From assembly GCA_964651805.1 (NCBI GenBank), contig CAZYXX010000002.1, positions 281,516-345,515 on the forward strand: a DNA stretch of 64,000 nucleotides, written 5' to 3'. Positions 1 to 64,000 of the stretch are shown here, in pieces. How positions within the stretch are numbered: the stretch's first letter is position 1; every line of letters begins with the position of its first letter. The DNA is from an uncultured Hyphomicrobium sp. GTDB lineage: Bacteria > Pseudomonadota > Alphaproteobacteria > Rhizobiales > Hyphomicrobiaceae. The notes beneath the pieces are model-generated. The model had not been told where the DNA came from and did no database searches. It saw only the letters and a list, made by a program, of their open reading frames with translations. The translations under genes were made by a program, and so were the position numbers.

Positions 1-264
1 GATGTCGTTGGGCGGATCGCGCGACGCACGCTGATGCGCGGTCAACCGATTCCGCTTTCCGCTTTGCGCGAAAAGGCGGCCGTCCTTCAGGGCAAGACGT
101 ACTCCATGATTTATACGTCGGAGTTCCTATCCGTTGCCGGTGTCGGCGTGCCGCTTCAATCCGGCGCGGTCGGGTCCATTATCAACGTTCGCAATCCTGA
201 TACGGGCGTTGTGGTAAAGGCGCGCGTGGCCGAGGATCGCACACTCGTCGTCGAGGTGCCATGA
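1..264 (+). CDS. flgA: Flagellar basal body P-ring chaperone FlgA (5' truncated by window edge)
   Basis: Frame is open from base 1; C-terminal motif GAVGSIINVRNPDTGVVVKARV is typical of FlgA; overlaps flgI start. Confidence 0.85.
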   Translation, partial: DVVGRIARRTLMRGQPIPLSALREKAAVLQGKTYSMIYTSEFLSVAGVGVPLQSGAVGSIINVRNPDTGVVVKARVAEDRTLVVEVP

Positions 265-1361
265 GACACCTCGTATTTGTCGTGATTGGGTTGCTGGTCG
301 CGGTGACGCCAGCAGCTAGCGCAACACGCATCAAGGACGTCACGAATGTGCGGGGGCTGCGTTCCAACCAAGTCGTCGGGTACGGCTTGGTGATCGGCCT
401 TTCGGGGACCGGCGACAGCTTACGAAATGCGCCGTTCACACAACAGTCCGTGCAGTCGATGCTGGACAAGCTCGGCGTCAATATTCGCGGCAACCAGACG
501 CGGACGCGCAACGTAGCCGCGGTCGTCGTCACCGCTGAGCTTCCGGCATTCTCAACCCGTGGAAGCCGGGTCGATGTTGTCGTTTCGTCGCTAGGCGATG
601 CAAAGTCGCTTGCTGGCGGCACGCTCATCATGACGCCGCTCAGCGGCGCCGATGACACAATCTATGCCGTCGCGCAGGGGCAGGTCGCGGTGTCGGGAAT
701 ATCAGCGGCGGGTACGGCTCAGTCAATCACGCAAGGCGTGCCGACCAGTGGCCGCATCGCAAACGGCGCAATTCTGGAGCGCAATGCGCCCGGCAGTTTC
801 GAGGAGGACGCGGACCTCGAACTCGAACTGCGCAACCCGGATTTCCGCACGGCGGTCCGTATCGTGGATGCGATCAACGCCTACTCCATGAATCAGTACG
901 GCACCAAGCTGGCGCGCGAAAAGGACTTCCGCAGCGTCGAGCTTCGGCGTCCAAAGAATTTGTCGATGGCACGGCTCTACGCCGAGATCGGCGACCTTGG
1001 GGTCGAGCCGGATCAACCGGCGCGCATCGTCATCGACGAAAAGACCGGAACGATCGTGATCGGTAAGGATGTGCGCATCAATACGGTTGCGGTCGCCCAC
1101 GGCAATATAACCGTGAAGGTGCGGGAATCGGCGATGGTATCGCAGCCGGAGCCGTTCTCGGACGGCGAGACAGTTGTCGTTCCGGAAACGGACGTTGCCG
1201 TTGAGGAAGCGGGCGGCACGGTATCCCCGCTTCATGGGGCGAGCCTTCGCGATCTCGTCTATGCGCTCAATCGCATGGGGCTCAAACCGCAGGGCATTAT
1301 CGCCGTTATTCAGGCGATCAAGAGCGCCGGCGCGTTGCAGGCTGAATTGGTGGTGCAGTGA
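261..1361 (+). CDS. flgI: Flagellar P-ring protein
   Basis: Signal peptide then RIKDVTNV...NQVVGYGLVIGLSGTGD; ends AIKSAGALQAELVVQ. Confidence 0.97.
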   Translation: MRHLVFVVIGLLVAVTPAASATRIKDVTNVRGLRSNQVVGYGLVIGLSGTGDSLRNAPFTQQSVQSMLDKLGVNIRGNQTRTRNVAAVVVTAELPAFSTRGSRVDVVVSSLGDAKSLAGGTLIMTPLSGADDTIYAVAQGQVAVSGISAAGTAQSITQGVPTSGRIANGAILERNAPGSFEEDADLELELRNPDFRTAVRIVDAINAYSMNQYGTKLAREKDFRSVELRRPKNLSMARLYAEIGDLGVEPDQPARIVIDEKTGTIVIGKDVRINTVAVAHGNITVKVRESAMVSQPEPFSDGETVVVPETDVAVEEAGGTVSPLHGASLRDLVYALNRMGLKPQGIIAVIQAIKSAGALQAELVVQ

Positions 1362-2002
1362 TGGCGGCGTACGGCGCAGACTTTCGGGTATGGTTGAAGC
1401 CGGCCATAGTTGTGCTTGCCGGGCTGGCGTTCGCGTGTCCGGCCGGTCTTGCGGTCGCGGATGACGATGCGGAGCTGCCGCGTTTCGCTGTTGCAGAGAT
1501 GACAGGTGCGAGCAGCAGTCACGAGGCAAACAAGAGCGACGACGGTGGCATCGTTCTACCGGCACAGACGCCGCTCGCTGAGCCGACACCGGGCGAGCAG
1601 TATTGCACCAGCGTGCAAGACCAAGCGGCGCTCGCGCAACTTGCTCTTCAGAAGAAAGAATTGGAAACCGCGCAAGTCGAGATCGACAAGCGCATCAAGG
1701 TGCTGACCGAGAAATCCAACGAATACAAGTCCTGGCTGGCCAAGCGCGAGGACTTCTTGAAGCGCGCAACGGAGAGCCTGGTCGGTATCTATGCGCAGAT
1801 GAAGCCGGAGGCGGCAGCGGCCCGGCTCACTGCGATGAACGAACTCGTTGCGGCCGCCATCATATCGAAGCTCGCGCCCAAAGCGGCTGGTGCGGTGCTG
1901 AGCGAAATGGAAACGGCGAAGGCAGCGCGGCTGTCGTCGGTTTTGGCTGGCGCCGCCGAGGTCGTGGCGAATGTCGGCACACAAGCGCGGGAGCAGCCAT
2001 GA
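1358..2002 (+). CDS. motE: MotE-like periplasmic chaperone
   Basis: Signal peptide, QYC motif, coiled coil, LVGIYAQMKPEAAAARL; lies between flgI and flgH as in rhizobia. Confidence 0.8.
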   Translation: MMAAYGADFRVWLKPAIVVLAGLAFACPAGLAVADDDAELPRFAVAEMTGASSSHEANKSDDGGIVLPAQTPLAEPTPGEQYCTSVQDQAALAQLALQKKELETAQVEIDKRIKVLTEKSNEYKSWLAKREDFLKRATESLVGIYAQMKPEAAAARLTAMNELVAAAIISKLAPKAAGAVLSEMETAKAARLSSVLAGAAEVVANVGTQAREQP

Positions 2003-2727
2003 GACGGATGCTCCAGCGGATTGCGATTGTCTCGCTTGCCTTCACCCTTGCCGGTTGCAGTATGCAACAGATTCAAGAAATCGGGCGTGAGCCGTCGCTA
2101 ACTCCCGTAGGCTCAGGTCTTGCGACGAGCGCCATCGTGCCGGCGACGTTCGCGGCTCCGCGACCCGATCGGCCGACAGGCAATTCGGCCTGGAGAGACA
2201 CGGGCGCCGATTTCTTTCGTGACGGACGTGCCATTCGGCCGGGCGATGTGGTGACGGTCAAAATCCAGATTAAGGACAAGGCACAACTCGACAACACGCT
2301 CGAACGCTCGCGCGACTCCAAGGGCGGCCTCTCAACCAGTCTCGACTACGACTTAGGCTTCGGTGGCTGGACCGCGGCGGGCGCAGGCACGGTGGACGGC
2401 AACTTCGGCCGAACGACATCGACCGACAGCAAAGGCGCAATCCAGCGCTCCGAAAGTATCGATTTGCTTATCGCGGCCGTGGTCACGGACGTGCTTCCGA
2501 ATGGGAACATGCTTATTTCAGGAAGCCAGGAAGTTCGCGTGAACTATGAAGTTCGTGTCTTGAACGTTGCCGGCGTGATCCGCCCGCGTGACATCGCGCA
2601 GGATAATTCAATCTCGTACGACAAGCTGGCGGAGGCTCGCATTTCTTACGGCGGGCGTGGGCGCGTGATGGAGGTTCAACAGCCGGGCTGGGGTCACCAG
2701 CTCATCGATATCGTATCTCCATTCTAA
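1999..2727 (+). CDS. flgH: Flagellar L-ring lipoprotein
   Basis: True start ATG 1999 (MRRMLQ...LAGC lipobox); FFRDGRAIRPGDVVTV and GYGGRG-like C-terminal motifs. Confidence 0.95.
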   Translation: MRRMLQRIAIVSLAFTLAGCSMQQIQEIGREPSLTPVGSGLATSAIVPATFAAPRPDRPTGNSAWRDTGADFFRDGRAIRPGDVVTVKIQIKDKAQLDNTLERSRDSKGGLSTSLDYDLGFGGWTAAGAGTVDGNFGRTTSTDSKGAIQRSESIDLLIAAVVTDVLPNGNMLISGSQEVRVNYEVRVLNVAGVIRPRDIAQDNSISYDKLAEARISYGGRGRVMEVQQPGWGHQLIDIVSPF

Positions 2728-2748
2728 GGCCGCGAGGGGGCGACCCAT

Positions 2749-3264
2749 ATGGCCACGGCTGGCTCTGATGCAATGGCGAGTGAACAGCGAAGCGGCCCGA
2801 GCTTTGTCATAGCACTCGCTATCAGCCTTGTGATCGGCGGTATCGCGGGCGGCGGCTTCGGGGCTTTTCTCCGCGCTCCGGCGCCGACGGAACCTGCTGC
2901 GCAGGCGGCGACCGTGCCGGTTGACTCACTATCGCCGCAGCCGATCGTCGGCGCGGTCAGCCGCTTTCCTCCAGATGCCATCGAGCTGCCTGTGCAACCG
3001 ATCATCGTTACGATCGGATCGGAACTCAAAACCAATATTCGGCTCGAGTTCTCTATTGTTGCCGCCAGCGGTACGCCAGATGAAGGCACGCTCAAAGGCG
3101 AGATCCGCGAGGACGTTATCGCTTATCTCAAGGGATTGACCGTTTCCGACCTCGAAGGAGGGCGGCGGTTTCAGCTGCTGCGTGAACAGCTCGACGACCG
3201 AGCGCGCGTGCGCGGACGCGGAGTGGTGCTCGGGATACTGATCAGCGGGCTCGTCGTGCAATGA
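2749..3264 (+). CDS. fliL: Flagellar basal body-associated FliL
   Basis: Single N-terminal TM segment; IREDVIAYLKGLTVSDLEG...LREQLDDRARV FliL-like C-terminus; precedes fliP. Confidence 0.8.
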   Translation: MATAGSDAMASEQRSGPSFVIALAISLVIGGIAGGGFGAFLRAPAPTEPAAQAATVPVDSLSPQPIVGAVSRFPPDAIELPVQPIIVTIGSELKTNIRLEFSIVAASGTPDEGTLKGEIREDVIAYLKGLTVSDLEGGRRFQLLREQLDDRARVRGRGVVLGILISGLVVQ

Positions 3265-4013
3265 CGCGGCGCCTTGTTGCCAAACTCGCGCTGGCGGGGG
3301 TCGCGCTCGCGGCCGTTTCAACCTCGGCTGCCGCGCAGGTTATCAACCTCGAACAATATCTGCCGACGGGTGATCCTACGGTTGCCGGACGCATCGTCCA
3401 GCTCATGGTGCTGGTGACCGTCCTGTCGGTCGCGCCCGGCCTGCTGATGATGGCGACGTCATTCACCCGCTTCATCGTCGCCCTTTCCTTCCTGCGCGCG
3501 GGCCTGGGATTGCAGACGACGCCGAGCAACCTAGTCCTCATCAGTCTGGCTCTCTTTCTGACGGCCTTCGTGATGGGGCCGACGTTCGAGCAGTCCTGGC
3601 GTGAGGGCGTGAAGCCCATGATCGACAATCAAATCCAGGCCGAGGAAGGGTATCAGCGTACGACGGCGCCATTCCGTGCGTTCATGAAGCTCAACGTTCG
3701 CGACAAGGACCTCGAGACGTTCCGCAGCATGGCGGAAGAGCGGTTCAAGGGTAGTCCGCTGGCCGAGGATGACTTCCGCGTGCTTATCCCGGCGTTCATG
3801 GTGTCAGAACTACGGCGCGGATTCGAAATCGGTTTTCTCATCGCATTGCCGTTCATCGTCATAGACCTTGTCGTTGCAACTGTTCTCATGTCGCTCGGCA
3901 TGATGATGATGCCGCCGACTGTGCTGTCGTTGCCACTTAAGGTGTTGTTTTTCGTCATGATCGACGGGTGGACGCTACTCGTCGGTGCGTTAACGAAGTC
4001 GTATTTGAGCTAG
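3261..4013 (+). CDS. fliP: Flagellar export gate FliP
   Basis: MATSFTRFIVALSFLRAGLG, PAFMVSELRRGFEIGF, LFFVMIDGW. Confidence 0.97.
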   Translation: MTRRLVAKLALAGVALAAVSTSAAAQVINLEQYLPTGDPTVAGRIVQLMVLVTVLSVAPGLLMMATSFTRFIVALSFLRAGLGLQTTPSNLVLISLALFLTAFVMGPTFEQSWREGVKPMIDNQIQAEEGYQRTTAPFRAFMKLNVRDKDLETFRSMAEERFKGSPLAEDDFRVLIPAFMVSELRRGFEIGFLIALPFIVIDLVVATVLMSLGMMMMPPTVLSLPLKVLFFVMIDGWTLLVGALTKSYLS

Positions 4014-4099
4014 CGCTGCATTTGCAACCTTGGTCAATGCCAGGGCCCACCAGCAAAAAATGATTCCGCTGCTCAAACTGGGTAAGAAATAAGAAATAA

Positions 4100-4230
4100 C
4101 TCTGCCGTATCCGTTGTCCTTGGCAGAGTGACTGCGTCAAACGCGTCACAGGCATGAAGCCGCCCTGCCAGGCCGGTCCACCCGGCATGTCCCGTTTTGC
4201 GTGTTCATGAGTAGAGGACAAAGGGACATG
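4100..4230 (+). promoter_or_regulatory. Structured flagellin 5' leader with RBS/start-sequestering stem
   Basis: Inverted repeats ACTCTGCC/GGCAGAGT near 4100-4129, and CATGTCCC (4186-4193) exactly complementary to GGGACATG (4223-4230). Confidence 0.5.
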
Positions 4231-4233
4231 GGT

Positions 4234-5169
4234 ATGAGCAGCATCAACACGAACTACGCCGCCGTTACGGCGCTCCAGAATCTCCAGATTACGTCGAAGG
4301 AAATGCTTTCGACGCAAAATCGCATTTCGACCGGCCTGCGCGTCGCAACCGCCGAAGACAACGCTGCATATTGGTCCATCGCGACCACGATGCGCTCGGA
4401 CAACAAGGCGCTTTCGACCGTTCAGGACGCTCTGGGCCTGGGCAAAGCAACGATCAACGTTGCCTACACGGCGATGAACAGCTCGATCGACGTTACGTCG
4501 GAAATCAAGGCAAAGCTGGTCGCTGCTCGTGAGCCGGGCGTTGACCGCTCCAAGATTCAGACGGAAGTGAAAGAGCTTCAGAACCAGCTCAAGAGCATCG
4601 CCGACTCGGCGACGTTCTCTGGTCAGAACTGGCTCTCGGTCGACTCTTCGGCTTCCGGCTACAACGCGACGAAGACGATCGTTTCTTCGTTCACGCGTTC
4701 GTCGGACGGCAGCGTGTCGGTCGGCACGATCAGCATCGATACCTCGGTCACAAAGCTCTACGACTCATCGACGGCTGCCAACGGCATCCTCGACGCGTCA
4801 CGCGACTCGACGGGCGCAGTGGCTACGACCGGTACCGCACTGTCGTCCATGGACATCAGCGCGCTGACGGACAGCACGACCGACCTGACGACGCTCGACG
4901 GCTACATCAAGGCCGCCGACGCCGCGATCAAGGAAATGACGGCTTCGGCCACCAGCCTTGGCTCGCAGAAGTCGCGCATCAACATGCAGAGCGAATTCGT
5001 GAGCGCGCTTAAGAGCGCCATCACGGAAGGCATCGCTCAGCTGGTCGATGCCGACATGAACGAAGAGTCGACGCGCTTGCAGGCTCTGCAGGTCAAGCAG
5101 CAGCTCGGTGTTCAGGCGCTCAGCATCGCCAACCAGTCGAGCCAGAACATCCTCTCGCTCTTCCGCTAA
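4234..5169 (+). CDS. fliC: Flagellin (single copy in window; alternative start 4228)
   Basis: MSSINTNYAAVTALQNL...RISTGLRV; C-terminus LVDADMNEESTRLQALQVKQQLGVQALSIANQSSQNILSLFR. Confidence 0.97.
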   Translation: MSSINTNYAAVTALQNLQITSKEMLSTQNRISTGLRVATAEDNAAYWSIATTMRSDNKALSTVQDALGLGKATINVAYTAMNSSIDVTSEIKAKLVAAREPGVDRSKIQTEVKELQNQLKSIADSATFSGQNWLSVDSSASGYNATKTIVSSFTRSSDGSVSVGTISIDTSVTKLYDSSTAANGILDASRDSTGAVATTGTALSSMDISALTDSTTDLTTLDGYIKAADAAIKEMTASATSLGSQKSRINMQSEFVSALKSAITEGIAQLVDADMNEESTRLQALQVKQQLGVQALSIANQSSQNILSLFR

Positions 5170-5176
5170 ACGTTAA

Positions 5177-5202
5177 TGCCTGGCGCCACTAGGCGCCAGG
5201 CA
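5177..5202 (+). terminator. Strong hairpin after flagellin stop (no U-tract)
   Basis: TGCCTGGCGCC-ACTA-GGCGCCAGGCA, 11-bp perfect stem. Confidence 0.5.
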
Positions 5203-5396
5203 CCACTTCCCCTAATCCCAAGTCCCGACGACTACAGCGACGTGCCACATCGCTGAGGCTCACGCTGCCGTGTGAGCGTCTGGTCGCGCCCATCGCCGCT
5301 CCCACGGGCGCGACCAGTCCTCGCCCCACCCCTCGTGTCACCCCGGCACAAGGTTGCCTCACTAGCGTCCCTAGACGACATGTCGGGACCGAGGCG

Positions 5397-7067
5397 ATGG
5401 ATTGGCGACAGCTTTCCGGCGTTTTTAGTGGCTTGCAAGCTCTGGGCAAGCAAAGGCTGATTGCGCTTGCGGTGGCAGGCGCCGCTGTATTCGGAATCAT
5501 CACGCTCGGCAGCTATGTCGGAACGCGCGCGAGTTTCGAGACCCTCTACGTCGGCTTGACGCCGCAAGATGTTAGCCGAATGGGCGCGGTTCTTTCGGAA
5601 GCCGGCATTCCCTTCGAAGCCAGTCAGGACGGCACCAAGATTGGCGTTCCGATGGCGCAGGTCGCGCAGGCGCGCGCGATGCTTGCTGAGAAAGGGCTGC
5701 CGGGGAGCCCGACAGCGGGCTACGAGCTGTTCGACAAACTCGGTGCGCTGGGTCTCACCTCGTTCATGCAACAGGTGACGCGTGTCCGCGCGCTCGAAGG
5801 CGAACTCGCGCGTACGATCCAGAACCTCAAGGGCGTCAAGGCAGCGCGCGTGCATCTCGCACTTCCCGATCCCAACACGTTGAAATCAAAGCGGCCGGCG
5901 CCGTCGGCGTCCGTCATCATCCGGACAGACGGTGTTGCGGAGCCGGGCGTTGCGCGTGCAATCAAGCATCTGGTCTCCGCCGCCATCCCGGAGATGGTGC
6001 CTGATCAAATCAGCATTGTCGGTACCGACGGCCAGCTCCTAGCGGGTGCGTCGGCGGATTCATCGAACGAGACATCCTCGAAAATGATCGACCTAGAGCA
6101 GCAGGTTGCTCGCCAGATCCAAGAGAATGTGGCGCGTACGCTGTCGCCTTATCTCGGTCTCGGCAACTTCGAAGTGAGCGCGGTGGCGCGGCTCAACATC
6201 GACAAGATACAGTCGAGCGAAACTGCCTATGATCCCGACAAGCGGGTCGAGCGCTCGACCCGCGTCGTCAAAGAGAACGAGAGCTCGCAGGATAGTGCTG
6301 GCCGCGGCACGGTCGGCGTCGACCAGAACATTCCGAACGAGGCCGGTGCCGATGCCGGCAAAGATCAAAACAAGCGGGCTCAGGACCGTCGCGAAGAGAC
6401 CACCAACTACGAAGTCAGCAGCAAATCCTCGTCCGTCGTGAGCGAAGGATACCGCATTTCCAATCTCTCTGTCGCGATCGTGGTGAACCGCAAGCGCTTT
6501 GCCGAGATTGCGGGCAAGGAACTGGGCGAAGACGACATCAAGAAGCAGGTGGGAGAAATCGAACGTCTCATTCAGTCGGCCGCGGGCATCGATTCCAAGC
6601 GCGGCGACAAGATTGACGTCGCGGCCTTTGATTTTGCTAGTGAGCCCGTCGTCGGTATGACCGATGAAACCAGCGCGTGGGCGCCGATGCTATTCAGCCT
6701 GCTGGGCGTGCTCATCAAGTCGGTGGCGGTTGTTGCTGTCGCGGCGATCGTGGTTTTTGCGGGCTTGAAGCCTGCTCTGCGCACGATCATGGCGGGCTCG
6801 CCAGGCGCGACTGCGAGCATCGGCGCGTTCGAGGCGCCGGCGATTGCCGGAATGCCGGGCAGTGGTCCCACACTTGAGATTCCCGAAATGGCATCGCCGC
6901 TTCTGGAGGCCGATAATCCGTTCGGCGGCCCGCTCGACAGTAGTAGTTTCGGTCTAGGCCTTCCGCGCGGGATTTCGAATGGGCCTGTTGAGCGTCTGGT
7001 CGGTATCTTTGAACGCGAAGAAGAGCAGGCCACTGCCGTCCTCAAGCACTGGGTGCGCGGCGGATGA
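5397..7067 (+). CDS. fliF: Flagellar MS-ring protein
   Basis: Two TM segments; GYELFDKLGALGLTSFMQQVTRVRALEGELARTI, ARVHLALP. Confidence 0.96.
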   Translation: MDWRQLSGVFSGLQALGKQRLIALAVAGAAVFGIITLGSYVGTRASFETLYVGLTPQDVSRMGAVLSEAGIPFEASQDGTKIGVPMAQVAQARAMLAEKGLPGSPTAGYELFDKLGALGLTSFMQQVTRVRALEGELARTIQNLKGVKAARVHLALPDPNTLKSKRPAPSASVIIRTDGVAEPGVARAIKHLVSAAIPEMVPDQISIVGTDGQLLAGASADSSNETSSKMIDLEQQVARQIQENVARTLSPYLGLGNFEVSAVARLNIDKIQSSETAYDPDKRVERSTRVVKENESSQDSAGRGTVGVDQNIPNEAGADAGKDQNKRAQDRREETTNYEVSSKSSSVVSEGYRISNLSVAIVVNRKRFAEIAGKELGEDDIKKQVGEIERLIQSAAGIDSKRGDKIDVAAFDFASEPVVGMTDETSAWAPMLFSLLGVLIKSVAVVAVAAIVVFAGLKPALRTIMAGSPGATASIGAFEAPAIAGMPGSGPTLEIPEMASPLLEADNPFGGPLDSSSFGLGLPRGISNGPVERLVGIFEREEEQATAVLKHWVRGG

Positions 7068-7681
7068 GTAGAACGACGCGCTCTCTCGCTTTCTCTAGGC
7101 TCGCGGAATTCGCGCCGCGTGCCGGGGCCGAGGGTGGCTACGTCAACACCGGTCTCATAGAGGTCAGTGCTTGTGAGGTGATGATCGAGGCGGCGACGCA
7201 GGACGGGTTGCAGCGCGGCTACGATACGGGCCGGGCGGAAGCGATGGCAGAGGTGGATATCCGTATCGCGCAGCTTGAGGCATCGTTTGCGGAACAGATC
7301 GCACAAGCACGTGATCATTGGCAGCGTGATATCGGCGAGCGGCTGATCGATGATGTCATCAAAAGCCGAGACACGCTTTCGCAAGAGCTTTCGGAAAGAC
7401 TTTCGACGATTCTTGAGCCCTGGATCGATCAGCAAATCCGTCGTCGCTCGCTCGAGGACCTAGAGCGTGCCGTACTGCGGGTTGCGTCCGAGGGTTCAAA
7501 ACTCACCGTACGAGGCCCTCAGGATCTGGTTGATCACGTCTTGAGTTGCCTCAATGAGCGCAATGTTGCTGCGGAGGCCGTCGTTGCGGCGGAGGCCGGA
7601 CTTCAGCTCTCCATAGATGAGACCATCATTACGCATCATCTTGAGCAATGGATGGCGGATCTTAAGGCGGTGGCGGCATGA
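7064..7681 (+). CDS. Hypothetical flagellar protein, FliH-like
   Basis: GLQRGYDTGRAEA (GxxxG-type repeat) plus helical region; coupled between fliF and motB. Confidence 0.55.
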   Translation: MSRTTRSLAFSRLAEFAPRAGAEGGYVNTGLIEVSACEVMIEAATQDGLQRGYDTGRAEAMAEVDIRIAQLEASFAEQIAQARDHWQRDIGERLIDDVIKSRDTLSQELSERLSTILEPWIDQQIRRRSLEDLERAVLRVASEGSKLTVRGPQDLVDHVLSCLNERNVAAEAVVAAEAGLQLSIDETIITHHLEQWMADLKAVAA

Positions 7682-8835
7682 GCGGCCCGAGCCAGGACGT
7701 AACGGTCCAACCCCTTGTCATTGTCCGTCGCCGTCGCGGCACGGAAGAGCCGCATCATGGCGGTGTCTGGAAGATCGCCTATGCCGACTTCATGACCGCC
7801 ATGATGGCTTTCTTTCTCGTGATGTGGCTCATCAATGCCGCGGACCGGCAGACGATCGTTCAAGTCGCCGCTTACTTCAATCCGATGCGCTTAACCGACC
7901 GCACGGAAGTGACAAAGGGCCTGCAGAACCAGAACGAGACCGATTCAAAGGTCGATGAGAAGCAGGAAGGCAAGAACGCAACGAAGTCGGAAGACGACAC
8001 CAAGGCCGAACACATCAAGACCGACAGGGCCGAGATCGGCCCGACGGCTGTTTCGCCAGCAGGCTCTTCAAAAGAGCAAGCGCGTGAGCACGCGATGTTT
8101 GTTGACCCGATGGCTGCGCTCAATGTGCTTGCCAGCAAGGCAAAGCCGAAGCGGGTGGCGCGTAGTGCGGGTGAGGCGGCGCGGACACCGCGCGATCCCT
8201 TCGATCCGGCGACACGGCTAACCGAGATACCCTCTACAACCACGAAGCCGATCGACGTCAAAAAGCGGGCCGAAAAGCCAGTCGACGGCAAGTTCCTGCC
8301 CGCGCAGGCGACCGCAGAGAAGGCGGCGGAGAAGAGCGAAGCGAAGCCGGAATCAGCAAACAGCGATGCGAAGGTCGAAGAGGCCAAGCAACTCGCCGAA
8401 GCCATCAAGGCCGCGGCATCGCAAGCGGCCGACAGGCTCCCCGAAATTGATGTGAAAGCGACGCCGGAGGGTATTCTGGTGAGCCTCACGGATGACGCCA
8501 ACTTCGGCATGTTCGAAATTGGTTCGGCCAAGCCGCGGCCGGAACTCGTGGTCGTTGTCGAAAAAATTGCACAGACGCTGAAGGCGCATGAGGGTCAGGT
8601 GGTTGTTCGGGGTCACACCGACAGCCGCCGATATTCGAGCGGTATCTACGACAACTGGCGGCTTTCGAGCGCGCGCGCGCAGATGGCTTACTACATGTTG
8701 GTACGCGGCGGCCTGGAGGAGACGCGCTTCCTGGGTGTCGAGGGGCGAGCCGACCGGGACCTCAAGATCGCGGATGATCCCAACGCCGCGGAGAACCGCC
8801 GCATCGAGATCCTGCTGAAGAAGGCTGAGCGATGA
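7678..8835 (+). CDS. motB: Flagellar stator MotB
   Basis: WKIAYADFMTAMMAFFLVMWL plus OmpA-like domain GHTDS...NWRLSSARA...ENRRIEI. Confidence 0.96.
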   Translation: MSGPSQDVTVQPLVIVRRRRGTEEPHHGGVWKIAYADFMTAMMAFFLVMWLINAADRQTIVQVAAYFNPMRLTDRTEVTKGLQNQNETDSKVDEKQEGKNATKSEDDTKAEHIKTDRAEIGPTAVSPAGSSKEQAREHAMFVDPMAALNVLASKAKPKRVARSAGEAARTPRDPFDPATRLTEIPSTTTKPIDVKKRAEKPVDGKFLPAQATAEKAAEKSEAKPESANSDAKVEEAKQLAEAIKAAASQAADRLPEIDVKATPEGILVSLTDDANFGMFEIGSAKPRPELVVVVEKIAQTLKAHEGQVVVRGHTDSRRYSSGIYDNWRLSSARAQMAYYMLVRGGLEETRFLGVEGRADRDLKIADDPNAAENRRIEILLKKAER

Positions 8836-10100
8836 AGACAAAAGTCATCGCGTCGGCAGGATTGACCGCGGTTGTTCTGGCGGCTGTGGCAGGCGGATAC
8901 ATCTACTTGCGCGATGGCGACGGCAAGCCGGAAGAGATCGCTCTTGTTAAGGGGCCGTCTTCATACGAGTCGAAGGCTGAAGACATCGCGAGAATGAATA
9001 ACGTCAAGGCGCTTGTTAGAGATCTCGGCATTGCACAAGATGGCGTCGCCCAAGGTGTCAGAGATGCCGTCGATCTGCAGGATCATATTATTATCGAGAT
9101 CGCCGAGACACTCGATGAGATCGATGTTCGAAACTGGCTATCGCCGCCCGACTATAATTCGGTGCTGGTTTACGTGCTGAGTGGCGGCGAACCAGATGTG
9201 CTACGCAAGATCGTCGACACAGGGGCAGGTAGCGAGTTCGAACGCAGACTGGCCGAAGGCGTGCTACAATTCGCCGAGAACGATCCGGAAAAGGCACGGA
9301 CATCACTAGAGACGATCGAGCCTCGCTTGCTCGAGGCGCAGTTGATGGGGCCGGTGTCGCTCGCGAAGGCATCGGTCTACGCCAAGAAAGAGCCGGATAA
9401 AGCGATCGCACTGCTGGATGATGCGCGGTTGATAAATCCTCACACGGCGATCGAAGAAGCGGCGATACGGCGCCAGCTCCCGCTGCTTATTCGCAAGGGC
9501 GAGGTGAGACGGGCCATGTTGCTCGCCACGGATTACATACATCGCTTTGGAAAATCCGCCTATAGCAGCAGCTTCCTGGAGGATTTTTCGCGATTCTACG
9601 TTTCGGATGGCAAGCATGATAGTGAATTCGCGGCACTGCAGTTCAAGGATATGATTGATAGCGCGGTGCCTGAAGTACGCGCCGAGGCATTTCTGGCAAT
9701 GTCGCGCGAAGCGCTGCTGAAAGGCCGCCTCATTCTCGGTCGCGCTATGGCTCAGTCAGCCGCCGAGGTTTCAGGGCAATCTTCCATCATATACGATCGT
9801 GCTCGTCTCTACCTCGCGGCGGCCAATGCACCGACGGAGAATGCGGCGACGGCGCAGGCTCGTCTGGCTGAGCCAATGTCTCCCGAAATGTCGGACGAAG
9901 ATGCGGAGATCCGCAGTGCCGCGAAGGAAATCGCGGGATCTGTTCTGCGCAAGGCCGACGTGGAGCTTGAGCCTGCGAAGCAGGTCGGCGTGCTCGGGGA
10001 TATCCCGAGCAGTAGGATGGCAAGTTCTAACCGCGCGCTTTCGCGGGCTCAGAAGGCGATCAAGGACGTGGACGCTATGATTGCGGAGAGTGTGAAATGA
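8832..10100 (+). CDS. motC: Chemotaxis/motility protein MotC
   Basis: VYVLSGGEP, ARLINPHTAIEEAAIRR motifs; directly after motB. Confidence 0.85.
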   Translation: MKTKVIASAGLTAVVLAAVAGGYIYLRDGDGKPEEIALVKGPSSYESKAEDIARMNNVKALVRDLGIAQDGVAQGVRDAVDLQDHIIIEIAETLDEIDVRNWLSPPDYNSVLVYVLSGGEPDVLRKIVDTGAGSEFERRLAEGVLQFAENDPEKARTSLETIEPRLLEAQLMGPVSLAKASVYAKKEPDKAIALLDDARLINPHTAIEEAAIRRQLPLLIRKGEVRRAMLLATDYIHRFGKSAYSSSFLEDFSRFYVSDGKHDSEFAALQFKDMIDSAVPEVRAEAFLAMSREALLKGRLILGRAMAQSAAEVSGQSSIIYDRARLYLAAANAPTENAATAQARLAEPMSPEMSDEDAEIRSAAKEIAGSVLRKADVELEPAKQVGVLGDIPSSRMASSNRALSRAQKAIKDVDAMIAESVK

Positions 10101-11671
10101 CAGCAGTAGCGGCAACGTCTGCGCCGGAAATCGTGCCGGCTCCCGTGCGTAATGACTCCAACAAAGCCCGGCAGGGGCAATCGCTTGCGCATGGCGCAAA
10201 GGATGCGACGAGCGCGAAAGGCACGAAGGCAATCGGCGCGGAAAAGAGTGGAAATGGCGCTGATCGCGCCGAGAAGGCTCAGAAGTCGGATTGCTCGGGC
10301 GCGACGGCCTGTGCGTTTGAAGACGAAGAGGGCACGAGCTTCGACGACGCAATATCAATGATGGATAACGCGGCCGATAAGCAACTTGAACAGAAAGCGG
10401 CGAACGCGTTGCCGCCCGTTGTGGCGCCGGGCGTCACGTTGTCAAAATTTGACGGCGCTCCTCCCGGTGAAGCAGATGCAAATCCCCCAGCGGACGGCAC
10501 AGGGCATGGGCCATTGCGTGCCCGGGCGGATTGGCTTGGCATCGGCATCGCGTCGGAAACCGCAGGAGAAGGCGAGAATGTGGTCGCAGGTGCCAACGTA
10601 CCAAGCGACGATCTATCTGCGACCGTATTCGATCGAGCTCGCGGTTTGAAGCTTGATGAGTTGGCAGGCACTGGCGAGCGCGGTCAGAATGTCGAGCTTA
10701 CAGAAGCGACGAGGGAACCTCGGGCGCGCGTGAATGTCGTTTCCCAAGAAGCGCACTGGAACTTCTCGTCTTCACCTCAACGCATCAGCTCGCGCATGGC
10801 TGAAACATTGGCCGTCGCCGGACCCGCTCTGGCTCAGGCGCGCCTACACGCACAGGCGGCCGCAACTGGTGATGTCAATCCGATAGTTGGCAAAGACGCG
10901 GATCTTGCGCCGAGTGCGACAGGGACGCCCAACATCCAGGCGGCAGCCCGAGCAGGCACGGCGGCCGGCGAGAGCGGTGGGCAAACGGATTCGGGCACCA
11001 ATCGCCAAGCTGGCGGAAGTGCTGCGACCGATCTTGTTCAGCAATTGCGCCGATCAGCGACCGTGAAGTCAGAAGGCACGACCGCAATCTCCCAGGCCGG
11101 GTTCGCAACGGACGCTGTGAAATCGCCCGCACAACAAGTCGCCGATGCGATCGTCAATTCCGCGCCGCCTCCCGGAACGGACGCGACGGGCGCCGCCGCG
11201 TCGGCGCCGAACAACGTTCTGCGCCGCCTCGATATCAAGCTCGATCCGGTCAATCTGGGTGAGGTCCAGGTCAAGCTATCGCTCAATGCAAATGCATTGA
11301 CTATCAGCATTTCGGCCGCCAATGCCGAGACGGCGAAGATGCTAAGTCAGGATCGGCAGCACATCGATGCCGGCATGCGCCGCGCCGGGTACGATCTCGT
11401 CGATTACACAGTTGCGGTCGCCACCAACGACGCCACCGCCGCATCGATAACAGCAGCCTCGCCAACGGGCGATACGCGGCCCTCCACGGGTCAGAACACC
11501 GGTGGCTCGTCCGCGTCACAGCAATCGCAGCTGCCGAACGGCTCCGGTGGCTCAAATGAGCGCGGCGCGGGTCGCAATGATTTCGGACAACAGCCGAGGC
11601 CGCATGCCGCCGAGCGCGTACTACGTGACGCATCTTCTGCGGCGGCCGTCCAGGGTGGGATCTATGTCTAG
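10097..11671 (+). CDS. fliK: Hook-length control protein FliK (rhizobial MotD)
   Basis: Low-complexity A/G/S/P-rich body; C-terminal LRRLDIKLDPVNLGEVQVKLSL...LSQDRQHIDAGMRRAGY. Confidence 0.88.
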   Translation: MTAVAATSAPEIVPAPVRNDSNKARQGQSLAHGAKDATSAKGTKAIGAEKSGNGADRAEKAQKSDCSGATACAFEDEEGTSFDDAISMMDNAADKQLEQKAANALPPVVAPGVTLSKFDGAPPGEADANPPADGTGHGPLRARADWLGIGIASETAGEGENVVAGANVPSDDLSATVFDRARGLKLDELAGTGERGQNVELTEATREPRARVNVVSQEAHWNFSSSPQRISSRMAETLAVAGPALAQARLHAQAAATGDVNPIVGKDADLAPSATGTPNIQAAARAGTAAGESGGQTDSGTNRQAGGSAATDLVQQLRRSATVKSEGTTAISQAGFATDAVKSPAQQVADAIVNSAPPPGTDATGAAASAPNNVLRRLDIKLDPVNLGEVQVKLSLNANALTISISAANAETAKMLSQDRQHIDAGMRRAGYDLVDYTVAVATNDATAASITAASPTGDTRPSTGQNTGGSSASQQSQLPNGSGGSNERGAGRNDFGQQPRPHAAERVLRDASSAAAVQGGIYV

Positions 11672-11695
11672 GGCGTCGGCCACATCGGAGGATGT

Positions 11696-12040
11696 ATGAG
11701 CTCGACCGGACTCAACGGGCCATTCAAGCTCGACTTTAGCACGATCGAAGACGAAGTGGTGGATGGTTCACCCGGCGCATTCGCGCTGGGATTCATCGAT
11801 CACATGAACCGATTTTGCCTCACATTTGTCGGCAGCGCCGGTTCCGACCTTAAACAGAAGCTGAAGCAGCACATCGGAACCGCGTCGCATTTCAAGTTCA
11901 AGCACTTCATCTCGCAGCGCGCCGCTTTCGAAAAGGAGTGCGAGATGTTTCACACATTCATGCCGAACGGGAATTTCCTGCATCCGGGGCGTCCGGCAAC
12001 GGAGAACTGGAAATGTCCTACGTGCGAGGGGCTACGCTGA
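11696..12040 (+). CDS. Small hypothetical protein, degenerate GIY-YIG-like with putative Cys/His metal site
   Basis: GGAGG RBS; GAF-x-FVG-x-DLKQKLKQH pattern; C-terminal C..H..HP..WKCPTC. Confidence 0.6.
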   Translation: MSSTGLNGPFKLDFSTIEDEVVDGSPGAFALGFIDHMNRFCLTFVGSAGSDLKQKLKQHIGTASHFKFKHFISQRAAFEKECEMFHTFMPNGNFLHPGRPATENWKCPTCEGLR

Positions 12041-12230
12041 GTTCGCGTAGCAGAGGCATGAGATCGCAAACGGCGCGATGATAACCTGAATGCCAATACA
12101 TGCTTTCCGCGGCCGAATGGTCGAGGTGCTTCTGACTTTCGAGAACGTCTGCGCCGGTGTGCGTCAGCCATGCCTCCATCGCCTGCATACGCGAGGCAAG
12201 CTGCTCGACGATTTCTGACTTGTCCGACAT
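12018..12230 (-). CDS. Small hypothetical protein (70 aa)
   Basis: GAGGG RBS about 9 nt before ATG 12230; protein-like QKHLD...YWHSGY; 3' end overlaps the convergent 11696 gene by 23 nt. Confidence 0.6.
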   Translation of the reverse strand: MSDKSEIVEQLASRMQAMEAWLTHTGADVLESQKHLDHSAAESMYWHSGYHRAVCDLMPLLRELSVAPRT

Positions 12231-12354
12231 TGCGCCCATCCCTCGGCCGCGCCGTGTTTTGGCTCAGCCCTGCGCCGCATCCTAGGAGAGAATGGTGCGT
12301 TTATCGCCAAACGCATCCGCGCAATTTTATCTATTTAGAACTTTGGCGAAGGGG

Positions 12355-12780
12355 CTAACCTCGCGTCGAGAGCTTCGCTGCAGCGGCATCCAGTAACCGA
12401 TTGGCAATTGTCATGCGTTCCGTTGCCAGTGCCCTCCAGGCCTCCGGAACCCGGTCGGGGTGGTTTCTCAAGGCGAACGCCCGGCGCAATACTGTGATAT
12501 CCGCCGCCGTTAAGTTTCGATTAAGTCCGAGTTCAGCGGCGATGCTGTCGGCGTCGCATGGTGGTTGCTCGGCTGCTTCGGCATCGCGGTAAGGTCCGGG
12601 TCGTTCGGCTGCGCTCTCTCCGACGCGATTGAAACCGATCGGGCTGTCCGGCAGCGCCAGGATGAAGGCCTTGCTGTTGGGCGTGGTGGAATCTCGTGCG
12701 GGAGCGTCAGTGTCGTTCGCCTCAGCGAGTTCTTCAATCATACCGTCGAATACCGTCACGGACGGTCTGCGAATGCGCAT
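12355..12780 (-). CDS. Protein with C-terminal J-domain-like helix hairpin
   Basis: ELGL...DITVLRRAFALRNHPDRV...TERMTIANRLLD contains the HPD motif; start may be as far upstream as 12843. Confidence 0.7.
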   Translation of the reverse strand: MRIRRPSVTVFDGMIEELAEANDTDAPARDSTTPNSKAFILALPDSPIGFNRVGESAAERPGPYRDAEAAEQPPCDADSIAAELGLNRNLTAADITVLRRAFALRNHPDRVPEAWRALATERMTIANRLLDAAAAKLSTRG

Positions 12781-12878
12781 GTTTGCTTCCGGTCTAAGCG
12801 GATTTCTGCCCGAAGCGGGTATAGTGGTGCGCAATCCTTGCAAGATGCTGGCGTCGGGGAGTTACGGCGCTGCGCGTT

Positions 12879-13283
12879 TCAGCGCAAAATGCTTTTTTGC
12901 AGACGCACGGCCGCGCGGAAGTAGTCCAGGCCGACGTCGTCACCATCGACGTATTGCTCAATGTCGGCGAAGCTTTCGAGGAAGGTGATCCCGAGACGTT
13001 GGCGCCCGACCCATTTGACCAACGCCGGAACGGTCGTACCGTCGAGCAGAACCAGAATCAGCGGTTCGTCGATGCGTGGGACGTTGCCGTCGACGATCGA
13101 CAGCTTTGCGCCGGTGCTTGAAAGGTCGAGCAGGTCGCAGATGAGTTTTCCGGACCGGGTGACGACGCCGACATGCTGCGCGAGCTGATGGCGATGTGTG
13201 CGCCGACGGTCGCCGTCGCTCTCCGCGTGACCGCCTGCTCCGCCGAGTACCGGGTTGTAGGGCTCAATCGCGTTGCGCTTCAT
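12879..13283 (-). CDS. PilZ-domain protein (putative c-di-GMP receptor)
   Basis: RRRTHR (RxxxR) and DLSSTGA (DxSxxG) motifs; ends KWVGRQRLGITF. Confidence 0.85.
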   Translation of the reverse strand: MKRNAIEPYNPVLGGAGGHAESDGDRRRTHRHQLAQHVGVVTRSGKLICDLLDLSSTGAKLSIVDGNVPRIDEPLILVLLDGTTVPALVKWVGRQRLGITFLESFADIEQYVDGDDVGLDYFRAAVRLQKSILR

Positions 13284-13645
13284 GACGCGGACAGTTCAAT
13301 TCAAAACCTTAGTCGGACTCCGTAACCGCAATATCTAGATACCAAATTCGATCTGGAGATTGCGAAATGCAGCCGGCCAAATTCCTTGCCGAATTGACCG
13401 GGTCGATGGACTATCGCAGCGTAACCTCAATTTTCCCTGAATGGAGACGCGTCCCGGGTTGTGATTCGCGCAGCTTTTCAAGGATAAACTGAGAACGCGC
13501 CAAGTTACATATACATCCGTGCAAGCGTGCAATTACTGATGTTTTTTTGGTACGTCGCAGAATAAACGGAAAAACAAGCTGTTAACAATTGCTTTGAATC
13601 ACTTATTCCTGTGGATTGAATTGTGGACAATTTGCGGGGACGGGA

Positions 13646-14476
13646 ATGTTTATCGTTTTGGACGATCGCGCGTCGATCGCCCGCGGGTATGTTGACTGCT
13701 TCGATCGCGAAGGGGTGGCGGCGATCGCGGTCGGCTCGCAGGAGCTCGAGGCTTGGTTCGATGCGATCGGGGATTCGGAGTCCGGGTCTATCGAGGGCAT
13801 TCTTCTTGGGCTGATCGAGGGTCGGGACCTCATTCCGGGGCGCCTGCGGTGTCGATGTCGTGCACCGATCATTGGCATTCTCGACGGCCGCGCCCTATCT
13901 GAAACCTTGCAGCTATTCTCGTCAGGCGTCGACGACGTCGTCGCAAAGCCTTTTCATGTCCGCGAAATACTGGCCCGCACGGGTGCGATCCGCCGCCGCG
14001 CCAGCCAGGCCGACGATAGCGTGGACGTGGGCGGTATCAGGGTCTTCTTCGACGGCCAGGATCCTCTGGTCGACGGCAAGCCTCTGCCTCTGCCGCGCCG
14101 GGAGCGGCGTATCCTCGAATACCTCGTGCTCAGCCGGAACTTGCGCGTGACGAAGACGCAAATATTCAATCGCGTCTATGGCGTCTTCAACGAGGGGATT
14201 CACGAGAACGTTATCGAAAGTCACATCAGCCGCTTGCGCAAACGGCTGAAGCAGCGGCTCGGGCATGACCCGATCGAGTCGCAGCGGTACCTCGGCTATA
14301 GGCTCGTCGGAGGAGAGGCGCGCGCAGAAGATCGTGGCGCCGATGTGGCGACGAACAGTTCCGCGCAAGCCGAGACTGGTTCACTCGTCTCCAATTGCAT
14401 TTCGGACGAGGAGAATTCCGATGGGTCTCTACGGCGTAATGACTACGAGCGTATCCGGCATGTCTGCGCAGGCTGA
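13646..14476 (+). CDS. rem: OmpR-family flagellar master regulator, Rem/FtcR/LafR type
   Basis: MFIVLDDR...EGILLG atypical receiver lacking the phospho-Asp; GVDDVVAKPFHVREILAR; wHTH ENVIESHISRLRKRL; immediately before flgE. Confidence 0.88.
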   Translation: MFIVLDDRASIARGYVDCFDREGVAAIAVGSQELEAWFDAIGDSESGSIEGILLGLIEGRDLIPGRLRCRCRAPIIGILDGRALSETLQLFSSGVDDVVAKPFHVREILARTGAIRRRASQADDSVDVGGIRVFFDGQDPLVDGKPLPLPRRERRILEYLVLSRNLRVTKTQIFNRVYGVFNEGIHENVIESHISRLRKRLKQRLGHDPIESQRYLGYRLVGGEARAEDRGADVATNSSAQAETGSLVSNCISDEENSDGSLRRNDYERIRHVCAG

Positions 14477-15683
14477 TCGCCTGGGAACCGTGGCTGACAA
14501 CATCGCAAACATCAATACCACTGGTTACAAGAAGGCCTCGACCGAGTTTTCGACACTCGTGCCTGAAGCGCGTCTGGTGCAGTACACGCCCGGTTCGGTC
14601 CAGACCACCATTCGAAAGGGAATTTCGGAGCAGGGTGAGCTGGCTTTCACCCGTTCGACGACTGACCTTGCCATCAATGGCAACGGTTTCTTCATGGTTC
14701 AGAACGCGAACGGTACGCCGTATCTGACGCGCGCGGGCGGCTTCGTTGCCAACAGCGAGGGCGAACTTGTAAACTCGGCTGGCTTCAAGCTGCTCGGCTA
14801 CGACCTTCTCAGCGGCAACCTTTCCTCGATCGTGAACAGCGCCGCCGGACTTGAGGTGGTCAGCACCGCGAACCTCGGTCTGCGGGCCGTCCCCTCGACG
14901 ACGGCGTCGCTGCAGGTCAACTTCCCGTCCAATGCCGACATCGTGGCATCGGGCGATTTGCCGGGTGCGAACCCAGCAAGCCCAGAATTTTCCGGCAAGA
15001 CGTCGATTGTCACTTACGACAACCTCGGCAACGAGGTGCTACTCGATATCTATTCAGCGAAGACGGCCGCCAACACTTGGCAGGTCAGTGTGTTCGATCA
15101 TGCGACCGCGGGGTCGAACGGAGGGTTCCCTTATTCTTCCGGGCCAATCGCAACGCCTACGACTTTCACATTCGACGGCTCGACTGGTCAATTCGCAACG
15201 TCGAGTCCCACCAGCCTCACGGTACCCATCCCGAATGGATCGCCGCTGACAATTAGCTACGGCGGCTCGACGCAGCTTTCAGCCGGTTATGTCGTGCAAG
15301 ACGCCGCAGTTAACGGCAACGCGCCAACGCGCGTCGACCGGCTTGAAGTCAGCAAGGAAGGAATCGTGACGGCCGTTTATGAGAACGGCACGCGCATTGA
15401 TGCCTATAAGATCCCGCTCGCGAACGTTGCAAGTCCGAACAATCTGACGACGCTATCTGGCAACGTCTTCTCACCCAACAATGAGTCGGGTGACCTCCAG
15501 ATCGGCATCGCGGGTACGGCGGCGCTGGGCTCGATCGTGTCGGGTGCCTTGGAAAAGCCGACGGTCGATCTGGCGTCCGAACTCACCACGATGGTCGAGG
15601 CTCAGCGCAGCTTCACGGCCAACTCGAAGGTTTTCCAGACGGGCGCGGATTTGATGGACGTTCTCGTCAACCTGAAGCGCTAG
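14421..15683 (+). CDS. flgE: Flagellar hook protein
   Basis: Start ATG 14421 after GAGGAG; ADNIANINTTGYK, TDLAINGNGFF, LTRAG; C-terminal VDLASELTTMVEAQRSFTANSK. Confidence 0.97.
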   Translation: MGLYGVMTTSVSGMSAQADRLGTVADNIANINTTGYKKASTEFSTLVPEARLVQYTPGSVQTTIRKGISEQGELAFTRSTTDLAINGNGFFMVQNANGTPYLTRAGGFVANSEGELVNSAGFKLLGYDLLSGNLSSIVNSAAGLEVVSTANLGLRAVPSTTASLQVNFPSNADIVASGDLPGANPASPEFSGKTSIVTYDNLGNEVLLDIYSAKTAANTWQVSVFDHATAGSNGGFPYSSGPIATPTTFTFDGSTGQFATSSPTSLTVPIPNGSPLTISYGGSTQLSAGYVVQDAAVNGNAPTRVDRLEVSKEGIVTAVYENGTRIDAYKIPLANVASPNNLTTLSGNVFSPNNESGDLQIGIAGTAALGSIVSGALEKPTVDLASELTTMVEAQRSFTANSKVFQTGADLMDVLVNLKR

Positions 15684-15693
15684 CGCTTCAGGT
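15670..15693. repeat. Perfect 24-bp palindrome centred on the flgE stop codon
   Basis: ACCTGAAGCGCTAGCGCTTCAGGT equals its own reverse complement. Confidence 0.8.
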
Positions 15694-15711
15694 CACTTGA
15701 GGCAAGGTTAG

Positions 15712-17184
15712 ATGGGCATTGGTGTCGGTCTCGATGTAGCGCGATCAAGTTTGGCGGTGGCGAGCGAGCAAATCTCGATCGTCTCGCGTAACGTCGCGCG
15801 CATCGACGATCCCAATGCCACGCGCAAAGTCGCGCGGGTCGTCACCGGGCCTGGATCACAGGTCCACATCGCTCGGGTAGACCGGGCGTACGACAGCCTG
15901 ATGCTGGAGAAGTACCTCAGCTCCAATTCGAGCGCGACGACGCAAACGACCATACTGAATGCGCTCACGCAGCTTTCGCAGACGATCGGCGACGCTGATA
16001 CTGGGCGGTCTCCGGCCAATCTCATCGCGCAACTCGGTGGCGCGCTTCAGCAGTACGCGACCAATCCCCAGAACGCGGCTGTTGGGGCTTCGGTTGTGTC
16101 ATCGGCCAAGGATCTGGCCTATGCGCTCAACGAAGCGACGCTGGCGGTCAATTCGGTGCGCCAGCAGGCTGACGCCGACATCGCCAATTCGGTCGCCGAC
16201 ATCAACACGCTGCTCAAGCAGTTCGGAGAACTCAACGCGCAGATCGTGCAAGGGTCACGCGGCGGCGGAGACCTGACGGATCTGATGGATGCGCGCGACG
16301 GCGTGCTGAAGCAGCTTTCGGCTGAGCTCGGCATTCGCACCATTTCCCGCACCGACAACGACATCGCGATTTTCACCGATAGTGGCGTCACGTTGTTCGA
16401 CAAGGTGCCGCGAACCGTGACTTTCGGCGCGACGTCGATGCTGCAGGCCGGCGGTACCGGCAATGCCGTCTACGCGGATGGCGTGCCGATTGCGGGTGCG
16501 CAGCATGTCATGGCCGTCGGCTCCGGGCGGCTCGCCGGCCTTGTGGCGGTTCGCGACGAGATCGCGCCGGCCTATCAGAAGCAACTCGACGAGATCGCTC
16601 GCGGGCTGATCGAGGCTTTCGCGGAATATGACCAATCGGCTTCGCCGACTTTGCCTGCGGCGGCCGGTCTGTTCACCTACAACGGCGGTCCGTCCATTCC
16701 GACGACGGGCGTCCTGATCTCGGGTCTCGCCGGGCAGATAAAGGTCAACCCGAACGTGGACCCGTCGGCGGGCGGCAACCCGGTCTTGATTCGCGACGGC
16801 GCTATCTCGGGCAACCCAGCTTACGCATATAACGCCTCGGGTGCCGCCTCATTCACAGATCGCATCCAGGATCTGATCTCACAGATCGATGCGACGCGGT
16901 CCTTCGATGTCTCGGCGCAGGTGGGTGCGAGTGGAAGCCTCAGTTCCGTCTCGAAGGATTCGGTCGCGTGGCTTGAAGAGTTGCGTCAGTCGGCGAAATC
17001 GGAAGCCGACTATCGCAGTACAGTGAGCCAGAGGGCGGGAGCATCGCTTCAGAAGGAGACAGGCATCAGTCTCGATGAAGAGATGACCAACATGCTGAGC
17101 CTGGAGCGTACGTTCCAGGCGTCATCGCGGATCATAAAGACGATCGACGACATGCTGGCGTCGCTCCTGGCGATAACAGGATAG
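15712..17184 (+). CDS. flgK: Hook-associated protein 1
   Basis: ISIVSRNVAR N-terminus; GISLDEEMTNMLSLERTFQASSRII C-terminus. Confidence 0.95.
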   Translation: MGIGVGLDVARSSLAVASEQISIVSRNVARIDDPNATRKVARVVTGPGSQVHIARVDRAYDSLMLEKYLSSNSSATTQTTILNALTQLSQTIGDADTGRSPANLIAQLGGALQQYATNPQNAAVGASVVSSAKDLAYALNEATLAVNSVRQQADADIANSVADINTLLKQFGELNAQIVQGSRGGGDLTDLMDARDGVLKQLSAELGIRTISRTDNDIAIFTDSGVTLFDKVPRTVTFGATSMLQAGGTGNAVYADGVPIAGAQHVMAVGSGRLAGLVAVRDEIAPAYQKQLDEIARGLIEAFAEYDQSASPTLPAAAGLFTYNGGPSIPTTGVLISGLAGQIKVNPNVDPSAGGNPVLIRDGAISGNPAYAYNASGAASFTDRIQDLISQIDATRSFDVSAQVGASGSLSSVSKDSVAWLEELRQSAKSEADYRSTVSQRAGASLQKETGISLDEEMTNMLSLERTFQASSRIIKTIDDMLASLLAITG

Positions 17185-17188
17185 CGCG

Positions 17189-18241
17189 ATGATCTATCCT
17201 TCATTCATATCGACGGTGGCGATCTCCAACGAGACGCGGCTCTCGATCGCGCGCATGCAGGCGCGTCTGGTCGAAGCGCAGACGGAAATGGCGACCGGAC
17301 GGCACGCGGACGTTGGTCTCACGCTCGGCGCGAAGTCGGGCATTACCACGTCGCTCAGGCAAGATCGTGCGCAGCTGCAGGCGATCAAGGATTCAAACAC
17401 GCTTGTTGCTACGCGCCTGACGGCGTCGCAGACCAGTCTGACCAACATATCCGATCTCGCGCAGAACTTCCTCGCGGCCATAGTGCGCGCGCAGTCTACA
17501 TCGCTTACCGACAATACAATCATCGCGGAAGCGCAAGCGACTCTCAAATCCTTCAATGAAGCCCTGAACGCGTCGGTTGACGGCCAATATCTGTTTGCCG
17601 GAATCAATTCCGACGTAAGGCCGGTCGATTCATATTTCGGCGAAATACCGCCCGCCAGCCGGCAGGCGATGGCGGCCGCATTTCAGGCAGCGTTCGGGTT
17701 TGATCAAACCTCGGCAAGCGTGGCGACGATATCGGCATCGGCCATGCAGAACTTTCTGGACAACGATTATGCGGCGATGTTCGCCAACCCGAGCTGGAGC
17801 GCTGACTGGTCGTACGCATCCGACAAGAACGTGCGCAACCGCATTTCGAGACTAGAGCTTGAAGACGTTTCGACGAACGCCAATCAGCAGGCATTTAGAG
17901 ACCTCACCGCCGCACTCGTGATGGTCGCCGACAGCGGCTTCGACAAGATGTCGGAAGTAACGCGCGGTGTGATGCTCGAGCGGGCGTCCAACCTGGTCAT
18001 GAGCGCCATCGGCGCCGTTTCGGGCATTCAATCTACGCTTGGCGTGACGCAAGAGCGCTTGTCAAAGTCATCTGAAACTCTCGGTCTGCAGATTGGCCTG
18101 ATCGATAAGTCGATCACCGACCTGGAGGGTGTCGATCCGAACGAAGTCGCGACGCGACTGTCGACGCTGACTACGCAGATGGAAGCCGCCTATTCAATAA
18201 CACGTAGAATCCACGACTTGAGCATCATCGACTATCTGTAA
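17189..18241 (+). CDS. flgL: Hook-associated protein 3
   Basis: TEMATGRHADVG, GQYLFAGINSD, LEGVDPNEVATRL...AYSITRRI; follows flgK. Confidence 0.92.
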   Translation: MIYPSFISTVAISNETRLSIARMQARLVEAQTEMATGRHADVGLTLGAKSGITTSLRQDRAQLQAIKDSNTLVATRLTASQTSLTNISDLAQNFLAAIVRAQSTSLTDNTIIAEAQATLKSFNEALNASVDGQYLFAGINSDVRPVDSYFGEIPPASRQAMAAAFQAAFGFDQTSASVATISASAMQNFLDNDYAAMFANPSWSADWSYASDKNVRNRISRLELEDVSTNANQQAFRDLTAALVMVADSGFDKMSEVTRGVMLERASNLVMSAIGAVSGIQSTLGVTQERLSKSSETLGLQIGLIDKSITDLEGVDPNEVATRLSTLTTQMEAAYSITRRIHDLSIIDYL

Positions 18242-18288
18242 GTTCCGCTTCCGCAACCAGAAAACAAACAACCAACGCGACCTGACAG

Positions 18289-18636
18289 ATGTACAAATTC
18301 TCATACGAAGAAGTGTTGGACGAGGGAGCGCCGCGCCAAAAGGAAAGCGAGCGCGCAGCGATACAACACTCTATAGAACTTTTGCGACGTGCCGAACTCA
18401 AAGGCCGCGATTCGATCGAGGCTGCGGAAGCGCTGGTTTTTCTCAACCGGCTTTGGAGCTTCTTCATCGAGGAGCTGTGCAAGCCGGACAACGTCCTGCC
18501 ATCGGAGCTCAAGGCCCGCATCATCTCGATCGGGCTTTGGCTCATGCGTGAAGGGGACGCGATCGGAGATAAGCGTTCCAATAATTTCAAAGGCATCATC
18601 GACGTTTCCGAGACTGTTGCGGAAGGGCTCCGATGA
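18289..18636 (+). CDS. flaF: Flagellin regulator FlaF
   Basis: EALVFLNRLWSFFIEELCKPDNVLPSELKARIISIGLW. Confidence 0.92.
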   Translation: MYKFSYEEVLDEGAPRQKESERAAIQHSIELLRRAELKGRDSIEAAEALVFLNRLWSFFIEELCKPDNVLPSELKARIISIGLWLMREGDAIGDKRSNNFKGIIDVSETVAEGLR

Positions 18637-19061
18637 GCGGCAATCTGCGCATTTCCCTGCGGGCGGGCGAGCGCTTGTTCATCAATGGAGCGGTCATAAA
18701 GGCCGACCGGAAGGTCAGCCTCGAGCTTCTGAACGACGTGGTGTTTCTGCTCGAGCAGCATGTCATGAAGCCTGAGGAAACGACGACCCCACTGCGGCAG
18801 TTGTACTTCATGGTTCAGATGATGTTGATGGATCCGTCTCTGCACCTCAAAGCCAAGGAAATGGCCTTCGCTTCGATCGCGGAACAGCTTGCGGCATTTT
18901 CCGATCCGGCTATCCGCCAGGCGCTCGTGGAGATCAAGAAATCACTTGAGGACGACCGGCCGCTGGAAGCGCTAAAGCGCGTGCGAGCGTCGTTCGTTAT
19001 CGAAGAAGCCCTCGTCGCCGCGCCACCGGCCGGCAATTTGAATGCCAAGGAGGTCGCATGA
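18633..19061 (+). CDS. flbT: Flagellin translational regulator FlbT
   Basis: LRISLRAGERLFINGAVI...FLLEQHVM..TTTPLRQLYF. Confidence 0.95.
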   Translation: MSGNLRISLRAGERLFINGAVIKADRKVSLELLNDVVFLLEQHVMKPEETTTPLRQLYFMVQMMLMDPSLHLKAKEMAFASIAEQLAAFSDPAIRQALVEIKKSLEDDRPLEALKRVRASFVIEEALVAAPPAGNLNAKEVA

Positions 19062-19459
19062 CCACGATCAATCCATACTCCGGATCGAGCACGACGACGG
19101 AGAGTTCGTCCGCAACGCGGGCTTCGACGCTCGACTACGATGCATTCTTGAAGCTTCTGCTGGCGCAGATGCAGAACCAGGATCCGCTACAGCCCATGGA
19201 TTCGACGGAATACGTCGCGCAACTCGCGACGTTCTCGAACGTCGAGCAGGGACTCAAAATGAACGAGAAGCTGGACAAACTTCTCTTCCTTTCGAACATT
19301 CAACAGAGCGGTGAGCTTATCGGACGCACGGTGACCTCGGCGGACGGAAAGGTGTCGGGCGTCGTGGAAGCGGTAAGGGTCGAATCCAGTGGGGCTACCG
19401 CGATCCTTGAGGACGGCACCGAGCTCTTTATCGATGAAGGCGTGACGGTCAGCGCATGA
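19058..19459 (+). CDS. flgD: Hook capping protein
   Basis: FLKLLLAQMQNQDPLQPMDSTEYVAQLATFS. Confidence 0.96.
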   Translation: MTTINPYSGSSTTTESSSATRASTLDYDAFLKLLLAQMQNQDPLQPMDSTEYVAQLATFSNVEQGLKMNEKLDKLLFLSNIQQSGELIGRTVTSADGKVSGVVEAVRVESSGATAILEDGTELFIDEGVTVSA

Positions 19460-19728
19460 TGACCGATGGCGACGTCATTGAACTCGTTCAGCGCGCTCTG
19501 TGGGTTACTGTGCTCGTTTGTGGGCCTGTCGTCTTGACTGCGATGATCGTCGGCACGATCATCGCATTTCTGCAGGCGCTCACACAGGTCCAGGAAATGA
19601 CCTTGACCTTCCTGCCGAAGTTGCTGGTGGCCTTCATGGTGCTTGCGCTGTCCGGTCCGTACGTTGGCAACGTTCTTCAGAGCTTCGCCATGGAGACGTA
19701 CGACCGGATCGCAATGTCGCCGCCCTAG
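19456..19728 (+). CDS. fliQ: Export gate FliQ
   Basis: IAFLQALTQVQEMTLTFLPK. Confidence 0.96.
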   Translation: MMTDGDVIELVQRALWVTVLVCGPVVLTAMIVGTIIAFLQALTQVQEMTLTFLPKLLVAFMVLALSGPYVGNVLQSFAMETYDRIAMSPP

Positions 19729-19791
19729 CTGATCCTCGCGCAAGTTTCGTCCGGCAGAATTCTCGGGTCGTTTGCAGCCCGAGGAACGTGA

Positions 19792-21885
19792 ATGTCGGCC
19801 GTAAAATCCGTCAGTAGTGGCGTAACTCCGGTCTTGAGCCGGCAAGATGCCGGTTTGGCCGTCGGCGTCGTCATTATTCTTACGATCCTGTTCCTGCCGC
19901 TGCCGTCGATTCTCATCGACATTGGGCTCGCGCTATCAATCGCGCTGTCGATCCTGATTCTGATGGTGGCTCTGTGGATCAAGCGGCCGCTTGAGTTCAC
20001 GGCGTTTCCAACCATCCTGCTGATTGCAACGCTGCTTCGTCTGGCGCTCAACGTCGCTACAACACGACTGATCCTGTCGCACGGCGCGGAAGGACCCCAT
20101 GCAGCGGGACATGTCATCGCCGGTTTTGCCCAGTTCGTCATGGGCGGCGACTTCGTCATTGGTATTGTCGTCTTCGTGATCCTAATCACGGTCAACTTCG
20201 TGGTGATTACGAAAGGTGCATCGCGCATCGCCGAAGTCGGCGCACGCTTCACCCTTGATTCGATGCCCGGCAAGCAGATGGCAGTTGACGCGGACCTTTC
20301 CGCTGGCGTGATCGACGAAAAGGAGGCGATCCGGCGTCGGCGCGAGCTCGACGAGGAAAGCCAGTTCTTTGGCGCCATGGACGGCGCCTCAAAGTTCGTG
20401 CGTGGCGATGCCATCGCTGGCCTCATCATCACGGCCGTCAATATTTTCGGCGGCATCATCATCGGTATCGCGCGGCACGACCTACCGGTCGATCGTGCGG
20501 TCGAAATCTTCACGAAGCTGTCGGTCGGCGACGGCATCGTCACGCAGATGCCGGCGCTCATCGTGTCCCTTGCCGCAGGTCTGCTCGTTTCAAAGGGTGG
20601 CACCCAGGGTTCGGCCGAGAAGGTCATCTTCGGCCAGATCACGAATTATCCGAGCGCCATGCTGCTTGCCGCTGCCGTCATGGCGGTGCTCGCGGCGGCG
20701 CCCGGTCTGCCTTTCGCACCGTTTGCGATGATTGCCGCCATCCTGGGCTTTCTTGCTTACATTCTGCCGCGCCAGTTCGCGGCAGCTGAGCAGGCCAAGG
20801 AAGAGGTGAAGACGAGCGCCAAGGCGCCAACGGCCGAGGACATCACGCTTCAGCAGATCAAGGATCAGCTGAAGACGAGTGAGATCGAACTGTGCTTCGG
20901 CAAGCAGCTGTCGGGCGTGCTGATGCGTTCCACCGGCGATTTGGCGCAGCGTGTCGCCAAGATGCGCAAAAAGTTCGCCAAGCAGTACGGATTTGTCGTT
21001 CCCGATATCAAACTGACGGAAGATCTGGCGATACCGCCGAAGAGTTACCAGATCCGCGTGCACGGCACGACGGTCGCAAGCTCAGAGCTGCGGCTTGGCG
21101 ATGTCCTTGTGGTGGTCGGCGATGGGCCGAAGCCCGACACGCCGAGCGATGAGACGCGCGAGCCGGCATTCGGCATCAAAGCCGTTTGGGTGCCGGATAT
21201 TTTCACTAATGCGCTGAAGCGAGACGGCTTTGTGCCGGTCGATAACACGTCCGTGCTGCTCACGCACATGGCGGAGGTCATTCGCAACAATCTGGCGCAG
21301 CTTCTGTCCTATAGGGATATGCGCGGGCTCTTGGAGCGTCTGGAGCCGGAATACCGCAAGCTGCTTGAAGAGATCACGCCGTCGCAGATCTCCTATTCGG
21401 GCCTGCAGGGTGTTTTGAAACTCCTGCTCGCCGAGCGCGTCTCGATCCGCAACATTCACCTGATTCTGGAGGCGGTCGCCGAAATCGCGCCGTTCTCGCG
21501 CAAGGCCGAACAGATTACCGAGCATGTGCGCATGCGACTTGCGACGCAAATCTGCGGCGACGTATCAGACGGCGGCACGTTGAAGATCGCGCGTCTCGGC
21601 AATAAGTGGGAAGTCGCCTTCCATCAAGCATTGAAGCGTGATCAGAAGGGCGAGGTCGTCGAGTTCGACATCGATCCGCGCATGATCGAGCAGTTTGGGC
21701 AGGACCTCAGCAGGGTCGTGCAACCATTGATGGATGCCGGTCAGCAATTTGTGCTCATCACGTCGGCCGATACACGACCCTACATTCGAACCGTTACCGA
21801 GCGCTTGTACGCAACGCTTCCCGTTATCTCGCACCACGAGATCAGCAAGGGAATGCCGATACAGACACTCGGATCGCTGTCGTGA
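19792..21885 (+). CDS. flhA: Flagellar export ATPase-docking protein FlhA
   Basis: [34 protein letters not shown]; [16 protein letters not shown]. Confidence 0.98.
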
Positions 21886-22646
21886 ACTCGGCAACGACGC
21901 TCGAAATTGTCACTGCTTTCCTAGTCTTCTGTCGCGTCGGTAGCTGCGTCATGATCCTTCCGGGACTCGGCGGCGGTCGTGTTCCACCGACCGTCCGCCT
22001 TTTTTTGGCGTTCGCGCTGTCTTTGGCGCTGATGCCGGTTGTCGACAGAGCGGACTTTGCGGGCGCGAACGCGCAAACCACCATGCTAGCCGTTTACGTG
22101 GTTCTGGAGGTTATCGTCGGCCTGTTTCTTGGGTTTCTCGTGCGTATTTTCTATTTGGCGCTCGAGTTTATCGCCGTGGCGATGGCCAATTTCGCCGGGT
22201 TCGGCTCCATATTTATGCAGGCTGTCGACGATAACTCATCGACGACGCCGTTTTCGGAATTGATCACGCTTCCGGCATTGGCGCTTTTTTTCATCCTCGA
22301 TCTGCACGTGGCGGTCATCGGGATGTTGAAGTCGTCCTATGATGTTGTGACGGTCGGTCAATGGGCGGGCTCAACGATCGAGCCGAACATTCTTGTCAAC
22401 GCGTTTCAAAGCTCATTCGCTTTGGCGTTACAGATGAGCGCGCCATTGCTGGTCTACTCACTGGCTCTCAATCTCGTGCTGGGTCTGCTCAGCAAGCTTA
22501 CGCCGCAGGTGCCGATCTATTTCGTCTCCATACCGTTTCTAATTGCCGGCGGCCTTTTTATGCTATTCCAGACGGACGGGATCATCCTTTCGAGCTTCAC
22601 GTCCTCCGTGTCGACGTGGATCACAGGACTAGCGACCGATGGCTAG
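21882..22646 (+). CDS. fliR: Export gate FliR
   Basis: Hydrophobic; [30 protein letters not shown]. Confidence 0.93.
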
Positions 22647-23055
22647 CCGGCTTCTCCGTGTCAGGCGGACGCTTAAAGTGTTGGGCAATCTTGAACTCGT
22701 GGAGCGTGTCAGGCTGGCTGAGGCGAACCGTGCGCTTGACGCTTGTGCGGCGGAGCAGCGGGCTCTGCTCGAAAGTCTCGGCAGCGAGACGGCGTTCGAC
22801 GGTCACTTCATTGACATGATCGCGAGCCGCGTCGGCAGGCTTGTCCGGCAGGAGCAGCAACTCAAAATGGTTCGTAGGGATGCGCAGGTCCGGTTGACCC
22901 ACGCGGCGGTTCGAACGCGGGTCGCGGACGGCATTGCGCAGGAGGCGGCACGGGAGGAAGAACGACGACTTGAGCAGACCGAACTACAGGCCATCATCGA
23001 TGGAGCAATCGCCGCGATCGCGCAAGGCCGAGGTAAGTCGAGCGACCTAACGTAA
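22639..23055 (+). CDS. Hypothetical coiled-coil flagellar protein, FliJ-like
   Basis: All-helical charged 138 aa, coupled to fliR at the rhizobial FliJ-like position. Confidence 0.55.
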   Translation: MASRLLRVRRTLKVLGNLELVERVRLAEANRALDACAAEQRALLESLGSETAFDGHFIDMIASRVGRLVRQEQQLKMVRRDAQVRLTHAAVRTRVADGIAQEAAREEERRLEQTELQAIIDGAIAAIAQGRGKSSDLT

Positions 23056-23086
23056 ATGCGATCGCAGCTCGTCCGCTGCGCGCGGA

Positions 23087-23428
23087 GTGGGCATGCAACC
23101 GTTACAACTCGACTCAACCGCTTCGTCGGATGTCTGGCAGACCGCTGTTCGGGATGCGGCACCGTCCGATCGTCCGGCCGGCGCGGATCCGGCGCGGATG
23201 AAACGCGCCGGCGTCGAGTTCGAGGCAATGTTCCTACGTCAGTTTCTGGAGATCGTCATGCCGAAAGATGACTCCGGTGGCGTCTACGGCGGTGGGCTGG
23301 GAGGCAGCATGTGGCGATCGATGCTGGCCGACAACATCGCTAAGGCCGTGGCTCAGGATAGCCCGCTTGGTCTGGCGGAGAAAGTTGCACAGGCTGACGC
23401 CCAGCCGCCTGAAATGGATCGTTCATGA
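23087..23428 (+). CDS. flgJ: Rod-binding protein (FlgJ N-terminal domain only)
   Basis: AGVEFEAMFLRQFLEIVMP...YGGGLGGSMWRSMLADNIA; no muramidase domain. Confidence 0.82.
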   Translation: MGMQPLQLDSTASSDVWQTAVRDAAPSDRPAGADPARMKRAGVEFEAMFLRQFLEIVMPKDDSGGVYGGGLGGSMWRSMLADNIAKAVAQDSPLGLAEKVAQADAQPPEMDRS

Positions 23429-23907
23429 ACCTCGCATCGGCAGACAAACACGCAGCCAATTCGACGGCGGCCGGCTACCTCAAGCCGACGCTTCCGGAGG
23501 TCAAAGCGTCGCCTGCGAATGTGCGACCCCAGGGCGGGGCGTTGCGTCGAACCGGCAAAAATCTGGCGCTCGCGATCATCGGCCGGATCGAGGCGCAGGT
23601 TGGCCTTGAGACGCAGGCGCTGGCTAACGGTACGCCGTTCGATCTGGAAGATTCAAACAACAGGAAGTGCCAGAGTCTTGCGGAACTCAACCAAGCGGTC
23701 AAAGGCCTGCTGTCGACCGATATGGATCAAGAATTTGCTGCGCGGCTTGCTCATTTGCGCACGCAGCTCGCCGAGAATATGGCGATGATAAGCATGCATC
23801 TGGAAGCCGTTCGAGAGGTTTCCGCGATGCTGTCGCAGTCGATCCAGAATGCTGAATCCGATGGGACGTATGATCCCCGTGCATCGATGCAGAAAGGGGT
23901 GAGATGA
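23425..23907 (+). CDS. flgN: FlgN-like export chaperone
   Basis: ETQAL..DLEDSNNRKCQSLAEL...HLEAVREVSAML...AESDGTY; follows flgJ. Confidence 0.7.
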   Translation: MNLASADKHAANSTAAGYLKPTLPEVKASPANVRPQGGALRRTGKNLALAIIGRIEAQVGLETQALANGTPFDLEDSNNRKCQSLAELNQAVKGLLSTDMDQEFAARLAHLRTQLAENMAMISMHLEAVREVSAMLSQSIQNAESDGTYDPRASMQKGVR

Positions 23908-24374
23908 TCCAAGTCATTGTCTGCGCCCTGCTGACGTGTATTGTCACGATAGGGGCTGCATTCGGCATGATGACCTACAATGCCTCCGGCAGTGAACATG
24001 CCGCCGAGGAAAAAAAAGTCACGCTGGTCAGCGCCAAATCGCGCATGATCAGCGTTCCAATAATCTCGGAAAACAAGGTTCAAGGCTACGTCGTCGCGCG
24101 CTTCGAATATGTGGCGGACGCAGACCTGATGAAGGCTTCCAAAGTCCCGCCCGAGAGCGTCCTCGCAGACGAAGCTTTCAAGATTATCTATGGCAGCGCT
24201 GGGCGCGACTTCCGCTTCGCCAAGAAGACGGACGTTGAGGAAGTGACCGCTAGCGTGCGGGAGGGCGTCAATAAGCGGTGGACCGCTCCTGTGATCAAGG
24301 ACGTGATGATCGATAGTTGGAGCTTCTTGAGAAACGAAGAGGTCAAGAGAAACCATGAGCAGCCGAAGCGTTGA
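23904..24374 (+). CDS. Hypothetical single-TM protein, second FliL-like
   Basis: N-terminal TM; ISVPIISENKVQGYVVARF, similar to the conserved rhizobial gene after flgN. Confidence 0.55.
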   Translation: MIQVIVCALLTCIVTIGAAFGMMTYNASGSEHAAEEKKVTLVSAKSRMISVPIISENKVQGYVVARFEYVADADLMKASKVPPESVLADEAFKIIYGSAGRDFRFAKKTDVEEVTASVREGVNKRWTAPVIKDVMIDSWSFLRNEEVKRNHEQPKR

Positions 24375-24939
24375 TTTCCAACTTGATATGCTGCTGGGAA
24401 ACGCGCGGCAGATGACAGAGGCGATGACACCGCGTGCAACAATGTGGGGTGGAGCGCGCGTGCCGAAGCGTCGAACACTGGCGTCGATGGCGATCCTTCT
24501 TGGCATGAGTTTGATGGTCGCGGTGGTGCTCGTTGCGCTCATGAGCGGCATCTGGAACAGCGCACCGACGCAATGGACGCATGCGCTCCTGGCACTCATC
24601 GTCGCGCAGTCGGCGATCATGGTTGGCGTAGGCATCCGCTCATCGATGGCGGCTGAAGCTCGTCAACAGGAACTCATTCGCGCAGCACGCGCTCAGGCGC
24701 GACTCAAGGCGGAAACGGTCATGCCGACGACCCCTCCGCCGCTGCCGGTGCGTGCTCTTGCGGATCGTCTGACGCTTATCGGGCAGGGTGAGATCGGCGG
24801 GCGACCCTATGTGCAGCTCGCGGACGGTTCCTACGAGGTTCAGACACTTCTGGGGCGTCGGCGGTTTGGCTCTCTGGATGCAGCTGAAGAGTTCGTCATC
24901 GGGCGAGCGCAGACGGGTGCTGAGGCGCGCGCGGCCTAG
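24355..24939 (+). CDS. Hypothetical two-TM membrane protein
   Basis: Two hydrophobic segments, Pro-rich linker, small C-terminal domain GEIGGRPYVQLADGSYEVQ..RRFGSLD; start uncertain. Confidence 0.6.
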   Translation: MSSRSVDFQLDMLLGNARQMTEAMTPRATMWGGARVPKRRTLASMAILLGMSLMVAVVLVALMSGIWNSAPTQWTHALLALIVAQSAIMVGVGIRSSMAAEARQQELIRAARAQARLKAETVMPTTPPPLPVRALADRLTLIGQGEIGGRPYVQLADGSYEVQTLLGRRRFGSLDAAEEFVIGRAQTGAEARAA

Positions 24940-25008
24940 GCTGCGCGCTCAGATCACTCCAAGAGAAATCTTATCGGATAGCGCTGAGACTAAGACAGGA
25001 GCTGACCA

Positions 25009-25734
25009 CTAGAGCCGAGCGTTGGCTTTGTTGTCAGCTTCTTCCGTTTTATTTCGATCTGCGATCATCGTCGTCAGCAGCTGCACCATCAACGCGCGCG
25101 CGTCCTCCGCCTTTCGATCGGCAGCTTTCGCCTCGTCGGAAATGCCGGCCGCAGTGTACTCAATACGGCGGGCAGAGTCCTCATTTGCGGCCGTTTCCTG
25201 CAAGACCCGTGTCAGGGCCTGCTGAACCTCCGCCGGCGATTCGCTAGTGGGAGACCTTGCTATGTCCGCGGCGGCGCTTGCCGCAACAGACAAAGCAGAA
25301 GCGGGACCCGCGGCTGCGGCACCAGCTGACCCGATCCACTCGACTTCGGCGAGCCGCCGTTTGGTCAATCCCTCAAGAATCTCGCCGCCGGCTTTGTTGT
25401 ATTTGACGAATATTTCGCGCGCCTTGTCGAGGTCGCCGCTCGCAATGGCCTTGCCGAGTTCGCCCTTTGTCCAGGCGTTGCCGGCGTTGTAGGTCAATGA
25501 CGTCAGTGCGGCGCGAGAGCCGACATCGAGATTCGGTGCTATTCGATCGACAAAGGCGGCGGCATTGGCAATCTCGTTCTGGAAGCGGCGTTCCGCTTCG
25601 GCGCGATCGATCACTTCACCTGGATAACGTGCGCGGGTGCCGTAGCCATTCGTGTGCTGCGCGTAATCCCACTTCGCGCTGGCGGCGAAGCCCTCGAATT
25701 GTTTGATGGCGTCGAGAAATTTTGCGTCGAGCAT
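25009..25734 (-). CDS. GH24 (phage T4-type) lysozyme with Ala-rich linker and helical C-terminal tail
   Basis: IKQFEG...WDYAQHTNGYG; AALTSLTYNAG; YNKAGGEILEGLTKRRLAE. Confidence 0.88.
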   Translation of the reverse strand: MLDAKFLDAIKQFEGFAASAKWDYAQHTNGYGTRARYPGEVIDRAEAERRFQNEIANAAAFVDRIAPNLDVGSRAALTSLTYNAGNAWTKGELGKAIASGDLDKAREIFVKYNKAGGEILEGLTKRRLAEVEWIGSAGAAAAGPASALSVAASAAADIARSPTSESPAEVQQALTRVLQETAANEDSARRIEYTAAGISDEAKAADRKAEDARALMVQLLTTMIADRNKTEEADNKANARL

Positions 25735-25809
25735 GCCGCCATTTGACAGGTGCAACCTTGCGGCGGCCTAGCGTACGGCTTGTTGTTGCGGCAACAGATG
25801 CGTTGCGTC

Positions 25810-27111
25810 CTATTCGGCACTCATGCGCCGACGCGCGGTTGTTCGTGTGCCAAGCACTTTGTCGATGCGCCGGCCATCCAAGTCTAAAACCTCAAAGCGC
25901 CAGCCGCTCTGCTCGAATCCTTCGCCGACAGTCGGTATGCGCTTCATATTTGCGAGCACGAAGCCTGCGACCGTTTCGTATGTGCGGGCGGATGGCAACG
26001 GGAAGCCAATCTGGTCGGCCATCTCGTCGAACGGCATGGAGCCCGAAAGGAGCCACGAGCCGTCAGCGCGTTCAACAGCATATTCGTCGTCATCTCCAAT
26101 GTCAGACTTGAAGACGCCAGCGATGGCTTCCAGCACGTCTGCGGGGGTGACTAGTCCTTCGAATTCTCCATGCTCGTCGAGGATGAACGCCATCGGCACA
26201 TCGGCGTTGCGAAGGACCGCGACGACGTCAAGTGCGTCCATCGTTTCCGGAATGATCGGGACCTTGCGAATGCGGGATCGCACGTCAAGCTGTTTCCCGG
26301 CCAAAGCGGGTGTCAGCAGCTCGCGGGTTTGTACGACGCCCAGGACCTTATCGATCGAGCCTTCTCCGGCCGGTAAGCGAGAGTGCGAGGTTTGGGAAAG
26401 CCTTGCTCTGACATCTTCGTCGGAGGCCGCAACATCGATCCATTCCACGTCGGTTCGCGGCGTCATCAATCCGACAACGGCGCGGTCGGCCAGACGCATG
26501 ACTCCCGAGATCATCTCGCGTTCGCCGGATTCCAGCACGCCGGCGGATTCGGCCTCCGCGACGAGCGATTTGATCTCTTCGTCGGTGACGCGTGCCTCGC
26601 TTTCCATGGATTGTCCGAAAACACGGAAGACCAGCTTTGTCGATTGATCGAGTAGCCAAACGGCGGGAGCTGCAAACTTGGCAAAGGCGGCCATGGCTGG
26701 CGCCACGATGCAGGCGATTGCTTCAGGATTGCGCAAAGCCAGATTCTTGGGGACCAGTTCGCCGATGATCACCGATAAGTAAGTCACGACCGCGATGACG
26801 AGGCCGTACCCTAAAGGATCGGCGATCGCTTTCGATATCCCAAGCTGCTGGAGATATGCGGTGGCGTCCTCGCCGAACGTCTCGCCCGAGAAGACGCCGT
26901 TGATGAGGCCGATCAGCGTTATTCCGATTTGGACGGCGGACAGGAAGCGGCCAGGGTCGGATGACAACTCGAATGCGCTCTGCGCGCCAAACCGCTGTGC
27001 CGCCATCATTGTTCTCAGCCGCTGGCGGCGTGACGACACGACCGCCAGCTCTGAGAGTGCGAACAGGCCGTTGAGGACGATCAACGACAGTACAATTAGA
27101 ATATCAATCAC
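25810..27111 (-). CDS. CNNM/CBS/CorC-HlyC family (hemolysin-family) membrane protein
   Basis: NGLFALSELAVVSSRR, SAVQIGITLIGL, GELVPKNLA, MTPRTDV, DEHGEFEGLVT, FEVLDLDGRRIDKV; probable GTG start at 27111. Confidence 0.93.
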   Translation of the reverse strand: MIDILIVLSLIVLNGLFALSELAVVSSRRQRLRTMMAAQRFGAQSAFELSSDPGRFLSAVQIGITLIGLINGVFSGETFGEDATAYLQQLGISKAIADPLGYGLVIAVVTYLSVIIGELVPKNLALRNPEAIACIVAPAMAAFAKFAAPAVWLLDQSTKLVFRVFGQSMESEARVTDEEIKSLVAEAESAGVLESGEREMISGVMRLADRAVVGLMTPRTDVEWIDVAASDEDVRARLSQTSHSRLPAGEGSIDKVLGVVQTRELLTPALAGKQLDVRSRIRKVPIIPETMDALDVVAVLRNADVPMAFILDEHGEFEGLVTPADVLEAIAGVFKSDIGDDDEYAVERADGSWLLSGSMPFDEMADQIGFPLPSARTYETVAGFVLANMKRIPTVGEGFEQSGWRFEVLDLDGRRIDKVLGTRTTARRRMSAE

Positions 27112-27227
27112 ATGCCCTAGGCACGTGTGCCCCCTCGCAAGCTGGCTCGCCGACATCTAGGCGGCAGGCGCGTGTATATCAAGGCTCCTGTGCCGACATA
27201 GCGCAAGGGCTGTGAGCTGAGTATCAT

Positions 27228-30077
27228 TTACTCTGCGGCCTTGACATAGCTTTCCAGCGGCGGGCAGGCACAAACGAGATTGCGGTCTCCGTAGGCATTG
27301 TCAACGCGATTGACCGGAGGCCAATACTTGTCGACACGGAACGTGCCGGTGGGGAAACATGCTTCCTCACGCGAATAGGGACGGTCCCAATCGCTCATTA
27401 GATCTTCGACGGTATGGGGAGCGTTCTTAAGCGCGTTATTCTTGGGATCGACGCGCTGCTCCTCGATCGCTCGCGCTTCTTCGCGAATGGCGAGCATGGC
27501 ATCGCAGAAACGATCGAGCTCCGCCTTCGTTTCTGATTCGGTCGGCTCAACCATCAGTGTGCCGGCTACCGGCCAGCTCATCGTTGGCGGATGGAAGCCG
27601 CAGTCGATCAGACGCTTGGCGATGTCTTCAACGGTGACACCGGCTTTCTCGGCGAGCGGTCGCGTGTCGATGATGCACTCATGCGCGACGCGACCATTGC
27701 GGCCGGTGTAGAGCACGTTGTAGGCGCCCTCGAGCCGCTTGGCGATGTAGTTGGCGTTGAGGATCGCGATGCGCGTCGCCTGCGTCAGGCCGCGCCCGCC
27801 CATCAAAAGAATGTAACTCCATGAGATCGGCAGGATCGAGGCTGAGCCGTAGGGCGCGGCCGAAACCGTCAGCCCGTCGCCACCGATTTCAGGGTGCGAA
27901 GGGAGAAACGGTATGAGGTGCGCTTTCACGCCGATCGGTCCCATACCGGGGCCGCCGCCGCCGTGCGGGATGCAGAACGTCTTGTGCAAATTGAGATGGC
28001 TGACGTCGGAGCCGATCTCGCCGGGCTTTGCCAGACCGACGAGCGCGTTGAGGTTGGCGCCGTCCATGTAAACCTGTCCGCCGTGAGCGTGGGTGGTCTG
28101 GCAGATTTCTCTAACAGTCTCTTCGAATACGCCGTGCGTCGATGGATATGTGATCATGCAAGCGGCCAGCGTTTTGGAGTGCGCCTCGGCTTTCGCGTGG
28201 AAGTCGGCGACATCGATGTTACCGTTCGCATCTGTCGCGACGACGACGACGTCCATTCCGCACATCTGGGCGGACGCGGGGTTGGTGCCGTGTGCGGATG
28301 AAGGAATGAGACAGACGTTGCGCTCGAAGTCGCCGCGGCTGTGGTGGTAGGCGCGAATTGCGAGTAGCCCCGCGAACTCTCCCTGGGCGCCGGAATTTGG
28401 TTGCATTGAGATCGCGTCATAACCGGTGATCGCGCAGAGCTTCTGCGAAAGATCGTCGATCAGTTCCTTGTATCCGAGTGCTTGGTCCCGCGGCACGAAG
28501 GGATGCAGTTCGGAGAACTCCGGCCAGGATATGGGGAGCATCTCGACCGTCGCATTGAGTTTCATTGTGCACGAGCCGAGCGGAATCATCGAACGGTCGA
28601 GCGCCAGGTCACGATCGGCGAGACGGCGCATATAGCGCGTCATCTCGCTTTCCGCGCGGTTCATATGGAAAATCGGATGGGTAAGGAATTCCGACGTCCT
28701 GATCAGGTTTGGCGGCAGGTGCGAGCCTGGATACTCTTCCTTGTATCTCAGGTCGAAGGCGCCGAATGCGCGCCAGACGGCCTCAAGTGTGTCAGGTCTG
28801 GTTCGCTCGTCGACGGTGATGCCGATGCAATCCGTCCCGACCTTCCTCAAGTTTACGCCGTTGTCGACGGCGTTCTTCATGATGAGGCCCTGGTAGGCAC
28901 CGACTTCGACAGTGATGGTGTCGAAGAACGTCTCGGGACGAATCTTGAAGCCGAGTCCGCCTAAGCCTTCGGCCAACCGGCAGGCGTCGCGGTGCACGCG
29001 GCGCGCGATGGCCTGCAGACCGACGGGACCATGGTAGACCGCGTACATCGACGCAATCACCGCCAGGAGCACCTGAGAGGTACAGATGTTCGACGTCGCC
29101 TTCTCGCGACGGATGTGCTGCTCGCGCGTCTGTAACGCCAGGCGATAGGCGCGATTGCCGCGTGAATCGACCGAAACACCGACGATGCGTCCTGGAAGCG
29201 AGCGTTTGTATGCGTCGCGCGTCGCCATGTAGGCGGCATGCGGGCCTCCGTATCCCATGGGCACGCCGTAGCGCTGCATTGATCCGACGGCGATGTCCGC
29301 ACCCATTTCACCGGGCGGTTTAAGGAGCGTCAGCGCCAATGGGTCGGCGGCCATTACGGCGATAGCATTCGCTTCATGAAGCTTGTCGATGAGCGGCGTG
29401 AAATCGTGGAAGGCGCCGCAGACACCTGGATACTGAAAGATCGCGCCGAACACTTCGGAAGGATCAAGATCGACGAACGGATCGCCGATCTTGATTTCCC
29501 AGCCGAAGGGCTCGGCCCGGGTCTTCAGCACGGCGATCATCTGCGGCAGGCATTCGCTATCGACAAAGAATACATTTTTTGTCGATTTCGCGGTTCGCTT
29601 GGCCATGCCCATCGCTTCTGCGGCGGCGGTTGCCTCATCCAGCAGCGAGGCGTTTGCGATGTCGAGGCCGGTCAGGTCGGCGACGAGGGTCTGGAAATTC
29701 AGAAGCGCTTCGAGCCGCCCCTGACTGATCTCAGGCTGATAGGGAGAGTAGGCCGTGTACCAGGCGGGGTTCTCGAAGATGTTGCGCTGGATTGCCGGCG
29801 GCATCGTAGTGCCATGGTAGCCTTGGCCGATAAGCGAGGTCAGAACGCGGTTCTTGTTCGCGACTTCGCGCATTTTGTCGAGCACACGACGCTCGGTCAG
29901 CGACTTGCCGAAATCGATGCGATCTTTCTGGCGAATGTCGTGGGGTACGGTTTCGTCGATTAGCGCCTGGAGGTCGGATGCGCCGACGACCTCCAGCATT
30001 TCCTTTATCTCTTTCGCCGATGGTCCGATGTGACGGCGGTTTGCGAAATCGTAGGGGTCGTACTTTTCGTGGCTCAT
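27228..30077 (-). CDS. gcvP: Glycine dehydrogenase (decarboxylating), P protein
   Basis: [16 protein letters not shown]; [10 protein letters not shown]; [18 protein letters not shown]. Confidence 0.98.
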
Positions 30078-30089
30078 TGCAGCGATCCC

Positions 30090-30452
30090 TCAGCCAATCA
30101 GCGTCTTGTAGGCGTCCTCGTCCATGAGGCTGTCGAGGTCAGCGGTGCTGGCGAGCTTCATTTTGTAGAGCCAGCCTGCGCCCAGTGGGTCGGACGAGAT
30201 GACCGTGGGGTCGTCGACGACCGACTGGTTGACCTCGGTCACTTTACCGGCGAGTGGCGCGTAGACGTCGGATGCGGCTTTGACGGATTCGACGACTGCG
30301 GCCGGCGCCCCTTTCGCGACGGTCGCGCCGACCTTAGGGAGTTCGACGAAGACGAGATCGCCAAGTTGCGTCGTTGCGTGGGCGGTGATGCCAACGGTTG
30401 CGATGTCGCCGTCGACCTTCAACCACTCGTGTTCTTCTGTGAACTTCAGCAT
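30090..30452 (-). CDS. gcvH: Glycine cleavage H protein
   Basis: [11 protein letters not shown]...[13 protein letters not shown] (lipoyl Lys). Confidence 0.97.
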
Positions 30453-30477
30453 GAAAATCTCCTTTCCAAATTCCGTG

Positions 30478-31635
30478 TCACTGGCGCTTGTAGCGATGGG
30501 GGACAAAAGGCAGCGATACGACGCTGACAGGCAGTCGATTGCCGCGAACTTCCGCGAATACAATCGTTCCGGGAGCCGTACGGGCTGCTGGCAGGTAGCC
30601 GACGGCGATGGGTGCATTTACGCTCGGGCCGAAGCCACCGGACGTGACTGCGCCGATCGGCTCGGTCGTAGTTTCATCGGCGAATAAAGGCGTTTCGGCA
30701 CGCACGGGTGTTCGCGTTTGGGGTGCCAATCCGACAAGGCGGCGTGCTGTACCGCGCGCGAACTGCTGATCGATGGCGCTTGCGCCAGGATAGCCGCCGG
30801 CTCGGACGCCTCCGACACGACGCGATTTTGCGATCGCCCAACCGAGCGAGGCTTCGAGGGGGGTCGTCGTAGGATCGATGTCGGCGCCGTGAAGGGGCAG
30901 ACCGGCTTCGAGACGCAGTGAATCTCTTGCGCCAAGTCCAATCGGTTGCACGACGGGATTTTTCAGAAGTTCGGTTGCGATTTCTTCTGCGCTCTCTATG
31001 GGGAGAGATATTTCGAAGCCGTCCTCACCGGTATATCCGGATCGTGAGACGATGCAGGAAGCGCCCAGGATTGCACAGTCACGCACATCCATGAATCGCA
31101 TCGCCGCCGTTTTTGGGGCGAGAGTGCCGAGTACGAGGCCAGCTTCCGGTCCCTGTAGCGCAATCAGGGCACGGTTCAACTTCTCGATTTCGCAATGCTC
31201 CGCCAGTGCTGCTCGGAGGTGCGCTTCGTCCGCGTCCTTGCATGCGGCGTTGACAATGAGCAGTAGATGATCGTCGCGGGCTGCGATCATCAAATCGTCA
31301 AGGATGCCGCCCGCGTCTTCGGTGAACAATCCGTAGCGCTGGCGGCCGCATGCCAGCGAAAGAATGTCGGCCGGGACCAGGCTCTCGAGCGCAGTGGCCG
31401 CATCAGCGAGTCGGCCGGATTTGGCGCGTAGCGCAATTTGGCCCATGTGGGATACGTCGAAAAGGCCGGCGGAGGCGCGGGTGTGCAGGTGCTCCTTCAG
31501 TACGCCCAGCGGATACTGCACCGGCATTTCGTATCCGGCGAATGGCACCATGCGGGCGCCGAGCCGGATATGAAGCGCGTGAAGCGGCGTTTTCTGGAGG
31601 TTGATCGGCGACGAAGTGTTTGCTGCTTCAGACAT
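30478..31635 (-). CDS. gcvT: Glycine cleavage aminomethyltransferase
   Basis: [43 protein letters not shown]. Confidence 0.97.
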
Positions 31636-31676
31636 GCGAAAGCTCCCTTCGGACGCAAAACGCGCCGTGGTGAGCC

Positions 31677-31871
31677 CCCTCTGTCGCGTAACCTGAAAGA
31701 TTATGTGCAGTAGCGGCGCCAATTGCCGTTACGAGCACGTTACCTCGTCGGTGGGCCAAAGAGACGCGGCCGCTTTCCAGAGTGTAGTTTGTCGTGCGGT
31801 CCTTCGAGCCTGAGAGTTTCCGGGGCGGTTGCTCCTTCGGCGCCGGGCAAGCCCGGTCTCTTCCGCGCGAC
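31677..31871 (-). ncRNA. Tandem glycine riboswitch
   Basis: Minus strand: GGAAGAGAC...CCGAAGGAGCAA...CUCUCAGGC (aptamer 1), then CUCUGGAAAG...CCGACGAGGUAA...CUUUCAGGU...GACAGAG (aptamer 2); directly upstream of gcvT. Confidence 0.92.
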
Positions 31872-31969
31872 AATCGTGACGTGCGCGAAAATGGGCGGTC
31901 GCGCGCCATCGGTCAACTCTACTTAGGTGGCCGTGCTTTCAGGCCGCAGACCTCGACGAAAAACGAGCG

Positions 31970-32344
31970 CTATCTACGCCAACCGTCAATCAGCTTGGAG
32001 ATGTCGGAAAAAACAAAAGGTTTGCCGAGGTGCGGCGCGCCGGCGTGGCGCGGGTCGATCGAATTAGGCCCATGTCCGGTGGCGAAGGCATAGGGGGTGC
32101 CTAAGTCCTTGAGGCGATCGGCTATGGGGTAGCTCGTTTGTCCGCCGGCCAGGGTAACGTCGAGAATTGCCCCCTGAAGGCTGTCTTTTCCGAGGTTGGC
32201 GATCAAATCCAAGGCGTCGGACACAGTCGCGCACGGACCCGCCACCATGCAGTTCAACTCATCCAAATAGTCCTGTAGCATAAGCGCGATCAGCGCTTCA
32301 TCGTCGACGATCAGGATGCGCGGCTTCAAGTGCAAATCTGCCAC
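31970..32344 (-). CDS. Single-domain response regulator, FATGUY (SdrG/MrrA-like) type
   Basis: ILIVDDE...AILDV...PYAFATGHG...KPF. Confidence 0.85.
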   Translation of the reverse strand: MADLHLKPRILIVDDEALIALMLQDYLDELNCMVAGPCATVSDALDLIANLGKDSLQGAILDVTLAGGQTSYPIADRLKDLGTPYAFATGHGPNSIDPRHAGAPHLGKPFVFSDISKLIDGWRR

Positions 32345-32453
32345 GGTGGTCCTCGCCGAGCTCGGTTATTCAGTAAAGCCGAAACAACCTAGCCGCCGCT
32401 CCCGGCAAATCAAGTAAGAACGCGCGTGAGAGGCAGTTCAGAGCAGGTTTTAG

Positions 32454-34337
32454 ATGCCACTTCGCGCTGTTTCGAAAGACTATCGCAAGCTCATCGCGGC
32501 CGCCGCGGGCGTCGGGTTTTTGTTCCTGACGGGTGCGGCGGCGATCCTAATGCTGCTGACCAGCCGAACAGCGAATAACTGGGTCGAGCACACTCAGAAC
32601 GTCATACTCGAAGCGACGCGTCTTGCGAGCCGCGTGGTCGACGCAGAATCATATCAGCGAAGCTATCTGATCACGGTCGATCCCACCTATCGGGAACTCT
32701 ACGTTCATTCACTCGGGGTTATCGAGTCGAAGTTCGAACTCCTGAAGGGGATGACGGTCGACAACGAGCGTCAGGTCGCAAAGCTTCAAGAGATTCGTAA
32801 AATACTCAAAAAACGGCTGGAGTTTCTGGCGCGGGGTGTTGCGCGCGCCGAGGAAGGAAAGAGGGACGAAGCGCTAAAGCTCGTCAAGGAAGGTGTCGGC
32901 AGGCAGCTTATGGCCGACCTCCGCAATCGTACCGAGGAATTCATATCAATCGAACGGGCGCTTCTTAAAGCGCGTCAGAACTATGCTGACCGTCTCGGCC
33001 AATGGCTGCTAGTTCTTATTGTCACGAGCCTCATTACAGCTGCGCTGACCTCGCTCTATTTGCTTCGCTCGATGCGCGGGTCACTTGACGATCTGTCGAA
33101 GCAAAAACAAAAACTCGAAGAGGAAATCGAGTTACGGCAACGGACCGAGGCGACGCTACGGCAGTCTCAAAAGATGGAGGCCGTCGGCCAGCTGACGGGC
33201 GGTATCGCGCACGACTTCAACAACCTTCTGACCGTCATTCTGGGAAATCTCGATACCCTCAGACGCCGCTTGGCCAAGTTGGACTTGCCTGACGCGGACA
33301 AACTGGTTCGGCCACTGGAAATGGCGCAGCATGCCGGTGGGAGTGCAGCGAAGTTGACACACCGGCTGCTCGCATTTTCCAGACAACAAGCGCTCGAACC
33401 CGTCGCAACAAACATCAATTCGCTCGTTGCGGGAATGTCGGATCTGCTACGCAGATCGGTCGGAGAGGAACACAAGATCGAGGTCGTGCTATCTGCCGGG
33501 CTGTGGACCGTGCACGTGGATCGCAACCAGCTTGAAAACGTCTTGCTCAATCTCGTCGTTAATTCTCGCGATGCCATGCCCGATGGCGGCAACATCACTA
33601 TAGAGACGGCGAACGCCTATCTCGATGAGGACTACGTTTCCAGATTCGGGGATATCGAAGCTGGACAATATGTGCTGTTGAGCGTCACGGATGCCGGCAT
33701 GGGTATCGCACCTGAACTCATCGATCGCATCTTTGAACCGTTTTTCACGACGAAAGGCGATGGGCGCGGTACGGGCCTGGGCCTCGCCATGGTCCACGGC
33801 TTCGTGAAGCAATCGGGCGGCCACGTGCGCGTGTACAGCGAAAACAATATCGGTGCGACGATCAAGATCTATCTGCCGCGCGTGCACGAGGAGGTGGTCG
33901 ACACAACCGGGCGATCCGCACGCTCGCACGAACGATCGATGCCTCGTGCGCTCGACGGAGAGACGATTCTCGTTGTTGAAGACAACGAAAGTGTGCGTGG
34001 ATTCGTGAGGGAAGCGCTGTCAGGGCTAGGTTACAAGGTCATCGAGGCGGAAAACGGTGACCACGCGCTCAAAATCATGGCGACAAGACCGCAGGTCGAT
34101 TTGGTCTTTACCGATGTGGTCATGCCTGGCGCAGTGAACGGGCGGAAGCTTGCCGATATGTTGAAAGTGGCTCATCCGAAACTCCCGGTTCTCTTCACCA
34201 CGGGTTTCACCCGAAATGCGATCGTTCACAACGGTCAGCTCGACCACGATGTTCAGCTGTTACACAAGCCATATGCGCAACATCAGCTCGCCTCTAAAGT
34301 TCGTTCCATGCTCGATCGTGCCAGGGCAAAGCCGTAG
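32454..34337 (+). CDS. CHASE3-sensor hybrid histidine kinase
   Basis: [10 protein letters not shown]...[10 protein letters not shown]; [10 protein letters not shown]; [11 protein letters not shown]; C-terminal receiver FTDVVMPG. Confidence 0.93.
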
Positions 34338-34368
34338 ATATTTTTCTGTAGCCATGCGGCGAGCGCGC

Positions 34369-34455
34369 TTACAATAGGCGCTGCCTTATAAACAAGTAGG
34401 CGGTTGCGGCGAGCGGAAGCAGGTTTAGCGCCAGTATGAAAAGCCGAAACAACAT
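34369..34455 (-). CDS. Putative 28-aa single-TM peptide (MLFRLFILALNLLPLAATAYLFIRQRLL)
   Basis: Hydrophobic helix with basic tail about 20 nt downstream of an exact EcfG promoter; no clear SD. Confidence 0.4.
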   Translation of the reverse strand: MLFRLFILALNLLPLAATAYLFIRQRLL

Positions 34456-34481
34456 GTCTATCGATTGCGAGCGTTCGATCG

Positions 34482-34506
34482 AACGCCGGTATCTAGCGGC
34501 GGTTCC
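34482..34506 (-). promoter_or_regulatory. EcfG (sigmaT/RpoE2) promoter
   Basis: Minus strand GGAAC-N16-CGTT. Confidence 0.7.
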
Positions 34507-34601
34507 TGTCTGCCGATCTGGCGGCGTTGCGAGTGCCAATCTAAAGAAACAGCTCTGGGGCCGCCGGAGCTGACTTCTGAACAAGCGTGGGCGCGAGATT
34601 T

Positions 34602-34736
34602 TCAGTTGTTCTGGTTTGCGTGAGAAACGTCGCTAGCACCGAGTTTCATCGGATAATCATTGTAGGCCGGCGTTTCTCGGCGGCAACCTGTGACAAAGAT
34701 TGCCGTGATAACGATCGCGATAGGAATAATCTTCAT
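34602..34736 (-). CDS. Small lipoprotein, 44 aa (not in ORF track)
   Basis: Hand translation MKIIPIAIVITAIFVTGCRRETPAYNDYPMKLGASDVSHANQNN; AAGGAG RBS; VTG-C lipobox. Confidence 0.75.
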   Translation of the reverse strand: MKIIPIAIVITAIFVTGCRRETPAYNDYPMKLGASDVSHANQNN

Positions 34737-35119
34737 GTTCCGCTCCTTTGTTGCCCCAGAATGGAACACAGATCGTGTCGTGTCTCGCGTGTTTGGCGTG
34801 TCTCGCCGTGTCCAGGACGCTTCACGAACTTTGATCGCGACGGCATGACGAGATCCGCCATACCAGTGAAATCAAATTCACGACGCCAAGTGCTGTCGCG
34901 CCATTTGCTGAAACGGAAATCGGACGCGAAGGTGCGATATTCGCTCAAGCGGCGCTGTTGCCGGTGTTCAAACGGCATGAGGTTGTGTCTCCCTTAGTGA
35001 AGCTCGAAAGGCCCAACGCGGCAGGCAGCTTCATGTTCCGTCTCTCTCATCGAGCTAAGGGACGGGCTGAACCCAATGTTCAGCCTGTCGAGAGGACGAG
35101 CTTTTGTTGTGCTCGGCAC

Positions 35120-35144
35120 GGAACCGTGACTGCACATGTGAGTT
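35120..35144 (+). promoter_or_regulatory. Near-consensus EcfG promoter
   Basis: GGAAC-N16-AGTT (one mismatch; GTT core retained). Confidence 0.5.
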
Positions 35145-35150
35145 CAATCG

Positions 35151-35294
35151 GAACAGCCCACGCGCTCAAGTTCGCGTGAGGCGTGATCGAGATGAGCTGA
35201 TCCATCCCCCTGGGGACCGGCTTATTTCGGATAAAACTGCCCGGACAACGCTCCCCTCCCCCTCCCGCACTGTTGTCCGGGCAGTTATTTTTTT
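35151..35294 (+). ncRNA. Candidate EcfG-dependent sRNA with C-rich loop
   Basis: Lies between an EcfG-like promoter and a 15-bp stem plus T7 terminator; loop contains TCCCCTCCCCCTCCC; no convincing plus-strand ORF; 5' end is estimated. Confidence 0.55.
35235..35294 (+). terminator. Intrinsic terminator (possibly bidirectional)
   Basis: AACTGCCCGGACAAC (35235-35249) / GTTGTCCGGGCAGTT (35272-35286) followed by ATTTTTTT. Confidence 0.85.
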
Positions 35295-35319
35295 GGACGT
35301 TAGGTGTGGTTTGGGAGCG

Positions 35320-36891
35320 TTAGGCAATGCGGGATTTGTCGATTCGGATTGAGGCCTTCAATCCGTCTTGTGCCCAGTCGTATTCAACATTGGAGCCGAG
35401 TTGGGCGGCACAAAGGGAGCCGATCAGTTTCGATCCGAAGCCCATGTTCTCGGGAGCAGCGGCTATTGCAGGACCGTTGCGCTCGTTCCACTCGAAAAGC
35501 ACTTCAGCTTCGGTCACGGTCAATCGCATATCAACGGAGCCGTCCGGCGTCGAAAGCGCGCCGTATTTTACGGCATTGGTAGCAAGTTCATGGACGGTAA
35601 GCGCTAGTGCAGTGCCCGCCAGTGAGCGGATCGTCAATTCGTCGCCACGGACTGTTATGCTGTTGTCACCGGTCAGCGATTTGTATGGCTCGACCAGAAC
35701 GCGCAACAGTTCCAGCATCGAAATGCGGTCGTCGCCCTGGTACATCAAATCGAATTGCCGGGCATCCACGAAGTCGTATACCCGCGACAGGGCCGTGAAT
35801 CGGCTGCGCAGCTCTTCGGCGTAATCCTTGATTTGCGAGGCCCGGCCGCGCGAACTCAATGAAATGAGGCTCGCGACCACCGCGAAGATATTCTTTATGC
35901 GGTGCTTGAGTTCCTTGGAGATGACATCACGCTGCTCTTCCGACACCTTGAGAGTATGAATATCCGTTGATGTTCCGAACCAGCGCTCGATTTCGCCATT
36001 TGCGCCACGAAGGGGTAATCCGCGCGCGAGCATCCATCTGAAGGAACCGGTGCGATCCTTGAGCCGATATTCTGTTTCGTAGCGTTCGCCGGTTTTCAAA
36101 GCCTTCGTCCAGGCGGCGGTCGTGTGCGCGATATCACTTGGGTGGAGAAGCTCAAGCCATTTGTCGTCCTTGCTTGAGGCCCAATCTGCTCCCGTGAATT
36201 CGTACCAGCGGTGATTGAAGAAGTCGGCCTCGCCGTCTGGAAGCGTGGACCAGACTTTCTGCGGGATCACGTTCAACACATCTCGCCAGCGCTTCTCCTT
36301 ACGCCGTGATTCGATCATAAAGTTCGCGACGGCGGCAAATTCCAGCAGTGTGCGTATGTCCGCATCCGTCCATTGCCGAGGAACCGCGTCGATGGCGCAT
36401 AAAGCGCCGAGCACATTTCCGTTTGATGAGGAGATTGGAACGCCTAGATAGGCGCGAACAGACAAGTCGCTTATTGCGAGATTGTTTGCCAGAAAATCAA
36501 TCTTCGTCGAATCGTTGACGATAAAGGGCTCGTTCGTGCCGACGACATACTGGCAAAATGAATGCGAGAGCGGTGTGCCTCGACTGGATGCCCAAGGCTC
36601 ATCTAGGCCGCAGGCGCTTTTGAAAAACTGCTTGTCCTCGGCCACAAGTGAAATCAGCGCGACGGGCGTCTTCAGGGTGCGGCAGACGAGCCGCGTTATG
36701 CTGTCGAACTCCGGCTCTGAGGGGGAGCCGAGTAGCTCGGTCGACGCAAGCGCGGCCAAACGCTCTGCATCCTGCAATTCACGCGTCGGATCCTGATGGA
36801 TCGAGTTCTCTTGTTGTTTCAGTTCAGGCCTCGCCCTGGAAGGTCCATCGCTCGTCGGCTCTCGCCCGGCAATTGAAACCATCCTCACCAC
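35320..36891 (-). CDS. GAF-PAS HWE-family histidine kinase
   Basis: GAF (RAYLGVPI..LGALCAID), PAS (FFNHRWYEFTG), ELKHRIKN, HELATNAVKYGAL, FEWNE. Confidence 0.93.
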   Translation of the reverse strand: MVRMVSIAGREPTSDGPSRARPELKQQENSIHQDPTRELQDAERLAALASTELLGSPSEPEFDSITRLVCRTLKTPVALISLVAEDKQFFKSACGLDEPWASSRGTPLSHSFCQYVVGTNEPFIVNDSTKIDFLANNLAISDLSVRAYLGVPISSSNGNVLGALCAIDAVPRQWTDADIRTLLEFAAVANFMIESRRKEKRWRDVLNVIPQKVWSTLPDGEADFFNHRWYEFTGADWASSKDDKWLELLHPSDIAHTTAAWTKALKTGERYETEYRLKDRTGSFRWMLARGLPLRGANGEIERWFGTSTDIHTLKVSEEQRDVISKELKHRIKNIFAVVASLISLSSRGRASQIKDYAEELRSRFTALSRVYDFVDARQFDLMYQGDDRISMLELLRVLVEPYKSLTGDNSITVRGDELTIRSLAGTALALTVHELATNAVKYGALSTPDGSVDMRLTVTEAEVLFEWNERNGPAIAAAPENMGFGSKLIGSLCAAQLGSNVEYDWAQDGLKASIRIDKSRIA

Positions 36892-37096
36892 CTAGCTCTC
36901 TTGTTTCCGTCCTAGCGGAAATTCGCTTTTGCCATCTAGGAGCTGTTTTTGGCTCCCGCAACCCAATTATTCTCACTAAGCGAGCTGAAAGAATTGAAGG
37001 AGTTGTGCGCTCAGGTATGTCAAAGTTGATAGACTGGAGATATTGTTCCGCGCCCTGCGTGTCGACCGATTTTCGGGTAACACTGCAGCAGGCCGT

Positions 37097-38920
37097 TTAT
37101 GCCGCAGCCGCGTCTGTGCCGGGTTTGGGCGTGGTGCTCGTGTCCGAGATGCGGGACGCGACCAGAGCGGCGCGTGCTTGAATGTCATCGAAGCGCGATG
37201 CGGTTGCGATCTGGCTTCGATCCTCAATGTCATTAGGGGCAATTCCTCGCTCTCCGAGCGTGCGTGTCATAATGGTTGCGGCCGGAAAGATGGCCTTAGC
37301 TCTGCGGCTCAGCAATGATGCTTGTTTCACGTCAAGGAGCCCGACATTGACGATGATGACCGTATCGGGTTCGGTGTTGCGCTGATCTGACTTGAAGGTC
37401 GAAAGCGCCGTTATTCCGCTCGTCGTTCCAGCGGCGACAGCCAGGCCAGGTCGTTCCCGGTTGATGCACATCGCGATGGCTTTGGCGGCGACAATGTCAA
37501 TCGGGCCGCGAGCCGGAACCACGAGGATAGGAGGTTCGGACTCGTGATCTTCCGCGCGCGTTTCCTGGACGTTGCCGTCGAGTAATTCGAGGACGTCGAG
37601 CAGGGTATCGTCCAGTGCTTCGAGCGTCGCTGCGTCAAGCCGGCCTAATTTGTGGTCGACCGCGGCCATTTTCAGCGCTGGCAACACGATCTCGTCGATG
37701 GCCACGTTGTTCGATTTGGTGTCTTCGATCGCTTCCAATTGGTTCAAGGCAGAGATCACGTCGTTCGAAAGCAGTCGATGGTAAAATTCTTGGGGCGGGG
37801 TCAATGCCTGCTCGTCGCTAAGCAGAACGGTAAGGAAATTTAAGCTCGGAACGTAACGGCCGGCGACGCTGAATATCATCGTGATCGGGGCCGAAAGCAG
37901 AAGACCGAGCGGCCCCCAGACCAGCGTCCAGAAGCTGGCTGATAGGATCATTGCGAATGGCGACAGGCCGACGCGCTTGCCAAGTAACAGCGGCTCGATC
38001 ACGTGACCCATCATTGGCTCACCCAACAAGAAGAGTGCAACGGTCGCTATTGTCATGCTCCAACCGGGATCGACGGCGAGCGACAGCAGCACGGGTGGAA
38101 TTGCCGCGAGGAACGATCCGATAAACGGGATAAATCGCATTAGAAACGCGAACGCGCCCCAGAGCGCGGGATTGGGAATGCCTATCAGCCAGAGAGCGAT
38201 CGCCACAAACGTGCCGAAGCCGGCGTTGAGGAGAACGAGTGCGGTAAACAGGTTCGACAGCCGGCTGCCGGCGTCGGACATGGCTGATGTCGACGCACTT
38301 ATGTTGTCGGTTCCCGCGACGCGCACGATCCGGTCACGGATATCGCGATACTGGAAAAGCAGGAATAGCGTGAAAAGAAACGTCAGGCCGATCTGAGCGA
38401 CGGACGCTACCGCATGCTCCAGGATAGTGAAGGGTGATGCGCTGGTGTTGTTCGAGATGACAATCTTGCTGTCGGCGTTGTCATTTTGGCCAGAACTCTC
38501 GGCTGGGCGGCTAGACTTCAACTCTTGCTCGACAAGCCTTTGATAGCTTTCGATTGCGTCGATGGCGCGCTGCAGCGCGCCGCCGGACACGACTTGGCTC
38601 GACACGTCTTTCAGCTTGGTGGCGACGTTCGACTGGTATTGCGGGAGGCTTGCCGTAAGGCCGAGAAGCTGTGTGCTCATGGCGTAGGACGCCACGCCGA
38701 CCAAGCCGGTTGTCGTGCCGAGGACCAGCAGTATCGCGACGGTCTGTGGAATGCGGCGGCGCATCAGTGCGTCGACGACCGGCGACAGGATGAAGCAGAG
38801 AATGGCCGCAAGTGTGAGCGGGATAAGTATATCCTGGCCGAACACGAGCGCGGCTACCACGATCGCCGCAGTTATCAGCGACGACGTCAGGCTTCCAAGC
38901 GAAGCCGCGAACAGGGGCAT
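37097..38920 (-). CDS. AI-2E (PerM/UPF0118) family transporter with C-terminal cytoplasmic extension
   Basis: GQDILIPLTLA, GIPNPALWG..RFIPFIG, IEPLLLGKRVGLSP; GGAAGGAG RBS before ATG 38920. Confidence 0.9.
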   Translation of the reverse strand: MPLFAASLGSLTSSLITAAIVVAALVFGQDILIPLTLAAILCFILSPVVDALMRRRIPQTVAILLVLGTTTGLVGVASYAMSTQLLGLTASLPQYQSNVATKLKDVSSQVVSGGALQRAIDAIESYQRLVEQELKSSRPAESSGQNDNADSKIVISNNTSASPFTILEHAVASVAQIGLTFLFTLFLLFQYRDIRDRIVRVAGTDNISASTSAMSDAGSRLSNLFTALVLLNAGFGTFVAIALWLIGIPNPALWGAFAFLMRFIPFIGSFLAAIPPVLLSLAVDPGWSMTIATVALFLLGEPMMGHVIEPLLLGKRVGLSPFAMILSASFWTLVWGPLGLLLSAPITMIFSVAGRYVPSLNFLTVLLSDEQALTPPQEFYHRLLSNDVISALNQLEAIEDTKSNNVAIDEIVLPALKMAAVDHKLGRLDAATLEALDDTLLDVLELLDGNVQETRAEDHESEPPILVVPARGPIDIVAAKAIAMCINRERPGLAVAAGTTSGITALSTFKSDQRNTEPDTVIIVNVGLLDVKQASLLSRRAKAIFPAATIMTRTLGERGIAPNDIEDRSQIATASRFDDIQARAALVASRISDTSTTPKPGTDAAAA

Positions 38921-38957
38921 GCCGGCTGACTCCTTCCCACACTCCAGCGAATGAGCA

Positions 38958-38982
38958 AACGGTTGTCGGCGTGACTTGTTCC
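38958..38982 (-). promoter_or_regulatory. EcfG promoter for the AI-2E transporter
   Basis: Minus strand GGAAC-N16-CGTT. Confidence 0.75.
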
Positions 38983-39025
38983 TCGGCCGCATAAATTCGA
39001 TTGAACGATTTCGTAGTGCGAAACG

Positions 39026-39051
39026 GGAACCGGAGTGTTTTCGGGGTCGTT
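39026..39051 (+). promoter_or_regulatory. EcfG promoter for ORF 39067
   Basis: GGAAC-N17-CGTT. Confidence 0.78.
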
Positions 39052-39066
39052 GCGGGATGAGGTGCG

Positions 39067-39432
39067 ATGAGCCTGCGCATTCAATGCTTTGGCGCGTTGG
39101 GAGCGCGTGGGCGTCAAAACGAGGATGTCGTGAACAAGAAGCTTCCGTCGCGCTCGGACTCCTGCCAAAGCGCCCGTGCTTTGCTGGCAGCGCGAGATGA
39201 AATCAGGAAACTCAAGACCAAGGTGCGCCGAAGTGTCAGCGAGCGCGGTGCGCGCGGAAAGTCCGCTATAGGGCAATCGATCGAGGCGCGAGAGATTCAG
39301 CAGAAAATCGCACGTCTGGAAGCAAAGCTCTCTCGCGTTGAAATGATGGAAGCCGGCGCGAAGAAGAGTAATCGCTGGCGTCGGCTGAGGCATGAATTCG
39401 AGGCGGTCCGCAGAGCGGTCGATGCCAAGTGA
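39067..39432 (+). CDS. Hypothetical basic coiled-coil protein
   Basis: GAGGT RBS and an EcfG promoter 15 nt upstream; K/R-rich helical composition. Confidence 0.6.
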   Translation: MSLRIQCFGALGARGRQNEDVVNKKLPSRSDSCQSARALLAARDEIRKLKTKVRRSVSERGARGKSAIGQSIEAREIQQKIARLEAKLSRVEMMEAGAKKSNRWRRLRHEFEAVRRAVDAK

Positions 39433-39475
39433 TGATCCGCCTCCCGTTGAAATCCTGCCCGTTCGAACAAGAGGT

Positions 39476-40222
39476 TTAAATGAGCGGACGGAGTACGGGA
39501 CCTACGCCTTCATAGCCGGATATCTGTGCCAGTTTGGCCTCGTCGATAATTTCAAGCGTCGAGCTTTGCCATTTCACAAGGCGTTGCGATACGAGCTTAT
39601 TGAGCGTCTTGTTCGTGTGCACGAGAGACAGGCCGAGTGCATCGGCCAAGTGCTGCTGCGTAATGGGCAGCTTGAGTTTTGCGCCAGTGACGAGGCCTAC
39701 ATGCCGGGCTCGAGTGAAAATGTCGAGCAAAACGCAGCCCATTTTTTCGATCGCCGTTCGTCGTCCGATTGTCAGGAGTTGTTCGTCCAGTAGCCGTTCA
39801 CTGCGTGATGCGAGCCAAGTCAAATCATAAGCCAGTGCCGGATGCTTCGCGTACAAATCCCATAGTTTGTCGCGTGGGAACACGCAAAGGACCATCTGCG
39901 AAAGAGCTTCTACCGAATGTTGCATTTCATTGAAGGTGGAATTCTGAAGGCCGAGAAAATCGCCCGGAAATACGAAGTTCAGGATCTGCCGGCGGCCGTC
40001 CTCCAGTGTCTTATAGCGAAACGCCCAGCCCGACAGGACGGTGAAGAGATGAGGGTTTGATGTTCCTTCCATCAGGATCGTTGCGCCCGGGTCCGTCACA
40101 AATTCTCCGGACTTGAACTCCTCAACAAAGCTCAATTCACCGGGTGAGATGGCACGGAAGATCTCGAGCGCCTTAAGAGGACATTTGCGGCAGGGTGTTT
40201 GACGCGGCACGGCGGCGGGCAT
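39476..40222 (-). CDS. Crp/Fnr family transcriptional regulator
   Basis: PCRKCPL N-terminus; cNMP barrel DGRRQILNFVFPGDFLG; HTH QQHLADALGLSLVHTNKTL. Confidence 0.92.
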   Translation of the reverse strand: MPAAVPRQTPCRKCPLKALEIFRAISPGELSFVEEFKSGEFVTDPGATILMEGTSNPHLFTVLSGWAFRYKTLEDGRRQILNFVFPGDFLGLQNSTFNEMQHSVEALSQMVLCVFPRDKLWDLYAKHPALAYDLTWLASRSERLLDEQLLTIGRRTAIEKMGCVLLDIFTRARHVGLVTGAKLKLPITQQHLADALGLSLVHTNKTLNKLVSQRLVKWQSSTLEIIDEAKLAQISGYEGVGPVLRPLI

Positions 40223-40315
40223 GGCAGTCCTTCAGCAATTTCTGGCGTCTAATGCGCTCAGGTAAATTTGGTTCGGTCGTTCGCCGCGGGAGGGCGTCAA
40301 AACACCGATATCCTG

Positions 40316-40341
40316 GGAACCGATGGGTGAAAAGCGGCGTT
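40316..40341 (+). promoter_or_regulatory. EcfG promoter for the DUF1328 gene
   Basis: GGAAC-N17-CGTT. Confidence 0.8.
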
Positions 40342-40381
40342 GTGAAAGTTACAGGAGCTGCATAGGTATTCGGAGATCGAA

Positions 40382-40555
40382 ATGGGCAATCTGCTTCACT
40401 ATGCGATCGTCTTCTTGGTTGTGGCGCTCGTTGCTGCGTTTCTCGGATTTGGCAGCGTGGCGGGAACTGCGATGGAAGGTGCGCGCATTCTGTTCTGGGT
40501 CGCGATCGTTCTGTTTGTCGTATCGCTGATTGCTGGGCTTTTTCGAAGAGCGTAG
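40382..40555 (+). CDS. DUF1328/UPF0391 small membrane protein, 57 aa (not in ORF track)
   Basis: Hand translation [57 protein letters not shown]; GGAG RBS. Confidence 0.9.
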
Positions 40556-40664
40556 CCTTATCAAGGGGCAGAGGCGCGCGATCGCGTCGTTATGAATCGG
40601 CCGGGGCCTCGCGCACCGGCCGGTTTGTCGTTGCGAACGGTATCTTGCTAGAGGACCTGAGCCG

Positions 40665-42065
40665 ATGAAAAGGCGAACGCGGGCAAAGTCAGCGGCAAGG
40701 CTTCTCATGATCCTTGCGGCCTTGCTGGTGCCAACGCTGTCGCTGTTGCCGCTCGGCGGCCTGTACCTCTACGAAAATGGCTACCTTCTCATCTGGGCGG
40801 GTCTCGCGCTCGTTGTGATCATCATCGTGTATGCGTTCGAGCGGTGGATTTTTGTGTCGACTGCGGTCGTGCCCGAGGTCGAGCCAGATTCCAACACGGC
40901 TCAGTCGCGCAGCTACAATGCGCTTGAGGAAAAAGCTTGGACGGACGTTCGGTTGCTGGCACGGTCGACCGACATCGAAAAGCTTGGCGATATACAGTCC
41001 GTGCTCGACCTTGGCCAGAAGACGGTCGAGACCGTTGCCCGGCGGCTTCATCCCGCTTCTTCTGACGCAGTCTGGCGCTTCACGCTACCTGAAGCCCTTA
41101 CTATCACGTCGCGTGTCAGCGCGGAGCTGTCTGAATTCGTCAACCAAAACCTACCCTTTGGTGATCGGCTGACGGTTTCGCAATTCCTGCAGGTCTACAG
41201 GTGGCGTTATCTCGCCGACGTCGCGGAGCGCGCATACGACATCTGGCGCGTTCTGCGTTTGGTCAATCCTGCAACCGCCGTAACGAACGAGGCGCGGGAG
41301 CGGCTGTCGCGTGCGCTGCTGTCGTGGAGCCGCGAGAAGATTACAAGACGTCTTGTCGAGGAGTACGTCGAACGCGTCGGCGAGGCCGCGATCGACCTCT
41401 ATGGCGGGCGATTGCGGGTTTCGGATGAAATATCGACGGCATCTGCCGCACCCCCGATTGGTAGCGACGCGGTAGGTCAGGCGTATCACCTCAGGGTGCT
41501 GCTCGTCAGCCGCGACGATAGACTGCGTTCGTCCGTTCGCGCGTTGCTTCGCGTCGGTCTCGGCAGAGCTATCGAGGGTGGTAGCAACTATCTCTTCGAG
41601 CTGGAGGAAGCCGCAACCTTGGCTCCGGTCCGGGTGAGAGAATACGACATGCTCGTTTTCTTGACGCCGGCGGATGAGACGGGTTTGGCGGAAGCGACGC
41701 TTGGAGACGATGTTCTCAAGCTGCTGGAAGCGGACGACGAAGCCACGCTACCTCCCGTCGCGATCGTCGCGATTTATGCCTTTCCTGATACTGTGCGTTA
41801 CGCTGAGAGTGTTGGACGCGATACGGGCTCTGCCAGCGTGCCGGCATCGGTCGTCGACTTGTCGATTGGGACAGAGCTGGACATGGCGGCCATCATACCG
41901 CTGCTTGCGCGCATGCGGCAGCTTGCGCCGAGTGCGGCGCGTGTTCACGCCGTCAGAACAAGGGCCGCGATGCGGGGGCGGCCGTGGACCCACTCTATCG
42001 TCCAGGCCGGTCGCGCCGCCGGCTCGCTCATCGGTAAGGTTGGCCGCAGCATCATCACGAGGTGA
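40665..42065 (+). CDS. Two-TM hypothetical protein, resembles membrane-anchored GTPase family but with degenerate P-loop
   Basis: N-terminal TMs; helical domain AYDIWRVLRLVNP...VGEAAIDLYGGRL; then LRVLLVSRDDRLRSS where a Walker A would be expected. Confidence 0.55.
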   Translation: MKRRTRAKSAARLLMILAALLVPTLSLLPLGGLYLYENGYLLIWAGLALVVIIIVYAFERWIFVSTAVVPEVEPDSNTAQSRSYNALEEKAWTDVRLLARSTDIEKLGDIQSVLDLGQKTVETVARRLHPASSDAVWRFTLPEALTITSRVSAELSEFVNQNLPFGDRLTVSQFLQVYRWRYLADVAERAYDIWRVLRLVNPATAVTNEARERLSRALLSWSREKITRRLVEEYVERVGEAAIDLYGGRLRVSDEISTASAAPPIGSDAVGQAYHLRVLLVSRDDRLRSSVRALLRVGLGRAIEGGSNYLFELEEAATLAPVRVREYDMLVFLTPADETGLAEATLGDDVLKLLEADDEATLPPVAIVAIYAFPDTVRYAESVGRDTGSASVPASVVDLSIGTELDMAAIIPLLARMRQLAPSAARVHAVRTRAAMRGRPWTHSIVQAGRAAGSLIGKVGRSIITR

Positions 42066-42086
42066 CTCAGCTCAAGCGGAGCGGGC

Positions 42087-42112
42087 GGAACAAACGCGAG
42101 CGGTTCTGCGTT
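42087..42112 (+). promoter_or_regulatory. EcfG promoter for the 42160-43001 gene pair
   Basis: GGAAC-N17-CGTT. Confidence 0.8.
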
Positions 42113-42159
42113 TCCGCGGCGAAGGCAGAAAATTCGCGTCATTTTAAGGAGAGCAGGCC

Positions 42160-42444
42160 ATGAATCGTTCCGCCTCGTATCAAAAGGACATCGAAACGAA
42201 GGTCGTCAGGGGTGCGGAAGAGGCGCTGAGTACCGCTGGGCACTACGCGGAAAAAGCGATCGACGCGGCTCAGAGCACGGCGAAGTCGGTTGCAGATCAG
42301 GGCCGCGATGTGGGTGAGCGCGTCAACGAGGTCGCAGGAAACTTCAAGACCGCATTGGACAAGTCCGTCACGACCCAACCGTTGACTACGCTCGTCACTG
42401 CGGCCGCCGTTGGCTTCGTACTCGGTGCGTTGTGGAAGTCGTGA
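42160..42444 (+). CDS. ElaB/YqjD (DUF883)-like tail-anchored stress protein
   Basis: Helical body ending QPLTTLVTAAAVGFVLGALWK; AGGAG RBS. Confidence 0.8.
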   Translation: MNRSASYQKDIETKVVRGAEEALSTAGHYAEKAIDAAQSTAKSVADQGRDVGERVNEVAGNFKTALDKSVTTQPLTTLVTAAAVGFVLGALWKS

Positions 42445-42488
42445 CGCTCCACGATTCGCACTAGGCATTTTCAACGCCCGAGGGAGAG

Positions 42489-43001
42489 ATGGCGATGTTC
42501 GGCGCACTCGTGCGGCGCGCGCAGCACACAATCGACAATGCGATTGAAAACGCGGTTACCCGCGCGCTCGTCGCCATACCGTTCCTCGTTGCAGTAGGTT
42601 TTCTTACCGTCGCGGCCAGTATTCGATTGACCGCAATGTATGGAGCGGAGACAGCGTACCTCATCCTCGCGGGCGTCTACGCATTCCTCGGACTTTTTGG
42701 ACTTGCGATTACGAACGCACGGTCGGTGAACCCGAGCGAGCCACCGGCAGCTGAAGCTGTTGAAACCGAGTCGGAGGAGGCCGCAAGCGAGGAAGCTACG
42801 GCAGACAGTTTCTCAAGCGCGGATCGGGAACTTCTTGTCGCGGCACTTACCTCGGCAGCACCCATCGCGTTGCCGTCCGTGCTTCGCGTCCTATATCGCA
42901 ACCTGCCAGTCGTGCTGGCTTTGTTAGCAACCGCACTCTTGTATTTGGGTGGCGAAGACGCTGAGGGCAGTGGCGAAAGCGCGCCGGTTCCGGCTGAATA
43001 G
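42489..43001 (+). CDS. Membrane protein, YqjE/phage-holin-3_6-like
   Basis: Two TM helices, acidic linker, third hydrophobic segment; follows the DUF883-like gene as in yqjDE-type pairs. Confidence 0.55.
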   Translation: MAMFGALVRRAQHTIDNAIENAVTRALVAIPFLVAVGFLTVAASIRLTAMYGAETAYLILAGVYAFLGLFGLAITNARSVNPSEPPAAEAVETESEEAASEEATADSFSSADRELLVAALTSAAPIALPSVLRVLYRNLPVVLALLATALLYLGGEDAEGSGESAPVPAE

Positions 43002-43005
43002 CCCA

Positions 43006-43030
43006 GGAACCATAGCGGTGGCGGCACGTT
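43006..43030 (+). promoter_or_regulatory. EcfG promoter for nepR-ecfG
   Basis: GGAAC-N16-CGTT. Confidence 0.85.
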
Positions 43031-43120
43031 GGACAGTCGCTATTTCCGAGCTAGGTTGTTTCGATTTTGCGGCCGGGGAGAGCTCAAGGAATGGCTGACA
43101 GAGAAACCAAGAAACCGGAA

Positions 43121-43291
43121 ATGACCGACACAACGACTACGGGTTCGGAGGAACAGATTAGCCTTCCAGAGGAAGTCCAATCGAGGTTGGGCAAGGAGTT
43201 GCGCAACGTCTACGGCAAACTTCTCGCTGAACCTCTGCCCGATCGCTTTTCCGAGCTTCTGAAGAAGCTCGCGACCGACGAAAGCAAGTGA
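43121..43291 (+). CDS. nepR: Anti-sigma factor NepR (alternative start 43091)
   Basis: RLGKELRNVYGKLLAEPLPDRFSELLKKL; overlaps the start of ecfG. Confidence 0.9.
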   Translation: MTDTTTTGSEEQISLPEEVQSRLGKELRNVYGKLLAEPLPDRFSELLKKLATDESK

Positions 43292-43842
43292 TGGACGATC
43301 AGGCGAGTCAACAGTTTCAGGAAGATCTGGCGTCGTTCGTGCCGAACTTGCGCGCCTTCGGTCGCTCGCTTTGCGGCAACGCCGACCACGCCGACGACCT
43401 CGTGCAAGAGACTCTCGTCAAGGCATGGAAGAACCGCGACAGTTTTGCGCAGGGATCGAACCTGAAGGCGTGGCTGTTCACAATCCTGCGCAACTCGTTT
43501 CTTTCGGAGCGTAGGAAGCTGAAGAATGAGGTACGCGATCTCGATGGCGAGTACGCGGCGCGTTCAGCGGTCAGTCCAGCACAATCGGGCCACATGGACC
43601 TCATCGATTTCGAGAAGGCTCTTTCCGAGCTGCCCTCCGACCAGAAGGAGGCGCTGCTCCTAGTTGGCGCAGAAGGGTTTTCATACGAGGACGCGGCGCT
43701 CATGTGTGGTTGTGCGGTTGGAACGATCAAAAGCCGCGTTAACCGCGCGCGCAGCAAGCTTGCCGAGCGCCTCGGTATTGAGGGGGCAAGCGATTACGGA
43801 AACGATGCGCAAGCGCATTGGGCTCGTTCAGCCGTAAAGTAA
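43288..43842 (+). CDS. ecfG: ECF sigma factor EcfG (ECF15)
   Basis: NLRAFGRSLCGNADHADDLVQETLVKAW; NLKAWLFTILRN; CAVGTIKSRVNRAR. Confidence 0.93.
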   Translation: MMDDQASQQFQEDLASFVPNLRAFGRSLCGNADHADDLVQETLVKAWKNRDSFAQGSNLKAWLFTILRNSFLSERRKLKNEVRDLDGEYAARSAVSPAQSGHMDLIDFEKALSELPSDQKEALLLVGAEGFSYEDAALMCGCAVGTIKSRVNRARSKLAERLGIEGASDYGNDAQAHWARSAVK

Positions 43843-43881
43843 CTGTCTGTTCCTAAATAATAAATTTTTATGCTCTCGGAC

Positions 43882-43907
43882 GGAACCAGCGCGCCTTCAG
43901 CAGCGTT
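43882..43907 (+). promoter_or_regulatory. EcfG promoter for phyR
   Basis: GGAAC-N17-CGTT. Confidence 0.85.
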
Positions 43908-43946
43908 GTACAGAGGTTTCGCATGACCACGCACAGGGGATCTTGC

Positions 43947-44756
43947 ATGTCGCTTGCTGACTTGATCGGCCCAGAATTGCCGTTCCTGCGCCGCTTCGCC
44001 CGAGCCTTGGGTGGCTCTCAGGAACGCGGCGACGCTTACGTCGTTGCCACTCTAGAGACGCTCGTTGCGGATCCGAGAAGTTTCCGGAGCGATCTCAAGC
44101 CGCGTGTCGCGCTCTACAAATGCTTCCTTAGCATCTGGAACGCCATGCCGATCAACGCAGAAGTCGAGCCGGCCGGATCGGATATCATTTCGGCGGCCGA
44201 TCGGCGGATCGAATCGATCACGCCTTTGCCGCGCCAGGCGTTCCTGTTGGCGGCGGTGGAGGAGTTCTCACCCGCTGATATCGCCGTGCTGCTCGATCGC
44301 AGCGAGGATGAGGTTGCGGCGCTTATCGATGAAGCAGCGGCTGAAATCGCCGATCAGATCTCGGCTCGCGTGCTCATCATTGAGGATGAACCGCTGATCG
44401 CGCTCGATATCGAGAATATCGTTCGGGAGATTGGCCATGACGTGGTTGCGATCGCCGCTACACACAAAGAAGCGACCGCCGAGGCGGCGCGCACCAAACC
44501 CAATATCGTCCTTGCCGACATTCAGCTGGCCGACGGCAGCTCAGGCATCGATGCGGTCAACGAAATACTCCTGAATTTGAACGTGCCGGTTGTCTTCATC
44601 ACGGCCTATCCGGAGCGGTTGCTGACGGGCGAGAGACCGGAGCCCGCATTCCTAATGACCAAGCCGTTCCGTGCCGAAATGGTGAAGGCAGTTGTAAGCC
44701 AAGCTCTTTTCTTCGACGTAAAGGCGGGACCGGCGCGAACCGGGGCGGCGGCGTAA
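43947..44756 (+). CDS. phyR: Anti-anti-sigma response regulator PhyR
   Basis: Sigma-like domain LPFLRRFARALGGSQERGDAYV plus C-terminal receiver ADIQLADGSSG...FITAYPERLLTG. Confidence 0.95.
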   Translation: MSLADLIGPELPFLRRFARALGGSQERGDAYVVATLETLVADPRSFRSDLKPRVALYKCFLSIWNAMPINAEVEPAGSDIISAADRRIESITPLPRQAFLLAAVEEFSPADIAVLLDRSEDEVAALIDEAAAEIADQISARVLIIEDEPLIALDIENIVREIGHDVVAIAATHKEATAEAARTKPNIVLADIQLADGSSGIDAVNEILLNLNVPVVFITAYPERLLTGERPEPAFLMTKPFRAEMVKAVVSQALFFDVKAGPARTGAAA

Positions 44757-44761
44757 GCGTT
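44736..44761 (+). promoter_or_regulatory. Near-consensus EcfG promoter for the HWE kinase
   Basis: CGAAC-N17-CGTT (one mismatch). Confidence 0.5.
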
Positions 44762-44839
44762 ACCAAATTTGCCAACGTCGCCGGCAAAGAGCGACCAACG
44801 AAGATTGTCAGATGATCTAGCAGTGTCGAGAACAGGCCT

Positions 44840-46621
44840 ATGAGAGGCGCAAGCCCGTTTCTCGATTCCCCGGACGGAATGCTTTCACGGATGGCAGAGC
44901 AGCTGCTGACGGTCAGCGGCGACTGCGTGAAAGTCATTTCAGCAGATGGCCGCGTTCTTCACATCAATGAGGCGGGCCGGCGATTGCTCGAGGTCGAGAA
45001 CGGCGAGAGCGTCGTTGGTCAGGACTGGATCAGCACATGGCCCGAAAACGCCCAGCCCGATGTCAGGAAAGCGTTTGACGCGGCACTATCGGGTTTAGTT
45101 CACCGCTTCTCTGCTGCATGTCCGACGGCATCAGGGACGCTCAAATACTGGGATGTCGTCGCCAGCCCGTTGACGCGGGCCGATGGATGCATCGATGGAG
45201 CGCTCGTTGTCTCGCGTGACAACACGGCTTCTATTCTGCTTCAAAAGGTCTTGCTTGAGAGCGAGCAGCGTTTCCGTGCGCTCGCCGACAACATGGCCCA
45301 GCTTGCCTGGATTACCGACGGGGACGGCTGGGTCTACTGGTACAATCAACGCTGGTACGATTATACGGGGACGGCGCTGGACGAGATGAAGGGCTGGGGC
45401 TGGCAGAAGGTCCTTCACCCGGATTTCGTTGAGCGCGTATCTGTTAAGATCAAGGCGTGCTTTGCGAGCGGTGAACCCTGGGAAGATACGTTTCCACTGC
45501 GCGACAAGGATGGTCGTTACCGGTGGTTCCTGTCGCGCGCAAACCCTGTGCGGGATGGTGCGGGCAAGATCGTTCTTTGGTGCGGAACCAATACCGATAT
45601 TACGGAGCAGAGGGAGCTGAGCTTGCGCCTTCGGCAGCTGGCGCGGCTCGTGGAGCTTTCTCACGAAGCGATCATGGTTTCAGATACCAGTGGCGACGTG
45701 GTGTTGTGGAACAAGGGATGCGAAGACGTCTACGGGTACACACGCGCTGAAGCCATCGGCAAACGCCCGGATGAGCTTCTTCACACGCGCTATCCCGTGG
45801 ACCGGCAGCGCTTCCTGCAGGAAATTCTGGAAAGCCGGAGCTGGCGCGGCGAGATTGAGCAGGTCTCAAAATCAGGAACGGTATTGTGGATCGAGACCCG
45901 GCTTGAGGTGCTCGAGTTCGACGGGGCGACGTTCGTTCTGGAAACGAACCGCGATGCGACCGAACGGAAAGCGGCGGAGCGGTCGCAATCGATCCTCATC
46001 GGGGAGCTCAATCACCGGGTCAAAAACACGTTGGCGATCGTTCAATCGATCGTCACGCTAATGGCGAAGCGCACCACGGATGTCGGGCGTTTCGTTGCGG
46101 ATTTCCGGCGGCGCCTTCAGTCTCTGGCGTTTGCGCACGATCTGTTGACCGAAGCGCAGTGGAAAGGTGCCGAGCTGTCGGAGCTGGTCAAATTTGAAGC
46201 GGAGGCCAGGATCCTGGAGGCAGGCCGCTTTCGCGTACGCGGGGACCCTGTGTTCCTGCCGCCGCAGCTTGCGATCCACTTTGCGCTTATTGTTCATGAG
46301 CTAACGAATAATGCCGTCGAGCATGGTGCGCTTAGCGGAGGCTTGGGCGTCGTGAATGTGACCTGGGCGATCACTGGAAAGGACGAACTGACCGTCGAAT
46401 GGCGCGAGACAGGCGGCCCAAGGCCGGCTGGCGGTAGGCCGAGTGGATATGGAACGACGCTGATCGACCGCCTGGGCAGCCTGCCGCATTTGCGCACGCA
46501 GCTTTCGTTCAACGACGATGGCTTTGCCTGCATTATGAAAATCAGACTGCCAGCGGAGCAGAGCAGTAATCCCAGCGACTATTTCGATGTTACCAGCGGG
46601 CGCCGCGCGCGTCCGCTCTGA
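44840..46621 (+). CDS. Triple-PAS HWE-family histidine kinase
   Basis: Three PAS repeats; ELNHRVKN, HELTNNAVEHGAL, VEWRETGGP. Confidence 0.93.
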   Translation: MRGASPFLDSPDGMLSRMAEQLLTVSGDCVKVISADGRVLHINEAGRRLLEVENGESVVGQDWISTWPENAQPDVRKAFDAALSGLVHRFSAACPTASGTLKYWDVVASPLTRADGCIDGALVVSRDNTASILLQKVLLESEQRFRALADNMAQLAWITDGDGWVYWYNQRWYDYTGTALDEMKGWGWQKVLHPDFVERVSVKIKACFASGEPWEDTFPLRDKDGRYRWFLSRANPVRDGAGKIVLWCGTNTDITEQRELSLRLRQLARLVELSHEAIMVSDTSGDVVLWNKGCEDVYGYTRAEAIGKRPDELLHTRYPVDRQRFLQEILESRSWRGEIEQVSKSGTVLWIETRLEVLEFDGATFVLETNRDATERKAAERSQSILIGELNHRVKNTLAIVQSIVTLMAKRTTDVGRFVADFRRRLQSLAFAHDLLTEAQWKGAELSELVKFEAEARILEAGRFRVRGDPVFLPPQLAIHFALIVHELTNNAVEHGALSGGLGVVNVTWAITGKDELTVEWRETGGPRPAGGRPSGYGTTLIDRLGSLPHLRTQLSFNDDGFACIMKIRLPAEQSSNPSDYFDVTSGRRARPL

Positions 46622-46710
46622 GGCCGTAATCGACGGACCATGAAAATGCGCGGCGCCATCGTCCTCTGGGCCGCGCACACTAGTTTGTTGAAACGCGCGT
46701 TGTACCGTTT

Positions 46711-47205
46711 TTAAGCGCTCTTGGTGATCGTTTCTTTGGCGCGATTGAAGCCGTCGACGAGCTGCTGGACGATAGGCCCCACGGCCCGCTTAATTTCCGT
46801 ATCAGGAAGCGCCTTCGCGAGTGCGGAGAAGCGATCGTCGATGTTCATGCGGCGCAATTCAGATCGCACCGTGTCGCTGATGTCGTCGCTCACGCGAGAC
46901 AGTTCTCTTCGCCATTTGCGATCCGGCGTCCGGTTGCCGGTTCTTCGGTTGCTCAGCACTATAGCAACGAGCGCCGCGGAAGCGGCAATGCCGATCGCAA
47001 CGGGAATGGGGTTCGCTTTGATATACTTTTCGGCCGTAGCGTAAAGATCCTGCGCGCTGTCAGCGACAGCTTCCGCTTTCTCCGACGCTTTGTCTTTGAC
47101 GTTTGCAACGTCCTTCTTCAGCTTGTCGAACAAAGCTTCGAGCGACGCGAGGCGTTCATCGGACGTTGTCGATACTCCAAAGTCCTGAGATTTAATCGGT
47201 TGCAT
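46711..47205 (-). CDS. Hypothetical DUF883-like protein with central TM
   Basis: YIKANPIPVAIGIAASAALVAIVL; has its own EcfG promoter. Confidence 0.7.
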   Translation of the reverse strand: MQPIKSQDFGVSTTSDERLASLEALFDKLKKDVANVKDKASEKAEAVADSAQDLYATAEKYIKANPIPVAIGIAASAALVAIVLSNRRTGNRTPDRKWRRELSRVSDDISDTVRSELRRMNIDDRFSALAKALPDTEIKRAVGPIVQQLVDGFNRAKETITKSA

Positions 47206-47244
47206 AATCGTCCCTAGGTTGGTCTGGATAGAAAGCTAAGTTGC

Positions 47245-47270
47245 AACGCGCGACCGAGCACACGAGTTCC
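47245..47270 (-). promoter_or_regulatory. EcfG promoter for ORF 46711-47205
   Basis: Minus strand GGAAC-N17-CGTT. Confidence 0.8.
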
Positions 47271-47274
47271 GCGC

Positions 47275-47493
47275 CTATTCTTGCCTTTCGCGCAGATGCA
47301 ACGCGTGGGAATGGATGTCGGGATCTACGACCTCGATCACCTCTTGATCCTTCCCGTCGTCGTCCTGAAGGTTTTTGTCGACTTCGCGCAGTTTCTCGTG
47401 AGCGTCGATGATTTGCCATGGCAACGGCTTGATGAGCGCGCAGTCGAACAAGTGCCCGAGCTTTAAGCCGATCCGTTCCATCAAACGGTTCAT
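47275..47493 (-). CDS. Second, stand-alone NepR-like anti-sigma protein
   Basis: RIGLKLGHLFDCALIKPLPWQIIDAHEKL fits the NepR pattern IGxxLxx[YF]DxxxxxPxPxxxxxLLxxL; GGAGAG RBS; acidic tail. Confidence 0.65.
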   Translation of the reverse strand: MNRLMERIGLKLGHLFDCALIKPLPWQIIDAHEKLREVDKNLQDDDGKDQEVIEVVDPDIHSHALHLRERQE

Positions 47494-47531
47494 CGTGGCT
47501 CTCCGTAGTTTCGGAGCAAACTTTGCTTGTT

Positions 47532-47557
47532 AACGTGGCCGACGACCCCATTGTTCC
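47532..47557 (-). promoter_or_regulatory. EcfG promoter for the NepR-like gene
   Basis: Minus strand GGAAC-N17-CGTT. Confidence 0.8.
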
Positions 47558-47584
47558 GTAGTGCGCAACGACGCTCTGCGATGC

Positions 47585-47613
47585 AAAAAAGCCCGAAGCA
47601 TCGCTTCGGGCTT
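47585..47613 (-). terminator. Intrinsic terminator after csbD
   Basis: AAGCCCGAAGC-ATC-GCTTCGGGCTT with an A6 run on plus (U-tract on minus). Confidence 0.85.
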
Positions 47614-47646
47614 CACTAAAAATGCGATCGCGAGAACGTGGATTGG

Positions 47647-47844
47647 TTACATCGCATCCGTCCATCGATCGATTTCGGCCTTCGCCTTGTCCTTTGCGTA
47701 GCCGTAACGCTCCTGAAGAATACCTTCGAGCTGTTCGCGGCTACCGTTGACGCGGGCAATATCGTCGTCAGTCAGGTTGCCCCAGTTCTCTTTGACCTTG
47801 CCGGCGAACTGCTTCCAATTCCCTTCGATGCGATCCCAATTCAT
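47647..47844 (-). CDS. csbD: CsbD family stress protein
   Basis: MNWDRIEGNWKQFAGKVKENWGNLTDDD...LEGILQERYG. Confidence 0.95.
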   Translation of the reverse strand: MNWDRIEGNWKQFAGKVKENWGNLTDDDIARVNGSREQLEGILQERYGYAKDKAKAEIDRWTDAM

Positions 47845-47945
47845 CTTGAACCCTTTCTCTTCAATTTACCGGCGAGATGGCGCACGAGATGTGCGAAAGC
47901 GATACCGGTGAGCGTGATGCGTCCGTGGCGCCGCATGCCTAATAA

Positions 47946-47970
47946 AACGCGCGCGTAGAGTGGGGGTTCC
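47946..47970 (-). promoter_or_regulatory. EcfG promoter for csbD
   Basis: Minus strand GGAAC-N16-CGTT. Confidence 0.8.
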
Positions 47971-48160
47971 AGACAAGTTCTGCGGACAAATGGTTTGAAG
48001 ACGATGATTGGCAAACGCGAATTCAGGCGAGCCTGTTTGTCCGAATTGTTATTGAGGCGCGCGCTGAGTCGTGCCGCTGCGTGCGGCGAGTTCACACGCC
48101 TAAACCCGCACGGCCGGCTCGCTGCGAATAGCCACGACATCCATTTGTTGAGAATTCGGT

Positions 48161-48237
<77 letters not shown>

Positions 48238-48581
48238 TCACCGAAACATGGGCCGTCTGCCGTAAGCGGCGGGGCCTCTAGGAAACGCAAGGCCGCTCGT
48301 CTCCGAGCGGCCCCGTTGAGCGCTCTATAGCACAAATTTGGACCCTGGGAAGCCCACGCGGCCGATTATCCCACTGGCGGTTTCCAGCGCTTTATATGGG
48401 CCCCGAAGCTCCGCTTTCTCGCCATGCTGGGGCGGGTGCCAATATGCGATTGGGCAGGCGTCTTCGACAGTTCGCACATGAAAGCCGCGTCGTCTCGCGT
48501 GGTCGTCAGACGTCGGACGGCCGTGGTGCTTTGCACGGCGGCGTCGTGGCGTTTGAGGCGCCGGCGGGTTAGAAGTGGGCT

Positions 48582-50447
48582 ATGACCTCGCATACCGTCC
48601 TGTCCGTGCCGGCAGCTTCCAATAACCCTCCGGGCGGAAAGCCGTCGGCGCTCGCGGAAGGCTTTGTCCTGCTCGACAACAGCACCGGGCGCGAGACGAC
48701 GTCGCTACTGTTTGAACATCCGTTGCAGATCGTGCGTGCGGATCGACCGGAGCAAGTCGCGACCGCGCTAGACGCGATCACGTCGGGTTTGGCTAAGGGC
48801 CTCCACGCTGCCGGTTTTTTTTCTTACGAGCTGGGCTATGTGGTCGAGCCGCGGCTCTCTGCGCGCCTGCCGGACAATCGCAGGGTGCCGCTGCTCTGGT
48901 TTGGTCTCTACGAACAACCGCGGGCCTTCAAGGGCGAAGAAGTGCAGGCGTGGCTCAACGAGGAAGCGATCGGTAATCCCTCCCTCGGCGCGCTCGCACA
49001 CAGCTGGGACAGTACGGCCTACATTGAACGCTTCAGGGAAGTTCAGAACAAAATTCTGAGCGGCGATATCTATCAGCTCAACCTGACGTTCAAGGCCAAG
49101 TTCAACTTGCAGGGCTCGCCGTTGGCGCTTTATCGCGACCTGCGCTTGAAGCAGCGCGTCGCTTACGCGTGCCTCGTCGATACGGGCGAGGTGACCATCC
49201 TTTCGGCGTCGCCTGAGCTATTTATCGAGCAGCATGATCGCGAGATCTCAACGCGGCCAATGAAAGGCACCGCACCGCGTGCGGGCACGCCCGAGGCCGA
49301 CGCCGAGGTCAAAAAGGCCCTTGCAGCGGACGTGAAAAACCGCGCGGAAAATCTTATGATCGTCGATCTGATGCGCAACGATCTTGGCCGGATCGCAGAA
49401 CTGGGATCGGTTCATGTCAGCGACCTGTTCACGGTCGAAACGTTCAAGACGCTGCATCAGATGACGTCGGGGGTAACGGCAAAGCTGAAGCCAGGCATCG
49501 GCCTTGTCGATATTCTGAGAGCGATCTTTCCGCCGGGGTCGATCACCGGGGCGCCGAAGATTCGCGCGATGGAGCTCATTCGCGATCTCGAAACGGAACC
49601 GCGAGGGGTCTATTGCGGAGCTATCGGCCGGTTCTCGCCAGACGGCCGATCGCAATTCAATGTCGCGATTAGGACGGCGGTCATCGACCGCAATGGCGCT
49701 GGCGAGATGGGTATCGGCTCAGGTGTCGTTGCCGATTCGGATGGCGGGCGGGAATATGCCGAGTGCCTTTTGAAGATGAAGTTCCTGACCGATCCGGTGC
49801 GCCGCTTCGAGCTCATCGAGACGATGCTGCACGAGCCGGGGAAAGGCATCTGGCTGCGCGCACGCCACATTGCCCGGCTTGCGGCATCCGCAGCGTATTT
49901 CGATTTCGCGTTCGATGCCGGCAAGGTGGACGCGGCGATCGAAGCGGTGCTTCTAGGCAAGGAGGGTGAGCGACTGCGCGTCCGCCTGCTGCTCGATGAA
50001 AATGGTCATGTAACCGTGACCACGACACCGCAACCGGCGTCGGATGTTATCATGCGCTATGTCGTGTCGGATACGCGTCTCAACAGTCAGGACCTCTTCC
50101 TCTATCACAAGACGACGCGACGCGAACTGTACGACAGCGAGTGGCAGCACTACTCCGAGACACTTGGCGCCGACGAGGTCATTTATCTAAACGAGCGCGG
50201 TGAGCTTACGGAAGGTAGCCGCACGACGATCTTCGTCGGTACCGGCGATGGTCAATTGTTGACGCCGGCGGTTTCAGCTGGGTTGCTGCCCGGTACGCTG
50301 CGGGCTCAGCTCCTGGCTGAGGGGCGCGCACACGAGGCGACGCTCACGATTGATGACCTCAACCGCGCGCGCGAGGTCTATCTGGGGAATTCGGTCCGAG
50401 GCTTGATGCGTGCGACGCCGCTTGTGCCGCGGTTGCACACAAGCTGA
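48582..50447 (+). CDS. pabB: Aminodeoxychorismate synthase component I fused to ADC lyase-like (aminotransferase class IV) domain
   Basis: GDIYQLNL, SASPELF, RPMKGT, ENLMIVDLMRNDLG, PPGSITGAPKIRAM; C-terminal YHKTTRR, LTEGSRT, GLLPGTLR. Confidence 0.9.
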   Translation: MTSHTVLSVPAASNNPPGGKPSALAEGFVLLDNSTGRETTSLLFEHPLQIVRADRPEQVATALDAITSGLAKGLHAAGFFSYELGYVVEPRLSARLPDNRRVPLLWFGLYEQPRAFKGEEVQAWLNEEAIGNPSLGALAHSWDSTAYIERFREVQNKILSGDIYQLNLTFKAKFNLQGSPLALYRDLRLKQRVAYACLVDTGEVTILSASPELFIEQHDREISTRPMKGTAPRAGTPEADAEVKKALAADVKNRAENLMIVDLMRNDLGRIAELGSVHVSDLFTVETFKTLHQMTSGVTAKLKPGIGLVDILRAIFPPGSITGAPKIRAMELIRDLETEPRGVYCGAIGRFSPDGRSQFNVAIRTAVIDRNGAGEMGIGSGVVADSDGGREYAECLLKMKFLTDPVRRFELIETMLHEPGKGIWLRARHIARLAASAAYFDFAFDAGKVDAAIEAVLLGKEGERLRVRLLLDENGHVTVTTTPQPASDVIMRYVVSDTRLNSQDLFLYHKTTRRELYDSEWQHYSETLGADEVIYLNERGELTEGSRTTIFVGTGDGQLLTPAVSAGLLPGTLRAQLLAEGRAHEATLTIDDLNRAREVYLGNSVRGLMRATPLVPRLHTS

Positions 50448-50459
50448 GACGATAGATGG

Positions 50460-50684
50460 TCAGTGGCTGATCGGCGGCATCTCGGACGCGCTACCCGACG
50501 TCTTGATCAATGGCCCATCAGAAACAGGGCTGAAGATTTTGATGTCTACCCCCGTTTCTTGCTGCTGCGATGCAGCAAGCAATGCGATGGCAGCCGCGAG
50601 CGTCAGCACGACTGCTGTCACGATGGCTTTCGATGAGCGCCGGGCGCGGCGAGCGAATGTGTGCGTCTGTTCGGGCATGGCCAA
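50460..50684 (-). CDS. Small exported/membrane hypothetical protein
   Basis: Basic N-region RRARRSSK followed by a hydrophobic helix. Confidence 0.5.
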   Translation of the reverse strand: MAMPEQTHTFARRARRSSKAIVTAVVLTLAAAIALLAASQQQETGVDIKIFSPVSDGPLIKTSGSASEMPPISH

Positions 50685-50813
50685 TGTTTACGGCGAGCGA
50701 CGACTTCCGACCATAAGCGTGATGCCGCGCGACACGTCGGCACACACGAGAACCAGAACTTTCAGACCCTCAACCGACACGCGATTAAATCAGTCGCTAT
50801 CGCCTGCCGGTTT

Positions 50814-51044
50814 CTAGAGCCACTTAACGAGGCAGCCCAGAACAAGGAGCCCGTAGGAGGTCAAAAGGAAGGCGAGCTCGTTGCCCTTGATGCCAGGAAT
50901 CTCGGCGCCGAAGAACACCACCATCAATGTAACAACTGCCAGGATAATGGACAGCAGGAAGGTAATGATGCCCGGAGCCTTCAGTCCCATACTCCCATCC
51001 TCGCTCTTGATAAATCGTGCGCGCATAAGCGTCCCCCGCTCCAC
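50814..51044 (-). CDS. Small two-TM membrane protein
   Basis: MGLKAPGIITFLLSIIL...YGLLVLGCLVKWL; true start may be the internal Met. Confidence 0.65.
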   Translation of the reverse strand: MERGTLMRARFIKSEDGSMGLKAPGIITFLLSIILAVVTLMVVFFGAEIPGIKGNELAFLLTSYGLLVLGCLVKWL

Positions 51045-51179
51045 GAGTCTGTTAACGAACAGCGGTTGCTTATAGCAGCAGATAAGGATTTTCGCGCAAG
51101 GCTGCCTCCGGCCGTTGTGGAAAGCTGCCGCCGGACTGATGCAGAAAAGCCGATGCGTTGGGCCGTGATGCCGTCGCTA

Positions 51180-53024
51180 TCAAGCCTTCGGCGGTGCGGG
51201 GTGTGGTGCACGGCGGCGAAAGAGCCGCATGAACCACGTCAGCACCACGAAAGCCAAAGCGCCCGAGAAAGCGACTGCGGCAGGGTGGCGGTACCAGAGT
51301 AATAGCGGATTGATTCGCCCCTCCCAGGCCATCACCGCATCCTCGCCGAAGGCCCTGGGCGAGAGGCCGGTTGTGGGCCGCAGCATCATTTCGGCAGCGG
51401 CCGACTGATCAGCGCTGGCAATGATCGCATCGCGCACGCCGGCAGACGACAGGACCTGCATGCGCGCTGGGCTCTCCGCGACGGCCGCTAGAATCCGGTC
51501 GCGGGGGCCCTGCTGCAGGCCCCGCAGATAGCCCGCCAGCGAGGACAACTCGTTCTCAGAGAGTGTTTTGACGAGCGTGGTCAACCTGGAGGGGTCCAGG
51601 CCAAGTAGCGTGTCGCGGGCGGTCGCGGGAATGGTTGCAAGGCGCTGGACGGCGGTTTGGTCGCCCAACGCCAAAACGCGCTCCAACGAGGCGGCACTAA
51701 AGTCGCCGGGACTGGCACGACGGTGAATATCGTATTTCACGATATCGTCGATGCGGTTGCCAGCCAGCGTGTTCCAGTCGAGTGCGGTGGCGACGGAACG
51801 GGTATCGCGCGCGATCGTCATTGCGGCGGGCGGCATGATGTTGACGGCGGTGTTCAAAGTGCCGTCGCTCAGCCGGCGTAGGACGGCCGACTCGCCTTCG
51901 GAGGCCGCCACAAGGCTCACGACCTCGTCCAGCCTCGGCAGTGATGTTGCCGGCACGCCGTCGATGAAGACGCGGAAATCGGCATTCCCTTCTGCGATCC
52001 TTAGAACGAGCGCATGGGCGCGTTTGAAGCCCTGCCAGATTTCCAGCACGTGGTCGGCGGTCGCGGCGGCAATTTCCGTCACGTGATTGTTCATCTGGTC
52101 CGAAAGGGAGGTCGCGATCTCGTCGCGGACCTTCTCTTTGGTGGCCGGCGCCTTCATCTCGGCGGCGATAATCGGCAGCACCCCGTGGCGAAAATCCCAA
52201 ATGTCCTTGGCGATCAACACGAGGCCGACGCCACCGGCGACGACCGTCACGAGCCGCGAAAGTATGCTGCCCACGATGCGCTGGCCGACTCTGGCCGCAA
52301 GATTGCCGAGCTGGCGGCGCATGACGAGCACGGTGGCGCCGGCGATGCCGCCGGTCGATTGCTTGATGACGGCACCGGCGGACGCCTCTCCTACCCCTTT
52401 GTTAGGGTCCACCGTTAGGCCACGCCCGGCGTCACCCGCAAGTGCTTCCGCCATCGCGTTGCCGTAGCGCGGGCCGATAAATGCTTTCAGGCATTCGAGC
52501 AGCGGAGCAGCCGCGTCGCTGCTCGCGACTTCAATCGACTGGCCGACTTCACGCGCGACGCCGGCCGCCAAGTCCTCGATCGCGACCTTGACGGTGTCGG
52601 AACGGTAAACGCGCTCGGCGACGTCGGTCGCAAGCTTCTGGGAGACGGCGCTGTCGGTCAGCGACTTCAGACGCTCGGTCCAGGTCGTCTCCTTCTTGAC
52701 GTCCTCGATTGCGATGTCGACGCGGCTGTCGATGATCTTGTCGAGGTTCGCCCGCCGCCATTGCTCGGCAACGAGCGCGCGATAATCAATCGTCCGAGTA
52801 TTCTTGCGGAGGGACTCGGCCGCGATTGCCTCAATCGCGTTGCGCAACCCAGCGTCGTCTTTGGCCTGGCAGGCCTCGTATGTGCTGCGCGTCATCTCGC
52901 CGGCGGCGAGCGGAGTGATCAAGTCTACGGCGACGTGCGCCGATATTGCCGACACCGCAATGAAATGACGTAGCGAACGCGCCACCAGTAGTTTCCTCGC
53001 CCACTGGCTGAACCCCACCGGCAC
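51180..53024 (-). CDS. Large hypothetical membrane-anchored helical protein
   Basis: 614-aa ORF with signal-like N-terminus, central hydrophobic Gly-rich segment and C-terminal TM. Confidence 0.75.
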   Translation of the reverse strand: MPVGFSQWARKLLVARSLRHFIAVSAISAHVAVDLITPLAAGEMTRSTYEACQAKDDAGLRNAIEAIAAESLRKNTRTIDYRALVAEQWRRANLDKIIDSRVDIAIEDVKKETTWTERLKSLTDSAVSQKLATDVAERVYRSDTVKVAIEDLAAGVAREVGQSIEVASSDAAAPLLECLKAFIGPRYGNAMAEALAGDAGRGLTVDPNKGVGEASAGAVIKQSTGGIAGATVLVMRRQLGNLAARVGQRIVGSILSRLVTVVAGGVGLVLIAKDIWDFRHGVLPIIAAEMKAPATKEKVRDEIATSLSDQMNNHVTEIAAATADHVLEIWQGFKRAHALVLRIAEGNADFRVFIDGVPATSLPRLDEVVSLVAASEGESAVLRRLSDGTLNTAVNIMPPAAMTIARDTRSVATALDWNTLAGNRIDDIVKYDIHRRASPGDFSAASLERVLALGDQTAVQRLATIPATARDTLLGLDPSRLTTLVKTLSENELSSLAGYLRGLQQGPRDRILAAVAESPARMQVLSSAGVRDAIIASADQSAAAEMMLRPTTGLSPRAFGEDAVMAWEGRINPLLLWYRHPAAVAFSGALAFVVLTWFMRLFRRRAPHPAPPKA

Positions 53025-53540
53025 GCCAAGCGATCACATTGTGTTAAATATAGGTCTGAGATTGCGCGATTACAGTGTCCGGATTGCTGTCCCGGGCCGA
53101 CGTTTCGAAGATTCAATCTTTTCGCCCACAACCGTTCGGTCACGTGTCTGCCCAAGTTGAGGATACCCGACTTGGACTGCCGGAGCGTGGCGAGCGCCCT
53201 CAAACAGCCGCCTCAAAACCGCCACTGGGACCGCGGATTTGGTCGCCACGCGCTGGGTCGTTTTGCTGCGATGCAGCGTTACTAAGCCCATGATTCCGAG
53301 GAGAACGCGCCTCCATTGTGCGCTGCGGCAATCGGTCTGAGCTTAACCTAGGAAGCCTCTTATTAGCAAAAGTTCTGGCACTATCAGCGGGTTCGTAATA
53401 AATTTGACAGATACGTCTTAAGTGCGGGACGCCCGTTGATCAGGAAAAGCTTCGGCAGCGCGACAATGTCGCGTTGGCGTTAGTTACGATTGCAGCGTAT
53501 GTCTGTTCGCGTGGTGTAGCAAAGAGTGCGACGTAACGTG

Positions 53541-54437
53541 ATGAAATCAAACAATAAATTTCAGCCTCCGCGCGGCAGTCTATATATTCCCGGTGGTTCG
53601 TCCGGTGTGCTGCTCGTCCACTCTCTCGGTGGTTCACCCCTGGAATTGAAGTTTGTTGCCCAGTCGCTGGCTCGCCAGGGGCTGACAGTTTATTGCCCGG
53701 TCGTGCCTGGCTTGACCTTCGGCACCGACGTCTCGGGCATGTCGACGTGGCGTGACTGGTACAAGGCCGTCGAAACCGCGTTCAACGATCTTCGCAGTGT
53801 TTGCGATACCGTCCTAGTCGGTGGTTCGTCGGCGGGCTCCATCCTGTCGCTGCGCCTTGCCGCCAACCGGCACGACGAGATTTCCGGGCTGTTGCTTTAT
53901 GCGCCTACGCTCGCCGTCAACGGCTGGGCGATTCCGAAGACGATCAAGTTCTTCCATCTTGTCAGCGACAAGTGGACGGCGCGGCTCTTCAAGTTCCGCA
54001 CACCCGCTCCGCACGGCATCAAGGATGAACGGGTTCGCAATTTCGCTCTAGAAGCGATGAAGGGCGACGGCGCGACGCCGGCTGACATCACTGTTCGCGG
54101 CGGCGGCACAGTCTGGGAATTTTTCCGGCTGGTGCGCAACGTTCGGCCGATGCTGTCTAACGTCAGGCATCACACGCTCATTTTCCATCCTAGGGCCGAC
54201 GACCAGAGCGACATCCGCAATACGATGCACTTGCAGCGCAAGCTCGGTGGCATGGTCGAAGTGTGCGTGCTGGACGACAGCTACCACCTTGTCACGCTCG
54301 ACAAGCAGCGCGGTTATGTTGCCGAACGCACGATGGAGTTCGTCGACCGTATCCTGGCGCGCAAGGCGGTTCGCGAAACCGTTCGCACGCCCGCTTCGAA
54401 CTCGTCGAAGCAGCAGCATCTGGGCGCGGCCGAGTAA
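53541..54437 (+). CDS. Alpha/beta hydrolase, carboxylesterase-like
   Basis: LLVHSLGGSP, GGSSAG nucleophile elbow, DDQSD, SYHLVT. Confidence 0.85.
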   Translation: MKSNNKFQPPRGSLYIPGGSSGVLLVHSLGGSPLELKFVAQSLARQGLTVYCPVVPGLTFGTDVSGMSTWRDWYKAVETAFNDLRSVCDTVLVGGSSAGSILSLRLAANRHDEISGLLLYAPTLAVNGWAIPKTIKFFHLVSDKWTARLFKFRTPAPHGIKDERVRNFALEAMKGDGATPADITVRGGGTVWEFFRLVRNVRPMLSNVRHHTLIFHPRADDQSDIRNTMHLQRKLGGMVEVCVLDDSYHLVTLDKQRGYVAERTMEFVDRILARKAVRETVRTPASNSSKQQHLGAAE

Positions 54438-54526
54438 ACGGCCACGTCTCGAACCACCCTCAAGTGACACATTAAGAGTGTTGGCCGGCAACGCCTGCCA
54501 ATAACCGTGCGGCGTGGCGCGGACGG

Positions 54527-55255
54527 CTACTCTGCCGTCTGCCTTGGCTTTGCAGGCTGGGGCGCGGGCGGCTTCGGCTTTACGTCGGCCGCTGCCTTTT
54601 GCTTTGTTGCACCTGAGTTCGCCCAGGGTAGCGCTTCGCCGGAAGCTGCCTTTGTTGTCTGCTTTTTCGCCGCTGGCTGCTTGGCGGACTGTTTGCCTGC
54701 TGCGTCGGCATCTGTCGGCGCAGCCGCGCACGGTTCCAGGCCTTCCTCGGCGCGTGTCCAGATGAAGCTCTTGCCGAGGAACTTGACGCCCTTGTAACCC
54801 GTCACCTGTAACTTATCCGGTGCAACCAAGGTGATCGCGACATCGTAAGCCTTGCCGACTTTGGGATCGTAGATCCACCCGCCGTCGTAGCCGCCTTCTG
54901 GAACGGCAGCGAGTTGGCCGAGGATCGGCAGGCCACAAATCGGGCGGTCGCGATTTTCGGCTTTCGGATTGTTCTTGTCCGTAAGGGGCTCGCCTTGGGC
55001 GTTCAGCGGCTCGCGAAGCCAGACAATGCGGCCGCACAGCTTGTTGCCGCCGCAGATCTCGATCTGGACTGCCCCCTTGCCGGTGTCGTCGTACCAAACA
55101 CCAGCTTCGAGGGGACCGGCGACCGACAGGTCGGCCGCGATTCCAAAGACGCCCGCTGAAAGCATAAGCGCAGCAGCGGACTTGATAATTCGGGTTCTGA
55201 CCCGGCTGCCAGACGATTTATGCATGACAATCAACCGCATGTGACTCGCGAACAT
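54527..55255 (-). CDS. DUF2147 domain exported protein
   Basis: GVWYDDTGKGAVQI..CGRIVWL..DKNNP..RPICG..GWIYDPKVGKAY; P/A/K-rich tail. Confidence 0.88.
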   Translation of the reverse strand: MFASHMRLIVMHKSSGSRVRTRIIKSAAALMLSAGVFGIAADLSVAGPLEAGVWYDDTGKGAVQIEICGGNKLCGRIVWLREPLNAQGEPLTDKNNPKAENRDRPICGLPILGQLAAVPEGGYDGGWIYDPKVGKAYDVAITLVAPDKLQVTGYKGVKFLGKSFIWTRAEEGLEPCAAAPTDADAAGKQSAKQPAAKKQTTKAASGEALPWANSGATKQKAAADVKPKPPAPQPAKPRQTAE

Positions 55256-55539
55256 TCGTCGTCCTATGCCTCGAAAACGGCGAAACCTTGGAGCTCATTG
55301 GTTAAGTGTTAGGAAAGTCGGGTCGAAACTTTTGATGCATTAGTTTTTGATTCTCTGACGCAAATCGAATGCCAACGCGACGCACGCGGCGTGTCGTCCT
55401 GCGGCGGGGGCCAGGGTAGCAGATAGAACGCGAGGGGTTTATATGCTGCGAGTGTTCATTGATGACGATAGCCGGCATGCGCGGTCCGCGCGGTTGCCCG
55501 CGCCCCGGCTCACATCTCCTTAAGAGATAGCTTTACGCC

Positions 55540-56670
55540 ATGATCCTGACGCTCGCCCTCAGAAACCTTCTGCACGACCGCATCCGCCTTACGGTCACGC
55601 TGGTCGGCATCCTCTTTTCTATCGTTCTCGTCGCGGTGCAGCTCGGTCTGTATCTGGGCTCGAGCCGGATGATCACGGCCAATATTGGCAAGTCCGACGC
55701 CGACCTTTTTGTCACGACGTTCGGGGCGAAGAGCTTCGAGGACGGCGGCATCCTGCTCACCGATCGCGAGCGCCATCAAGCTCTTGCCACGCCCGGCGTT
55801 CAGTCCGTTGTGCCGATCGTCGTTGCGTTCGCAGAGTGGCGCAAGCCCGCCGGCGGTTCGACGCGCGTTGTCGTCGTAGGAAGTGACGCCGACGATCATG
55901 GCCTCATTCCCTGGTCCCTTGCCGAAGGCACTTTGGAGGACATCAAGGCTCCCGACGCCATCGCGGTCGACCGCAGCTATTTGGGCGAGCTTGGTATCAA
56001 CGGCATCGGCGACACCGCGCAGATCGCGACCGGACGAGTGAAGGTTCGGGCGCTGACGACCGGCATCCGCTCTTTCACCCAGTCGCCCTACGTCTACACG
56101 ACGCTCAATCGGGCGCGTCAGCTTCTGAATGTCGATGGTGACAGGTTGACATTCCTGCTCGTCAAACTCGCACCGGGCGCCGACAAGATGGCCGTCCAGG
56201 CTGATCTTCAGCAGCGGCTTGAGTCGGCTGACGTGCTGACCAAGGATGAGTTCGAAAGCCGCAGCCTCAAGCAGTGGCTGTTCCGCACCGGCGCGGGGCT
56301 AGCGCTCATCGGCGGCGCGATCCTGGGCAGTCTGGTTGGCACCGTCATCGTGGCGCAGACGCTCTATTCGAGCACCAAGGATCATATCCACGAGTTCGCC
56401 ACGTTGCGCGCGCTCGGCTCGTCCAAGGGCTACATTCACAAAGTCATTCTGGCGCAGGCGGGCTTAAGCGCCGTGATCGGCTACGCGCTCGGTATGACGA
56501 TCGCGCTTCTCATCCTCTACGCGAGCCGCAATTCGGCGTTGCCGCTTGTCATGACGCCCGGCCTTGCATTCTGGCTCTTTGCGCTGACGGTCGCCATGTG
56601 CGCGATCTCGGCGTTGTCGGCCATCGTCAAGGTCACGAAAATCGATCCTGCAACGGTGTTCGCGCGATGA
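55540..56670 (+). CDS. ABC exporter permease (MacB/FtsX/DevC type)
   Basis: LRNLLHDRIRL..TLVGILFSI; EFATLRALGS; four TM segments. Confidence 0.9.
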   Translation: MILTLALRNLLHDRIRLTVTLVGILFSIVLVAVQLGLYLGSSRMITANIGKSDADLFVTTFGAKSFEDGGILLTDRERHQALATPGVQSVVPIVVAFAEWRKPAGGSTRVVVVGSDADDHGLIPWSLAEGTLEDIKAPDAIAVDRSYLGELGINGIGDTAQIATGRVKVRALTTGIRSFTQSPYVYTTLNRARQLLNVDGDRLTFLLVKLAPGADKMAVQADLQQRLESADVLTKDEFESRSLKQWLFRTGAGLALIGGAILGSLVGTVIVAQTLYSSTKDHIHEFATLRALGSSKGYIHKVILAQAGLSAVIGYALGMTIALLILYASRNSALPLVMTPGLAFWLFALTVAMCAISALSAIVKVTKIDPATVFAR

Positions 56671-57419
56671 CCGACCAACCCGTCCTGCAAGCAGATAACA
56701 TCGTCAAGGAGCTTGGCTCCGGTGCTGGTCTTGTCGTGGCGCTGAAGGGCGTCTCGTTCGATCTTGTGCCGGGTGAGCTAACGCTCCTGATGGGGCCTTC
56801 GGGCTCCGGCAAGACGACGCTGCTTTCCATCCTCGGCTGCATCATGACGCCGACGTCCGGTCAGATCCGCATAGCGGGCGACGTCGTCAGCGGCCGCTCG
56901 GCCGAAGAACTCGCCAAGGTTCGGCGCGACCATATCGGCTTCATCTTCCAGTCCTACAATCTTTTTCCGACGCTGAACGCCATCGAAAACGTGCGCATCG
57001 CGCTCGACGTGCGCGGTATCCGCGGCTTCGCGGCGACAAGCCGGGCCGAGGAAGTGCTGCGTGATGTCGGCCTCGGGCATCGGCTCACAAACTACCCAGG
57101 CAACCTTTCGGGCGGTGAACAGCAGCGCGTCGCGGTTGCGCGCGCCATCGCGTCGTCGCCGTCCATCGTGCTCGCCGACGAGCCGACCGCGGCTCTCGAT
57201 AGCGAAAACGGACATGCGGTGATGGCGCTGCTCGCGCGCATCGCCAAGGAACAGGGGCGCAGCGTGCTCGCCGTCACGCACGACCCTCGCACGCTCGGCT
57301 ATGCCGACCGCGTCGTGCGGATCGAAGACGGCCGCATTGTCGGCGAGGAACGCCGACCCGAGGGCATCAACGCCCCGGAGATCACGGATTTGACCAAGAG
57401 GCGAAAATTGCATGCTTAA
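56667..57419 (+). CDS. ABC ATPase (LolD/MacB/DevA type)
   Basis: GPSGSGKTT, LSGGEQQRVAVARA, LADEPTAALD, VTHD; start ATG 56667. Confidence 0.95.
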   Translation: MTDQPVLQADNIVKELGSGAGLVVALKGVSFDLVPGELTLLMGPSGSGKTTLLSILGCIMTPTSGQIRIAGDVVSGRSAEELAKVRRDHIGFIFQSYNLFPTLNAIENVRIALDVRGIRGFAATSRAEEVLRDVGLGHRLTNYPGNLSGGEQQRVAVARAIASSPSIVLADEPTAALDSENGHAVMALLARIAKEQGRSVLAVTHDPRTLGYADRVVRIEDGRIVGEERRPEGINAPEITDLTKRRKLHA

Positions 57420-58521
57420 GAAACTTGATCCGGCGATCCCGACGATCGCCACCGCGGCCGTGCTCGCGGTCACAATCGGGATCACCTTGAATTCAATGGC
57501 TGGCAAGCTCGGCGCGACCTTCATGCAGCTTGCCGGACCGGCGAGCGCGCAGACGGCGACGACCATCGTGCCGACGGCGCAGTGGGCTGCTTCCGCAACG
57601 GGCAGAGTCGAGCCTAAGAGCGGTGAAATTCGCATCGCTAGCCAGGTGCCAGGCCGCATCGTCGAGGTTCTGGGCGCGGCCAACGACAGGGCAAAGGCGG
57701 GCGATTTGCTCGTCCGGCTTGATGACGACGAGATCTACGTCAAGATCGCCGCGGCGCTTTCTGAAGTCGGCGTTCGCGAGCGGGAGCGCGAAGAAGAGCC
57801 TGCGACTGGGCCGGCGCTTGAACGGCGCAAGGCCGAGGATGCGGTTGCGTCGGCGGAGCGGGCATTGTTTGCGGCGCATGAATCGTTCGACAATGCGCAG
57901 CGCGCTGTCGCGGCGGGCAAGGGCGACGTGAATGGCCTCGATGCGGAGCGTACCAAGGTCGCCGATGCTGACGCCGCTGTCACGAAAGCGCGTACGGACC
58001 TCGCAGCCGTCAACGCCAAACCCAACATGCCGCTGCCTCAGCGGCTCGAATCATCGCTTGCGATGGCGCGCGCCGAACTGACGGCCGCCGAGATCGCACT
58101 CGAGCGTACGCGCGTTCGCGCGCCCATCGATGGAACCGTGCTCAACATGCTGGCGAAGGTTGGAGAGACGGCCGTACCCTCGCCGGAGAGCGCACTTGTC
58201 GAGTTTGGCGATCTGACGGGCCTTAAGCTGCGCGCCGAGGTCGAAGAGCGTGACGCGGCAAAGGTGCGCGTCGGCCAACGCGTCGTCGTCAAGGCAGATG
58301 CGTTCCCCGACAAGGAGTTCGAAGGAACGGTAACGTCAATTGCGCCGTCGCTCGGTTCGCCGCGCATCGCGACGCGCGGCCCGCGCCGTCCCAACGACGT
58401 CGAGGTCGTCGAGGTCATGGTCGATCTTGATGGCAACCCGCCGCTCTTCATCGGCATGCGCGTCGACACGTTCTTCAAGCTCGACAACGCGGCGTCGGTT
58501 TCGCAGACGAAGACGAACTAG
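57412..58521 (+). CDS. HlyD-family membrane fusion protein
   Basis: ASATGRVEP, hairpin coiled coil, RAPIDGTVL. Confidence 0.9.
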   Translation: MLKKLDPAIPTIATAAVLAVTIGITLNSMAGKLGATFMQLAGPASAQTATTIVPTAQWAASATGRVEPKSGEIRIASQVPGRIVEVLGAANDRAKAGDLLVRLDDDEIYVKIAAALSEVGVREREREEEPATGPALERRKAEDAVASAERALFAAHESFDNAQRAVAAGKGDVNGLDAERTKVADADAAVTKARTDLAAVNAKPNMPLPQRLESSLAMARAELTAAEIALERTRVRAPIDGTVLNMLAKVGETAVPSPESALVEFGDLTGLKLRAEVEERDAAKVRVGQRVVVKADAFPDKEFEGTVTSIAPSLGSPRIATRGPRRPNDVEVVEVMVDLDGNPPLFIGMRVDTFFKLDNAASVSQTKTN

Positions 58522-58542
58522 GCCGGTTTAGCTCGCTCAATC

Positions 58543-58574
58543 AAAAAGGCGCCCGAGAACCTAGGGCGCCTTTT
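58543..58574. terminator. Bidirectional intrinsic terminator
   Basis: AAAAAGGCGCCC...GGGCGCCTTTT between convergent genes. Confidence 0.88.
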
Positions 58575-58593
58575 GCGTGTCTCGTTCGGCGCC

Positions 58594-59694
58594 TTAGGCG
58601 GAAGCGCGTGTCACCGCGTCGATATTGGCGGCGAGTTTGGGGTCGATGCCAAGCGCATTGGCAAGGCGCGCGAGGAACTGCTGCTCGGCGGGCGAGTCGA
58701 GCGCGATCGCGATGCGCGCGGCCGTGTAGAGCTGGATCGCTTCCTCGGGTGAGTTGACGAGAGTTGCGAGCGATTCCGGCGTCTTGGGGTTGTTCAGCTC
58801 GTTCGCCAGAAATTCTTCCGCTTCCGAGTCGAGGCCGGCCTGTTTCAGGCTGCCGATGATCTTTGCCTGTTCGCTATCGTCAACGCGGCCATCCGCGGCG
58901 GCGGCGGCGATCATCGACTGGATGTAGTGGGTTGCGGCCTCGTTCGTGACGGCAGAAGGTTCAAATCCCGATCCTTGTGGTGCGGCTTCGGCCTCGCCCA
59001 GCCCGGTGATGAGCGGTTTGCCGGTCTGATAGTTCTGGAAGGCCTTGTAGGCGAGGCCGCCGATCAGCGCGAGGGCACCGATGCGGGCCGCCGTTCCGGC
59101 AGCTGCGCGGCCTGTGCGCGTCCCAAGAATGAGACCGCCAAGGCCACCGGCGGCCGTGCCGGCGGCGAGCGGGTTCTGCTGGATGAGTTCCTTAAGCCGG
59201 GCAAGAAGCTCTTCCGGCGTCTGACCGCCCGTTGCCTTGCCGATGGCGTCGCGCGCGGCTGTCGTGGCGCCCGTTGCCTCGCCAATGCGGCTTGCGCCTT
59301 CCTTGGCGCCGGTCGTCGCCTGGGTCAGGACCTTGCCCAGAATGTCGGCGATGCCGCCGCCGGAGATATTTCCGCTCGATTGATTGAGCTGATCCTTTAT
59401 TTGTCCAAGGATGTCGCCGATGCCGCCCGACGAGCCGCTGCTTGGCGCTTCGTTTGTGGCTTGGCGCGGAGGCTGTGCCTGTCCGAGCTGGCGCTGCAGC
59501 TCGCCCAGAATATCACCCCAGCCACCGCCGCTGTCGGTACCGCCATTGCCCTGGCGCGGCATACCCTGCTGGTTACCGAGTTGGCGGCCAATTTCGCCCA
59601 GAATATCGCTGAGCCCACCGCCGCCCTGGGGCTGCTGACCGGCGGGCGCGGCGCCCCGCACGATGCCTTCAAGAATGGATTTGGCGTCGAACAT
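58594..59694 (-). CDS. DUF533 (TerB-like) protein with repetitive Gly/Gln-rich N-terminus
   Basis: GALALIGGLAYKAFQNYQ; SMIAAAAADGRVDDSE; QLYTAARIAI..FLARLANALGI. Confidence 0.85.
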   Translation of the reverse strand: MFDAKSILEGIVRGAAPAGQQPQGGGGLSDILGEIGRQLGNQQGMPRQGNGGTDSGGGWGDILGELQRQLGQAQPPRQATNEAPSSGSSGGIGDILGQIKDQLNQSSGNISGGGIADILGKVLTQATTGAKEGASRIGEATGATTAARDAIGKATGGQTPEELLARLKELIQQNPLAAGTAAGGLGGLILGTRTGRAAAGTAARIGALALIGGLAYKAFQNYQTGKPLITGLGEAEAAPQGSGFEPSAVTNEAATHYIQSMIAAAAADGRVDDSEQAKIIGSLKQAGLDSEAEEFLANELNNPKTPESLATLVNSPEEAIQLYTAARIAIALDSPAEQQFLARLANALGIDPKLAANIDAVTRASA

Positions 59695-59783
59695 GGCAAC
59701 TTCCTTCCGGGATGCAAAGCGGCTACCGGCCGGAACGTAGGAAGGCGGACACGGAGCGACAATGGCAGACCAGGATATTTTTG

Positions 59784-62700
59784 CTATTCCGCGGCGAGGG
59801 GAAGTCTGCGTTTATCGACCGTCTCGCGATTGTCACGATGGGCGCTAGATCCCGCTGATTTGTCACCTTCTGGCTCGTCGACCGGCCCAATAAACCGGCC
59901 GAAAATGCGCTGCAACACGTTTCCGACGTCGTCCATTACCGTGAAGAAGGACGGCACGAAAACGAGCGATAATGCCGTCGAGACGATCAAACCACCGATC
60001 ACCGCAATTGCCATGGGCGAGCGGAACTCGCCGCCTTCTCCGAATGCCAAAGCGCTCGGCAGCATGCCGGCGGCCATGGCGAGCGTGGTCATGATGATGG
60101 GCCGCGCACGTTTGCGCCCCGCGTCGATGATCGCCTCATAGCGGTCGACGCCCTTCGCCACTTCCTCAATCGCGAAATCGACGAGCATGATGGCGTTCTT
60201 TGTCACGATGCCCATCAACATCAGCAGGCCGATGTAGACGGGCATGCTGATCGGATTGTTGGTTGCGAGCAGGCTCAGGACGACGCCACCGAACGACAAT
60301 GGCAGCGACAGCAGGATTGTGATCGGCTGCATCACGCTGCCGAACAGCAGAACCAGCACGCCGAAGACGATCATCAACCCGGTGCCCATCGCGGTGATGA
60401 AGCCGTTGGCCACTTCGTCCTGGATCTCGGCGTCACCGGATGGCTGCAATCGAACACTCTTTGGCAGATCGGACCCTTCGACGACGGCGAGGTATTTCTC
60501 GCGCGCGGTGCTCAAGGCCATTCCGCGATCAAGATCGACGCCGAGGACGGCGCGGCGCTCGCGATCATAGCGTTCGATCGAAGCCGGGCCGCGGCCGAAG
60601 TCGACTGAGGCGACGGCGGTGAGTGGAATGGCTTGGCCGGAGCTGTTGGTGATGCGAAGCTGCTCGATGCGGCGCAGATCGGTGCGCGTGTTCTCTTCCA
60701 GCATCACGCGGATCGGGATCTGGCGGTCGCCGATTGTGAACTTCGCGAGATTGAAATCGGCATCGCCGATGGTCGCGACGCGCACGGCCTCGGCGATCTG
60801 CTCAGGCGAGACGCCAAGGCGTGCCGCCTCGTCGAGCTTCGGGACGACGCGGATTTCGGGGCGATCGGTTGAACCGGTCGCCGCCACGTTATGGAAGCCC
60901 TGCACCTGACGCATGGCGCCTTCGAGCTTGCCGATCGCGGCATTGAGATCGTCGCCGTTGGGCGAGAGCATTGAGAAGGCGAGTTCGCGTTCGCCGCGTT
61001 CGTTTACGAACCAGACGCGGCTGTCGCTCGTGTTGGCGAGCTTGGTTGAAATGATGCCCTTCAGCTGCTTCTGCGAGAGCTTGCGCTCAGACTTCGGTAC
61101 AAGCTGGATAAAGAGCGCGGCGCGGCGCACCTCGAGCTGGCCCGTAGGGCTCGTGCCGCCCAATACGAATACTTGACGGATTTCGGGAATGGTGCGGAGC
61201 TGCTTGACCATCCCGTCAGTCTTGTCGCTCGTTGTTTCGAGACGCGTGCCTGGTGGAAGTTCGACCGAGGCAACGACGCGCGACGTATCTTCATCCGGAA
61301 TGAAGCCGGTTGGCAGGAGCGAGGTGGCGTAGAGCGATGCGGAAAACAGAATTACGCCTGTCAGCAGCGTCAGGTAGTGGTGGCGCAGCGTCATGGCGAG
61401 GAAGCGCGTATAGGCGCGCATCAAGACGCCGTCGCCGTGCGGTTTCTCGGGTACCGGGCGCATCAGGTAGGCGGCCATCATTGGCGTAATGAGGCGCGCG
61501 ACCAGCAACGATATGAACACGGCGATGGCGACCGTCAGACCGAACTGCTTGAAGTACTGCCCGGCAATGCCGCCCATGAAAGAGACCGGCGCGAAGATGG
61601 CGATGATCGTCATCGTGATGGCGATGACGGCAAGACCGATCTCGTCCGCCGCTTCGAGCGCGGCACGATAGGGCGACTTGCCCATGTGCATATGGCGAAC
61701 GATGTTCTCGATCTCGACGATGGCGTCGTCGACGAGAATGCCGGTGACAAGCGTGATGCCGAGGAGGCTCACGAGATTGAGCGAGAAGCCGAGGGCCGAT
61801 ATCGCCCAGAAGGTCGGGATGGCGGCCAGCGGCAATGCTATCGCAGAAATCAGCGTCGCGCGCCAATTGCGCAAGAAAACTAGAACGACGAGTACGGCGA
61901 GCACCGCGCCCTCGATCAAAGCTTCCATGGCGGCTTCGTAGTTGCCGCGCGTGTAGGCGACTGCATCGTCGATCTTCGATAGCTTGACGTCTGGATAGGC
62001 CTTCCTAAGCTCGTTGAGCGTCGTGTCGACGGCGTCGGAGACGGACAGCTCGCTCTCGCCCTTGGAGCGGAATATCGCGAAGGAAACAACGGGTTCGCCG
62101 TTCAGCCGTCCGAACGAGCGCTGTTCGTCGGAGCCGTCGATGATGCTGCCGAGATCCTTAAGTCGCACCTCGCGGTTGCCGCTCAGGATGATTTTGGCGT
62201 CGGCAAGCGCGTCGACTGTGCGCGCGCCGGCGAGCGTTCGAATTGCTTGTTCCTGGCCGCCGACCTCGCCGCGGCCGGAGCCCAGATCGACGTTGGTTGC
62301 ACGCACCTGACGGTTCACTTCGGCGGCGGTGATGCCATAGGCCAGCAACTTGTCGGGATCGAGGTTGACGCGGATTTCGCGATCGACGCCGCCGTAGCGT
62401 TCGACCCGGCCGACTCCCTTGGTCGCCTGAAGCTTGCGCTTGACGATATCGTCGACATGCCATGACAGCTGTTCCAGCGTCATCCCCGGCGAGGATGCGC
62501 CGAACGTCAATATCGCCTGGCCCTCAACGTCGATGCGCTCGACGACAGGCTCGTCGATGGTACGGGGCAGTTCGGCCCGCTTCTTGGCAATAGCGTCCTT
62601 GACGTCATTCAGCGCACGATCGATGTCGCTACCGAGCCGGAACTCCAGAACAGTCGTCGACTGGCCATCGGTGAGCGTCGACTGGATGTGCTTGACGCCG

Positions 62701-62930
62701 GTAATGTTGGCGACAGCGTCCTCTACGATCTTGGTCACTTGCGTTTCAAGCTCGGCCGGAGAACTGCCCGACTGAGTGATGACGGCCGAGATGATCGGCA
62801 CATCGATGTTGGGGAAGCGAGTGACCGGCAACCGCATGAAGCTCACGACGCCGAGCAGCAGAAGCACCGCAAACAAAACGATCGCGGGAACCGGGCGCCT
62901 GATCGACCATGCCGAGACGTTGATGCGCAT
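59784..62930 (-). CDS. RND efflux permease (AcrB/AcrD/AcrF family)
   Basis: GILVDDAIVEIENI; GIVTKNAIMLVDFA; RARPIIMTTLAM. Confidence 0.96.
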   Translation of the reverse strand: MRINVSAWSIRRPVPAIVLFAVLLLLGVVSFMRLPVTRFPNIDVPIISAVITQSGSSPAELETQVTKIVEDAVANITGVKHIQSTLTDGQSTTVLEFRLGSDIDRALNDVKDAIAKKRAELPRTIDEPVVERIDVEGQAILTFGASSPGMTLEQLSWHVDDIVKRKLQATKGVGRVERYGGVDREIRVNLDPDKLLAYGITAAEVNRQVRATNVDLGSGRGEVGGQEQAIRTLAGARTVDALADAKIILSGNREVRLKDLGSIIDGSDEQRSFGRLNGEPVVSFAIFRSKGESELSVSDAVDTTLNELRKAYPDVKLSKIDDAVAYTRGNYEAAMEALIEGAVLAVLVVLVFLRNWRATLISAIALPLAAIPTFWAISALGFSLNLVSLLGITLVTGILVDDAIVEIENIVRHMHMGKSPYRAALEAADEIGLAVIAITMTIIAIFAPVSFMGGIAGQYFKQFGLTVAIAVFISLLVARLITPMMAAYLMRPVPEKPHGDGVLMRAYTRFLAMTLRHHYLTLLTGVILFSASLYATSLLPTGFIPDEDTSRVVASVELPPGTRLETTSDKTDGMVKQLRTIPEIRQVFVLGGTSPTGQLEVRRAALFIQLVPKSERKLSQKQLKGIISTKLANTSDSRVWFVNERGERELAFSMLSPNGDDLNAAIGKLEGAMRQVQGFHNVAATGSTDRPEIRVVPKLDEAARLGVSPEQIAEAVRVATIGDADFNLAKFTIGDRQIPIRVMLEENTRTDLRRIEQLRITNSSGQAIPLTAVASVDFGRGPASIERYDRERRAVLGVDLDRGMALSTAREKYLAVVEGSDLPKSVRLQPSGDAEIQDEVANGFITAMGTGLMIVFGVLVLLFGSVMQPITILLSLPLSFGGVVLSLLATNNPISMPVYIGLLMLMGIVTKNAIMLVDFAIEEVAKGVDRYEAIIDAGRKRARPIIMTTLAMAAGMLPSALAFGEGGEFRSPMAIAVIGGLIVSTALSLVFVPSFFTVMDDVGNVLQRIFGRFIGPVDEPEGDKSAGSSAHRDNRETVDKRRLPLAAE

Positions 62931-64000
62931 TACTTCGCCTCGCTCAGCGCCGTGTTCGGCTTGACGGCTTGAATCTTGTCGCCGTCGCGAAGGAAAGTGC
63001 CTGCGCGCGTGACCACGAAGTCACCTTCCTGAAGACCCTGCTTGACCTCCACCAGATCGCCCATGGTGAGGCCGGTCTTCAGTACGCGGTGGCGAACCGT
63101 GTCGCCATCGAGCACGAGCACGTACGGTGCGCCTGCTTCGAATGTCACGGCGGTAGACGGCACGGCGAGGCCGCGGCTCTTTGCAGTCTCGATCTCGCCG
63201 CGTGCAAAGGCGCCGATACGCAGAGAGGGGTTAGCGCCCAGGAAAATCCTCACGCGCCCGAGCCGGGTTGCCTTGTCGATTTCGGGCGAGACTAGGCGAA
63301 CTGTACCGACGGCATTCGTGGCGCCTGGTACGAAGACCTTGGCCCGTTGGCCGATCCTGACGTTCGCCATCTCGGTTTCCACGACTTCGGCGTCGAGTTC
63401 GATTTCGCCTTTTGCGACGATGCGGAACATCGGTTCGGCGACGTTGTTTGCCATCGCGCCGATGCGGGCCATGCGCCGACTGATGATGCCGTCCTCGGGC
63501 GCCTTCACGTCCGTATTGCTGCGGCGCCAGTTGAGTTCGCGGCGCTGGGCCTCGACCTGGGCCTTTTCGGCTTCGGCCGCCTTCAGGCCGTCGCGGGCGG
63601 CAATCACGGCCGCCTCCGCAGTGTGTGCGGCGCTTTCGCGCTGATCGTACGTCGAGCCGGAAAGGTAACCCGATTTCTTCAACGGCTCGGCGCGTTCGAG
63701 CTGGTTGCGCGCCTCCTTGGCTTGTGCCTCGGCTTGCGCGATCTGGCTGCCGGCCTGCGCGATTGCTGCGTCGGCGCGCGCCAGGTTTGCAGCGTTTTGG
63801 GCGAGCTGAGCATCAAGCTGCTCGGCGACAAGACGAGCCATCACTTGGCCTTTCTTGACCTTGTCGCCTTCCTCGACGAGCAGATCCAGCACGCGCAGGC
63901 CCTCGATCTCGGGGGAGACGAGGATTTCCTCACGCGGGACAAGGGAACCCGAAACGACCGCAGTCTGCACGAAATCCGCGGTGGCGACCTTGCTCACCGT
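62930..64000 (-). CDS. RND membrane fusion protein (5' truncated by window edge)
   Basis: VSGSLVPREEILVSPEIEG, VKAPEDGII, VPSTAV; coupled to the RND permease. Confidence 0.92.
   Translation of the reverse strand, partial: TVSKVATADFVQTAVVSGSLVPREEILVSPEIEGLRVLDLLVEEGDKVKKGQVMARLVAEQLDAQLAQNAANLARADAAIAQAGSQIAQAEAQAKEARNQLERAEPLKKSGYLSGSTYDQRESAAHTAEAAVIAARDGLKAAEAEKAQVEAQRRELNWRRSNTDVKAPEDGIISRRMARIGAMANNVAEPMFRIVAKGEIELDAEVVETEMANVRIGQRAKVFVPGATNAVGTVRLVSPEIDKATRLGRVRIFLGANPSLRIGAFARGEIETAKSRGLAVPSTAVTFEAGAPYVLVLDGDTVRHRVLKTGLTMGDLVEVKQGLQEGDFVVTRAGTFLRDGDKIQAVKPNTALSEAK

Follow-up and report, generated by a model that had tools for sequence, protein, structure and literature searches.

A lysozyme gene at the edge of a flagellar cluster

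The window, meaning the whole 64,000-nucleotide stretch of Hyphomicrobium DNA that was analysed, carries a Rhizobiales-type flagellar cluster on the forward strand (261..24939) that was recognised with NCBIfam and Pfam models and is colinear with the clusters of S. meliloti and Phyllobacterium. Its content includes flgI, flgH, fliL, fliP, flagellin, fliF, motE-like, motB, motC, fliK and rem-like regulator genes, together with flgE, flgK, flgL, flaF, flbT, flgD, fliQ, flhA, fliR, flgJ and an flgN-like gene. The fliK gene (10097..11671, forward strand; Pfam Flg_hook) is followed by orf114 (11696..12040, forward strand), a gene for a GIY-YIG-like fold that fills the post-fliK slot here. It is not present in the S. 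meliloti or Phyllobacterium clusters, and in many relatives it lies 0.3–1.3 kb from the lysozyme gene described below. The flgJ gene (23087..23428, forward strand) encodes just 113 amino acids with the rod-binding domain PF10135 as the sole Pfam domain; the score against the NCBIfam FlgJ model PRK12790 is below cut-off, and no hydrolase domain was found in the protein. Open reading frames (ORFs) at 23425..24939 on the forward strand make up the last three cluster genes, orf160 (FlgN-like), orf156 and orf194 (two transmembrane, or TM, segments). S. meliloti and Phyllobacterium have their homologues in the corresponding place, and there the counterpart of orf160 carries the annotation FlgN.

The first gene past the cluster encodes a GH24 lysozyme (25009..25734, reverse strand) and converges on orf194, whose end at 24939 leaves a gap of 69 nt. 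The longest ORF (25009..25755, reverse strand) would begin with TTG at 25755 and give 248 amino acids. The Met matching the ATG at 25734 is the start in all 95 aligned homologues, which sets the protein at 241 amino acids plus stop. The remaining window genes are gcvTHP and those for a CNNM transporter, other transporters, sensor kinases, PabB and an RND pump, and no phage genes were found within the window. The CNNM and GH24 genes are separated by 75 nt (25735..25809, reverse strand). This intergenic region contains GCCGCAAGGTTGC, and related GC(C/G)GCAAG(C/G) blocks are found upstream of homologues that have their own upstream region. A CtrA box was not found, and the conserved upstream motif of the GH24 genes was not found upstream of fliF in other loci.

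Profile and structure comparisons agree on the GH24 assignment. The catalytic domain covers residues 1–136 (25327..25734, reverse strand), as judged from Pfam and PDB alignments, an AF2 model and Foldseek. Pfam PF00959 (Phage_lysozyme) matches over the full-length profile (1–125) with an E value of 2.1e-19 and 70.5 bits against a cut-off of 22.3, and the PHROG match is the endolysin family phrog_7 (E 3e-22). The AF2 model, with pLDDT values of 75–92 across residues 1–110, predicts the two-lobed lysozyme fold. The top Foldseek matches are the GH24 endolysins 6et6, 9kbq and 8app (TM-target 0.72–0.75), with a probability of 1.0 and the same TM-target range against 6et6, 9kbq and 9kbs; P22, R21 and T4L were matched too. 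Across the alignment of 95 sequences, 45 columns are invariant and the catalytic domain is under strong purifying selection.

The active-site hairpin (25636..25695, reverse strand) was located by sequence and by alignment to 6et6 as E14...W22-D23-Y24...T28-N-G-Y-G-T33, where FEGFAASAKWDYAQHTNGYGT reads as E14-x8-D23-x4-T28. The triad was judged against E11/D20/T26 of T4L, in which the Glu ends helix 1 and the Asp and Thr sit on a beta-hairpin. The spacing from D to T is one residue below canonical, and HMMER places a one-residue gap against 6et6. This short spacing is typical of the whole subfamily, the phage member included. All 95 homologues keep the catalytic E and D, and all have T or S at position 28. 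The gene product is probably an active muramidase of the T4/P22 lysozyme family.

The catalytic Glu lies at residue 13 or 14 in 89 of the 95 homologues, so that neither a signal peptide nor a SAR helix could fit ahead of it. No TM segment is predicted in the protein, whose highest 19-residue Kyte–Doolittle mean is 1.24 and falls in the Ala-rich linker; a Sec, Tat, SAR or TM export feature was not found anywhere across the family. Composition, alignment and AF2 together define a tail of 105 amino acids (residues 137–241; 25012..25326, reverse strand) that consists of a poorly conserved Ala/Ser/Pro-rich linker and then helices. The tail is 29% Ala, and AF2 models three helices at low confidence (pLDDT 46–74). 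The 95-sequence alignment also brings out a conserved, Leu-rich amphipathic motif at the C terminus (25063..25104, reverse strand) with the family consensus F-x-x-L-x-S-D-x-x-L-L-x-L-L. Within it L220 never varies, and conservation reaches at least 90% at D211, L217 and L219. The window protein reads DARALMVQLLTTMI and is degenerate here, with A and K where the consensus has F and its first L. Every arrangement class of the gene has analogous Leu-rich helices, and the motif is a candidate partner- or chaperone-binding site. The initial annotation had described a rod-binding-only FlgJ of 113 amino acids and, as the first gene past the cluster and convergent with it, a GH24 lysozyme with E-x8-D-x4-T rather than the canonical E-x8-D-x5-T, no signal or SAR helix, an Ala-rich plus helical tail of about 105 amino acids and no phage genes nearby; the results above agree with that description throughout.

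Flagellar linkage and the transglycosylase slot

The homologue set comprises 95 species-level loci, almost all from Hyphomicrobiaceae, of which 76 were collected first and 19 were added later. A flagellar gene lies within ~2.2 kb of the GH24 gene in 87 of these loci (69/76 and 18/19), so the linkage to flagellar clusters in relatives, by which the initial annotation had proposed to judge its idea, held. There are at least eight arrangements: the gene is convergent on orf194, on fliJ-like/fliI/flgF or on orf114-orf156, or it is found as fliK-orf114-GH24, fliK-GH24, fliI-GH24, GH24-rem-flgE or fliG-fliM-GH24. It is co-directional 12–20 nt past fliK in one clade (class D) and ~100–200 nt past fliI in another arrangement, and in classes C and D it ends a motE-motB-motC-fliK operon. 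The non-flagellar flank varies by arrangement, with CNNM/gcvP here and an HAD-CBS gene in class B. This variety argues against a linkage that reflects no more than shared ancestry of one arrangement. Where a homologue was found apart from flagellar genes, it is a prophage copy in Bradyrhizobium, a domain within a 1476-aa ORF or a locus with short flanks, and a holin-like neighbour conserved across the GH24 loci was not seen. All chromosomal homologues found are from Hyphomicrobiaceae/Hyphomicrobiales, a budding, hyphal lineage. Co-regulation with the flagellar genes is left in doubt by the position of the gene, which in the window and in class B, the largest clade, sits at the cluster edge, co-directional with a housekeeping gene and 40–75 nt downstream of it. 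In metatranscriptome contigs a homologue is covered at a depth equal to or above that of its neighbours, which is weak evidence.

The lytic transglycosylase (SLT) gene that accompanies other Rhizobiales clusters was sought in several ways. HMM scans of every flagellar-region ORF with Pfam and NCBIfam found no SLT gene in the window, tblastn of the window with the S. meliloti flagellar SLT gave nothing significant, and an SLT motif regex, validated on the S. meliloti protein, had zero matches there. In relatives, tblastn and the regex likewise found no SLT in ~1.3 Mb from 77 Hyphomicrobiaceae loci, a set that covers both halves of the cluster (e.g., H. facile L011 and L072), and SLT queries had no match in the 19 contigs added later. 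The initial annotation's statement that the window holds no SLT is thereby upheld, and the orthologue it had allowed for elsewhere in the cluster was not found in the relatives' loci spanning both halves. The absence concerns flagellar loci; a housekeeping lytic transglycosylase may be encoded elsewhere in the genome.

The SLT gene of S. meliloti and Phyllobacterium overlaps the 3' end of fliK, ahead of rem. A post-fliK SLT is present in 31 of 80 FlbT-centred Rhizobiales loci, and none of those 31 has a GH24 gene. The same post-fliK slot is held by the SLT gene in other Rhizobiales and by the GH24 gene in class D Hyphomicrobiaceae. No locus carries both GH24 and a cluster SLT, which makes their distribution mutually exclusive. 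That GH24 stands precisely where other clusters have an SLT enzyme gene points to enzymatic replacement.

Single-domain FlgJ proteins act with separate lytic enzymes (PMC8517470, PMC6913195, PMC8781033). The cluster-encoded SLTs comprise SltF of Rhodobacter sphaeroides, PleA of Caulobacter, BB0259 of Borrelia and the post-fliK SLT of Rhizobiaceae, Phyllobacteriaceae and Brucellaceae. Like these, the GH24 protein is a stand-alone enzyme encoded with flagellar genes where FlgJ is rod-binding only, and in one Hyphomicrobiaceae clade it has the identical slot, past fliK and ahead of rem. Like SltF, it has a C-terminal extension that could bind a partner. The chemistry differs, however. The GH24 enzyme is a hydrolase with an E/D/T triad, whereas the SLTs are family-1 lytic transglycosylases that leave 1,6-anhydro ends; the folds are unrelated, and by Pfam/NCBIfam, tblastn and regex the GH24 protein lacks the SLT catalytic domain (E-S/T ... 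G-x-M-Q ... Y-N/H-x-G; PF01464). The route to the wall differs as well, as SltF is Sec-exported (PMC8781033) and the S. meliloti SLT has a Sec signal, while the GH24 family has none.

Phage relatives and alternative readings

Outside Hyphomicrobiaceae, the nearest relatives lie in Bradyrhizobium prophages. The GH24 protein of Bradyrhizobium phage ppBeUSDA76-2, 230 aa long, is 45–51% identical and shares the W-D-Y...G-Y-G-T hairpin, the one-residue-shorter spacing, an Ala/Pro-rich tail of ~90–100 amino acids and the lack of a signal peptide; the C-terminal Leu-rich motif of the Hyphomicrobiaceae proteins was not found in it. Its gene adjoins a DNA-ejection protein gene and a tail-fibre gene and is part of a tail/ejection module, and the phage has a separate lysis cassette with a second GH24 gene plus small TM proteins. 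Canonical endolysins (P22 gp19, T4 e, 6et6) have the same fold as the GH24 protein, and tail lysozymes such as T4 gp5 are further phage GH24 lysins for comparison. Unlike phage lysins, the gene here has a chromosomal, flagellar context free of phage and holin genes. A holin–endolysin or SAR-endolysin cassette was considered and rejected: the window has no phage genes, flagellar or housekeeping genes flank the gene in every arrangement, and there is no N-terminal extension. The proposal that a domesticated endolysin replaces SltF is supported by the linkage, the SLT absence and the shared slot, but the word endolysin needs refining, as the nearest phage relatives belong to a tail/ejection module.

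These relatives could also suggest an incidental neighbour, that is, a prophage or gene-transfer-agent (GTA) remnant or a general autolysin without flagellar function. That the window gene lies beyond the cluster, on the other strand and after housekeeping genes, would fit such an origin, as would a weak NCBIfam match to the Bartonella GTA endolysin BgtA (NF058676; E 2e-10). At 40.7 bits that match is far under the cut-off of 315, however, and BgtA was rejected as an identification. Phage, GTA and holin genes are not found nearby, the catalytic domain is under purifying selection, and the flagellar linkage is kept through the rearrangements while the non-flagellar flank changes. Chance association is strongly disfavoured and very improbable. 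The same linkage data back a flagellar role without specifying the step, and the enzyme might remodel peptidoglycan for anchoring of the stator (MotB/MotC), or serve flagellum release or turnover at the swarmer-to-hyphal transition. The operon position after motE-motB-motC-fliK in classes C and D is in line with this, and in Helicobacter it is the working of the motor, not assembly, that requires lytic transglycosylases. In other arrangements, though, the gene lies past fliI or ahead of rem-flgE, among export and rod/hook genes, and the SLT that was replaced is generally assumed to be a FlgJ partner. A stator or turnover function is unlikely on this evidence, by a little more than the next reading.

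SpmX offers another precedent, with a GH24 domain whose cleft is attenuated, a charged Pro-rich linker and two C-terminal TM helices (bioRxiv 10.1101/418723). The lysozyme fold would, by analogy, serve as a cytoplasmic or envelope localisation or scaffolding module at the flagellated pole rather than as a wall cutter, for example by marking the pole for flagellum loss or hyphal outgrowth in a dimorphic, prosthecate bacterium. In both cases a phage-type GH24 has become fixed in a dimorphic lineage of Alphaproteobacteria, here confined to budding, hyphal bacteria. The likeness extends to the layout, in which an N-terminal GH24 that lacks a signal peptide leads into a low-complexity Pro/Ala/Ser linker and then a C-terminal segment that is conserved (bioRxiv 10.1101/418723). 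The SpmX muramidase domain, 6h9d, is the rank 14 structural match, and a cytoplasmic role would do away with the export problem. The equivalents of T4L R14 and Y18, invariant in typical phage lysozymes (bioRxiv 10.1101/418723), are not conserved here, but these differences are common to the phage member of the subfamily and are therefore not a sign of detoxification. SpmX has lost D20/T26 (D20L/R, T26X), whereas E/D/(T|S) is invariant in the 95 sequences here, and its two TM helices are missing from a protein with a hydropathy maximum (KD19) of 1.24. SpmX is restricted to Caulobacterales and Parvularculales and acts in polar localisation and stalk placement; the present homologues are from Hyphomicrobiaceae/Hyphomicrobiales, with none found in Caulobacterales, and their genes are linked to flagellar ones. 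With the exact SLT gene slot also favouring enzymatic replacement, a scaffolding role seems improbable.

A probable role in opening the wall at the flagellum

The flagellar linkage in nearly all Hyphomicrobium relatives, taken with the presence of an SLT in other Rhizobiales, makes a flagellar wall-opening enzyme the probable role. The protein is likely to be a flagellum-dedicated muramidase that displaced the cluster SLT in Hyphomicrobiaceae. It would cut the cell's own peptidoglycan locally at the nascent flagellum, and this cleavage would let the rod, or the basal body and stator, be installed, with FlgJ as a rod cap without an enzyme domain. The C-terminal Leu-rich helix, behind its disordered linker, may hold the enzyme on FlgJ, on a rod protein or on an export chaperone. 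The C terminus of SltF modulates FlgJ binding in Rhodobacter, a proposed parallel for this helix.

The flagellar type III export apparatus might carry the enzyme into the periplasm, a route that is favoured by elimination only and is put at somewhat less than even odds. In known flagellar type III substrates the signal sits in a disordered N terminus. The point against this route is that the lysozyme fold starts at residue 3–4, with no N-terminal disordered segment, and the catalytic Glu is residue 14. For the other mark looked for in such substrates, a C-terminal helix that binds a chaperone, the family has a candidate in its conserved amphipathic Leu-rich helix. The nearest comparison is the two-domain FlgJ of beta- and gamma-proteobacteria such as Salmonella, which joins a rod cap to a GH73 glucosaminidase and takes the flagellar type III route out of the cytoplasm. 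Like it, the GH24 protein is a true hydrolase without a Sec signal, with the type III route only proposed here. Unlike it, the enzyme belongs to GH24 and not GH73 and is a separate protein whose N terminus is the lysozyme fold itself, whereas in FlgJ a single polypeptide combines the enzyme with the rod-binding domain, which bears the export signal. A bolder and rather doubtful extension is that the protein represents a new class of type III substrate, in which a signal-less GH24 enzyme would pass through the export channel, be positioned on FlgJ or the rod by its C-terminal helix and share ancestry with, or descend from, a phage tail/ejection lysin. Such a lysin would likewise enter the periplasm unfolded, by way of a narrow conduit.

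How the rod passes through peptidoglycan, and with which helper enzymes, is still debated. A point against the wall-opening role is that peptidoglycan hydrolysis is dispensable for flagellation in some bacteria, and a 2026 study found the hydrolase activity of FlgJ helpful but not essential in Salmonella (PMC13584718). The lack of a recognisable export signal in the GH24 family sharpens the question of how a potentially lethal lysozyme reaches the wall only at the flagellum. If the type III reading is true, a Sec-exported transglycosylase would have been replaced in situ by a type III-exported hydrolase, and there would be a direct evolutionary bridge between phage and flagellar wall penetration. 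No description of a flagellar GH24 lysozyme displacing the cluster SLT was found in the literature. It would be a second case, besides SpmX, of a phage-type lysozyme fixed in Alphaproteobacteria, here with the catalytic triad retained. To our knowledge, the flagellum-dedicated wall enzymes comprise GH73 (FlgJ) and family-1 lytic transglycosylases (SltF, PleA, BB0259 and the Rhizobiales cluster SLT). If the displacement is true, it would be a clean natural case of non-orthologous gene displacement inside a conserved machine, and GH24 would be a third, independently recruited type of flagellar wall enzyme, fixed across a bacterial family.

The lysozyme gene and its protein

The flagellar cluster of the window (261-24939, plus strand) is of the Rhizobiales type, colinear with those of Sinorhizobium meliloti and Phyllobacterium zundukense. 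It carries flgI, flgH, fliL, fliP, a flagellin gene, fliF, motB, motC, fliK, a rem-like regulator, flgE, flgK, flgL, flaF, flbT, flgD, fliQ, flhA, fliR, flgJ, and three small genes. The GH24 lysozyme gene is convergent with the last of these across a gap of 69 nt. On its 5' side, across a 75-nt spacer, is a CNNM transporter gene, itself preceded by gcvT-gcvH-gcvP, all on the minus strand. Ordinary chromosomal genes make up the other 38 kb of the window, and none of them is a phage gene. The longest form of the minus-strand ORF (25009..25755) encodes 248 aa from a TTG start, and alignment of homologues places the start methionine at 25734 (ATG), for a protein of 241 aa. Every element of the initial annotation's observation (ORF, domain, motif, tail, FlgJ, and context) held on reanalysis, including a FlgJ (23087-23428) in which the rod-binding domain alone is detected, with no hydrolase.

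Residues 1-136 form the lysozyme domain, with matches to Pfam PF00959 (E 2.1e-19, above the curated cut-off) and to the PHROG endolysin family phrog_7 (E 3e-22). The AlphaFold2 model of this domain (pLDDT 75-92) is closest to the endolysins 6et6, 9kbq, and 8app, followed by SpmX and the R21, P22, and T4 lysozymes. The active-site hairpin reads FE14GFAASAKWD23YAQHT28NGYGT33, i.e., E-x8-D-x4-T, and needs a one-residue gap against 6et6 in the HMMER alignment. Ala makes up 29% of the tail (residues 137-241), no part of which reaches transmembrane hydrophobicity; it is modeled with three low-confidence helices. A SAR-like or transmembrane role for its Ala/Gly/Ser-rich linker was considered and rejected, as its hydrophobicity is under the transmembrane range and the segment lies C-terminal to the domain.

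About 600 proteins in a large protein collection match the GH24 protein. The best 120 of these are all 233-270 aa long, are annotated just as "lysozyme" or "glycoside hydrolase family protein," and, where named, all come from Hyphomicrobium. An alignment of 95 sequences shows 45 invariant columns in the catalytic domain, E14 and D23 among them, and position 28 is T or S in all 95. The catalytic Glu falls at residue 13 or 14 in 89 of the 95, so the lack of a signal peptide or SAR helix that had been noticed in the window protein extends to the whole family. Behind the domain come a weakly conserved Ala/Ser/Pro-rich linker, a short conserved motif, and a charged end. The motif has the consensus F-x-x-L-x-S-D-x-x-L-L-x-L-L with one Leu invariant across the 95 sequences, and it is partly degenerate in the window protein; similar Leu-rich helices occur near the C terminus in all GH24 clades.

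Upstream of the gene, no CtrA-type TTAA-N7-TTAA box was found within 160 nt in any gene arrangement. In several arrangement classes, a conserved and partly palindromic GC(C/G)GCAAG(C/G) block stands 22-150 nt ahead of the GH24 start; it lies at 25752-25764 (minus strand) in the window and upstream of the homologues in the relatives' loci L001, L007-L029, L036, L043, L049, L064, and L068. Allowing at most one mismatch, GCNNCAAGGTTGC has seven matches in the window against 1.5 expected, one of them upstream of fliF (5345-5357). In other loci a search upstream of fliF did not find the block, so no claim is made for it. Contig depth is flat and low in the runs that hold the window, and activated-sludge metatranscriptome contigs cover a GH24 homologue, which shows transcription only.

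The slot behind fliK

In S. meliloti and Phyllobacterium, the slot before rem is taken by a gene with a lytic transglycosylase (SLT) domain that overlaps fliK at the fliK 3' end; in S. meliloti its product carries a typical Sec signal peptide. The window has no SLT gene, as had been noted, by HMM scans of every cluster ORF, by tblastn with the S. meliloti flagellar SLT as the query, or by a motif search broadened and validated on that same protein, whose motif reads TE...GCMQ. The initial annotation had allowed for an SLT orthologue elsewhere in the cluster, but none was detected in the window or in 77 Hyphomicrobiaceae loci (~1.3 Mb) that cover both cluster halves, and the same queries gave no match in 19 later contigs.

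The wider distribution was surveyed with FlbT. The best 120 FlbT homologues are all from Hyphomicrobium, and Rhizobiaceae clusters were reached through a plasmid and chromid collection and a mixed FlbT alignment. Among the 80 FlbT-centered Hyphomicrobiales loci listed, 31 have SLT in the slot, including Agrobacterium, Rhizobium, Neorhizobium, Hoeflea, Ochrobactrum, Pseudaminobacter, and Consotaella. None of these 31 has the GH24 gene, and every Hyphomicrobium-labeled locus among the 80 is missing SLT. In four loci of the Hyphomicrobiaceae clade termed class D (L030, L031, L033, and L059), GH24 starts 12-20 nt (four to six codons) past the fliK stop, which is exactly the SLT slot. Such a pattern is the mark of non-orthologous displacement, with one wall-cleaving enzyme replacing another in a conserved machine. 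Three Aurantimonadaceae loci (L094, L110, and L125, from Aureimonas, Aurantimonas, and Mangrovicella) have rem almost directly behind fliK and neither enzyme in between; any flagellar wall enzyme they have must be encoded elsewhere.

Translational coupling of fliK and GH24 is suggested in class D. The two genes share one frame in L030, L059, and L031 (junctions near 10001 and near 7557). A read-through fusion is conceivable, but agreement in three of four class D loci has no statistical support, L033 being out of frame.

Some further features of the cluster region deserve mention. Directly behind fliK in the window lies orf114 (11696-12040, plus strand), a small gene with no family match and only six database homologues. 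By Foldseek (probability 0.99, TM-target 0.61-0.65), its AlphaFold2 model (pLDDT 82) is similar to the GIY-YIG nuclease domain of UvrC, and the protein has the motifs G-[AT]-[FY]-A-L, [FY]-V-G, R, E, and N and a C-terminal CPxC. Many Hyphomicrobiaceae clusters have orf114 at a distance of 0.3-1.3 kb from GH24; those of S. meliloti and Phyllobacterium lack it, and it may have come in along with the lysozyme. Two minus-strand genes (12355-13283) separate fliK/orf114 from the rem-like regulator; one encodes a 162-aa uncharacterized protein and the other a protein with a PilZ domain (Pfam E 3e-07), a hint that c-di-GMP feeds into the cluster. In Phyllobacterium a PilZ gene lies at the cluster end instead. 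Two independent public assemblies of the window organism (L078 and L079) both break ~300 nt ahead of the window start, within or beside flgA, which suggests a repeat or strain-variable region there.

Flagellar linkage and phage relatives

Two scans of one-genome-per-species contigs, covering 76 loci and then 19 more contigs out of at least 115 relatives, were pattern-seeded and limited to 80 loci each, and a species missing from them (e.g., H. sulfonivorans) does not thereby lack the gene. Flagellar proteins from the window and H. facile were mapped onto these loci. A flagellar gene lies within ~2.2 kb of GH24 in 69 of the 76 and 18 of the 19, tying the gene to flagellar clusters among relatives. 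There are at least eight arrangements. GH24 is convergent on orf194 at the flhA-fliR-flgJ end in the window, on a fliJ-like gene, fliI, and flgF in 22 species including H. facile, and on orf114-orf156 in others; the remaining orders are fliK-orf114-GH24, fliK-GH24, fliI-GH24, GH24-rem-flgE, and fliG-fliM-GH24. Because the arrangements correspond to clades of the GH24 tree, they fit vertical inheritance with repeated cluster rearrangement. The nonflagellar flank changes, being CNNM/gcvP in the window and a HAD-CBS gene in the largest clade, which indicates that GH24 travels with flagellar genes and not with its other neighbors.

The unlinked loci comprise two Bradyrhizobium prophage copies, a 1476-aa ORF, a 35%-identical outlier, nearly flankless contigs, and L055 and L210, which have no obvious explanation. 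The 1476-aa ORF is in an uncultured proteobacterial MAG (L070, ~10001-10420), where the GH24 domain is 54% identical to the phage protein and has no flagellar genes within 20 kb. Two contigs labeled "Bacteroidota bacterium MAG138" (L137 and L194) have a Hyphomicrobiaceae-type flagellar cluster with GH24, a label that probably reflects misbinning in the public record.

Among phage proteins, the best match (230 aa) comes from Bradyrhizobium phage ppBeUSDA76-2 (L080; 45-51% identity) and has the same W-D-Y...G-Y-G-T hairpin and an Ala/Pro-rich tail. It sits among genes for a DNA-ejection protein, endonuclease VII, and tail fibers; orf114 was compared with the endonuclease VII gene preceding the phage GH24 as a possible counterpart, and no similarity was found. 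The phage has two GH24 genes (2986-3678 and 4969-5562 in L080; the observation also takes in L075 and L071), the second of which matches the endolysin profile far more strongly and, with genes for three small membrane proteins behind it, is likely the lysis cassette. A second Bradyrhizobium contig has the same GH24-then-tail-fiber order, and B. jicamae PAC68 has a nearly identical prophage. The proposal of a domesticated endolysin thus needs refining: the flagellar GH24 is better described as a relative of a tail/ejection-module lysin, a designation based on gene position only. The prophage group falls inside or beside the flagellar group in a neighbor-joining tree, which therefore gives no direction of transfer.

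Proposed role and export

An apparently active muramidase gene is a conserved member of the flagellar gene neighborhood. The Hyphomicrobiaceae with GH24 have a FlgJ without an enzyme domain and clusters without the SLT of their relatives. A flagellar-hydrolase role is probable: the GH24 protein would cut peptidoglycan locally for passage of the rod or for installation of the basal body and stators. A role that is flagellar and yet unrelated to the rod, such as anchoring of stators or shedding of the flagellum, seems distinctly improbable. Hardly credible is an incidental remnant of a prophage, a gene transfer agent, or an autolysin, given the flagellar linkage and, for the gene transfer agent, a BgtA profile score far under the cut-off.

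A GH24 domain fixed in Alphaproteobacteria is already known from SpmX of the Caulobacterales (bioRxiv 10.1101/418723). SpmX consists of a muramidase domain followed by a Pro-rich linker and two transmembrane helices, and its cleft is attenuated through D20L/R and an unconstrained T26 (bioRxiv 10.1101/418723). Both proteins have a signal-less N-terminal GH24 domain and a disordered linker, but the Hyphomicrobiaceae protein keeps the full triad, has no transmembrane helices, and belongs to a different order; it is not SpmX. The precedent nonetheless makes a non-enzymatic or partly enzymatic role a real alternative, and a scaffold or developmental function like that of SpmX is unlikely though worth keeping in mind.

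How a flagellar hydrolase of this kind would leave the cytoplasm is a separate question. Sec, Tat, and SAR features are all missing from the GH24 family, no holin-like neighbor is conserved, and the flagellar type III apparatus is the sole export machine consistently co-encoded with it. Export by that apparatus is possible and is put forward tentatively. In enterics, the hydrolase-bearing FlgJ is exported by this route. By analogy, the C-terminal amphipathic helix and flexible linker would be the type of element bound by flagellar chaperones or FlgJ-type partners; the chaperones FlgN, FliS, and FliT bind such helices. The C terminus of SltF offers a parallel for such partner binding (PMC8517470). 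Counter to the type III route, the GH24 N terminus is a folded lysozyme helix and not a disordered signal.

A full-text literature search found no account linking GH24 or a phage lysozyme to a flagellar rod or cluster, and the partners named for single-domain FlgJ are lytic transglycosylases only. Flagellum-dedicated wall-lytic enzymes are already known as a kind. What is rated as new, as read from genomes, is that the Hyphomicrobiaceae would have such an enzyme from a family without earlier flagellar implication and with an unexplained export route.

Follow-up and report, generated by a model that had tools for sequence, protein, structure and literature searches.

Clustered EcfG-type promoter motifs at the general stress response locus of a Hyphomicrobium species

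The closest described counterparts of the locus presented here are the alphaproteobacterial PhyR-NepR-EcfG (ECF15) loci, for which Sphingomonas melonis, Sphingopyxis granuli, Rhizobium etli and Caulobacter crescentus served as comparison systems. The published EcfG consensus is GGAAC-N16/17-CGTT (PMC4814048; PMC3892343; PMC7083833), and this consensus, autoregulation and effectors such as csbD have all been described for EcfG (PMC4814048; PMC3892343; PMC7083833; PMC6599016), and in S. granuli EcfG targets csbD directly (PMC7083833). For R. etli, 19 motif-bearing units were counted in the entire regulon (PMC3892343), and 79 units are reported genome-wide in S. granuli (PMC7083833). GsrN and GsrN-like small RNAs (sRNAs) depend on sigma-EcfG; outside the Caulobacteraceae the latter were identified by an EcfG-type promoter, a place in a general stress response (GSR) locus, C-rich loops predicted to be exposed, and intrinsic termination (Tien et al., 2018; PMC5869019). 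The single-domain FATGUY response regulators SdrG and MrrA carry the motif PFXFATG[G/Y] (PMC5964349).

The region described here lies within a 64,000-bp stretch of DNA, hereafter the window, and is a chromosomal GSR locus of a Hyphomicrobium species. Its regulatory genes specify an EcfG-type sigma factor together with NepR and PhyR, a pair of HWE kinases, a receiver resembling the FATGUY type and a hybrid kinase with a CHASE3 domain. Typical GSR effectors (CsbD, DUF1328, an AI-2E permease and two DUF883/ElaB-like proteins) accompany them, along with several small proteins restricted to the lineage. This content bears out the original prediction that core switch, sensors and effectors are clustered. 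Very probably, the locus operates through a partner switch and EcfG acting from clustered GGAAC-N16/17-CGTT promoters. Comparisons were made with Hyphomicrobiaceae loci L001-L019, of which L001 is the metagenome-assembled genome RBC081, a Hyphomicrobium relative with ~75% DNA identity. The public runs available are flat or fragmentary contigs, uninformative as to where transcripts begin.

The core switch and the central genes

The centre of the locus contains the following features.

35320-36891, minus: GAF-PAS-HWE histidine kinase, without a site of its own
37097-38920, minus: AI-2E family (PerM-like) permease, long C-terminal extension
38958-38982, minus: exact motif, 38 nt 5' of the AI-2E start
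39026-39051, plus: exact motif, N17, 5' of orf121
39067-39432, plus: orf121, basic coiled-coil-like protein
39476-40222, minus: Crp/Fnr-family regulator, no EcfG site upstream
40316-40341, plus: exact motif, N17, 41 nt 5' of DUF1328
40382-40555, plus: DUF1328, 57 aa, first gene of the DUF1328-orf466 operon (40382-42065)
40665-42065, plus: orf466, 2-TM protein, second gene of that operon
42087-42112, plus: exact motif, N17, 48 nt 5' of the DUF883 gene
42160-42444, plus: DUF883/ElaB-like protein, 94 aa, first gene of operon 42160-43001
42489-43001, plus: mem170, holin-X-like membrane protein, 170 aa, same operon
43006-43030, plus: exact motif, N16, 5' of nepR-ecfG, putative autoregulatory promoter
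43091-43291, plus: nepR, 66 aa, PF18557, overlaps ecfG, independent gene calls
43291-43842, plus: ecfG, 183 aa, NF009199 (246.6 bits, cut-off 219), independent gene calls
43882-43907, plus: exact motif, N17, 5' of phyR
43923-44756, plus: phyR, sigma-like domain and receiver, NF006623 (347.7 bits, cut-off 240)
44021-44045, plus: exact motif inside phyR, over codons for QERGDAYVV
44736-44761, plus: one-mismatch site CGAAC-N17-CGTT, overlapping the phyR stop codon, 79 nt 5' of the kinase gene
44840-46621, plus: PASx3-HWE histidine kinase directly 3' of phyR, syntenic across Hyphomicrobiaceae

In the proposed mechanism, HWE kinases that sense stress, including the two of this locus, would phosphorylate PhyR, to which the CHASE3 hybrid kinase and the FATGUY-like receiver may contribute; phospho-PhyR would sequester NepR, and the sigma-EcfG so freed would take RNA polymerase to GGAAC-N16/17-CGTT promoters. 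Eleven exact promoters and one near-consensus promoter within 13.5 kb would then drive the units of the cluster: the autoregulatory nepR-ecfG and phyR; the AI-2E permease unit, which may include the GAF-PAS-HWE kinase; the units DUF1328-orf466, DUF883 with its membrane protein, orf164 and csbD; four units of small proteins restricted to the lineage (pep28, orf121, orf72, and orf81 with its 44-aa lipoprotein); and, from the near-consensus promoter, an sRNA candidate with C-rich loops. The number, clustering, placement and orientation of the motifs, the identities of the genes and the selective box conservation are direct observations; we infer the wiring of the phosphorelay, the positions at which transcripts start and the use of the sites by EcfG itself.

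Some or all of the sites could instead be real promoters read by another ECF sigma factor encoded elsewhere in the genome, be it a paralogue of EcfG or a member of another ECF group with an AAC/CGT-type promoter, such that the regulon would not be purely EcfG's, a reading that we consider unlikely. The only ECF sigma gene of the window, ecfG, sits mid-cluster, and the same motif stands before both nepR-ecfG and phyR, a hallmark of autoregulation, even though GGAAC is a -35 box common to many ECF groups and the view is limited to 64 kb of the genome. In addition, the effector families match those published for EcfG regulons, although multiple EcfG paralogues whose promoter specificities overlap are present in many alphaproteobacteria (PMC4814048; PMC3892343; PMC7083833). 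Autoregulation is not invariant, since the nepR -35 box in L001 is AAAAC.

Several central units call for individual comment. The GAF-PAS-HWE kinase gene and the AI-2E gene, 205 nt apart, may share a transcript. The AI-2E and orf121 motifs stand back to back, and in more distant relatives the AI-2E site is mostly GCAAC-N16-GCGTT. Neither orf121 nor orf466 matches a known family; the true start of orf121 is probably the GTG at 39130, as conservation in L001 is limited to the ~86 C-terminal aa. The exact motif at 44021 is probably fortuitous: its spacer is identical to that of L001 at 13/16 positions with changes at third positions only, which indicates coding constraint, and the motif is absent from L002-L019 though the peptide is conserved there. 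The 44736 site is conserved in L001 only, where coding constraint could account for its conservation.

The two arms and a candidate small RNA

The features to the left and right of the centre are given below.

31970-32344, minus: REC124, single-domain receiver, 124 aa, carries PYAFATGH, no EcfG site upstream
32454-34337, plus: CHASE3-HisKA-HATPase-REC hybrid histidine kinase, candidate sensor, no EcfG site upstream
34369-34455, minus: pep28, hydrophobic membrane peptide, 28 aa, MLFRLFILALNLLPLAATAYLFIRQRLL
34482-34506, minus: exact motif, N16, 26 nt 5' of the pep28 start codon
34602-34736, minus: 44-aa lipoprotein, MKIIPIAIVITAIFVTGC..., lipobox VTGC, AAGGAG Shine-Dalgarno sequence
34733-34978, minus: orf81, small basic protein
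35015-35039, minus: exact motif, N16, intergenic, conserved, 5' of orf81
35120-35144, plus: near-consensus EcfG-type site GGAAC-N16-AGTT, 5' of the sRNA candidate
35151-35296, plus: candidate sRNA, ~145 nt, no ORF, three hairpins with C-rich loops
46711-47205, minus: orf164, weakly ElaB/DUF883/YtxH-like, membrane-anchored
47245-47270, minus: exact motif, N17, 5' of orf164
47275-47493, minus: orf72, small protein, independently called as a gene
47532-47557, minus: exact motif, N17, 5' of orf72
47647-47844, minus: csbD, 65 aa, classic GSR effector
47946-47970, minus: exact motif, N16, 102 nt 5' of csbD

As anticipated originally, the sites draw attention to genes that lack annotation or are difficult to annotate: the 28-aa membrane peptide, the 44-aa lipoprotein, orf81, orf72, orf121 and the sRNA candidate. 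In pep28 the C-terminal 20 aa and the stop codon are conserved in L001, and the boxes of its site are kept there at a spacer identity of 6/16. The N-terminal ~50 aa of orf81, which matches no known family, are conserved in L001 with substitutions mostly at third codon positions; a 4-nt overlap joins the end of orf81 to the start of the lipoprotein gene, so the two probably form one operon. In orf72 the N-terminal 38 aa are conserved and the tail is acidic; the protein is lineage-restricted, with one related cluster only among 1.84 billion representatives.

The 35151-35296 RNA has a predicted minimum free energy of -64 kcal/mol (z = -4.9), ends in a 15-bp terminator stem followed by U7, and is conserved in L001 with two compensatory pairs. 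It has no Rfam family or detectable sequence homology, and a metagenome scan was empty, leaving it present in two species only. Its terminator hairpin can also end the convergent kinase gene transcript. With a conserved near-consensus promoter, a location in the GSR locus, C-rich loops predicted to be exposed and an intrinsic terminator, it resembles GsrN and is a candidate GsrN-like sRNA, but the C-rich tracts of the candidate occupy its second hairpin and its terminator hairpin, not a 5' loop. REC124, by motif comparison only, resembles SdrG and MrrA as a stand-alone receiver at the edge of a GSR cluster, and PhyR-type receivers are among its best NCBIfam matches; it deviates from the FATGUY motif at two positions (Y for F, H for G/Y) and is without an EcfG site.

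The left arm (pep28/orf81-lipoprotein/sRNA) and the right arm (orf164/orf72/csbD) are both shared only with L001, the closest relative. This distribution, a GC content that is lower in 32-48 kb (0.55-0.59) than in the flanks (0.60-0.64), and a tRNA-Met gene (48161-48237) at the right edge would fit a horizontally acquired 16-kb island inserted beside the tRNA gene as a portable stress regulon. Such an origin is very improbable: synteny of the core, AI-2E through HWE kinase, extends across Hyphomicrobiaceae, the window contains no direct repeat of at least 12 nt derived from the tRNA, the annotated products include no integrase, transposase or other mobility gene, and GC3 ranges overlap between cluster genes (0.60-0.74) and flanking genes (0.64-0.74). 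Many short genes and long intergenic regions account for the lower GC.

Number, placement and conservation of the motifs

Scanning of the whole window revealed 12 exact GGAAC-N16/17-CGTT matches, all confined to 34482-47970 (21% of the window), with zero in the remaining ~50 kb. The ten predicted originally (34482, 38958, 39026, 40316, 42087, 43006, 43882, 47245, 47532 and 47946) all have correct coordinates, and their assignment to the ECF15 consensus agrees with the published motif; 35015 (minus) and 44021 (plus) had been missed. In 100 dinucleotide-preserving shuffles of the window the mean was 1.32 exact sites and the maximum 4, none reaching 12; the resulting estimate of ~0.29 per 14 kb is close to the ~0.2 first proposed. 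Eleven of the 12 are intergenic and correctly oriented, the exception being 44021 within phyR; orientation toward an adjacent gene or element had been proposed for every site listed originally. In these eleven a start codon follows 16-102 nt downstream, in most cases with a Shine-Dalgarno sequence. Matches with one mismatch are about as frequent in the window as chance predicts (21 for 17.1 expected, and 17 for 16.6), so that statistics alone lend no support to the two that were proposed, 35120 and 44736, although both exist as written. The former is rescued by conservation, as its boxes, including AGTT, are unchanged in L001 while its spacer has diverged (8/16). Altogether 12 of ~17 transcription units have a well-placed, well-oriented site (11 exact, one conserved near-consensus), in keeping with the expectation that most would; five have no exact site (REC124, the CHASE3, GAF-PAS and possibly PASx3 kinases, and Crp).

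Across ten intergenic sites compared with L001, the boxes are identical at 90/90 nt and the spacers at 44%, a pattern indicating purifying selection on the promoter boxes. Beyond L001, the boxes are found again at orthologous genes in ~20 further species. In L002-L019, exact boxes whose spacers vary freely stand before DUF1328, DUF883, nepR, phyR and csbD, and never before the operon-internal genes orf466, mem170 and ecfG; orf466 has no site upstream in any relative. By gene, exact boxes are present at DUF1328 in 12/16 related loci, at the DUF883 gene in 14/16 relatives, at phyR in 15/26 and at nepR in most Hyphomicrobiaceae loci. Although one of the 12 sites is intragenic, as explained by its conserved codons, and one-mismatch matches stay at chance level, the shuffles, confinement, placement and selective box conservation effectively refute the notion that the matches are a by-product of chance or composition devoid of promoter function.

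Comparison with described loci and other phyR neighbourhoods

The locus resembles the described ECF15 loci in that nepR overlaps ecfG, phyR and an HWE kinase are adjacent, GGAAC-N16/17-CGTT precedes nepR-ecfG and phyR, and effector families such as CsbD are encoded. It differs in that phyR is co-directional with nepR-ecfG, here and in L001-L019, whereas the usual arrangement is divergent (PMC4814048). The density of sites, with 12 exact matches within ±10 kb of phyR, is high. Nevertheless, the term 'super-island' used originally overstates the case, because in Hyphomicrobiales phyR is as a rule surrounded by a dense cluster of EcfG sites, and there is no sign of a mobile island. In 56 full ±10-kb Hyphomicrobiales phyR loci (Mesorhizobium, Aquamicrobium, Aquibium and other Hyphomicrobium), the median is ~7 exact sites and the maximum 12, with enrichment from -7 kb to +3 kb. 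DUF1328, DUF883/ElaB-like proteins, AI-2E permease, CsbD, HWE kinases and small membrane proteins recur in these neighbourhoods, relative to which the present site count ties the maximum and two lineage-specific arms are added. Clustering of EcfG sites is general, and the locus is a rich but ordinary example of it.

EcfG-type motifs and gene content of the block

A search of both strands of the 64-kb window for the EcfG-type motif GGAAC-N16/17-CGTT, in which a spacer separates the -35 and -10 boxes, recovered 12 exact matches, whereas dinucleotide-preserving shuffles contain 1.32 on average and never more than 4. All of these matches are confined to positions 34482-47970, and the other ~50 kb of the window contain none. 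The original prediction, which envisaged a 16-kb general stress response (GSR) 'super-island' with an EcfG promoter for most transcription units, had listed ten exact sites; the motif search shows all ten coordinates to be correct, but the list was incomplete, omitting 35015(-) and 44021(+). Eleven of the 12 exact motifs are intergenic and, as proposed, aim at an adjacent gene, the start codon of which lies 16-102 nt downstream and is mostly accompanied by a Shine-Dalgarno sequence. The twelfth, 44021(+), lies inside phyR and overlies the codons for QERGDAYVV. Because the spacer of this motif is 13/16 identical to that of L001, the locus of the closest relative (Hyphomicrobium MAG RBC081), with all changes at third codon positions, and because the motif is absent from L002-L019, further Hyphomicrobiaceae loci, despite conservation of the peptide there, 44021 is treated as fortuitous.

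Matches with one mismatch are about as frequent as expected by chance (observed/expected, 21/17.1 and 17/16.6), so that the two such sites originally proposed, 35120 and 44736, need support of another kind. Only 35120(+), which reads GGAAC-N16-AGTT, has been kept, on the grounds that both of its boxes are conserved in L001 while its spacer has diverged; a relaxed search for GGAAC-N17/18-GTT added this site inside the region and one other outside it. The site at 44736 overlaps the phyR stop codon, and its conservation, seen in L001 alone, could be caused by coding constraint.

The gene map of the block, which is based on ORF listing, translation and Pfam/NCBIfam scans, is matched by independent gene calls on same-species Logan contigs, including those for the small proteins orf72, orf121 and orf164.

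Features of the block (window coordinates and strand)
31970-32344 (-): stand-alone receiver with PYAFATGH (REC124)
32454-34337 (+): CHASE3 hybrid kinase
34369-34455 (-): pep28, a 28-aa hydrophobic/membrane peptide
34602-34736 (-): 44-aa lipoprotein
34733-34978 (-): orf81
35320-36891 (-): GAF-PAS-HWE kinase (HWE_HK 2.7e-12)
37097-38920 (-): AI-2E permease
39067/39130-39432 (+): orf121
39476-40222 (-): Crp/Fnr regulator
40382-40555 (+): DUF1328 protein
40665-42065 (+): orf466
42160-42444 (+): DUF883/ElaB-like protein
42489-43001 (+): 170-aa membrane protein (mem170)
43091-43291 (+): NepR, 66 aa (PF18557, 39.8 bits; cut-off 25.7)
43291-43842 (+): EcfG, 183 aa (NF009199, 246.6 bits; cut-off 219)
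43923-44756 (+): PhyR (NF006623, 347.7 bits; cut-off 240)
44840-46621 (+): PASx3-HWE kinase (HWE_HK 1.3e-23)
46711-47205 (-): orf164, weakly ElaB/YtxH-like
47275-47493 (-): orf72
47647-47844 (-): CsbD

Approximately 17 transcription units are found in 31970-47970, 11 of which have an exact site (pep28, orf81(-lipoprotein), AI-2E, orf121, DUF1328(-orf466), DUF883(-mem170), nepR-ecfG, phyR, orf164, orf72 and csbD) and one of which, an sRNA candidate, has the conserved near-consensus site. Units lacking an exact site are those of the receiver, the CHASE3 kinase, the Crp regulator, the GAF-PAS kinase and possibly the PASx3-HWE kinase. The product of orf466, which is co-transcribed with DUF1328, has two N-terminal transmembrane helices and is conserved across Hyphomicrobium; it has no Pfam family, with a weak match to SLATT_2 alone (E = 0.027).

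To its left, the block is bordered by a glycine riboswitch with gcvT; to its right, tRNA-Met is found with a pabB-like gene. The riboswitch aptamer (31787-31875, -; Rfam RF00504, 60.5 bits) lies directly left of the cluster and upstream of the gcvT-like aminomethyltransferase gene (30478-31722, -), and just right of the tRNA is a gene encoding a fusion of PabB-like chorismate-binding and PabC-like aminotransferase class IV domains (48582-50447, +).

Each component of an EcfG-NepR-PhyR partner switch is present. Firstly, EcfG, the product of the sole ECF sigma gene within the window, carries Sigma70_r2 (3.1e-16), Sigma70_r4_2 (2.1e-15) and PhyR_sigma2 (6.9e-14) domains. Secondly, the end of nepR overlaps the start of ecfG at 43291, and independent gene calls concur on both products (66 and 183 aa). 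Thirdly, PhyR combines PhyR_sigma2 and PhyR_sigma-like domains with a Response_reg domain, i.e., a fusion of sigma-like and receiver parts encoded at the locus. Additionally, HWE kinases are encoded twice, at 35320-36891 and 44840-46621, and putative autoregulatory GGAAC-N16/17-CGTT motifs, which are conserved across the Hyphomicrobiaceae, precede both nepR-ecfG (43006) and phyR (43882). The proposed physical clustering of core switch, sensors and effectors is borne out by the presence of NepR, EcfG, PhyR, HWE kinases and effector genes within one block.

Conservation in relatives and the question of mobility

A PhyR-based scan employing one genome per species yielded 80 loci, among which L001 is the closest, its PhyR being 96% identical and its DNA ~75% identical across the block; this level of DNA identity marks a different species and makes L001 useful for footprinting. 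Of the 12 exact sites of the window, 10 have an exact motif in L001 as well. At the conserved intergenic sites, of which there are 10 when the near-consensus 35120 is counted, the boxes match at 90/90 nt but the spacers at 71/163 (44%), a clear sequence signature of purifying selection on the boxes. L001 deviates at DUF1328, where TGTT is found, and at the -35 box of nepR, which reads AAAAC instead of GGAAC, the latter change reflecting either weakened autoregulation there or an error in the MAG assembly. In the alignment of L001 9040-9160 with window 43006-43030, the nepR-ecfG -10 region, GGCACGTTGGACAG, is identical despite the AAAAC -35 box.

At greater distance, in L002-L019, whose PhyR proteins show 64-70% identity, synteny extends over the core, which comprises AI-2E(-), DUF1328-orf466, DUF883-mem170, nepR-ecfG, phyR and the HWE kinase gene; synteny in relatives, which had been named as a check on the original prediction, thus holds across the Hyphomicrobiaceae. 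Exact boxes with unrelated spacers recur across these loci before DUF1328, DUF883, nepR, phyR and csbD. A built-in negative control is provided by the operon-internal genes orf466, mem170 and ecfG, for which upstream matches across the Hyphomicrobiaceae are no better than 1-3 mismatches. Upstream of AI-2E, most of L002-L018 carry GCAAC-N16-GCGTT, not GGAAC, a consistently conserved single deviation. In Sphingopyxis granuli, GCAAC -35 and TGTT/CATT -10 boxes are working variants of EcfG promoters, and GCAAC is the second most frequent -35 box among GSR promoters (PMC7083833). The genes nepR-ecfG, phyR and the HWE kinase gene are co-directional in the window (43067-46621) and in L001-L019, whereas in the more distant loci L021-L026 nepR-ecfG is divergent from phyR, which is the usual arrangement.

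Between 32 and 48 kb the window is poorer in GC, and a tRNA gene borders the block, features that a mobile island inserted at the tRNA could show. Such an origin is rejected: no tRNA-derived repeat of >= 12 nt is present, the GC3 of the block's genes resembles that of the flanks, no integrase or other mobility gene is found among the block's products, and the core is syntenic across the Hyphomicrobiaceae. The term 'island' accordingly stands for a cluster of genes and motifs, but not for a mobile element, given the lack of repeats and mobility genes and the normal GC3.

Small genes and an sRNA candidate behind the motifs

Consistent with the proposal that the promoters expose unannotated regulon members, the motifs flag pep28, the 44-aa lipoprotein gene, orf81, orf72, orf121 and an sRNA as candidates. 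The small proteins pep28, orf81, orf121, orf72 and orf164 are all encoded by intact ORFs in L001, and in each the core is conserved and the tail varies, with substitutions relative to L001 favouring third codon positions. The lipoprotein (MKIIPIAIVITAIFVTGCRRETPAYNDYPMKLGASDVSHANQNN), which falls under the 50-aa cut-off of the ORF list, was found through the L001 alignment and is conserved there; it has the lipobox VTGC, a strong AAGGAG Shine-Dalgarno sequence and an ATG overlapping the orf81 stop codon by 4 nt.

When 1.84 billion protein representatives were searched exhaustively with HMMER, orf72 had one true relative cluster, its other matches being low-complexity repeats, and by this sequence measure orf72 is lineage-restricted. 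By eye, its segment IGLKLGHLFDCALIKPLPWQIID looks like the NepR core IGxxLRxxYxxxLxEPLPDRF. A NepR paralogue was nevertheless rejected as unsupported: Pfam gives no NepR match even at E = 10, with an HMM of 43 NepR sequences orf72 scores 0.6 bits, which does not exceed the scores of shuffles, and the hhalign probability is 20%.

Downstream of the 35120 motif lie ~145 nt without an ORF, predicted to form three hairpins with C-rich loops (UCCCCCUGGGG and CUCCCCUCCCCCUCCCGC); the predicted fold has an MFE of -64 kcal/mol (z = -4.9) and ends in a 15-bp stem and U7. A 15-bp hairpin within this stretch, at 35225-35296 (ACTGCCCGGACAAC...GTTGTCCGGGCAGT), is conserved very strongly and has T-runs next to it on both strands, which gives it the appearance of a terminator acting in both directions, for the GAF-PAS-HWE kinase gene (-) as well as for the sRNA candidate (+). 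In L001 the terminator sequence is almost unchanged, and the long C-rich loop differs solely by two Cs in length. The features by which GsrN-like sRNAs may be recognized are an EcfG-type promoter, nearness to the GSR locus and a C-rich loop (PMC5869019, Tien et al. 2018). With a near-consensus EcfG-type promoter and a position inside the cluster ~8 kb from ecfG, 35151-35296 (+) is a GsrN-like candidate by these standards. A permissive Rfam search of 35100-35300 gave no match above noise (best Scr3202, E = 3), and Rfam may hold no GsrN model; nhmmer over the 80 loci found homologues of the candidate in L001 alone, and a metagenome scan for its terminator hairpin gave no matches.

Six public runs containing the sequence, when mapped on the region, show flat coverage or isolated 165-220-nt contigs across predicted starts, a picture suggestive of a Hyphomicrobium contaminant carried over as DNA. 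Contigs from RNA runs over 35001-35220 span the predicted start of the sRNA candidate and likewise look like stray DNA-derived fragments. Near-identical low-depth fragments of window 34300-35400 and 42000-48000 are found in RNA-seq runs X2, X5 and X27-X31, labelled as several unrelated organisms, a pattern expected of a contaminant common in laboratories or water systems.

Proposed mechanism and comparison with other GSR loci

Taken together, the gene content, motif placement and selective conservation observed here confirm what the original prediction had reported and support its interpretation, and a canonical partner switch is the best explanation of the locus. The HWE kinases would phosphorylate PhyR, possibly via the FATGUY-like receiver; phospho-PhyR would titrate NepR; and free EcfG would direct transcription of nepR-ecfG, phyR and the block's effector units. 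EcfG dependence, transcription start positions and phosphorelay wiring are features we infer. With regard to the receiver, the FATGUY motif of SdrG/MrrA reads PFXFATG[G/Y] (PMC5964349), as compared with which REC124 reads PYAFATGH and matches at 5/7 specified positions.

The locus represents an unusually compact set of EcfG-type promoters, readable directly from sequence, and these promoters point to genes missed or left nameless by gene callers, thereby providing a short list of candidate GSR effectors. Hyphomicrobium are methylotrophs and denitrifiers common in bioreactors and water systems, and no study of the stress response of this genus was found in the literature. The GSR locus described here is rich and belongs to a genus not yet studied in this regard; the system itself is already known, and the added value, namely the candidate regulon members and the sRNA candidate, is modest. 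How the GSR is understood to work is unchanged by the locus.

The whole regulon of R. etli comprises 19 motif-bearing units (PMC3892343) and S. granuli has 79 (PMC7083833), numbers which suggest that the block may hold a sizeable share of the EcfG regulon. A bolder proposal, which we regard as rather doubtful, is that at least a quarter of the lineage's direct EcfG regulon lies in one 14-kb block together with undescribed GSR components: a non-homologous C-rich-loop sRNA in the GsrN role and the lineage-restricted pep28, orf81 with its lipoprotein, orf121 and orf72, at least one of which possibly feeds back on the partner switch. Such a 'regulon-in-a-block' layout would appear to be general among the Hyphomicrobiales and, to our knowledge, has not previously been described as such.

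The 80 loci contain 464 exact sites in 1.41 Mb, ~16x the shuffle rate of the window, clustering between -7 kb and +3 kb relative to phyR. Among the 56 loci with full ±10-kb flanks, the median is ~7 exact sites and the maximum 12, and the window, with 12 in the same frame, is by these counts at the top of the range but no outlier. That ~7 EcfG-type sites within ±10 kb are typical of phyR neighbourhoods in the Hyphomicrobiales offers a useful annotation rule. Similarly, Mesorhizobium-type loci have sites before DUF883/ElaB-like, AI-2E, NepR, PhyR, DUF1328, HWE-kinase and small membrane-protein genes and, together with the density around phyR in the 56 loci, indicate that the close spacing of EcfG promoters near phyR is a general trait of the Hyphomicrobiales.

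Follow-up and report, generated by a model that had tools for sequence, protein, structure and literature searches.

A candidate EcfG-dependent, GsrN-like small RNA in a Hyphomicrobium stress-response island, with its main C-rich loop in the terminal hairpin

The general stress response (GSR) island of an uncultured Hyphomicrobium sp. contains a promoter of the EcfG type that no open reading frame follows, the only one of its kind in the island, which raises the question of what, if anything, is made from it. In the whole stretch of DNA analysed here, 64,000 nucleotides that we refer to as the window, the pattern GGAAC-N16/17-NGTT would be expected 3.1 times and is present 14 times, with 13 of its copies within 34.4-48 kb. 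The same region holds nepR (43067-43291), ecfG (43288-43842), phyR (43923-44756) and an HWE kinase gene (44840-46621), as well as typical EcfG targets, namely CsbD, DUF883, DUF1328 and a YtxH-like protein. Motif count and gene annotation thus agree that the island is genuine, as a preliminary description of this DNA had assumed. The element studied here lies 8.6 kb from phyR, within the proximity to the stress locus that characterizes GsrN-like RNAs, and its best reading, we argue, is that of a GsrN-like, EcfG-dependent small RNA (sRNA).

The promoter reads GGAAC-N16-AGTT at 35120-35144 on the plus strand, exactly as first described: a -35 element GGAAC (35120-35124), a 16-nt spacer and a -10 element AGTT (35141-35144), the last being a C-to-A variant of the CGTT consensus. 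It is a near-consensus sigma-EcfG/SigT site (GGAAC-N16-17-CGTT), with an exact -35 element, the right spacing and a single change in the -10 element. To gauge how often this variant is used, we counted GGAAC-N16-xGTT in 80 PhyR-centred stress loci (1.47 Mb), where the CGTT form occurs 336 times and the AGTT form 27 times, the latter against 2-13 occurrences at non-functional spacings. AGTT is therefore enriched about fourfold at the functional spacing, which indicates that the variant is in use, though rarely; a GsrN-like RNA in another genus (L082) has exactly this -10 element. GGAAC boxes are common to other groups of ECF sigma factors, and this counts against EcfG specificity. Judged from the sequence, dependence of the candidate RNA promoter on EcfG is likely.

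On its other side, the element is flanked by a divergent consensus EcfG promoter (GGAAC-N16-CGTT, minus strand, 35015-35039), which would drive an 81-aa ORF (34978-34733) and a 44-aa lipoprotein ORF (34736-34602). The former is an orphan for which a homologue search returned nothing.

From the usual spacing of ECF promoters, the plus-strand RNA is predicted to begin with GGAACA at 35150-35155, 6-8 nt past the -10 element, and to end at the U7 tract at 35288-35294. The roughly 145 nt in between contain no credible ORF, and in this the preliminary description was right: the sole AUG opens the frame Met-Ser-stop, all longer frames are broken by indels between lineages (of 3, 1, 1 and 1-2 nt), and a Pfam scan gave no match for the mechanical ORFs that overlap the candidate RNA. 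The predicted 146-nt transcript folds at -64 kcal/mol, compared with -42.7 +/- 3.8 kcal/mol for dinucleotide shuffles (z = -5.6), and 0 of 200 shuffles fold as well.

Near the 5' end, the hairpin that had been noted as CACGCG/CGCGTG is found at 35159-35164/35173-35178 and extends to nine pairs (SL1, 35156-35182); folding and comparison give it the loop CUCAAGUU, which is not C-rich. The terminal hairpin, SL3 (35235-35286, 52 nt), was likewise described correctly, with a perfect 15-bp stem (35235-35249/35272-35286), a 22-nt C-rich loop (35250-35271) and a T7 tract behind it. The loop core, UCCCCUCCCCCUCCC, occupies 35252-35266 and contains CCUCC twice, and on the plus strand the hairpin reaches -28 kcal/mol (z = -6.3). 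Between SL1 and SL3 lies a third hairpin that the preliminary description had overlooked, SL2 (35187-35230), which by folding and comparison is long and interrupted and carries the C-rich apex AUCCCCCUG.

How well these features are kept can be followed in few relatives, as the lineage is thinly sampled: a protein search with the convergent kinase encoded next to SL3 finds a single cluster at 82% identity, below which come relatives at about 50% that show no synteny. Exact-protein look-ups led to a copy that is identical in this region (L013), a variant on a JGI metagenome contig (L014) and a partial copy (L008). In Hyphomicrobium sp. RBC081 (L001, the same as L007 and L015), the orthologous region encodes a PhyR that is 95% identical and a kinase that is 82% identical. 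Across the genome and metagenome collections, the element was found in one other lineage only, that of RBC081 and the JGI contig. An exact-pattern scan of genome contigs recovered the SL3 stem pattern from RBC081 only and the loop pattern from RBC081 plus 10 chance matches, and in metagenomes the stem pattern gave 84 unrelated hairpins, none with a C-rich loop. A covariance model of the window RNA (R1) likewise found no true homologue in the 80 PhyR loci, only weak analogues. In other Hyphomicrobium stress loci, with a PhyR about 70% identical, the neighbouring AI-2E transporter gene is kept, and the kinase and the RNA are both absent.

Within this small set, conservation is distributed unevenly. 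The hexamers of the candidate promoter are invariant in RBC081 and the JGI contig, and the changes at 8 of its 25 positions all fall within the spacer. The divergent promoter also keeps its hexamers in both, and the 80 nt between the two promoters are essentially unalignable between the window and RBC081 (16 of 72 columns identical). The predicted first eight bases of the transcript, GGAACAGC, are the same in three of three sequences.

In SL1 and SL2 together, 26 of 76 aligned positions have changed (34%), yet 96% of cells remain paired. SL1 has two pairs altered on both sides and one on one side with pairing intact; among the 16 pairs of SL2, one is altered on both sides and five on one side via G-U, and its apex is conserved as YCCCCUG. 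In total, both partners differ in three pairs, and in six more a single change is accommodated by G-U; this covariation, whose score 32 of 500 shuffles also reach, is statistically weak and only suggestive because it comes from just three distinct sequences in two lineages. The G-U pairs do permit a test of strand by folding. On the plus strand, SL1 and SL2 fold with z = -3.4, -3.6 and -3.2 in the three sequences, compared with -1.2, -2.05 and -1.5 for the same sequences on the minus strand.

SL3 behaves quite differently, with substitutions at 0 of 50 aligned positions as opposed to the 26 of 76 in SL1 and SL2 (Fisher p = 4e-7). Its only variation is in the length of the central C-run, which is C5 in the window, C6 in the JGI contig and the partial copy, and C7 in RBC081.

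Part of this constancy could have a second source. A GAF-PAS-HWE histidine kinase gene, identified by Pfam scan, runs towards SL3 on the minus strand (35320-36882), its stop codon 33 nt from the hairpin, and its 82% identical orthologue has the same gene arrangement; no EcfG promoter for this kinase was found in 36883-37096. It had been argued that the plus-strand hairpin has no protein gene to terminate. This overlooked the other strand: as AAAA precedes SL3 on the plus strand, the minus-strand hairpin (-29.3 kcal/mol) is followed by UUUUAU at about 35231-35236, where the kinase mRNA probably terminates; in the sister lineage, the U-run of this strand, U6, is better than that of the plus strand. 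SL3 is thus also a plausible, indeed likely, terminator of the convergent gene, and in the window it has the make-up of a bidirectional terminator, a stable G+C-rich hairpin with a U-run on each strand.

RBC081 has a good U-run on the kinase strand only, the U7 tract being replaced by GUACAUUUGAG. As the kinase-strand run occurs in both lineages and the plus-strand U7 in one, the putative termination of the kinase mRNA is the terminator function kept in both, and some of the conservation of SL3 could follow from it. In the RBC081 lineage, the RNA may obtain its 3' end by U-poor termination or by trimming to the hairpin. Terminator loops are normally short and unconstrained, and the 22-nt loop of SL3 is unusually large for one.

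The known RNA closest in concept is GsrN of Caulobacter crescentus, a sigma-T-dependent RNA of about 106 nt that exposes six cytosines in a 5' hairpin, binds mRNAs at G-rich sites, the katG leader among them, is stabilised by Hfq and processed endonucleolytically, and has a separate terminator (PMC5869019). According to its authors, BLASTn matches of GsrN are confined to Caulobacteraceae; the same study, Tien et al. 2018, predicted that sRNAs under EcfG control, located close to the stress locus and exposing a C-rich loop, are prevalent across Alphaproteobacteria (PMC5869019). The class is therefore already known as a prediction, and the proposal that the window holds an undescribed kind of effector does not stand.

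Like GsrN and GsrN-like RNAs, the candidate has a sigma-EcfG-type promoter, a predicted non-coding transcript of about 100-150 nt and a location near nepR-ecfG-phyR. Like GsrN, it has an exposed C-rich loop, presumably a seed for G-rich mRNA sites, which is the best-conserved part of the RNA. No sequence relationship to GsrN is detectable from Rfam and from the published range of its BLASTn matches, and the layout differs. GsrN and the Rhizobiales candidates carry the C-rich loop in a 5' hairpin, followed by a separate canonical terminator, whereas the C-rich loops of the candidate RNA are in SL2 and SL3, the main one within a terminal hairpin common to the convergent HWE kinase gene, and its -10 element is AGTT. 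Lacking a C-rich loop in its 5' hairpin and having its principal one in the terminator, the candidate departs from the GsrN layout. What survives of its description as GsrN-like is thus the promoter, the position and the C-rich loop, all of which fit the class predicted in 2018.

Rfam had been suggested as a check for membership in the GsrN or cuckoo/alpha-r14 families, and it supports neither. No family matches at the gathering threshold in the window, and at E <= 10 in 34900-35500 the only matches are sub-threshold ones of shape, to Scr3202, NiCo and AaHKsRNA41. Streptomyces Scr3202 (RF02833), scoring 26.6 bits where the gathering threshold is 52 (E = 0.11), was rejected as a similarity of shape only. 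A GsrN-type match was found neither for the candidate RNA nor for the Rhizobiales GsrN-like candidates, and at six further stress loci that hold GsrN-like candidates Rfam recognises no family either, so that the absence of a match is hardly informative about the class.

The cuckoo/alpha-r14 RNAs are regulated differently and are not known to depend on EcfG. They consist of two to four adjacent hairpins, each with CCUCCUCCC in its loop, and the family (RF02344) takes in NfeR1 and the Rhodobacter CcsR/RSs0680 RNAs (PMC4615179). The candidate resembles them in its modular hairpins and in an anti-Shine-Dalgarno-like C/U loop motif, with loop and hairpin sizes within the range of the family. Unlike in that family, CCUCCUCCC is absent and not every hairpin has a motif: the one-mismatch form CCCCCUCCC is present in the SL3 loop only, SL2 has just CCCCCU and SL1 has none. 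The exact CCTCCTCCC occurs nowhere in the 64-kb window, and the RF02344 model gives no match even at E <= 10. With the defining motif absent and a one-mismatch match in one loop, the candidate RNA is not a cuckoo/alpha-r14 member, and the link that had been drawn to this family falls away.

Hairpin loops rich in C that pair with G-rich or Shine-Dalgarno sequences are also found in RNAIII and RsaE/RoxS of S. aureus, and the terminator hairpin of RNAIII bears such a loop, a precedent for a seed within a terminator. The 6C sRNA of Mycobacterium is another C-rich-loop regulator (PMC6486639). These Gram-positive RNAs are unrelated to the candidate in organism, sequence and regulation.

Closer parallels come from the stress loci themselves. 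A scan of 80 PhyR loci (about 1.5 Mb) uncovered analogues, unrelated in sequence, in at least 17 other stress loci. In Phyllobacteriaceae/Rhizobiaceae-like genomes, at least 13 loci have an EcfG promoter at a fixed position, behind which come one or two hairpins, their large loops rich in C, and then a conserved canonical terminator; in an alignment of 13 Phyllobacteriaceae GsrN-like RNAs, the terminator alone aligned. Three Aestuariivirgaceae species (L042, L044 and L045) have an EcfG promoter directly after phyR and an RNA of about 90 nt with a 26-nt C-rich loop, CCCCCCUCCCCCCUCUCCCC, in a terminal 12-bp hairpin that has a poor U-tract. The next gene there is co-directional, so there is no convergent gene to terminate. 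Finally, a Hyphomicrobiaceae MAG (L037) carries an element with two C-rich loops that is convergent with phyR, has a 12-nt loop in its terminal hairpin and is preceded by a non-canonical promoter, GGAAC-N17-CATT.

The candidate RNA is like these last four in combining an EcfG promoter, a short 5' hairpin and a terminal hairpin (11-12 bp in the analogues) with a C-rich loop, and their poor U-tract is like that of the RBC081 lineage. They differ from it in the sequences of stem and loop and in having no SL2, and they match the covariance model of the window RNA weakly, at 13-16 bits. The likeness may reflect either homology or convergence. Hairpins of this kind are rare: in 1.5 Mb of stress loci, only 11 distinct ones combine a perfect stem, 9 bp or longer, with a loop that is 12 nt or longer and at least 60% C, and for 8 of the 11 an EcfG promoter is located shortly before the hairpin on the C-rich strand.

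Taking these lines of evidence together, we think it probable that the element is a stand-alone, EcfG-induced and trans-acting sRNA whose SL3 loop and SL2 apex pair with G-rich leaders or ribosome-binding sites. An sRNA gene of about 145 nt (35150-35294, plus strand) would form its own transcription unit, transcribed from GGAAC-N16-AGTT by RNA polymerase with the general-stress sigma factor EcfG, and its product would fold into three hairpins, two of which expose C-rich loops. The foremost of the likely seeds is the 22-24-nt loop of SL3, CUCCCCUCCCCCUCCC, with its two anti-Shine-Dalgarno cores CCUCC; the other is CCCCCU at the apex of SL2. Pairing of these seeds with target mRNAs would supplement the general stress response with control after transcription, for which GsrN in Caulobacter is the experimental precedent. 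SL3 would then be both the proposed seed and the terminator hairpin, and what sets this candidate apart is that its proposed seed sits in a terminal hairpin which also serves the convergent kinase gene.

Within the window, the SL3 loop does pair more stably with regions of translation initiation than with the interior of genes (mean -13.1 versus -10.4 kcal/mol, p = 0.001), a preference that is trivial because any anti-Shine-Dalgarno-like sequence would show the same. No specific trans target was singled out by the in-window duplex scan, in which the initiation regions of nepR and the AI-2E transporter gene, at -23 kcal/mol, lie within the background. A single partner in the window stands out, the antisense kinase terminator, which reaches -56 kcal/mol versus -30 for the next best.

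That this partner alone is exceptional lends substance to a reading in which the RNA is real and acts mainly in cis. The hairpin that terminates the kinase mRNA is the perfect complement of SL3, so that a kiss between C-rich and G-rich loops could extend into a duplex, or antisense read-through could occur, changing the stability of the kinase mRNA and feeding back on a stress-response kinase. The invariance of SL3, which holds for both strands, fits such a role, as do the co-occurrence of kinase and RNA, jointly absent from other Hyphomicrobium loci, and the lack of a plus-strand U-tract in the RBC081 lineage, which makes read-through into the kinase gene plausible there. Against it, overlap at a bidirectional terminator is common and usually inconsequential, the Aestuariivirgaceae analogues share the C-loop terminal hairpin without any convergent gene, and the second conserved C-rich apex, that of SL2, has no antisense partner. 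We regard a mainly cis-acting RNA as unlikely.

A related and more specific proposal is given a similarly small chance: with the seed inside the loop of a bidirectional terminator, the 3' loop of the kinase mRNA would be its exact G-rich complement, and loop-loop kissing could lead to mutual titration or destabilisation. If true, a reciprocal sponge or feedback would hard-wire a signalling kinase to the post-transcriptional side of the stress response, and the length of the C-run (C5, C6 or C7) would tune the strength of the seed.

Quite improbable, in our view, is that there is no independent RNA at all, SL3 being the intrinsic terminator of the kinase gene only and GGAAC-N16-AGTT non-functional or too weak. 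The -10 element is indeed off consensus, and it is the kinase strand that carries a U-run in both lineages (UUUUAU and U6), as opposed to a plus-strand U7 in the window lineage alone. A terminator, however, leaves unexplained why, 90 nt ahead of SL3, the -35 and -10 elements are conserved and the spacer between them has diverged, why pairing is retained in SL1 and SL2 with a folding bias towards the plus strand, and why a 22-nt loop is conserved base for base.

We consider it very unlikely that SL3 functions on the minus strand instead, where the kinase mRNA would end in the G-rich loop GGGAGGGGGAGGGG, active as a 3'-UTR-derived RNA, as a sponge for C-rich RNAs or the 16S anti-Shine-Dalgarno sequence, or as a stabilising G-quadruplex. 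SL3 is equally stable on that strand (-29.3 kcal/mol), and the C7 variant of RBC081 would give four G3 runs; this arrangement is absent from the C5 and C6 variants, however, and a G-quadruplex was rejected as a conserved feature because it is possible in the C7 variant only. Both the 8 of 11 comparable hairpins whose C-rich strand lies downstream of an EcfG promoter and the Aestuariivirgaceae hairpin, which has no gene on its G-rich strand, also speak for the C-rich strand. A small protein, or a leader for a downstream plus-strand gene, is scarcely credible even though mechanical ORFs overlap the element (for example, 35104-35352, plus strand, 82 aa), as the frames are not conserved between lineages, no Shine-Dalgarno sequence is present and the plus strand runs antisense to the kinase gene over the following 1.5 kb.

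The candidate sRNA favoured here is a solid and unsurprising find that opens no new kind of biology. Together with the Aestuariivirgaceae and Phyllobacteriaceae candidates, it makes the class a recurrent one; as its members are mutually unalignable and none is in Rfam, they are missed by sequence-based annotation, and the signature of a promoter and a C-rich loop does find them. A seed in a terminal hairpin common to a convergent kinase mRNA is an unusual layout, and it provides a simple hypothesis of cis and trans regulation. No sRNA is known from Hyphomicrobiaceae, and a search of the literature on Hyphomicrobium and sRNAs returned nothing relevant. If confirmed, the candidate would extend the GsrN concept to this family, with an EcfG-driven sRNA that reshapes translation under stress through its C-rich loops.

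The nepR-ecfG-phyR genes and an HWE kinase gene (window 43067-46621) are surrounded by 13 EcfG-type promoters within 13.5 kb (window 34482-47970). The genes behind these promoters encode an AI-2E-family transporter, whose true start lies near window 38920, together with DUF1328 and DUF883 proteins, a YtxH-like protein, a 72-aa ORF and CsbD. Divergent from the promoter of the candidate sRNA, a consensus EcfG promoter, GGAAC-N16-CGTT (35015-35039, minus strand), is predicted to drive a basic 81-aa ORF (34733-34978, minus) and a 44-aa lipoprotein ORF (34602-34736, minus), which overlaps the 81-aa ORF by ATGA. Both ORFs are kept in the Hyphomicrobium sp. RBC081 lineage, and the 81-aa product is an orphan, with no homologue found among 5.8 billion proteins. 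A second EcfG promoter on the same strand (34482-34506) is followed by a hydrophobic 28-aa ORF, MLFRLFILALNLLPLAATAYLFIRQRLL (about 34369-34455, minus), which has a recognizable counterpart in the orthologous RBC081 region (L015) and probably encodes a small membrane protein induced by stress. Rfam matches in the window are limited to a glycine riboswitch aptamer (31787-31875, minus) upstream of gcvT (30478-31722, minus) and a tRNA gene (48164-48237, minus).

Among the PhyR-centred loci scanned for analogues, a GsrN-like sRNA family adjoins the stress locus of Phyllobacteriaceae/Rhizobiaceae-like genomes at a fixed position, about 12.2-12.6 kb into each locus on the minus strand (L047, L049, L051, L054, L058, L059, L061, L063, L066, L069, L071, L082 and L084). 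In each member an EcfG promoter is followed by one or two hairpins, whose loops are large, C-rich and different from genus to genus, and by a terminator, AAGCCGGCC...GGCCGGCUUU, that is highly conserved. No Rfam family covers these sRNAs.

In Aestuariivirgaceae, an EcfG promoter immediately 3' of phyR is predicted to drive an RNA of about 90 nt (L045 4678-4806, L042 10834-10960 and L044 10841-10965, all on the plus strand), in which a terminal 12-bp hairpin carries a 26-nt C-rich loop and after which DUF1328 is the next, co-directional gene. Three species share this RNA without any difference, and three other members of the family lack it. In a Hyphomicrobiaceae MAG (L037 10838-10945, minus), two hairpins with the C-rich loops GUCCCCCCUCCCA and CUCCCCCCCGUG are convergent with phyR, the second lying directly past its stop codon, and the promoter-like site upstream of them, GGAAC-N17-CATT, is non-canonical.

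Within the candidate sRNA itself, the C-run at the centre of the SL3 loop (window 35258-35262), part of its proposed seed, varies between otherwise identical hairpins: it is C5 in the window, C6 in a JGI metagenome variant (L014) and a partial copy (L008), and C7 in RBC081 (L001). This variation may be assembly error, or it may reflect homopolymer slippage that tunes the seed.

Follow-up and report, generated by a model that had tools for sequence, protein, structure and literature searches.

The general stress response (GSR) locus of this Hyphomicrobium raises the question of what a second small gene with a likeness to nepR does beside the canonical one. The window, by which we mean the whole 64-kb stretch of DNA that was analysed, contains a nepR-ecfG pair, phyR and a histidine kinase gene (Table 1). 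On the strand opposite to ecfG, and about 3.4 kb from it, an open reading frame of 72 codons (ORF72) lies between csbD and a DUF883-like gene. The sequence-only reading had proposed ORF72 as a stand-alone NepR-like gene with a feedback role, its product being either an anti-sigma factor that is insensitive to PhyR or a decoy that titrates PhyR. We have asked whether ORF72 is a gene, whether its product is related to NepR, and which function is the most probable for it.

ORF72 and its expression signals

ORF72 is a real gene, with purifying selection acting on codons 2-38. Two close homologues (56-61% identity) turned up in a database search, and the gene order csbD-orf72-orf164-HWE kinase-phyR-ecfG-nepR is kept at these loci (L001-L006, on two Hyphomicrobium-type contigs, one of them from an uncultured Hyphomicrobium MAG). 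Residues 1-38 are near-invariant among the three proteins and the remainder has diverged. Over codons 2-38, dN/dS is 0.10-0.12 between ORF72 and each syntenic homologue and 0.03 between the homologues themselves, with most differences at third positions (6, 2 and 14 at codon positions 1, 2 and 3, respectively). An overlapping ORF of 157 aa on the minus strand (47192-47665), which traverses the csbD terminator, was rejected, as were the antisense ORFs; the codon-position bias matches the ORF72 frame only.

Table 1. Coordinates of ORF72, its signals and domains, its neighbours and the genes of the GSR locus in the window
Feature	Position	Strand	Evidence or remark
ORF72 coding sequence	47275..47493	minus	ATG start, 72 aa plus stop; translation agrees with that of the sequence-only reading
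EcfG-type promoter of ORF72, exact GGAAC-N17-CGTT	47532..47557	minus	GGAACAATGGGGTCGTCGGCCACGTT
ORF72 ribosome-binding site, GGAGAG	47499..47504	minus	5 nt ahead of ATG
ORF72 conserved NepR-like core, residues 1-38	47380..47493	minus	family alignments, AlphaFold2, hhalign
ORF72 variable charged tail, residues 39-72	47278..47379	minus	predicted disordered, net charge -7; unconserved among homologues
csbD, upstream neighbour of ORF72	47647..47844	minus	Pfam CsbD, E = 1.5e-21
EcfG-type promoter ahead of csbD, GGAAC-N16-CGTT	47946..47970	minus	exact match to GGAAC-N15-18-CGTT
csbD intrinsic terminator, upstream of ORF72 promoter	47583..47614 (about)	minus	12-pair GC-rich hairpin plus U-run
Next EcfG-type promoter, for the 164-aa gene, 4 nt past the ORF72 stop	47245..47270	minus	motif match; kept in L001 and L006
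164-aa downstream neighbour, weakly ElaB/DUF883-like, one predicted membrane segment	46711..47205	minus	syntenic in L001 and L006
Canonical nepR, 66 aa, first gene of the nepR-ecfG pair (P0004)	43091..43291	plus	Pfam NepR, E = 3.5e-10, above cut-off
EcfG-type promoter of canonical nepR	43006..43030	plus (as nepR)	motif match
ecfG, ECF sigma factor, candidate partner of ORF72	43288..43842	plus	Pfam Sigma70_r2, Sigma70_r4_2, PhyR_sigma2
phyR, sigma-like and receiver domains, candidate partner of ORF72	43923..44756	plus	Pfam PhyR_sigma2 (E = 7e-24), PhyR_sigma-like, Response_reg
PAS-PAS-PAS HWE histidine kinase of the GSR locus	44840..46621	plus	Pfam PAS domains, HWE_HK

The 72-aa ORF, the GGAGAG ribosome-binding site and the exact promoter that the sequence-only reading had described were each confirmed when the sequence was read again. 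The distance from promoter to ATG is 38 nt. Upstream of the ATG the frame is closed by a TAA overlapping the -10 element, and ATG, GTG and TTG are all absent from the interval, so a longer N-terminus is impossible; the lack of an N-terminal extension, which had also been claimed, is thus borne out. The terminator said to insulate ORF72 from csbD was found by RNA folding (free energy -38 kcal/mol; z = -6.3 against shuffles), having been missed by a simple pattern scan for terminators. When the intergenic regions of L001 and L006 are aligned with that of the window, the -35 and -10 elements, the Shine-Dalgarno sequence, the start codon and the terminator hairpin stand out as conserved within sequence that has otherwise diverged. 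Both homologues have GGGGAGGG at the position of the GGAGAG, and the hairpin at the position of the csbD terminator differs in sequence. Read-through from the ORF72 promoter into the 164-aa gene is likely because no terminator separates this gene from ORF72. The 164-aa protein has weak matches only (NCBIfam ElaB, E = 0.009; DUF883_C, E = 0.1).

A family of small proteins with a common N-terminal core

The N-terminal 38 residues of ORF72 are found in some 25 small proteins from other lineages. An exhaustive HMM search of 1.8 billion representatives gave three further small proteins (P0007, P0008 and P0011), a second search with an enlarged alignment gave 14 more members, and a metagenome scan added nine more loci. 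Three long repetitive proteins (P0006, P0009 and P0010) were judged to be low-complexity false positives. A contig scan with a narrow alignment (A1) returned only the Hyphomicrobium MAG that was already known, together with a 14-residue match (L008) that we attribute to chance. In a tblastn search of a plasmid collection that included the AM1 megaplasmid NC_012811, neither ORF72 nor the family member P0015 detected any relatives; the only match, to a Tistrella plasmid (E = 4), was also judged to be due to chance.

Members of the family are 53-113 aa in length as called, go unnamed in most annotations and have no assigned Pfam domain. The core consensus of the family HMM is MnetLkrlGleLrrvfagelrrPLnWrmIDaletLrEae, and the core conforms to the pattern M-N-E-T-L-K-x-[IL]-G-x-x-L-[RK]-x-x-[FY]-x-x-x-[LV]-x-[RK]-P-[LM]-[NP]-W-x-[IM]-I-D-A-x-E-x-L-x-E. 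The tails are charged and cannot be aligned. The acidic C-terminal tail noted in the sequence-only reading is present in ORF72 (11 D/E versus 4 K/R in residues 38-72), but it does not hold as a family trait: the net charge of the tail varies from -8 to +1 across the members and the acidic tail of ORF72 is therefore a local feature.

Distant members are encoded away from phyR/ecfG loci. In the lineage represented by L011-L019 the homologue follows a yqjD-like DUF883 gene, which has 43% identity to window positions 42160-42444, and a small membrane ORF. The slot occupied by the homologue there is the one occupied by canonical nepR in the window. DUF883-like genes recur beside genes of the family, as at 46711-47205 in the window and at 4916-5224 in L019.

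EcfG-type promoters in the window and across the family

There are 12 copies of the motif GGAAC-N15-18-CGTT in the window where 2.6 are expected, and 100 shuffles never gave as many as 12. The copies are concentrated from 34 to 48 kb, in the surroundings of the nepR-ecfG-phyR-kinase locus, and three of them on the minus strand stand in series ahead of csbD, ORF72 and the 164-aa gene. For comparison, the EcfG motif in Sphingomonas melonis is GGAAC-N17-20-GTT (PMC6599016).

Non-syntenic homologues are preceded by EcfG-type promoters as well, and this strengthens the earlier claim that ORF72 has an EcfG promoter of its own. In the L011/L014-L019 group, in L022 and in L028, exactly 8 nt separate a GGAAC-N17-GTT from the ATG, and L013 has GGAAC-N18-GTT-N8-ATG. 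One mismatch is seen in L026 (GCAAC-N16-CGTT-N8-ATG) and in L020/L021 (GGAGC-N16-CGTT), and in L009 an exact GGAAC-N16-CGTT lies 57 nt ahead of the ATG. No EcfG-type motif was found in the upstream regions of L029 and L024, the latter gene being 29 nt behind a PRC-barrel gene. We estimate the chance of a GGAAC-N16-18-GTT match at about 0.003 per 100-nt upstream region; against so low a rate, recurrence in at least six lineages is strong comparative evidence for membership of the EcfG regulon. These sequences imply that most family members are under an EcfG-type promoter, often one placed for a leaderless mRNA. It is the fixed N8-ATG spacing that implies leaderless transcripts in many lineages, and this geometry, found in five lineages other than that of ORF72, would exclude an N-terminal extension there too.

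The relationship to NepR

Curated models do not recognise ORF72 as a NepR protein. There were no matches at E <= 10 to Pfam (where NepR is PF18557) or NCBIfam (NF051865), so the Pfam NepR search that had been proposed as a check gave a negative answer; the canonical NepR of the window passes the same cut-off with 39.8 bits. When 14 family members were scanned with the Pfam NepR model, 13 had no match. The exception, the L022 member, matched PF18557 at E = 0.0033 with 17.5 bits against a cut-off of 25.7, residues 7-38 aligning with model positions 3-34; it scores 64 bits with the ORF72-family HMM and is an unambiguous member.

More sensitive comparisons point to NepR. Comparison by hhalign of the family (14 sequences) with five diverse NepR cores gave a probability of 84.7% (P = 6.7e-6). 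The probability rose with the size of the family alignment, from 18% with three sequences to 80.5% with six and 84.7% with 14, and the register was constant, with ORF72 residues 5-37 on NepR residues 30-62. The hhalign score of 31.4 compares with 8.4 +/- 1.8 (maximum 16.3) for 300 column shuffles of the NepR alignment, a control that is lenient for amphipathic helical peptides, and with 13.2 for the reversed alignment. An HMM made from 11 distant members, with the window's own group left out, was run against 1282 six-frame segments of the window: ORF72 ranked first (2e-15), followed by canonical NepR (E = 0.0018); the segment after that had E = 0.26. In the opposite direction, a small NepR HMM also placed ORF72 second among the 1282 segments, yet with E = 3.3, and an HMM built from PDB NepR fragments alone left ORF72 outside the top eight segments of the window. 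Pairwise BLASTP between ORF72 and NepR gave E = 0.001, a value for a single comparison that concerns helix 1 only. A PDB sequence search with a three-sequence profile produced only chance-level matches to unrelated proteins (E >= 0.09), and a Foldseek search of the PDB with the ORF72 AlphaFold2 model returned one meaningless match (E = 4.5), a two-helix peptide being too small for this purpose. The NepR-like core described in the sequence-only reading is therefore upheld by hhalign, the family HMM and the L022 match, which agree on one register, the one that this reading had drawn, and is not recovered by the curated NepR models. Common ancestry of the ORF72 family and NepR is likely on these alignments, short of proof.

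Structure and conserved residues

An AlphaFold2 model based on the 14-sequence alignment has a helix at residues 2-21, a KPLP linker at 22-25, a second helix at 26-47 and a disordered tail; pLDDT is about 80 in the core and below 50 from residue 49. In Caulobacter NepR, alpha1 spans residues 33-47, the linker 48-51 and alpha2 52-61 (PMC4551977). The predicted layout of ORF72, with two helices and a four-residue linker, is that of the Caulobacter protein. Canonical NepR (PF18557; PDB 3T0Y, 2LFW, 5UXX and 4QIC) and ORF72 thus resemble one another in the alpha1/linker/alpha2 arrangement, in having an EcfG promoter and in being encoded at the same locus, and they share the pattern G-x-x-L-(R)-x-x-[FY] ... 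P-L-P ... L. In S. melonis, the helix-1 Leu and the Tyr/Phe of the L-R-x-x-Y/F motif are needed for the activity of both NepR and NepR2, and an R-to-A change in this motif is harmless (PMC6599016). Both of the required residues are present in all 14 aligned members of the ORF72 family, as an invariant L12 and as F or Y at position 16. The motif Arg is Gly in ORF72 and Arg or Lys in most members, with distant members regaining the L-R of NepR.

The family also departs from NepR. Residues E47 and P50 of the window NepR are invariant in a five-sequence NepR alignment. The position of the linker Glu is occupied by K or R across the ORF72 family (A or S in two members), so the charge is reversed, and at the position of P50 a Pro is found only in ORF72-like members and L022, most others having Asn. 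The family linker is thus [KR]-P-[LM]-[NP] against E-x-x-P in NepR; substitution of the NepR linker by poly-Ala abolished all binding (PMC4551977). Helix 2 is longer than in NepR and carries W-x-[IM]-I-D-A-x-E-x-L-x-E, of which the W-x-[IM]-I-D-A part is specific to the family and absent from NepR; W26, I29 and D30 are invariant and A31 nearly so. NepR proteins have a disordered N-terminal flanking region, FR1, that is reportedly always present and is needed for binding to phosphorylated PhyR (PhyR~P) and for activity in vivo (PMC4551977). The first helix of ORF72 starts at residue 2 and so there is no such region. NepR is also co-transcribed upstream of ecfG and ORF72 is not, lying outside the ecfG operon, and its score is below the Pfam cut-off. 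Because FR1, the linker, helix 2 and the position of the gene all depart from those of NepR, ORF72 should not be filed as a member of the NepR family; it is NepR-like but belongs to a family of its own.

A proposed feedback role in the general stress response

[quoted passage not shown] RNA polymerase containing EcfG would transcribe ORF72 from its own GGAAC-N17-CGTT promoter and, since transcription is driven by EcfG, accumulation of the protein would have to wait until PhyR~P has released EcfG from NepR. The ORF72 module would then most probably dock on a sigma2/sigma4-type surface, that of PhyR in the first place and that of EcfG as the alternative, by analogy with NepR2 and META2p0735. Docking would return canonical NepR to EcfG, resulting in a response that is damped or ended and thus in delayed negative feedback.

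A feedback function of the kind that the sequence-only reading put forward, through a PhyR-insensitive anti-sigma factor or a PhyR decoy, has experimental precedent in these two proteins. NepR2 of S. melonis Fr1 (#1448) is, like ORF72, small, stand-alone, NepR-like, under EcfG control and encoded at the GSR locus (PMC6599016). BLAST was uninformative about NepR2, whose likeness to NepR came from a few conserved residues and predicted helices; its knockout raises GSR activity, its overexpression lowers it, and the protein co-immunoprecipitates with PhyR (PMC6599016). The helix-1 Leu and Phe that NepR2 needs have counterparts in L12 and F16 of ORF72. The spacing from Leu to Met is 15 residues in NepR2, which was compared by its published description, against 16 in NepR and 16 in ORF72 (L12 to I28). 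The architectures differ: the NepR-like residues of NepR2 are C-terminal (L31, F35 and M46), leaving an N-terminal region as in NepR, whereas in ORF72 the core occupies the sequence from residue 1 onwards and the extension comes after it, at the C-terminal end.

In Methylobacterium extorquens AM1, MexAM1_META2p0735, META1p1275 and META1p2700 are stand-alone paralogues of NepR, and two of the three have an EcfG-type promoter (PMC4814048). Stress induction of META2p0735 depends on PhyR and EcfG, and the protein binds PhyR and not EcfG; its overexpression lowers the GSR and stress resistance, and the authors call it an 'anti-anti-anti-sigma' factor (PMC4814048). These paralogues were detected by BLAST/PSI-BLAST from NepR, whereas the Pfam NepR HMM does not detect ORF72, and since tblastn with ORF72 and P0015 found no relative on NC_012811, ORF72 and the AM1 paralogues appear to be different sequence families at the level of BLAST. 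What ORF72 has in common with NepR2 and META2p0735 is an EcfG-type promoter of its own, as read from the sequence, and it resembles the EcfG-induced NepR-like regulators in having a NepR core that is visible only by sensitive comparison.

Other readings of ORF72

The homology to NepR and the promoter evidence would serve equally well if ORF72 were an anti-sigma factor that binds EcfG via its core and cannot be removed by PhyR~P, imposing a hard, self-limiting shut-off. Caulobacter NepR deprived of FR1 binds sigmaT and the isolated sigma-like domain of PhyR and does not bind full-length PhyR~P (PMC4551977), and an FR1 is impossible in ORF72, given the in-frame stop and the leaderless geometry elsewhere in the family. 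The same core-only Caulobacter protein, however, had no inhibitory effect on sigmaT in vivo (PMC4551977). In two-hybrid assays the M. extorquens paralogues bound no EcfG (PMC4814048), and NepR2 is suggested by its authors to form no complex with EcfG (PMC6599016). In addition, the Glu that is charge-reversed in ORF72 is part of the linker that is essential for all interactions of NepR. We regard such an insensitive anti-sigma factor as unlikely. A related and similarly doubtful proposal is that the family is a separate, stress-induced branch that split from NepR and acquired a new specificity, and is no mere copy of NepR2; the grounds for it are the charge-reversed linker, the Trp-x-x-Ile-Asp-Ala of helix 2 and the absence of FR1. 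One possible version is an anti-sigma module that naturally consists of the core alone and resists displacement by PhyR~P, an irreversible off-switch. Another possible version is an inhibitor of some other sigma-like surface, examples being a paralogous EcfG, the NepR-like extension that some EcfG proteins have, and kinases or phosphotransferases in the PhyR relay. In many lineages the protein would be made from a leaderless mRNA, with the ATG at the start of EcfG transcription. The lack of FR1 is what keeps the PhyR-insensitive variant under consideration, and the changed linker and helix 2 do the same for a different partner.

A reading that dispenses with NepR altogether makes ORF72 an ordinary effector or accessory protein of the GSR whose partner (ElaB/DUF883 membrane proteins, a kinase or the ribosome) is unrelated to sigma factors, its NepR likeness being convergence between short amphipathic helix-Pro-helix peptides. 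All curated NepR models score it below threshold, its most conserved residues (P23, W26, I29, D30 and A31) are foreign to NepR, DUF883-like neighbours recur, the Foldseek and PDB sequence searches were empty, and column shuffling is a lenient control. Against convergence, three independent tests indicate NepR in one register, the two helix-1 residues with a tested function, Leu and Phe/Tyr, are retained, and the L-R of NepR is regained in distant members; we consider this account somewhat improbable. Far less credible is the suggestion that the region is untranslated, as an EcfG-dependent sRNA or the 5' leader of the 164-aa gene, with a fortuitous ORF. It could appeal to the missing terminator ahead of the 164-aa gene, to the second promoter directly after ORF72 and to the EcfG-dependent sRNAs reported from other Alphaproteobacteria (PMC5869019), but dN/dS of 0.03-0.12, the third-position bias, a conserved Shine-Dalgarno sequence and start codon, and a protein family that spans lineages whose DNA cannot be aligned all speak for translation.

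Implications for the partner switch

The concept of feedback by a NepR-like protein is already known from NepR2 and META2p0735 and is less new than the sequence-only reading implied. The novelty lies in a family of about 25 members that can be defined by its sequence and is unannotated, that curated models have missed and that has an EcfG promoter across lineages. Its core-first architecture, its conserved W-x-x-I-D-A and the frequent leaderless expression implied by its EcfG promoters are also new. To our knowledge, studies so far cover only two NepR-like feedback proteins, each from one species. The family is a natural experiment on the disordered N-terminus of NepR, since its members have none. 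If they bind neither PhyR nor EcfG, the family would be a new conserved protein of the GSR. If they do bind PhyR or EcfG, they would reveal which parts the partner-switch interface can do without, and the family may be expected to provide a handle for annotating feedback elements in the genomes of the Hyphomicrobiales.

A general stress response island around ORF72

The EcfG-type promoter motif GGAAC-N15-18-CGTT occurs 12 times in the window against an expectation of 2.6, and the majority of these matches lie upstream of small stress-type genes (table); the region from 34482 to 47970 is a general stress response island. One match, internal to phyR (44021-44045), may be a chance occurrence. The 466-aa ORF of the island gave no match in a Pfam scan, and is conserved at the corresponding position in a Hyphomicrobium MAG (465 aa in L001, a syntenic locus). 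A tRNA gene is found immediately 5' of the csbD promoter. Two further kinases are encoded a few kilobases from the phyR locus and are possible additional PhyR inputs.

The promoter of the 164-aa gene is located just 4 nt past the stop codon of ORF72, the gene for the 72-aa NepR-like protein, and no terminator separates the two genes, so that two EcfG promoters in tandem can drive the 164-aa gene. Its product has a single hydrophobic segment and no more than weak ElaB/DUF883_C/YtxH similarity.

Features of the window and of database loci with ORF72 homologues
Feature	Location	Strand	Remark
CHASE3 hybrid histidine kinase	window 32454-34337	+
Second HWE-type kinase	window 35320-36891	-	GAF-PAS-HWE_HK
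DUF1328 gene	window 40382-40555		behind motif
466-aa ORF	window 40665-42065	+	between DUF1328 and DUF883 genes
DUF883 gene	window 42160-42444		behind motif
nepR			behind motif
phyR			behind motif
164-aa ElaB-like gene	window 46711-47205	-	behind motif; 3' of ORF72
ORF72			behind motif
csbD			behind motif
tRNA-Met (CAT)	window 48161-48237	-	ARAGORN; Rfam 61 bits
Promoter-N8-ATG	L011 8030-8075
Promoter-N8-ATG	L013 2015-2056
Promoter-N8-ATG	L014-L019
Promoter-N8-ATG	L022 5960-6003
Promoter-N8-ATG	L026 445-483		GCAAC
Promoter-N8-ATG	L028 2990-3033

Predicted expression and possible origin of the ORF72 family

Upstream of distant family members, GGAAC-N16-18-(C)GTT is followed by exactly 8 nt and then ATG, a spacing that L026 keeps with its variant -35 element in place of GGAAC. 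The ATG is therefore at the expected EcfG transcription start, and this geometry implies that such members would be expressed from leaderless mRNAs. Gene calls in the family frequently carry false N-terminal extensions that span the promoter (P0017, P0019), and the called start of another member, P0011 (MPHGEGRN...), may likewise lie too far upstream. In one lineage (L024, 799-1583) the P0011 gene, which lacks a separate promoter motif, lies 29 nt 3' of a PRC-barrel gene; judging from this layout, the two are probably co-transcribed.

At L019 (4916-5748) the ORF72 homologue comes directly after a pair made up of a DUF883 gene resembling yqjD and a short membrane ORF, an order repeated at L011 (7543-8288). 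This DUF883 gene is 43% identical to that of the window, where the counterpart pair (the second member at 42489-43001) is followed by the canonical nepR. The shared arrangement hints that a copy of nepR at a locus of this DUF883 and membrane-ORF type gave rise to the ORF72 family.
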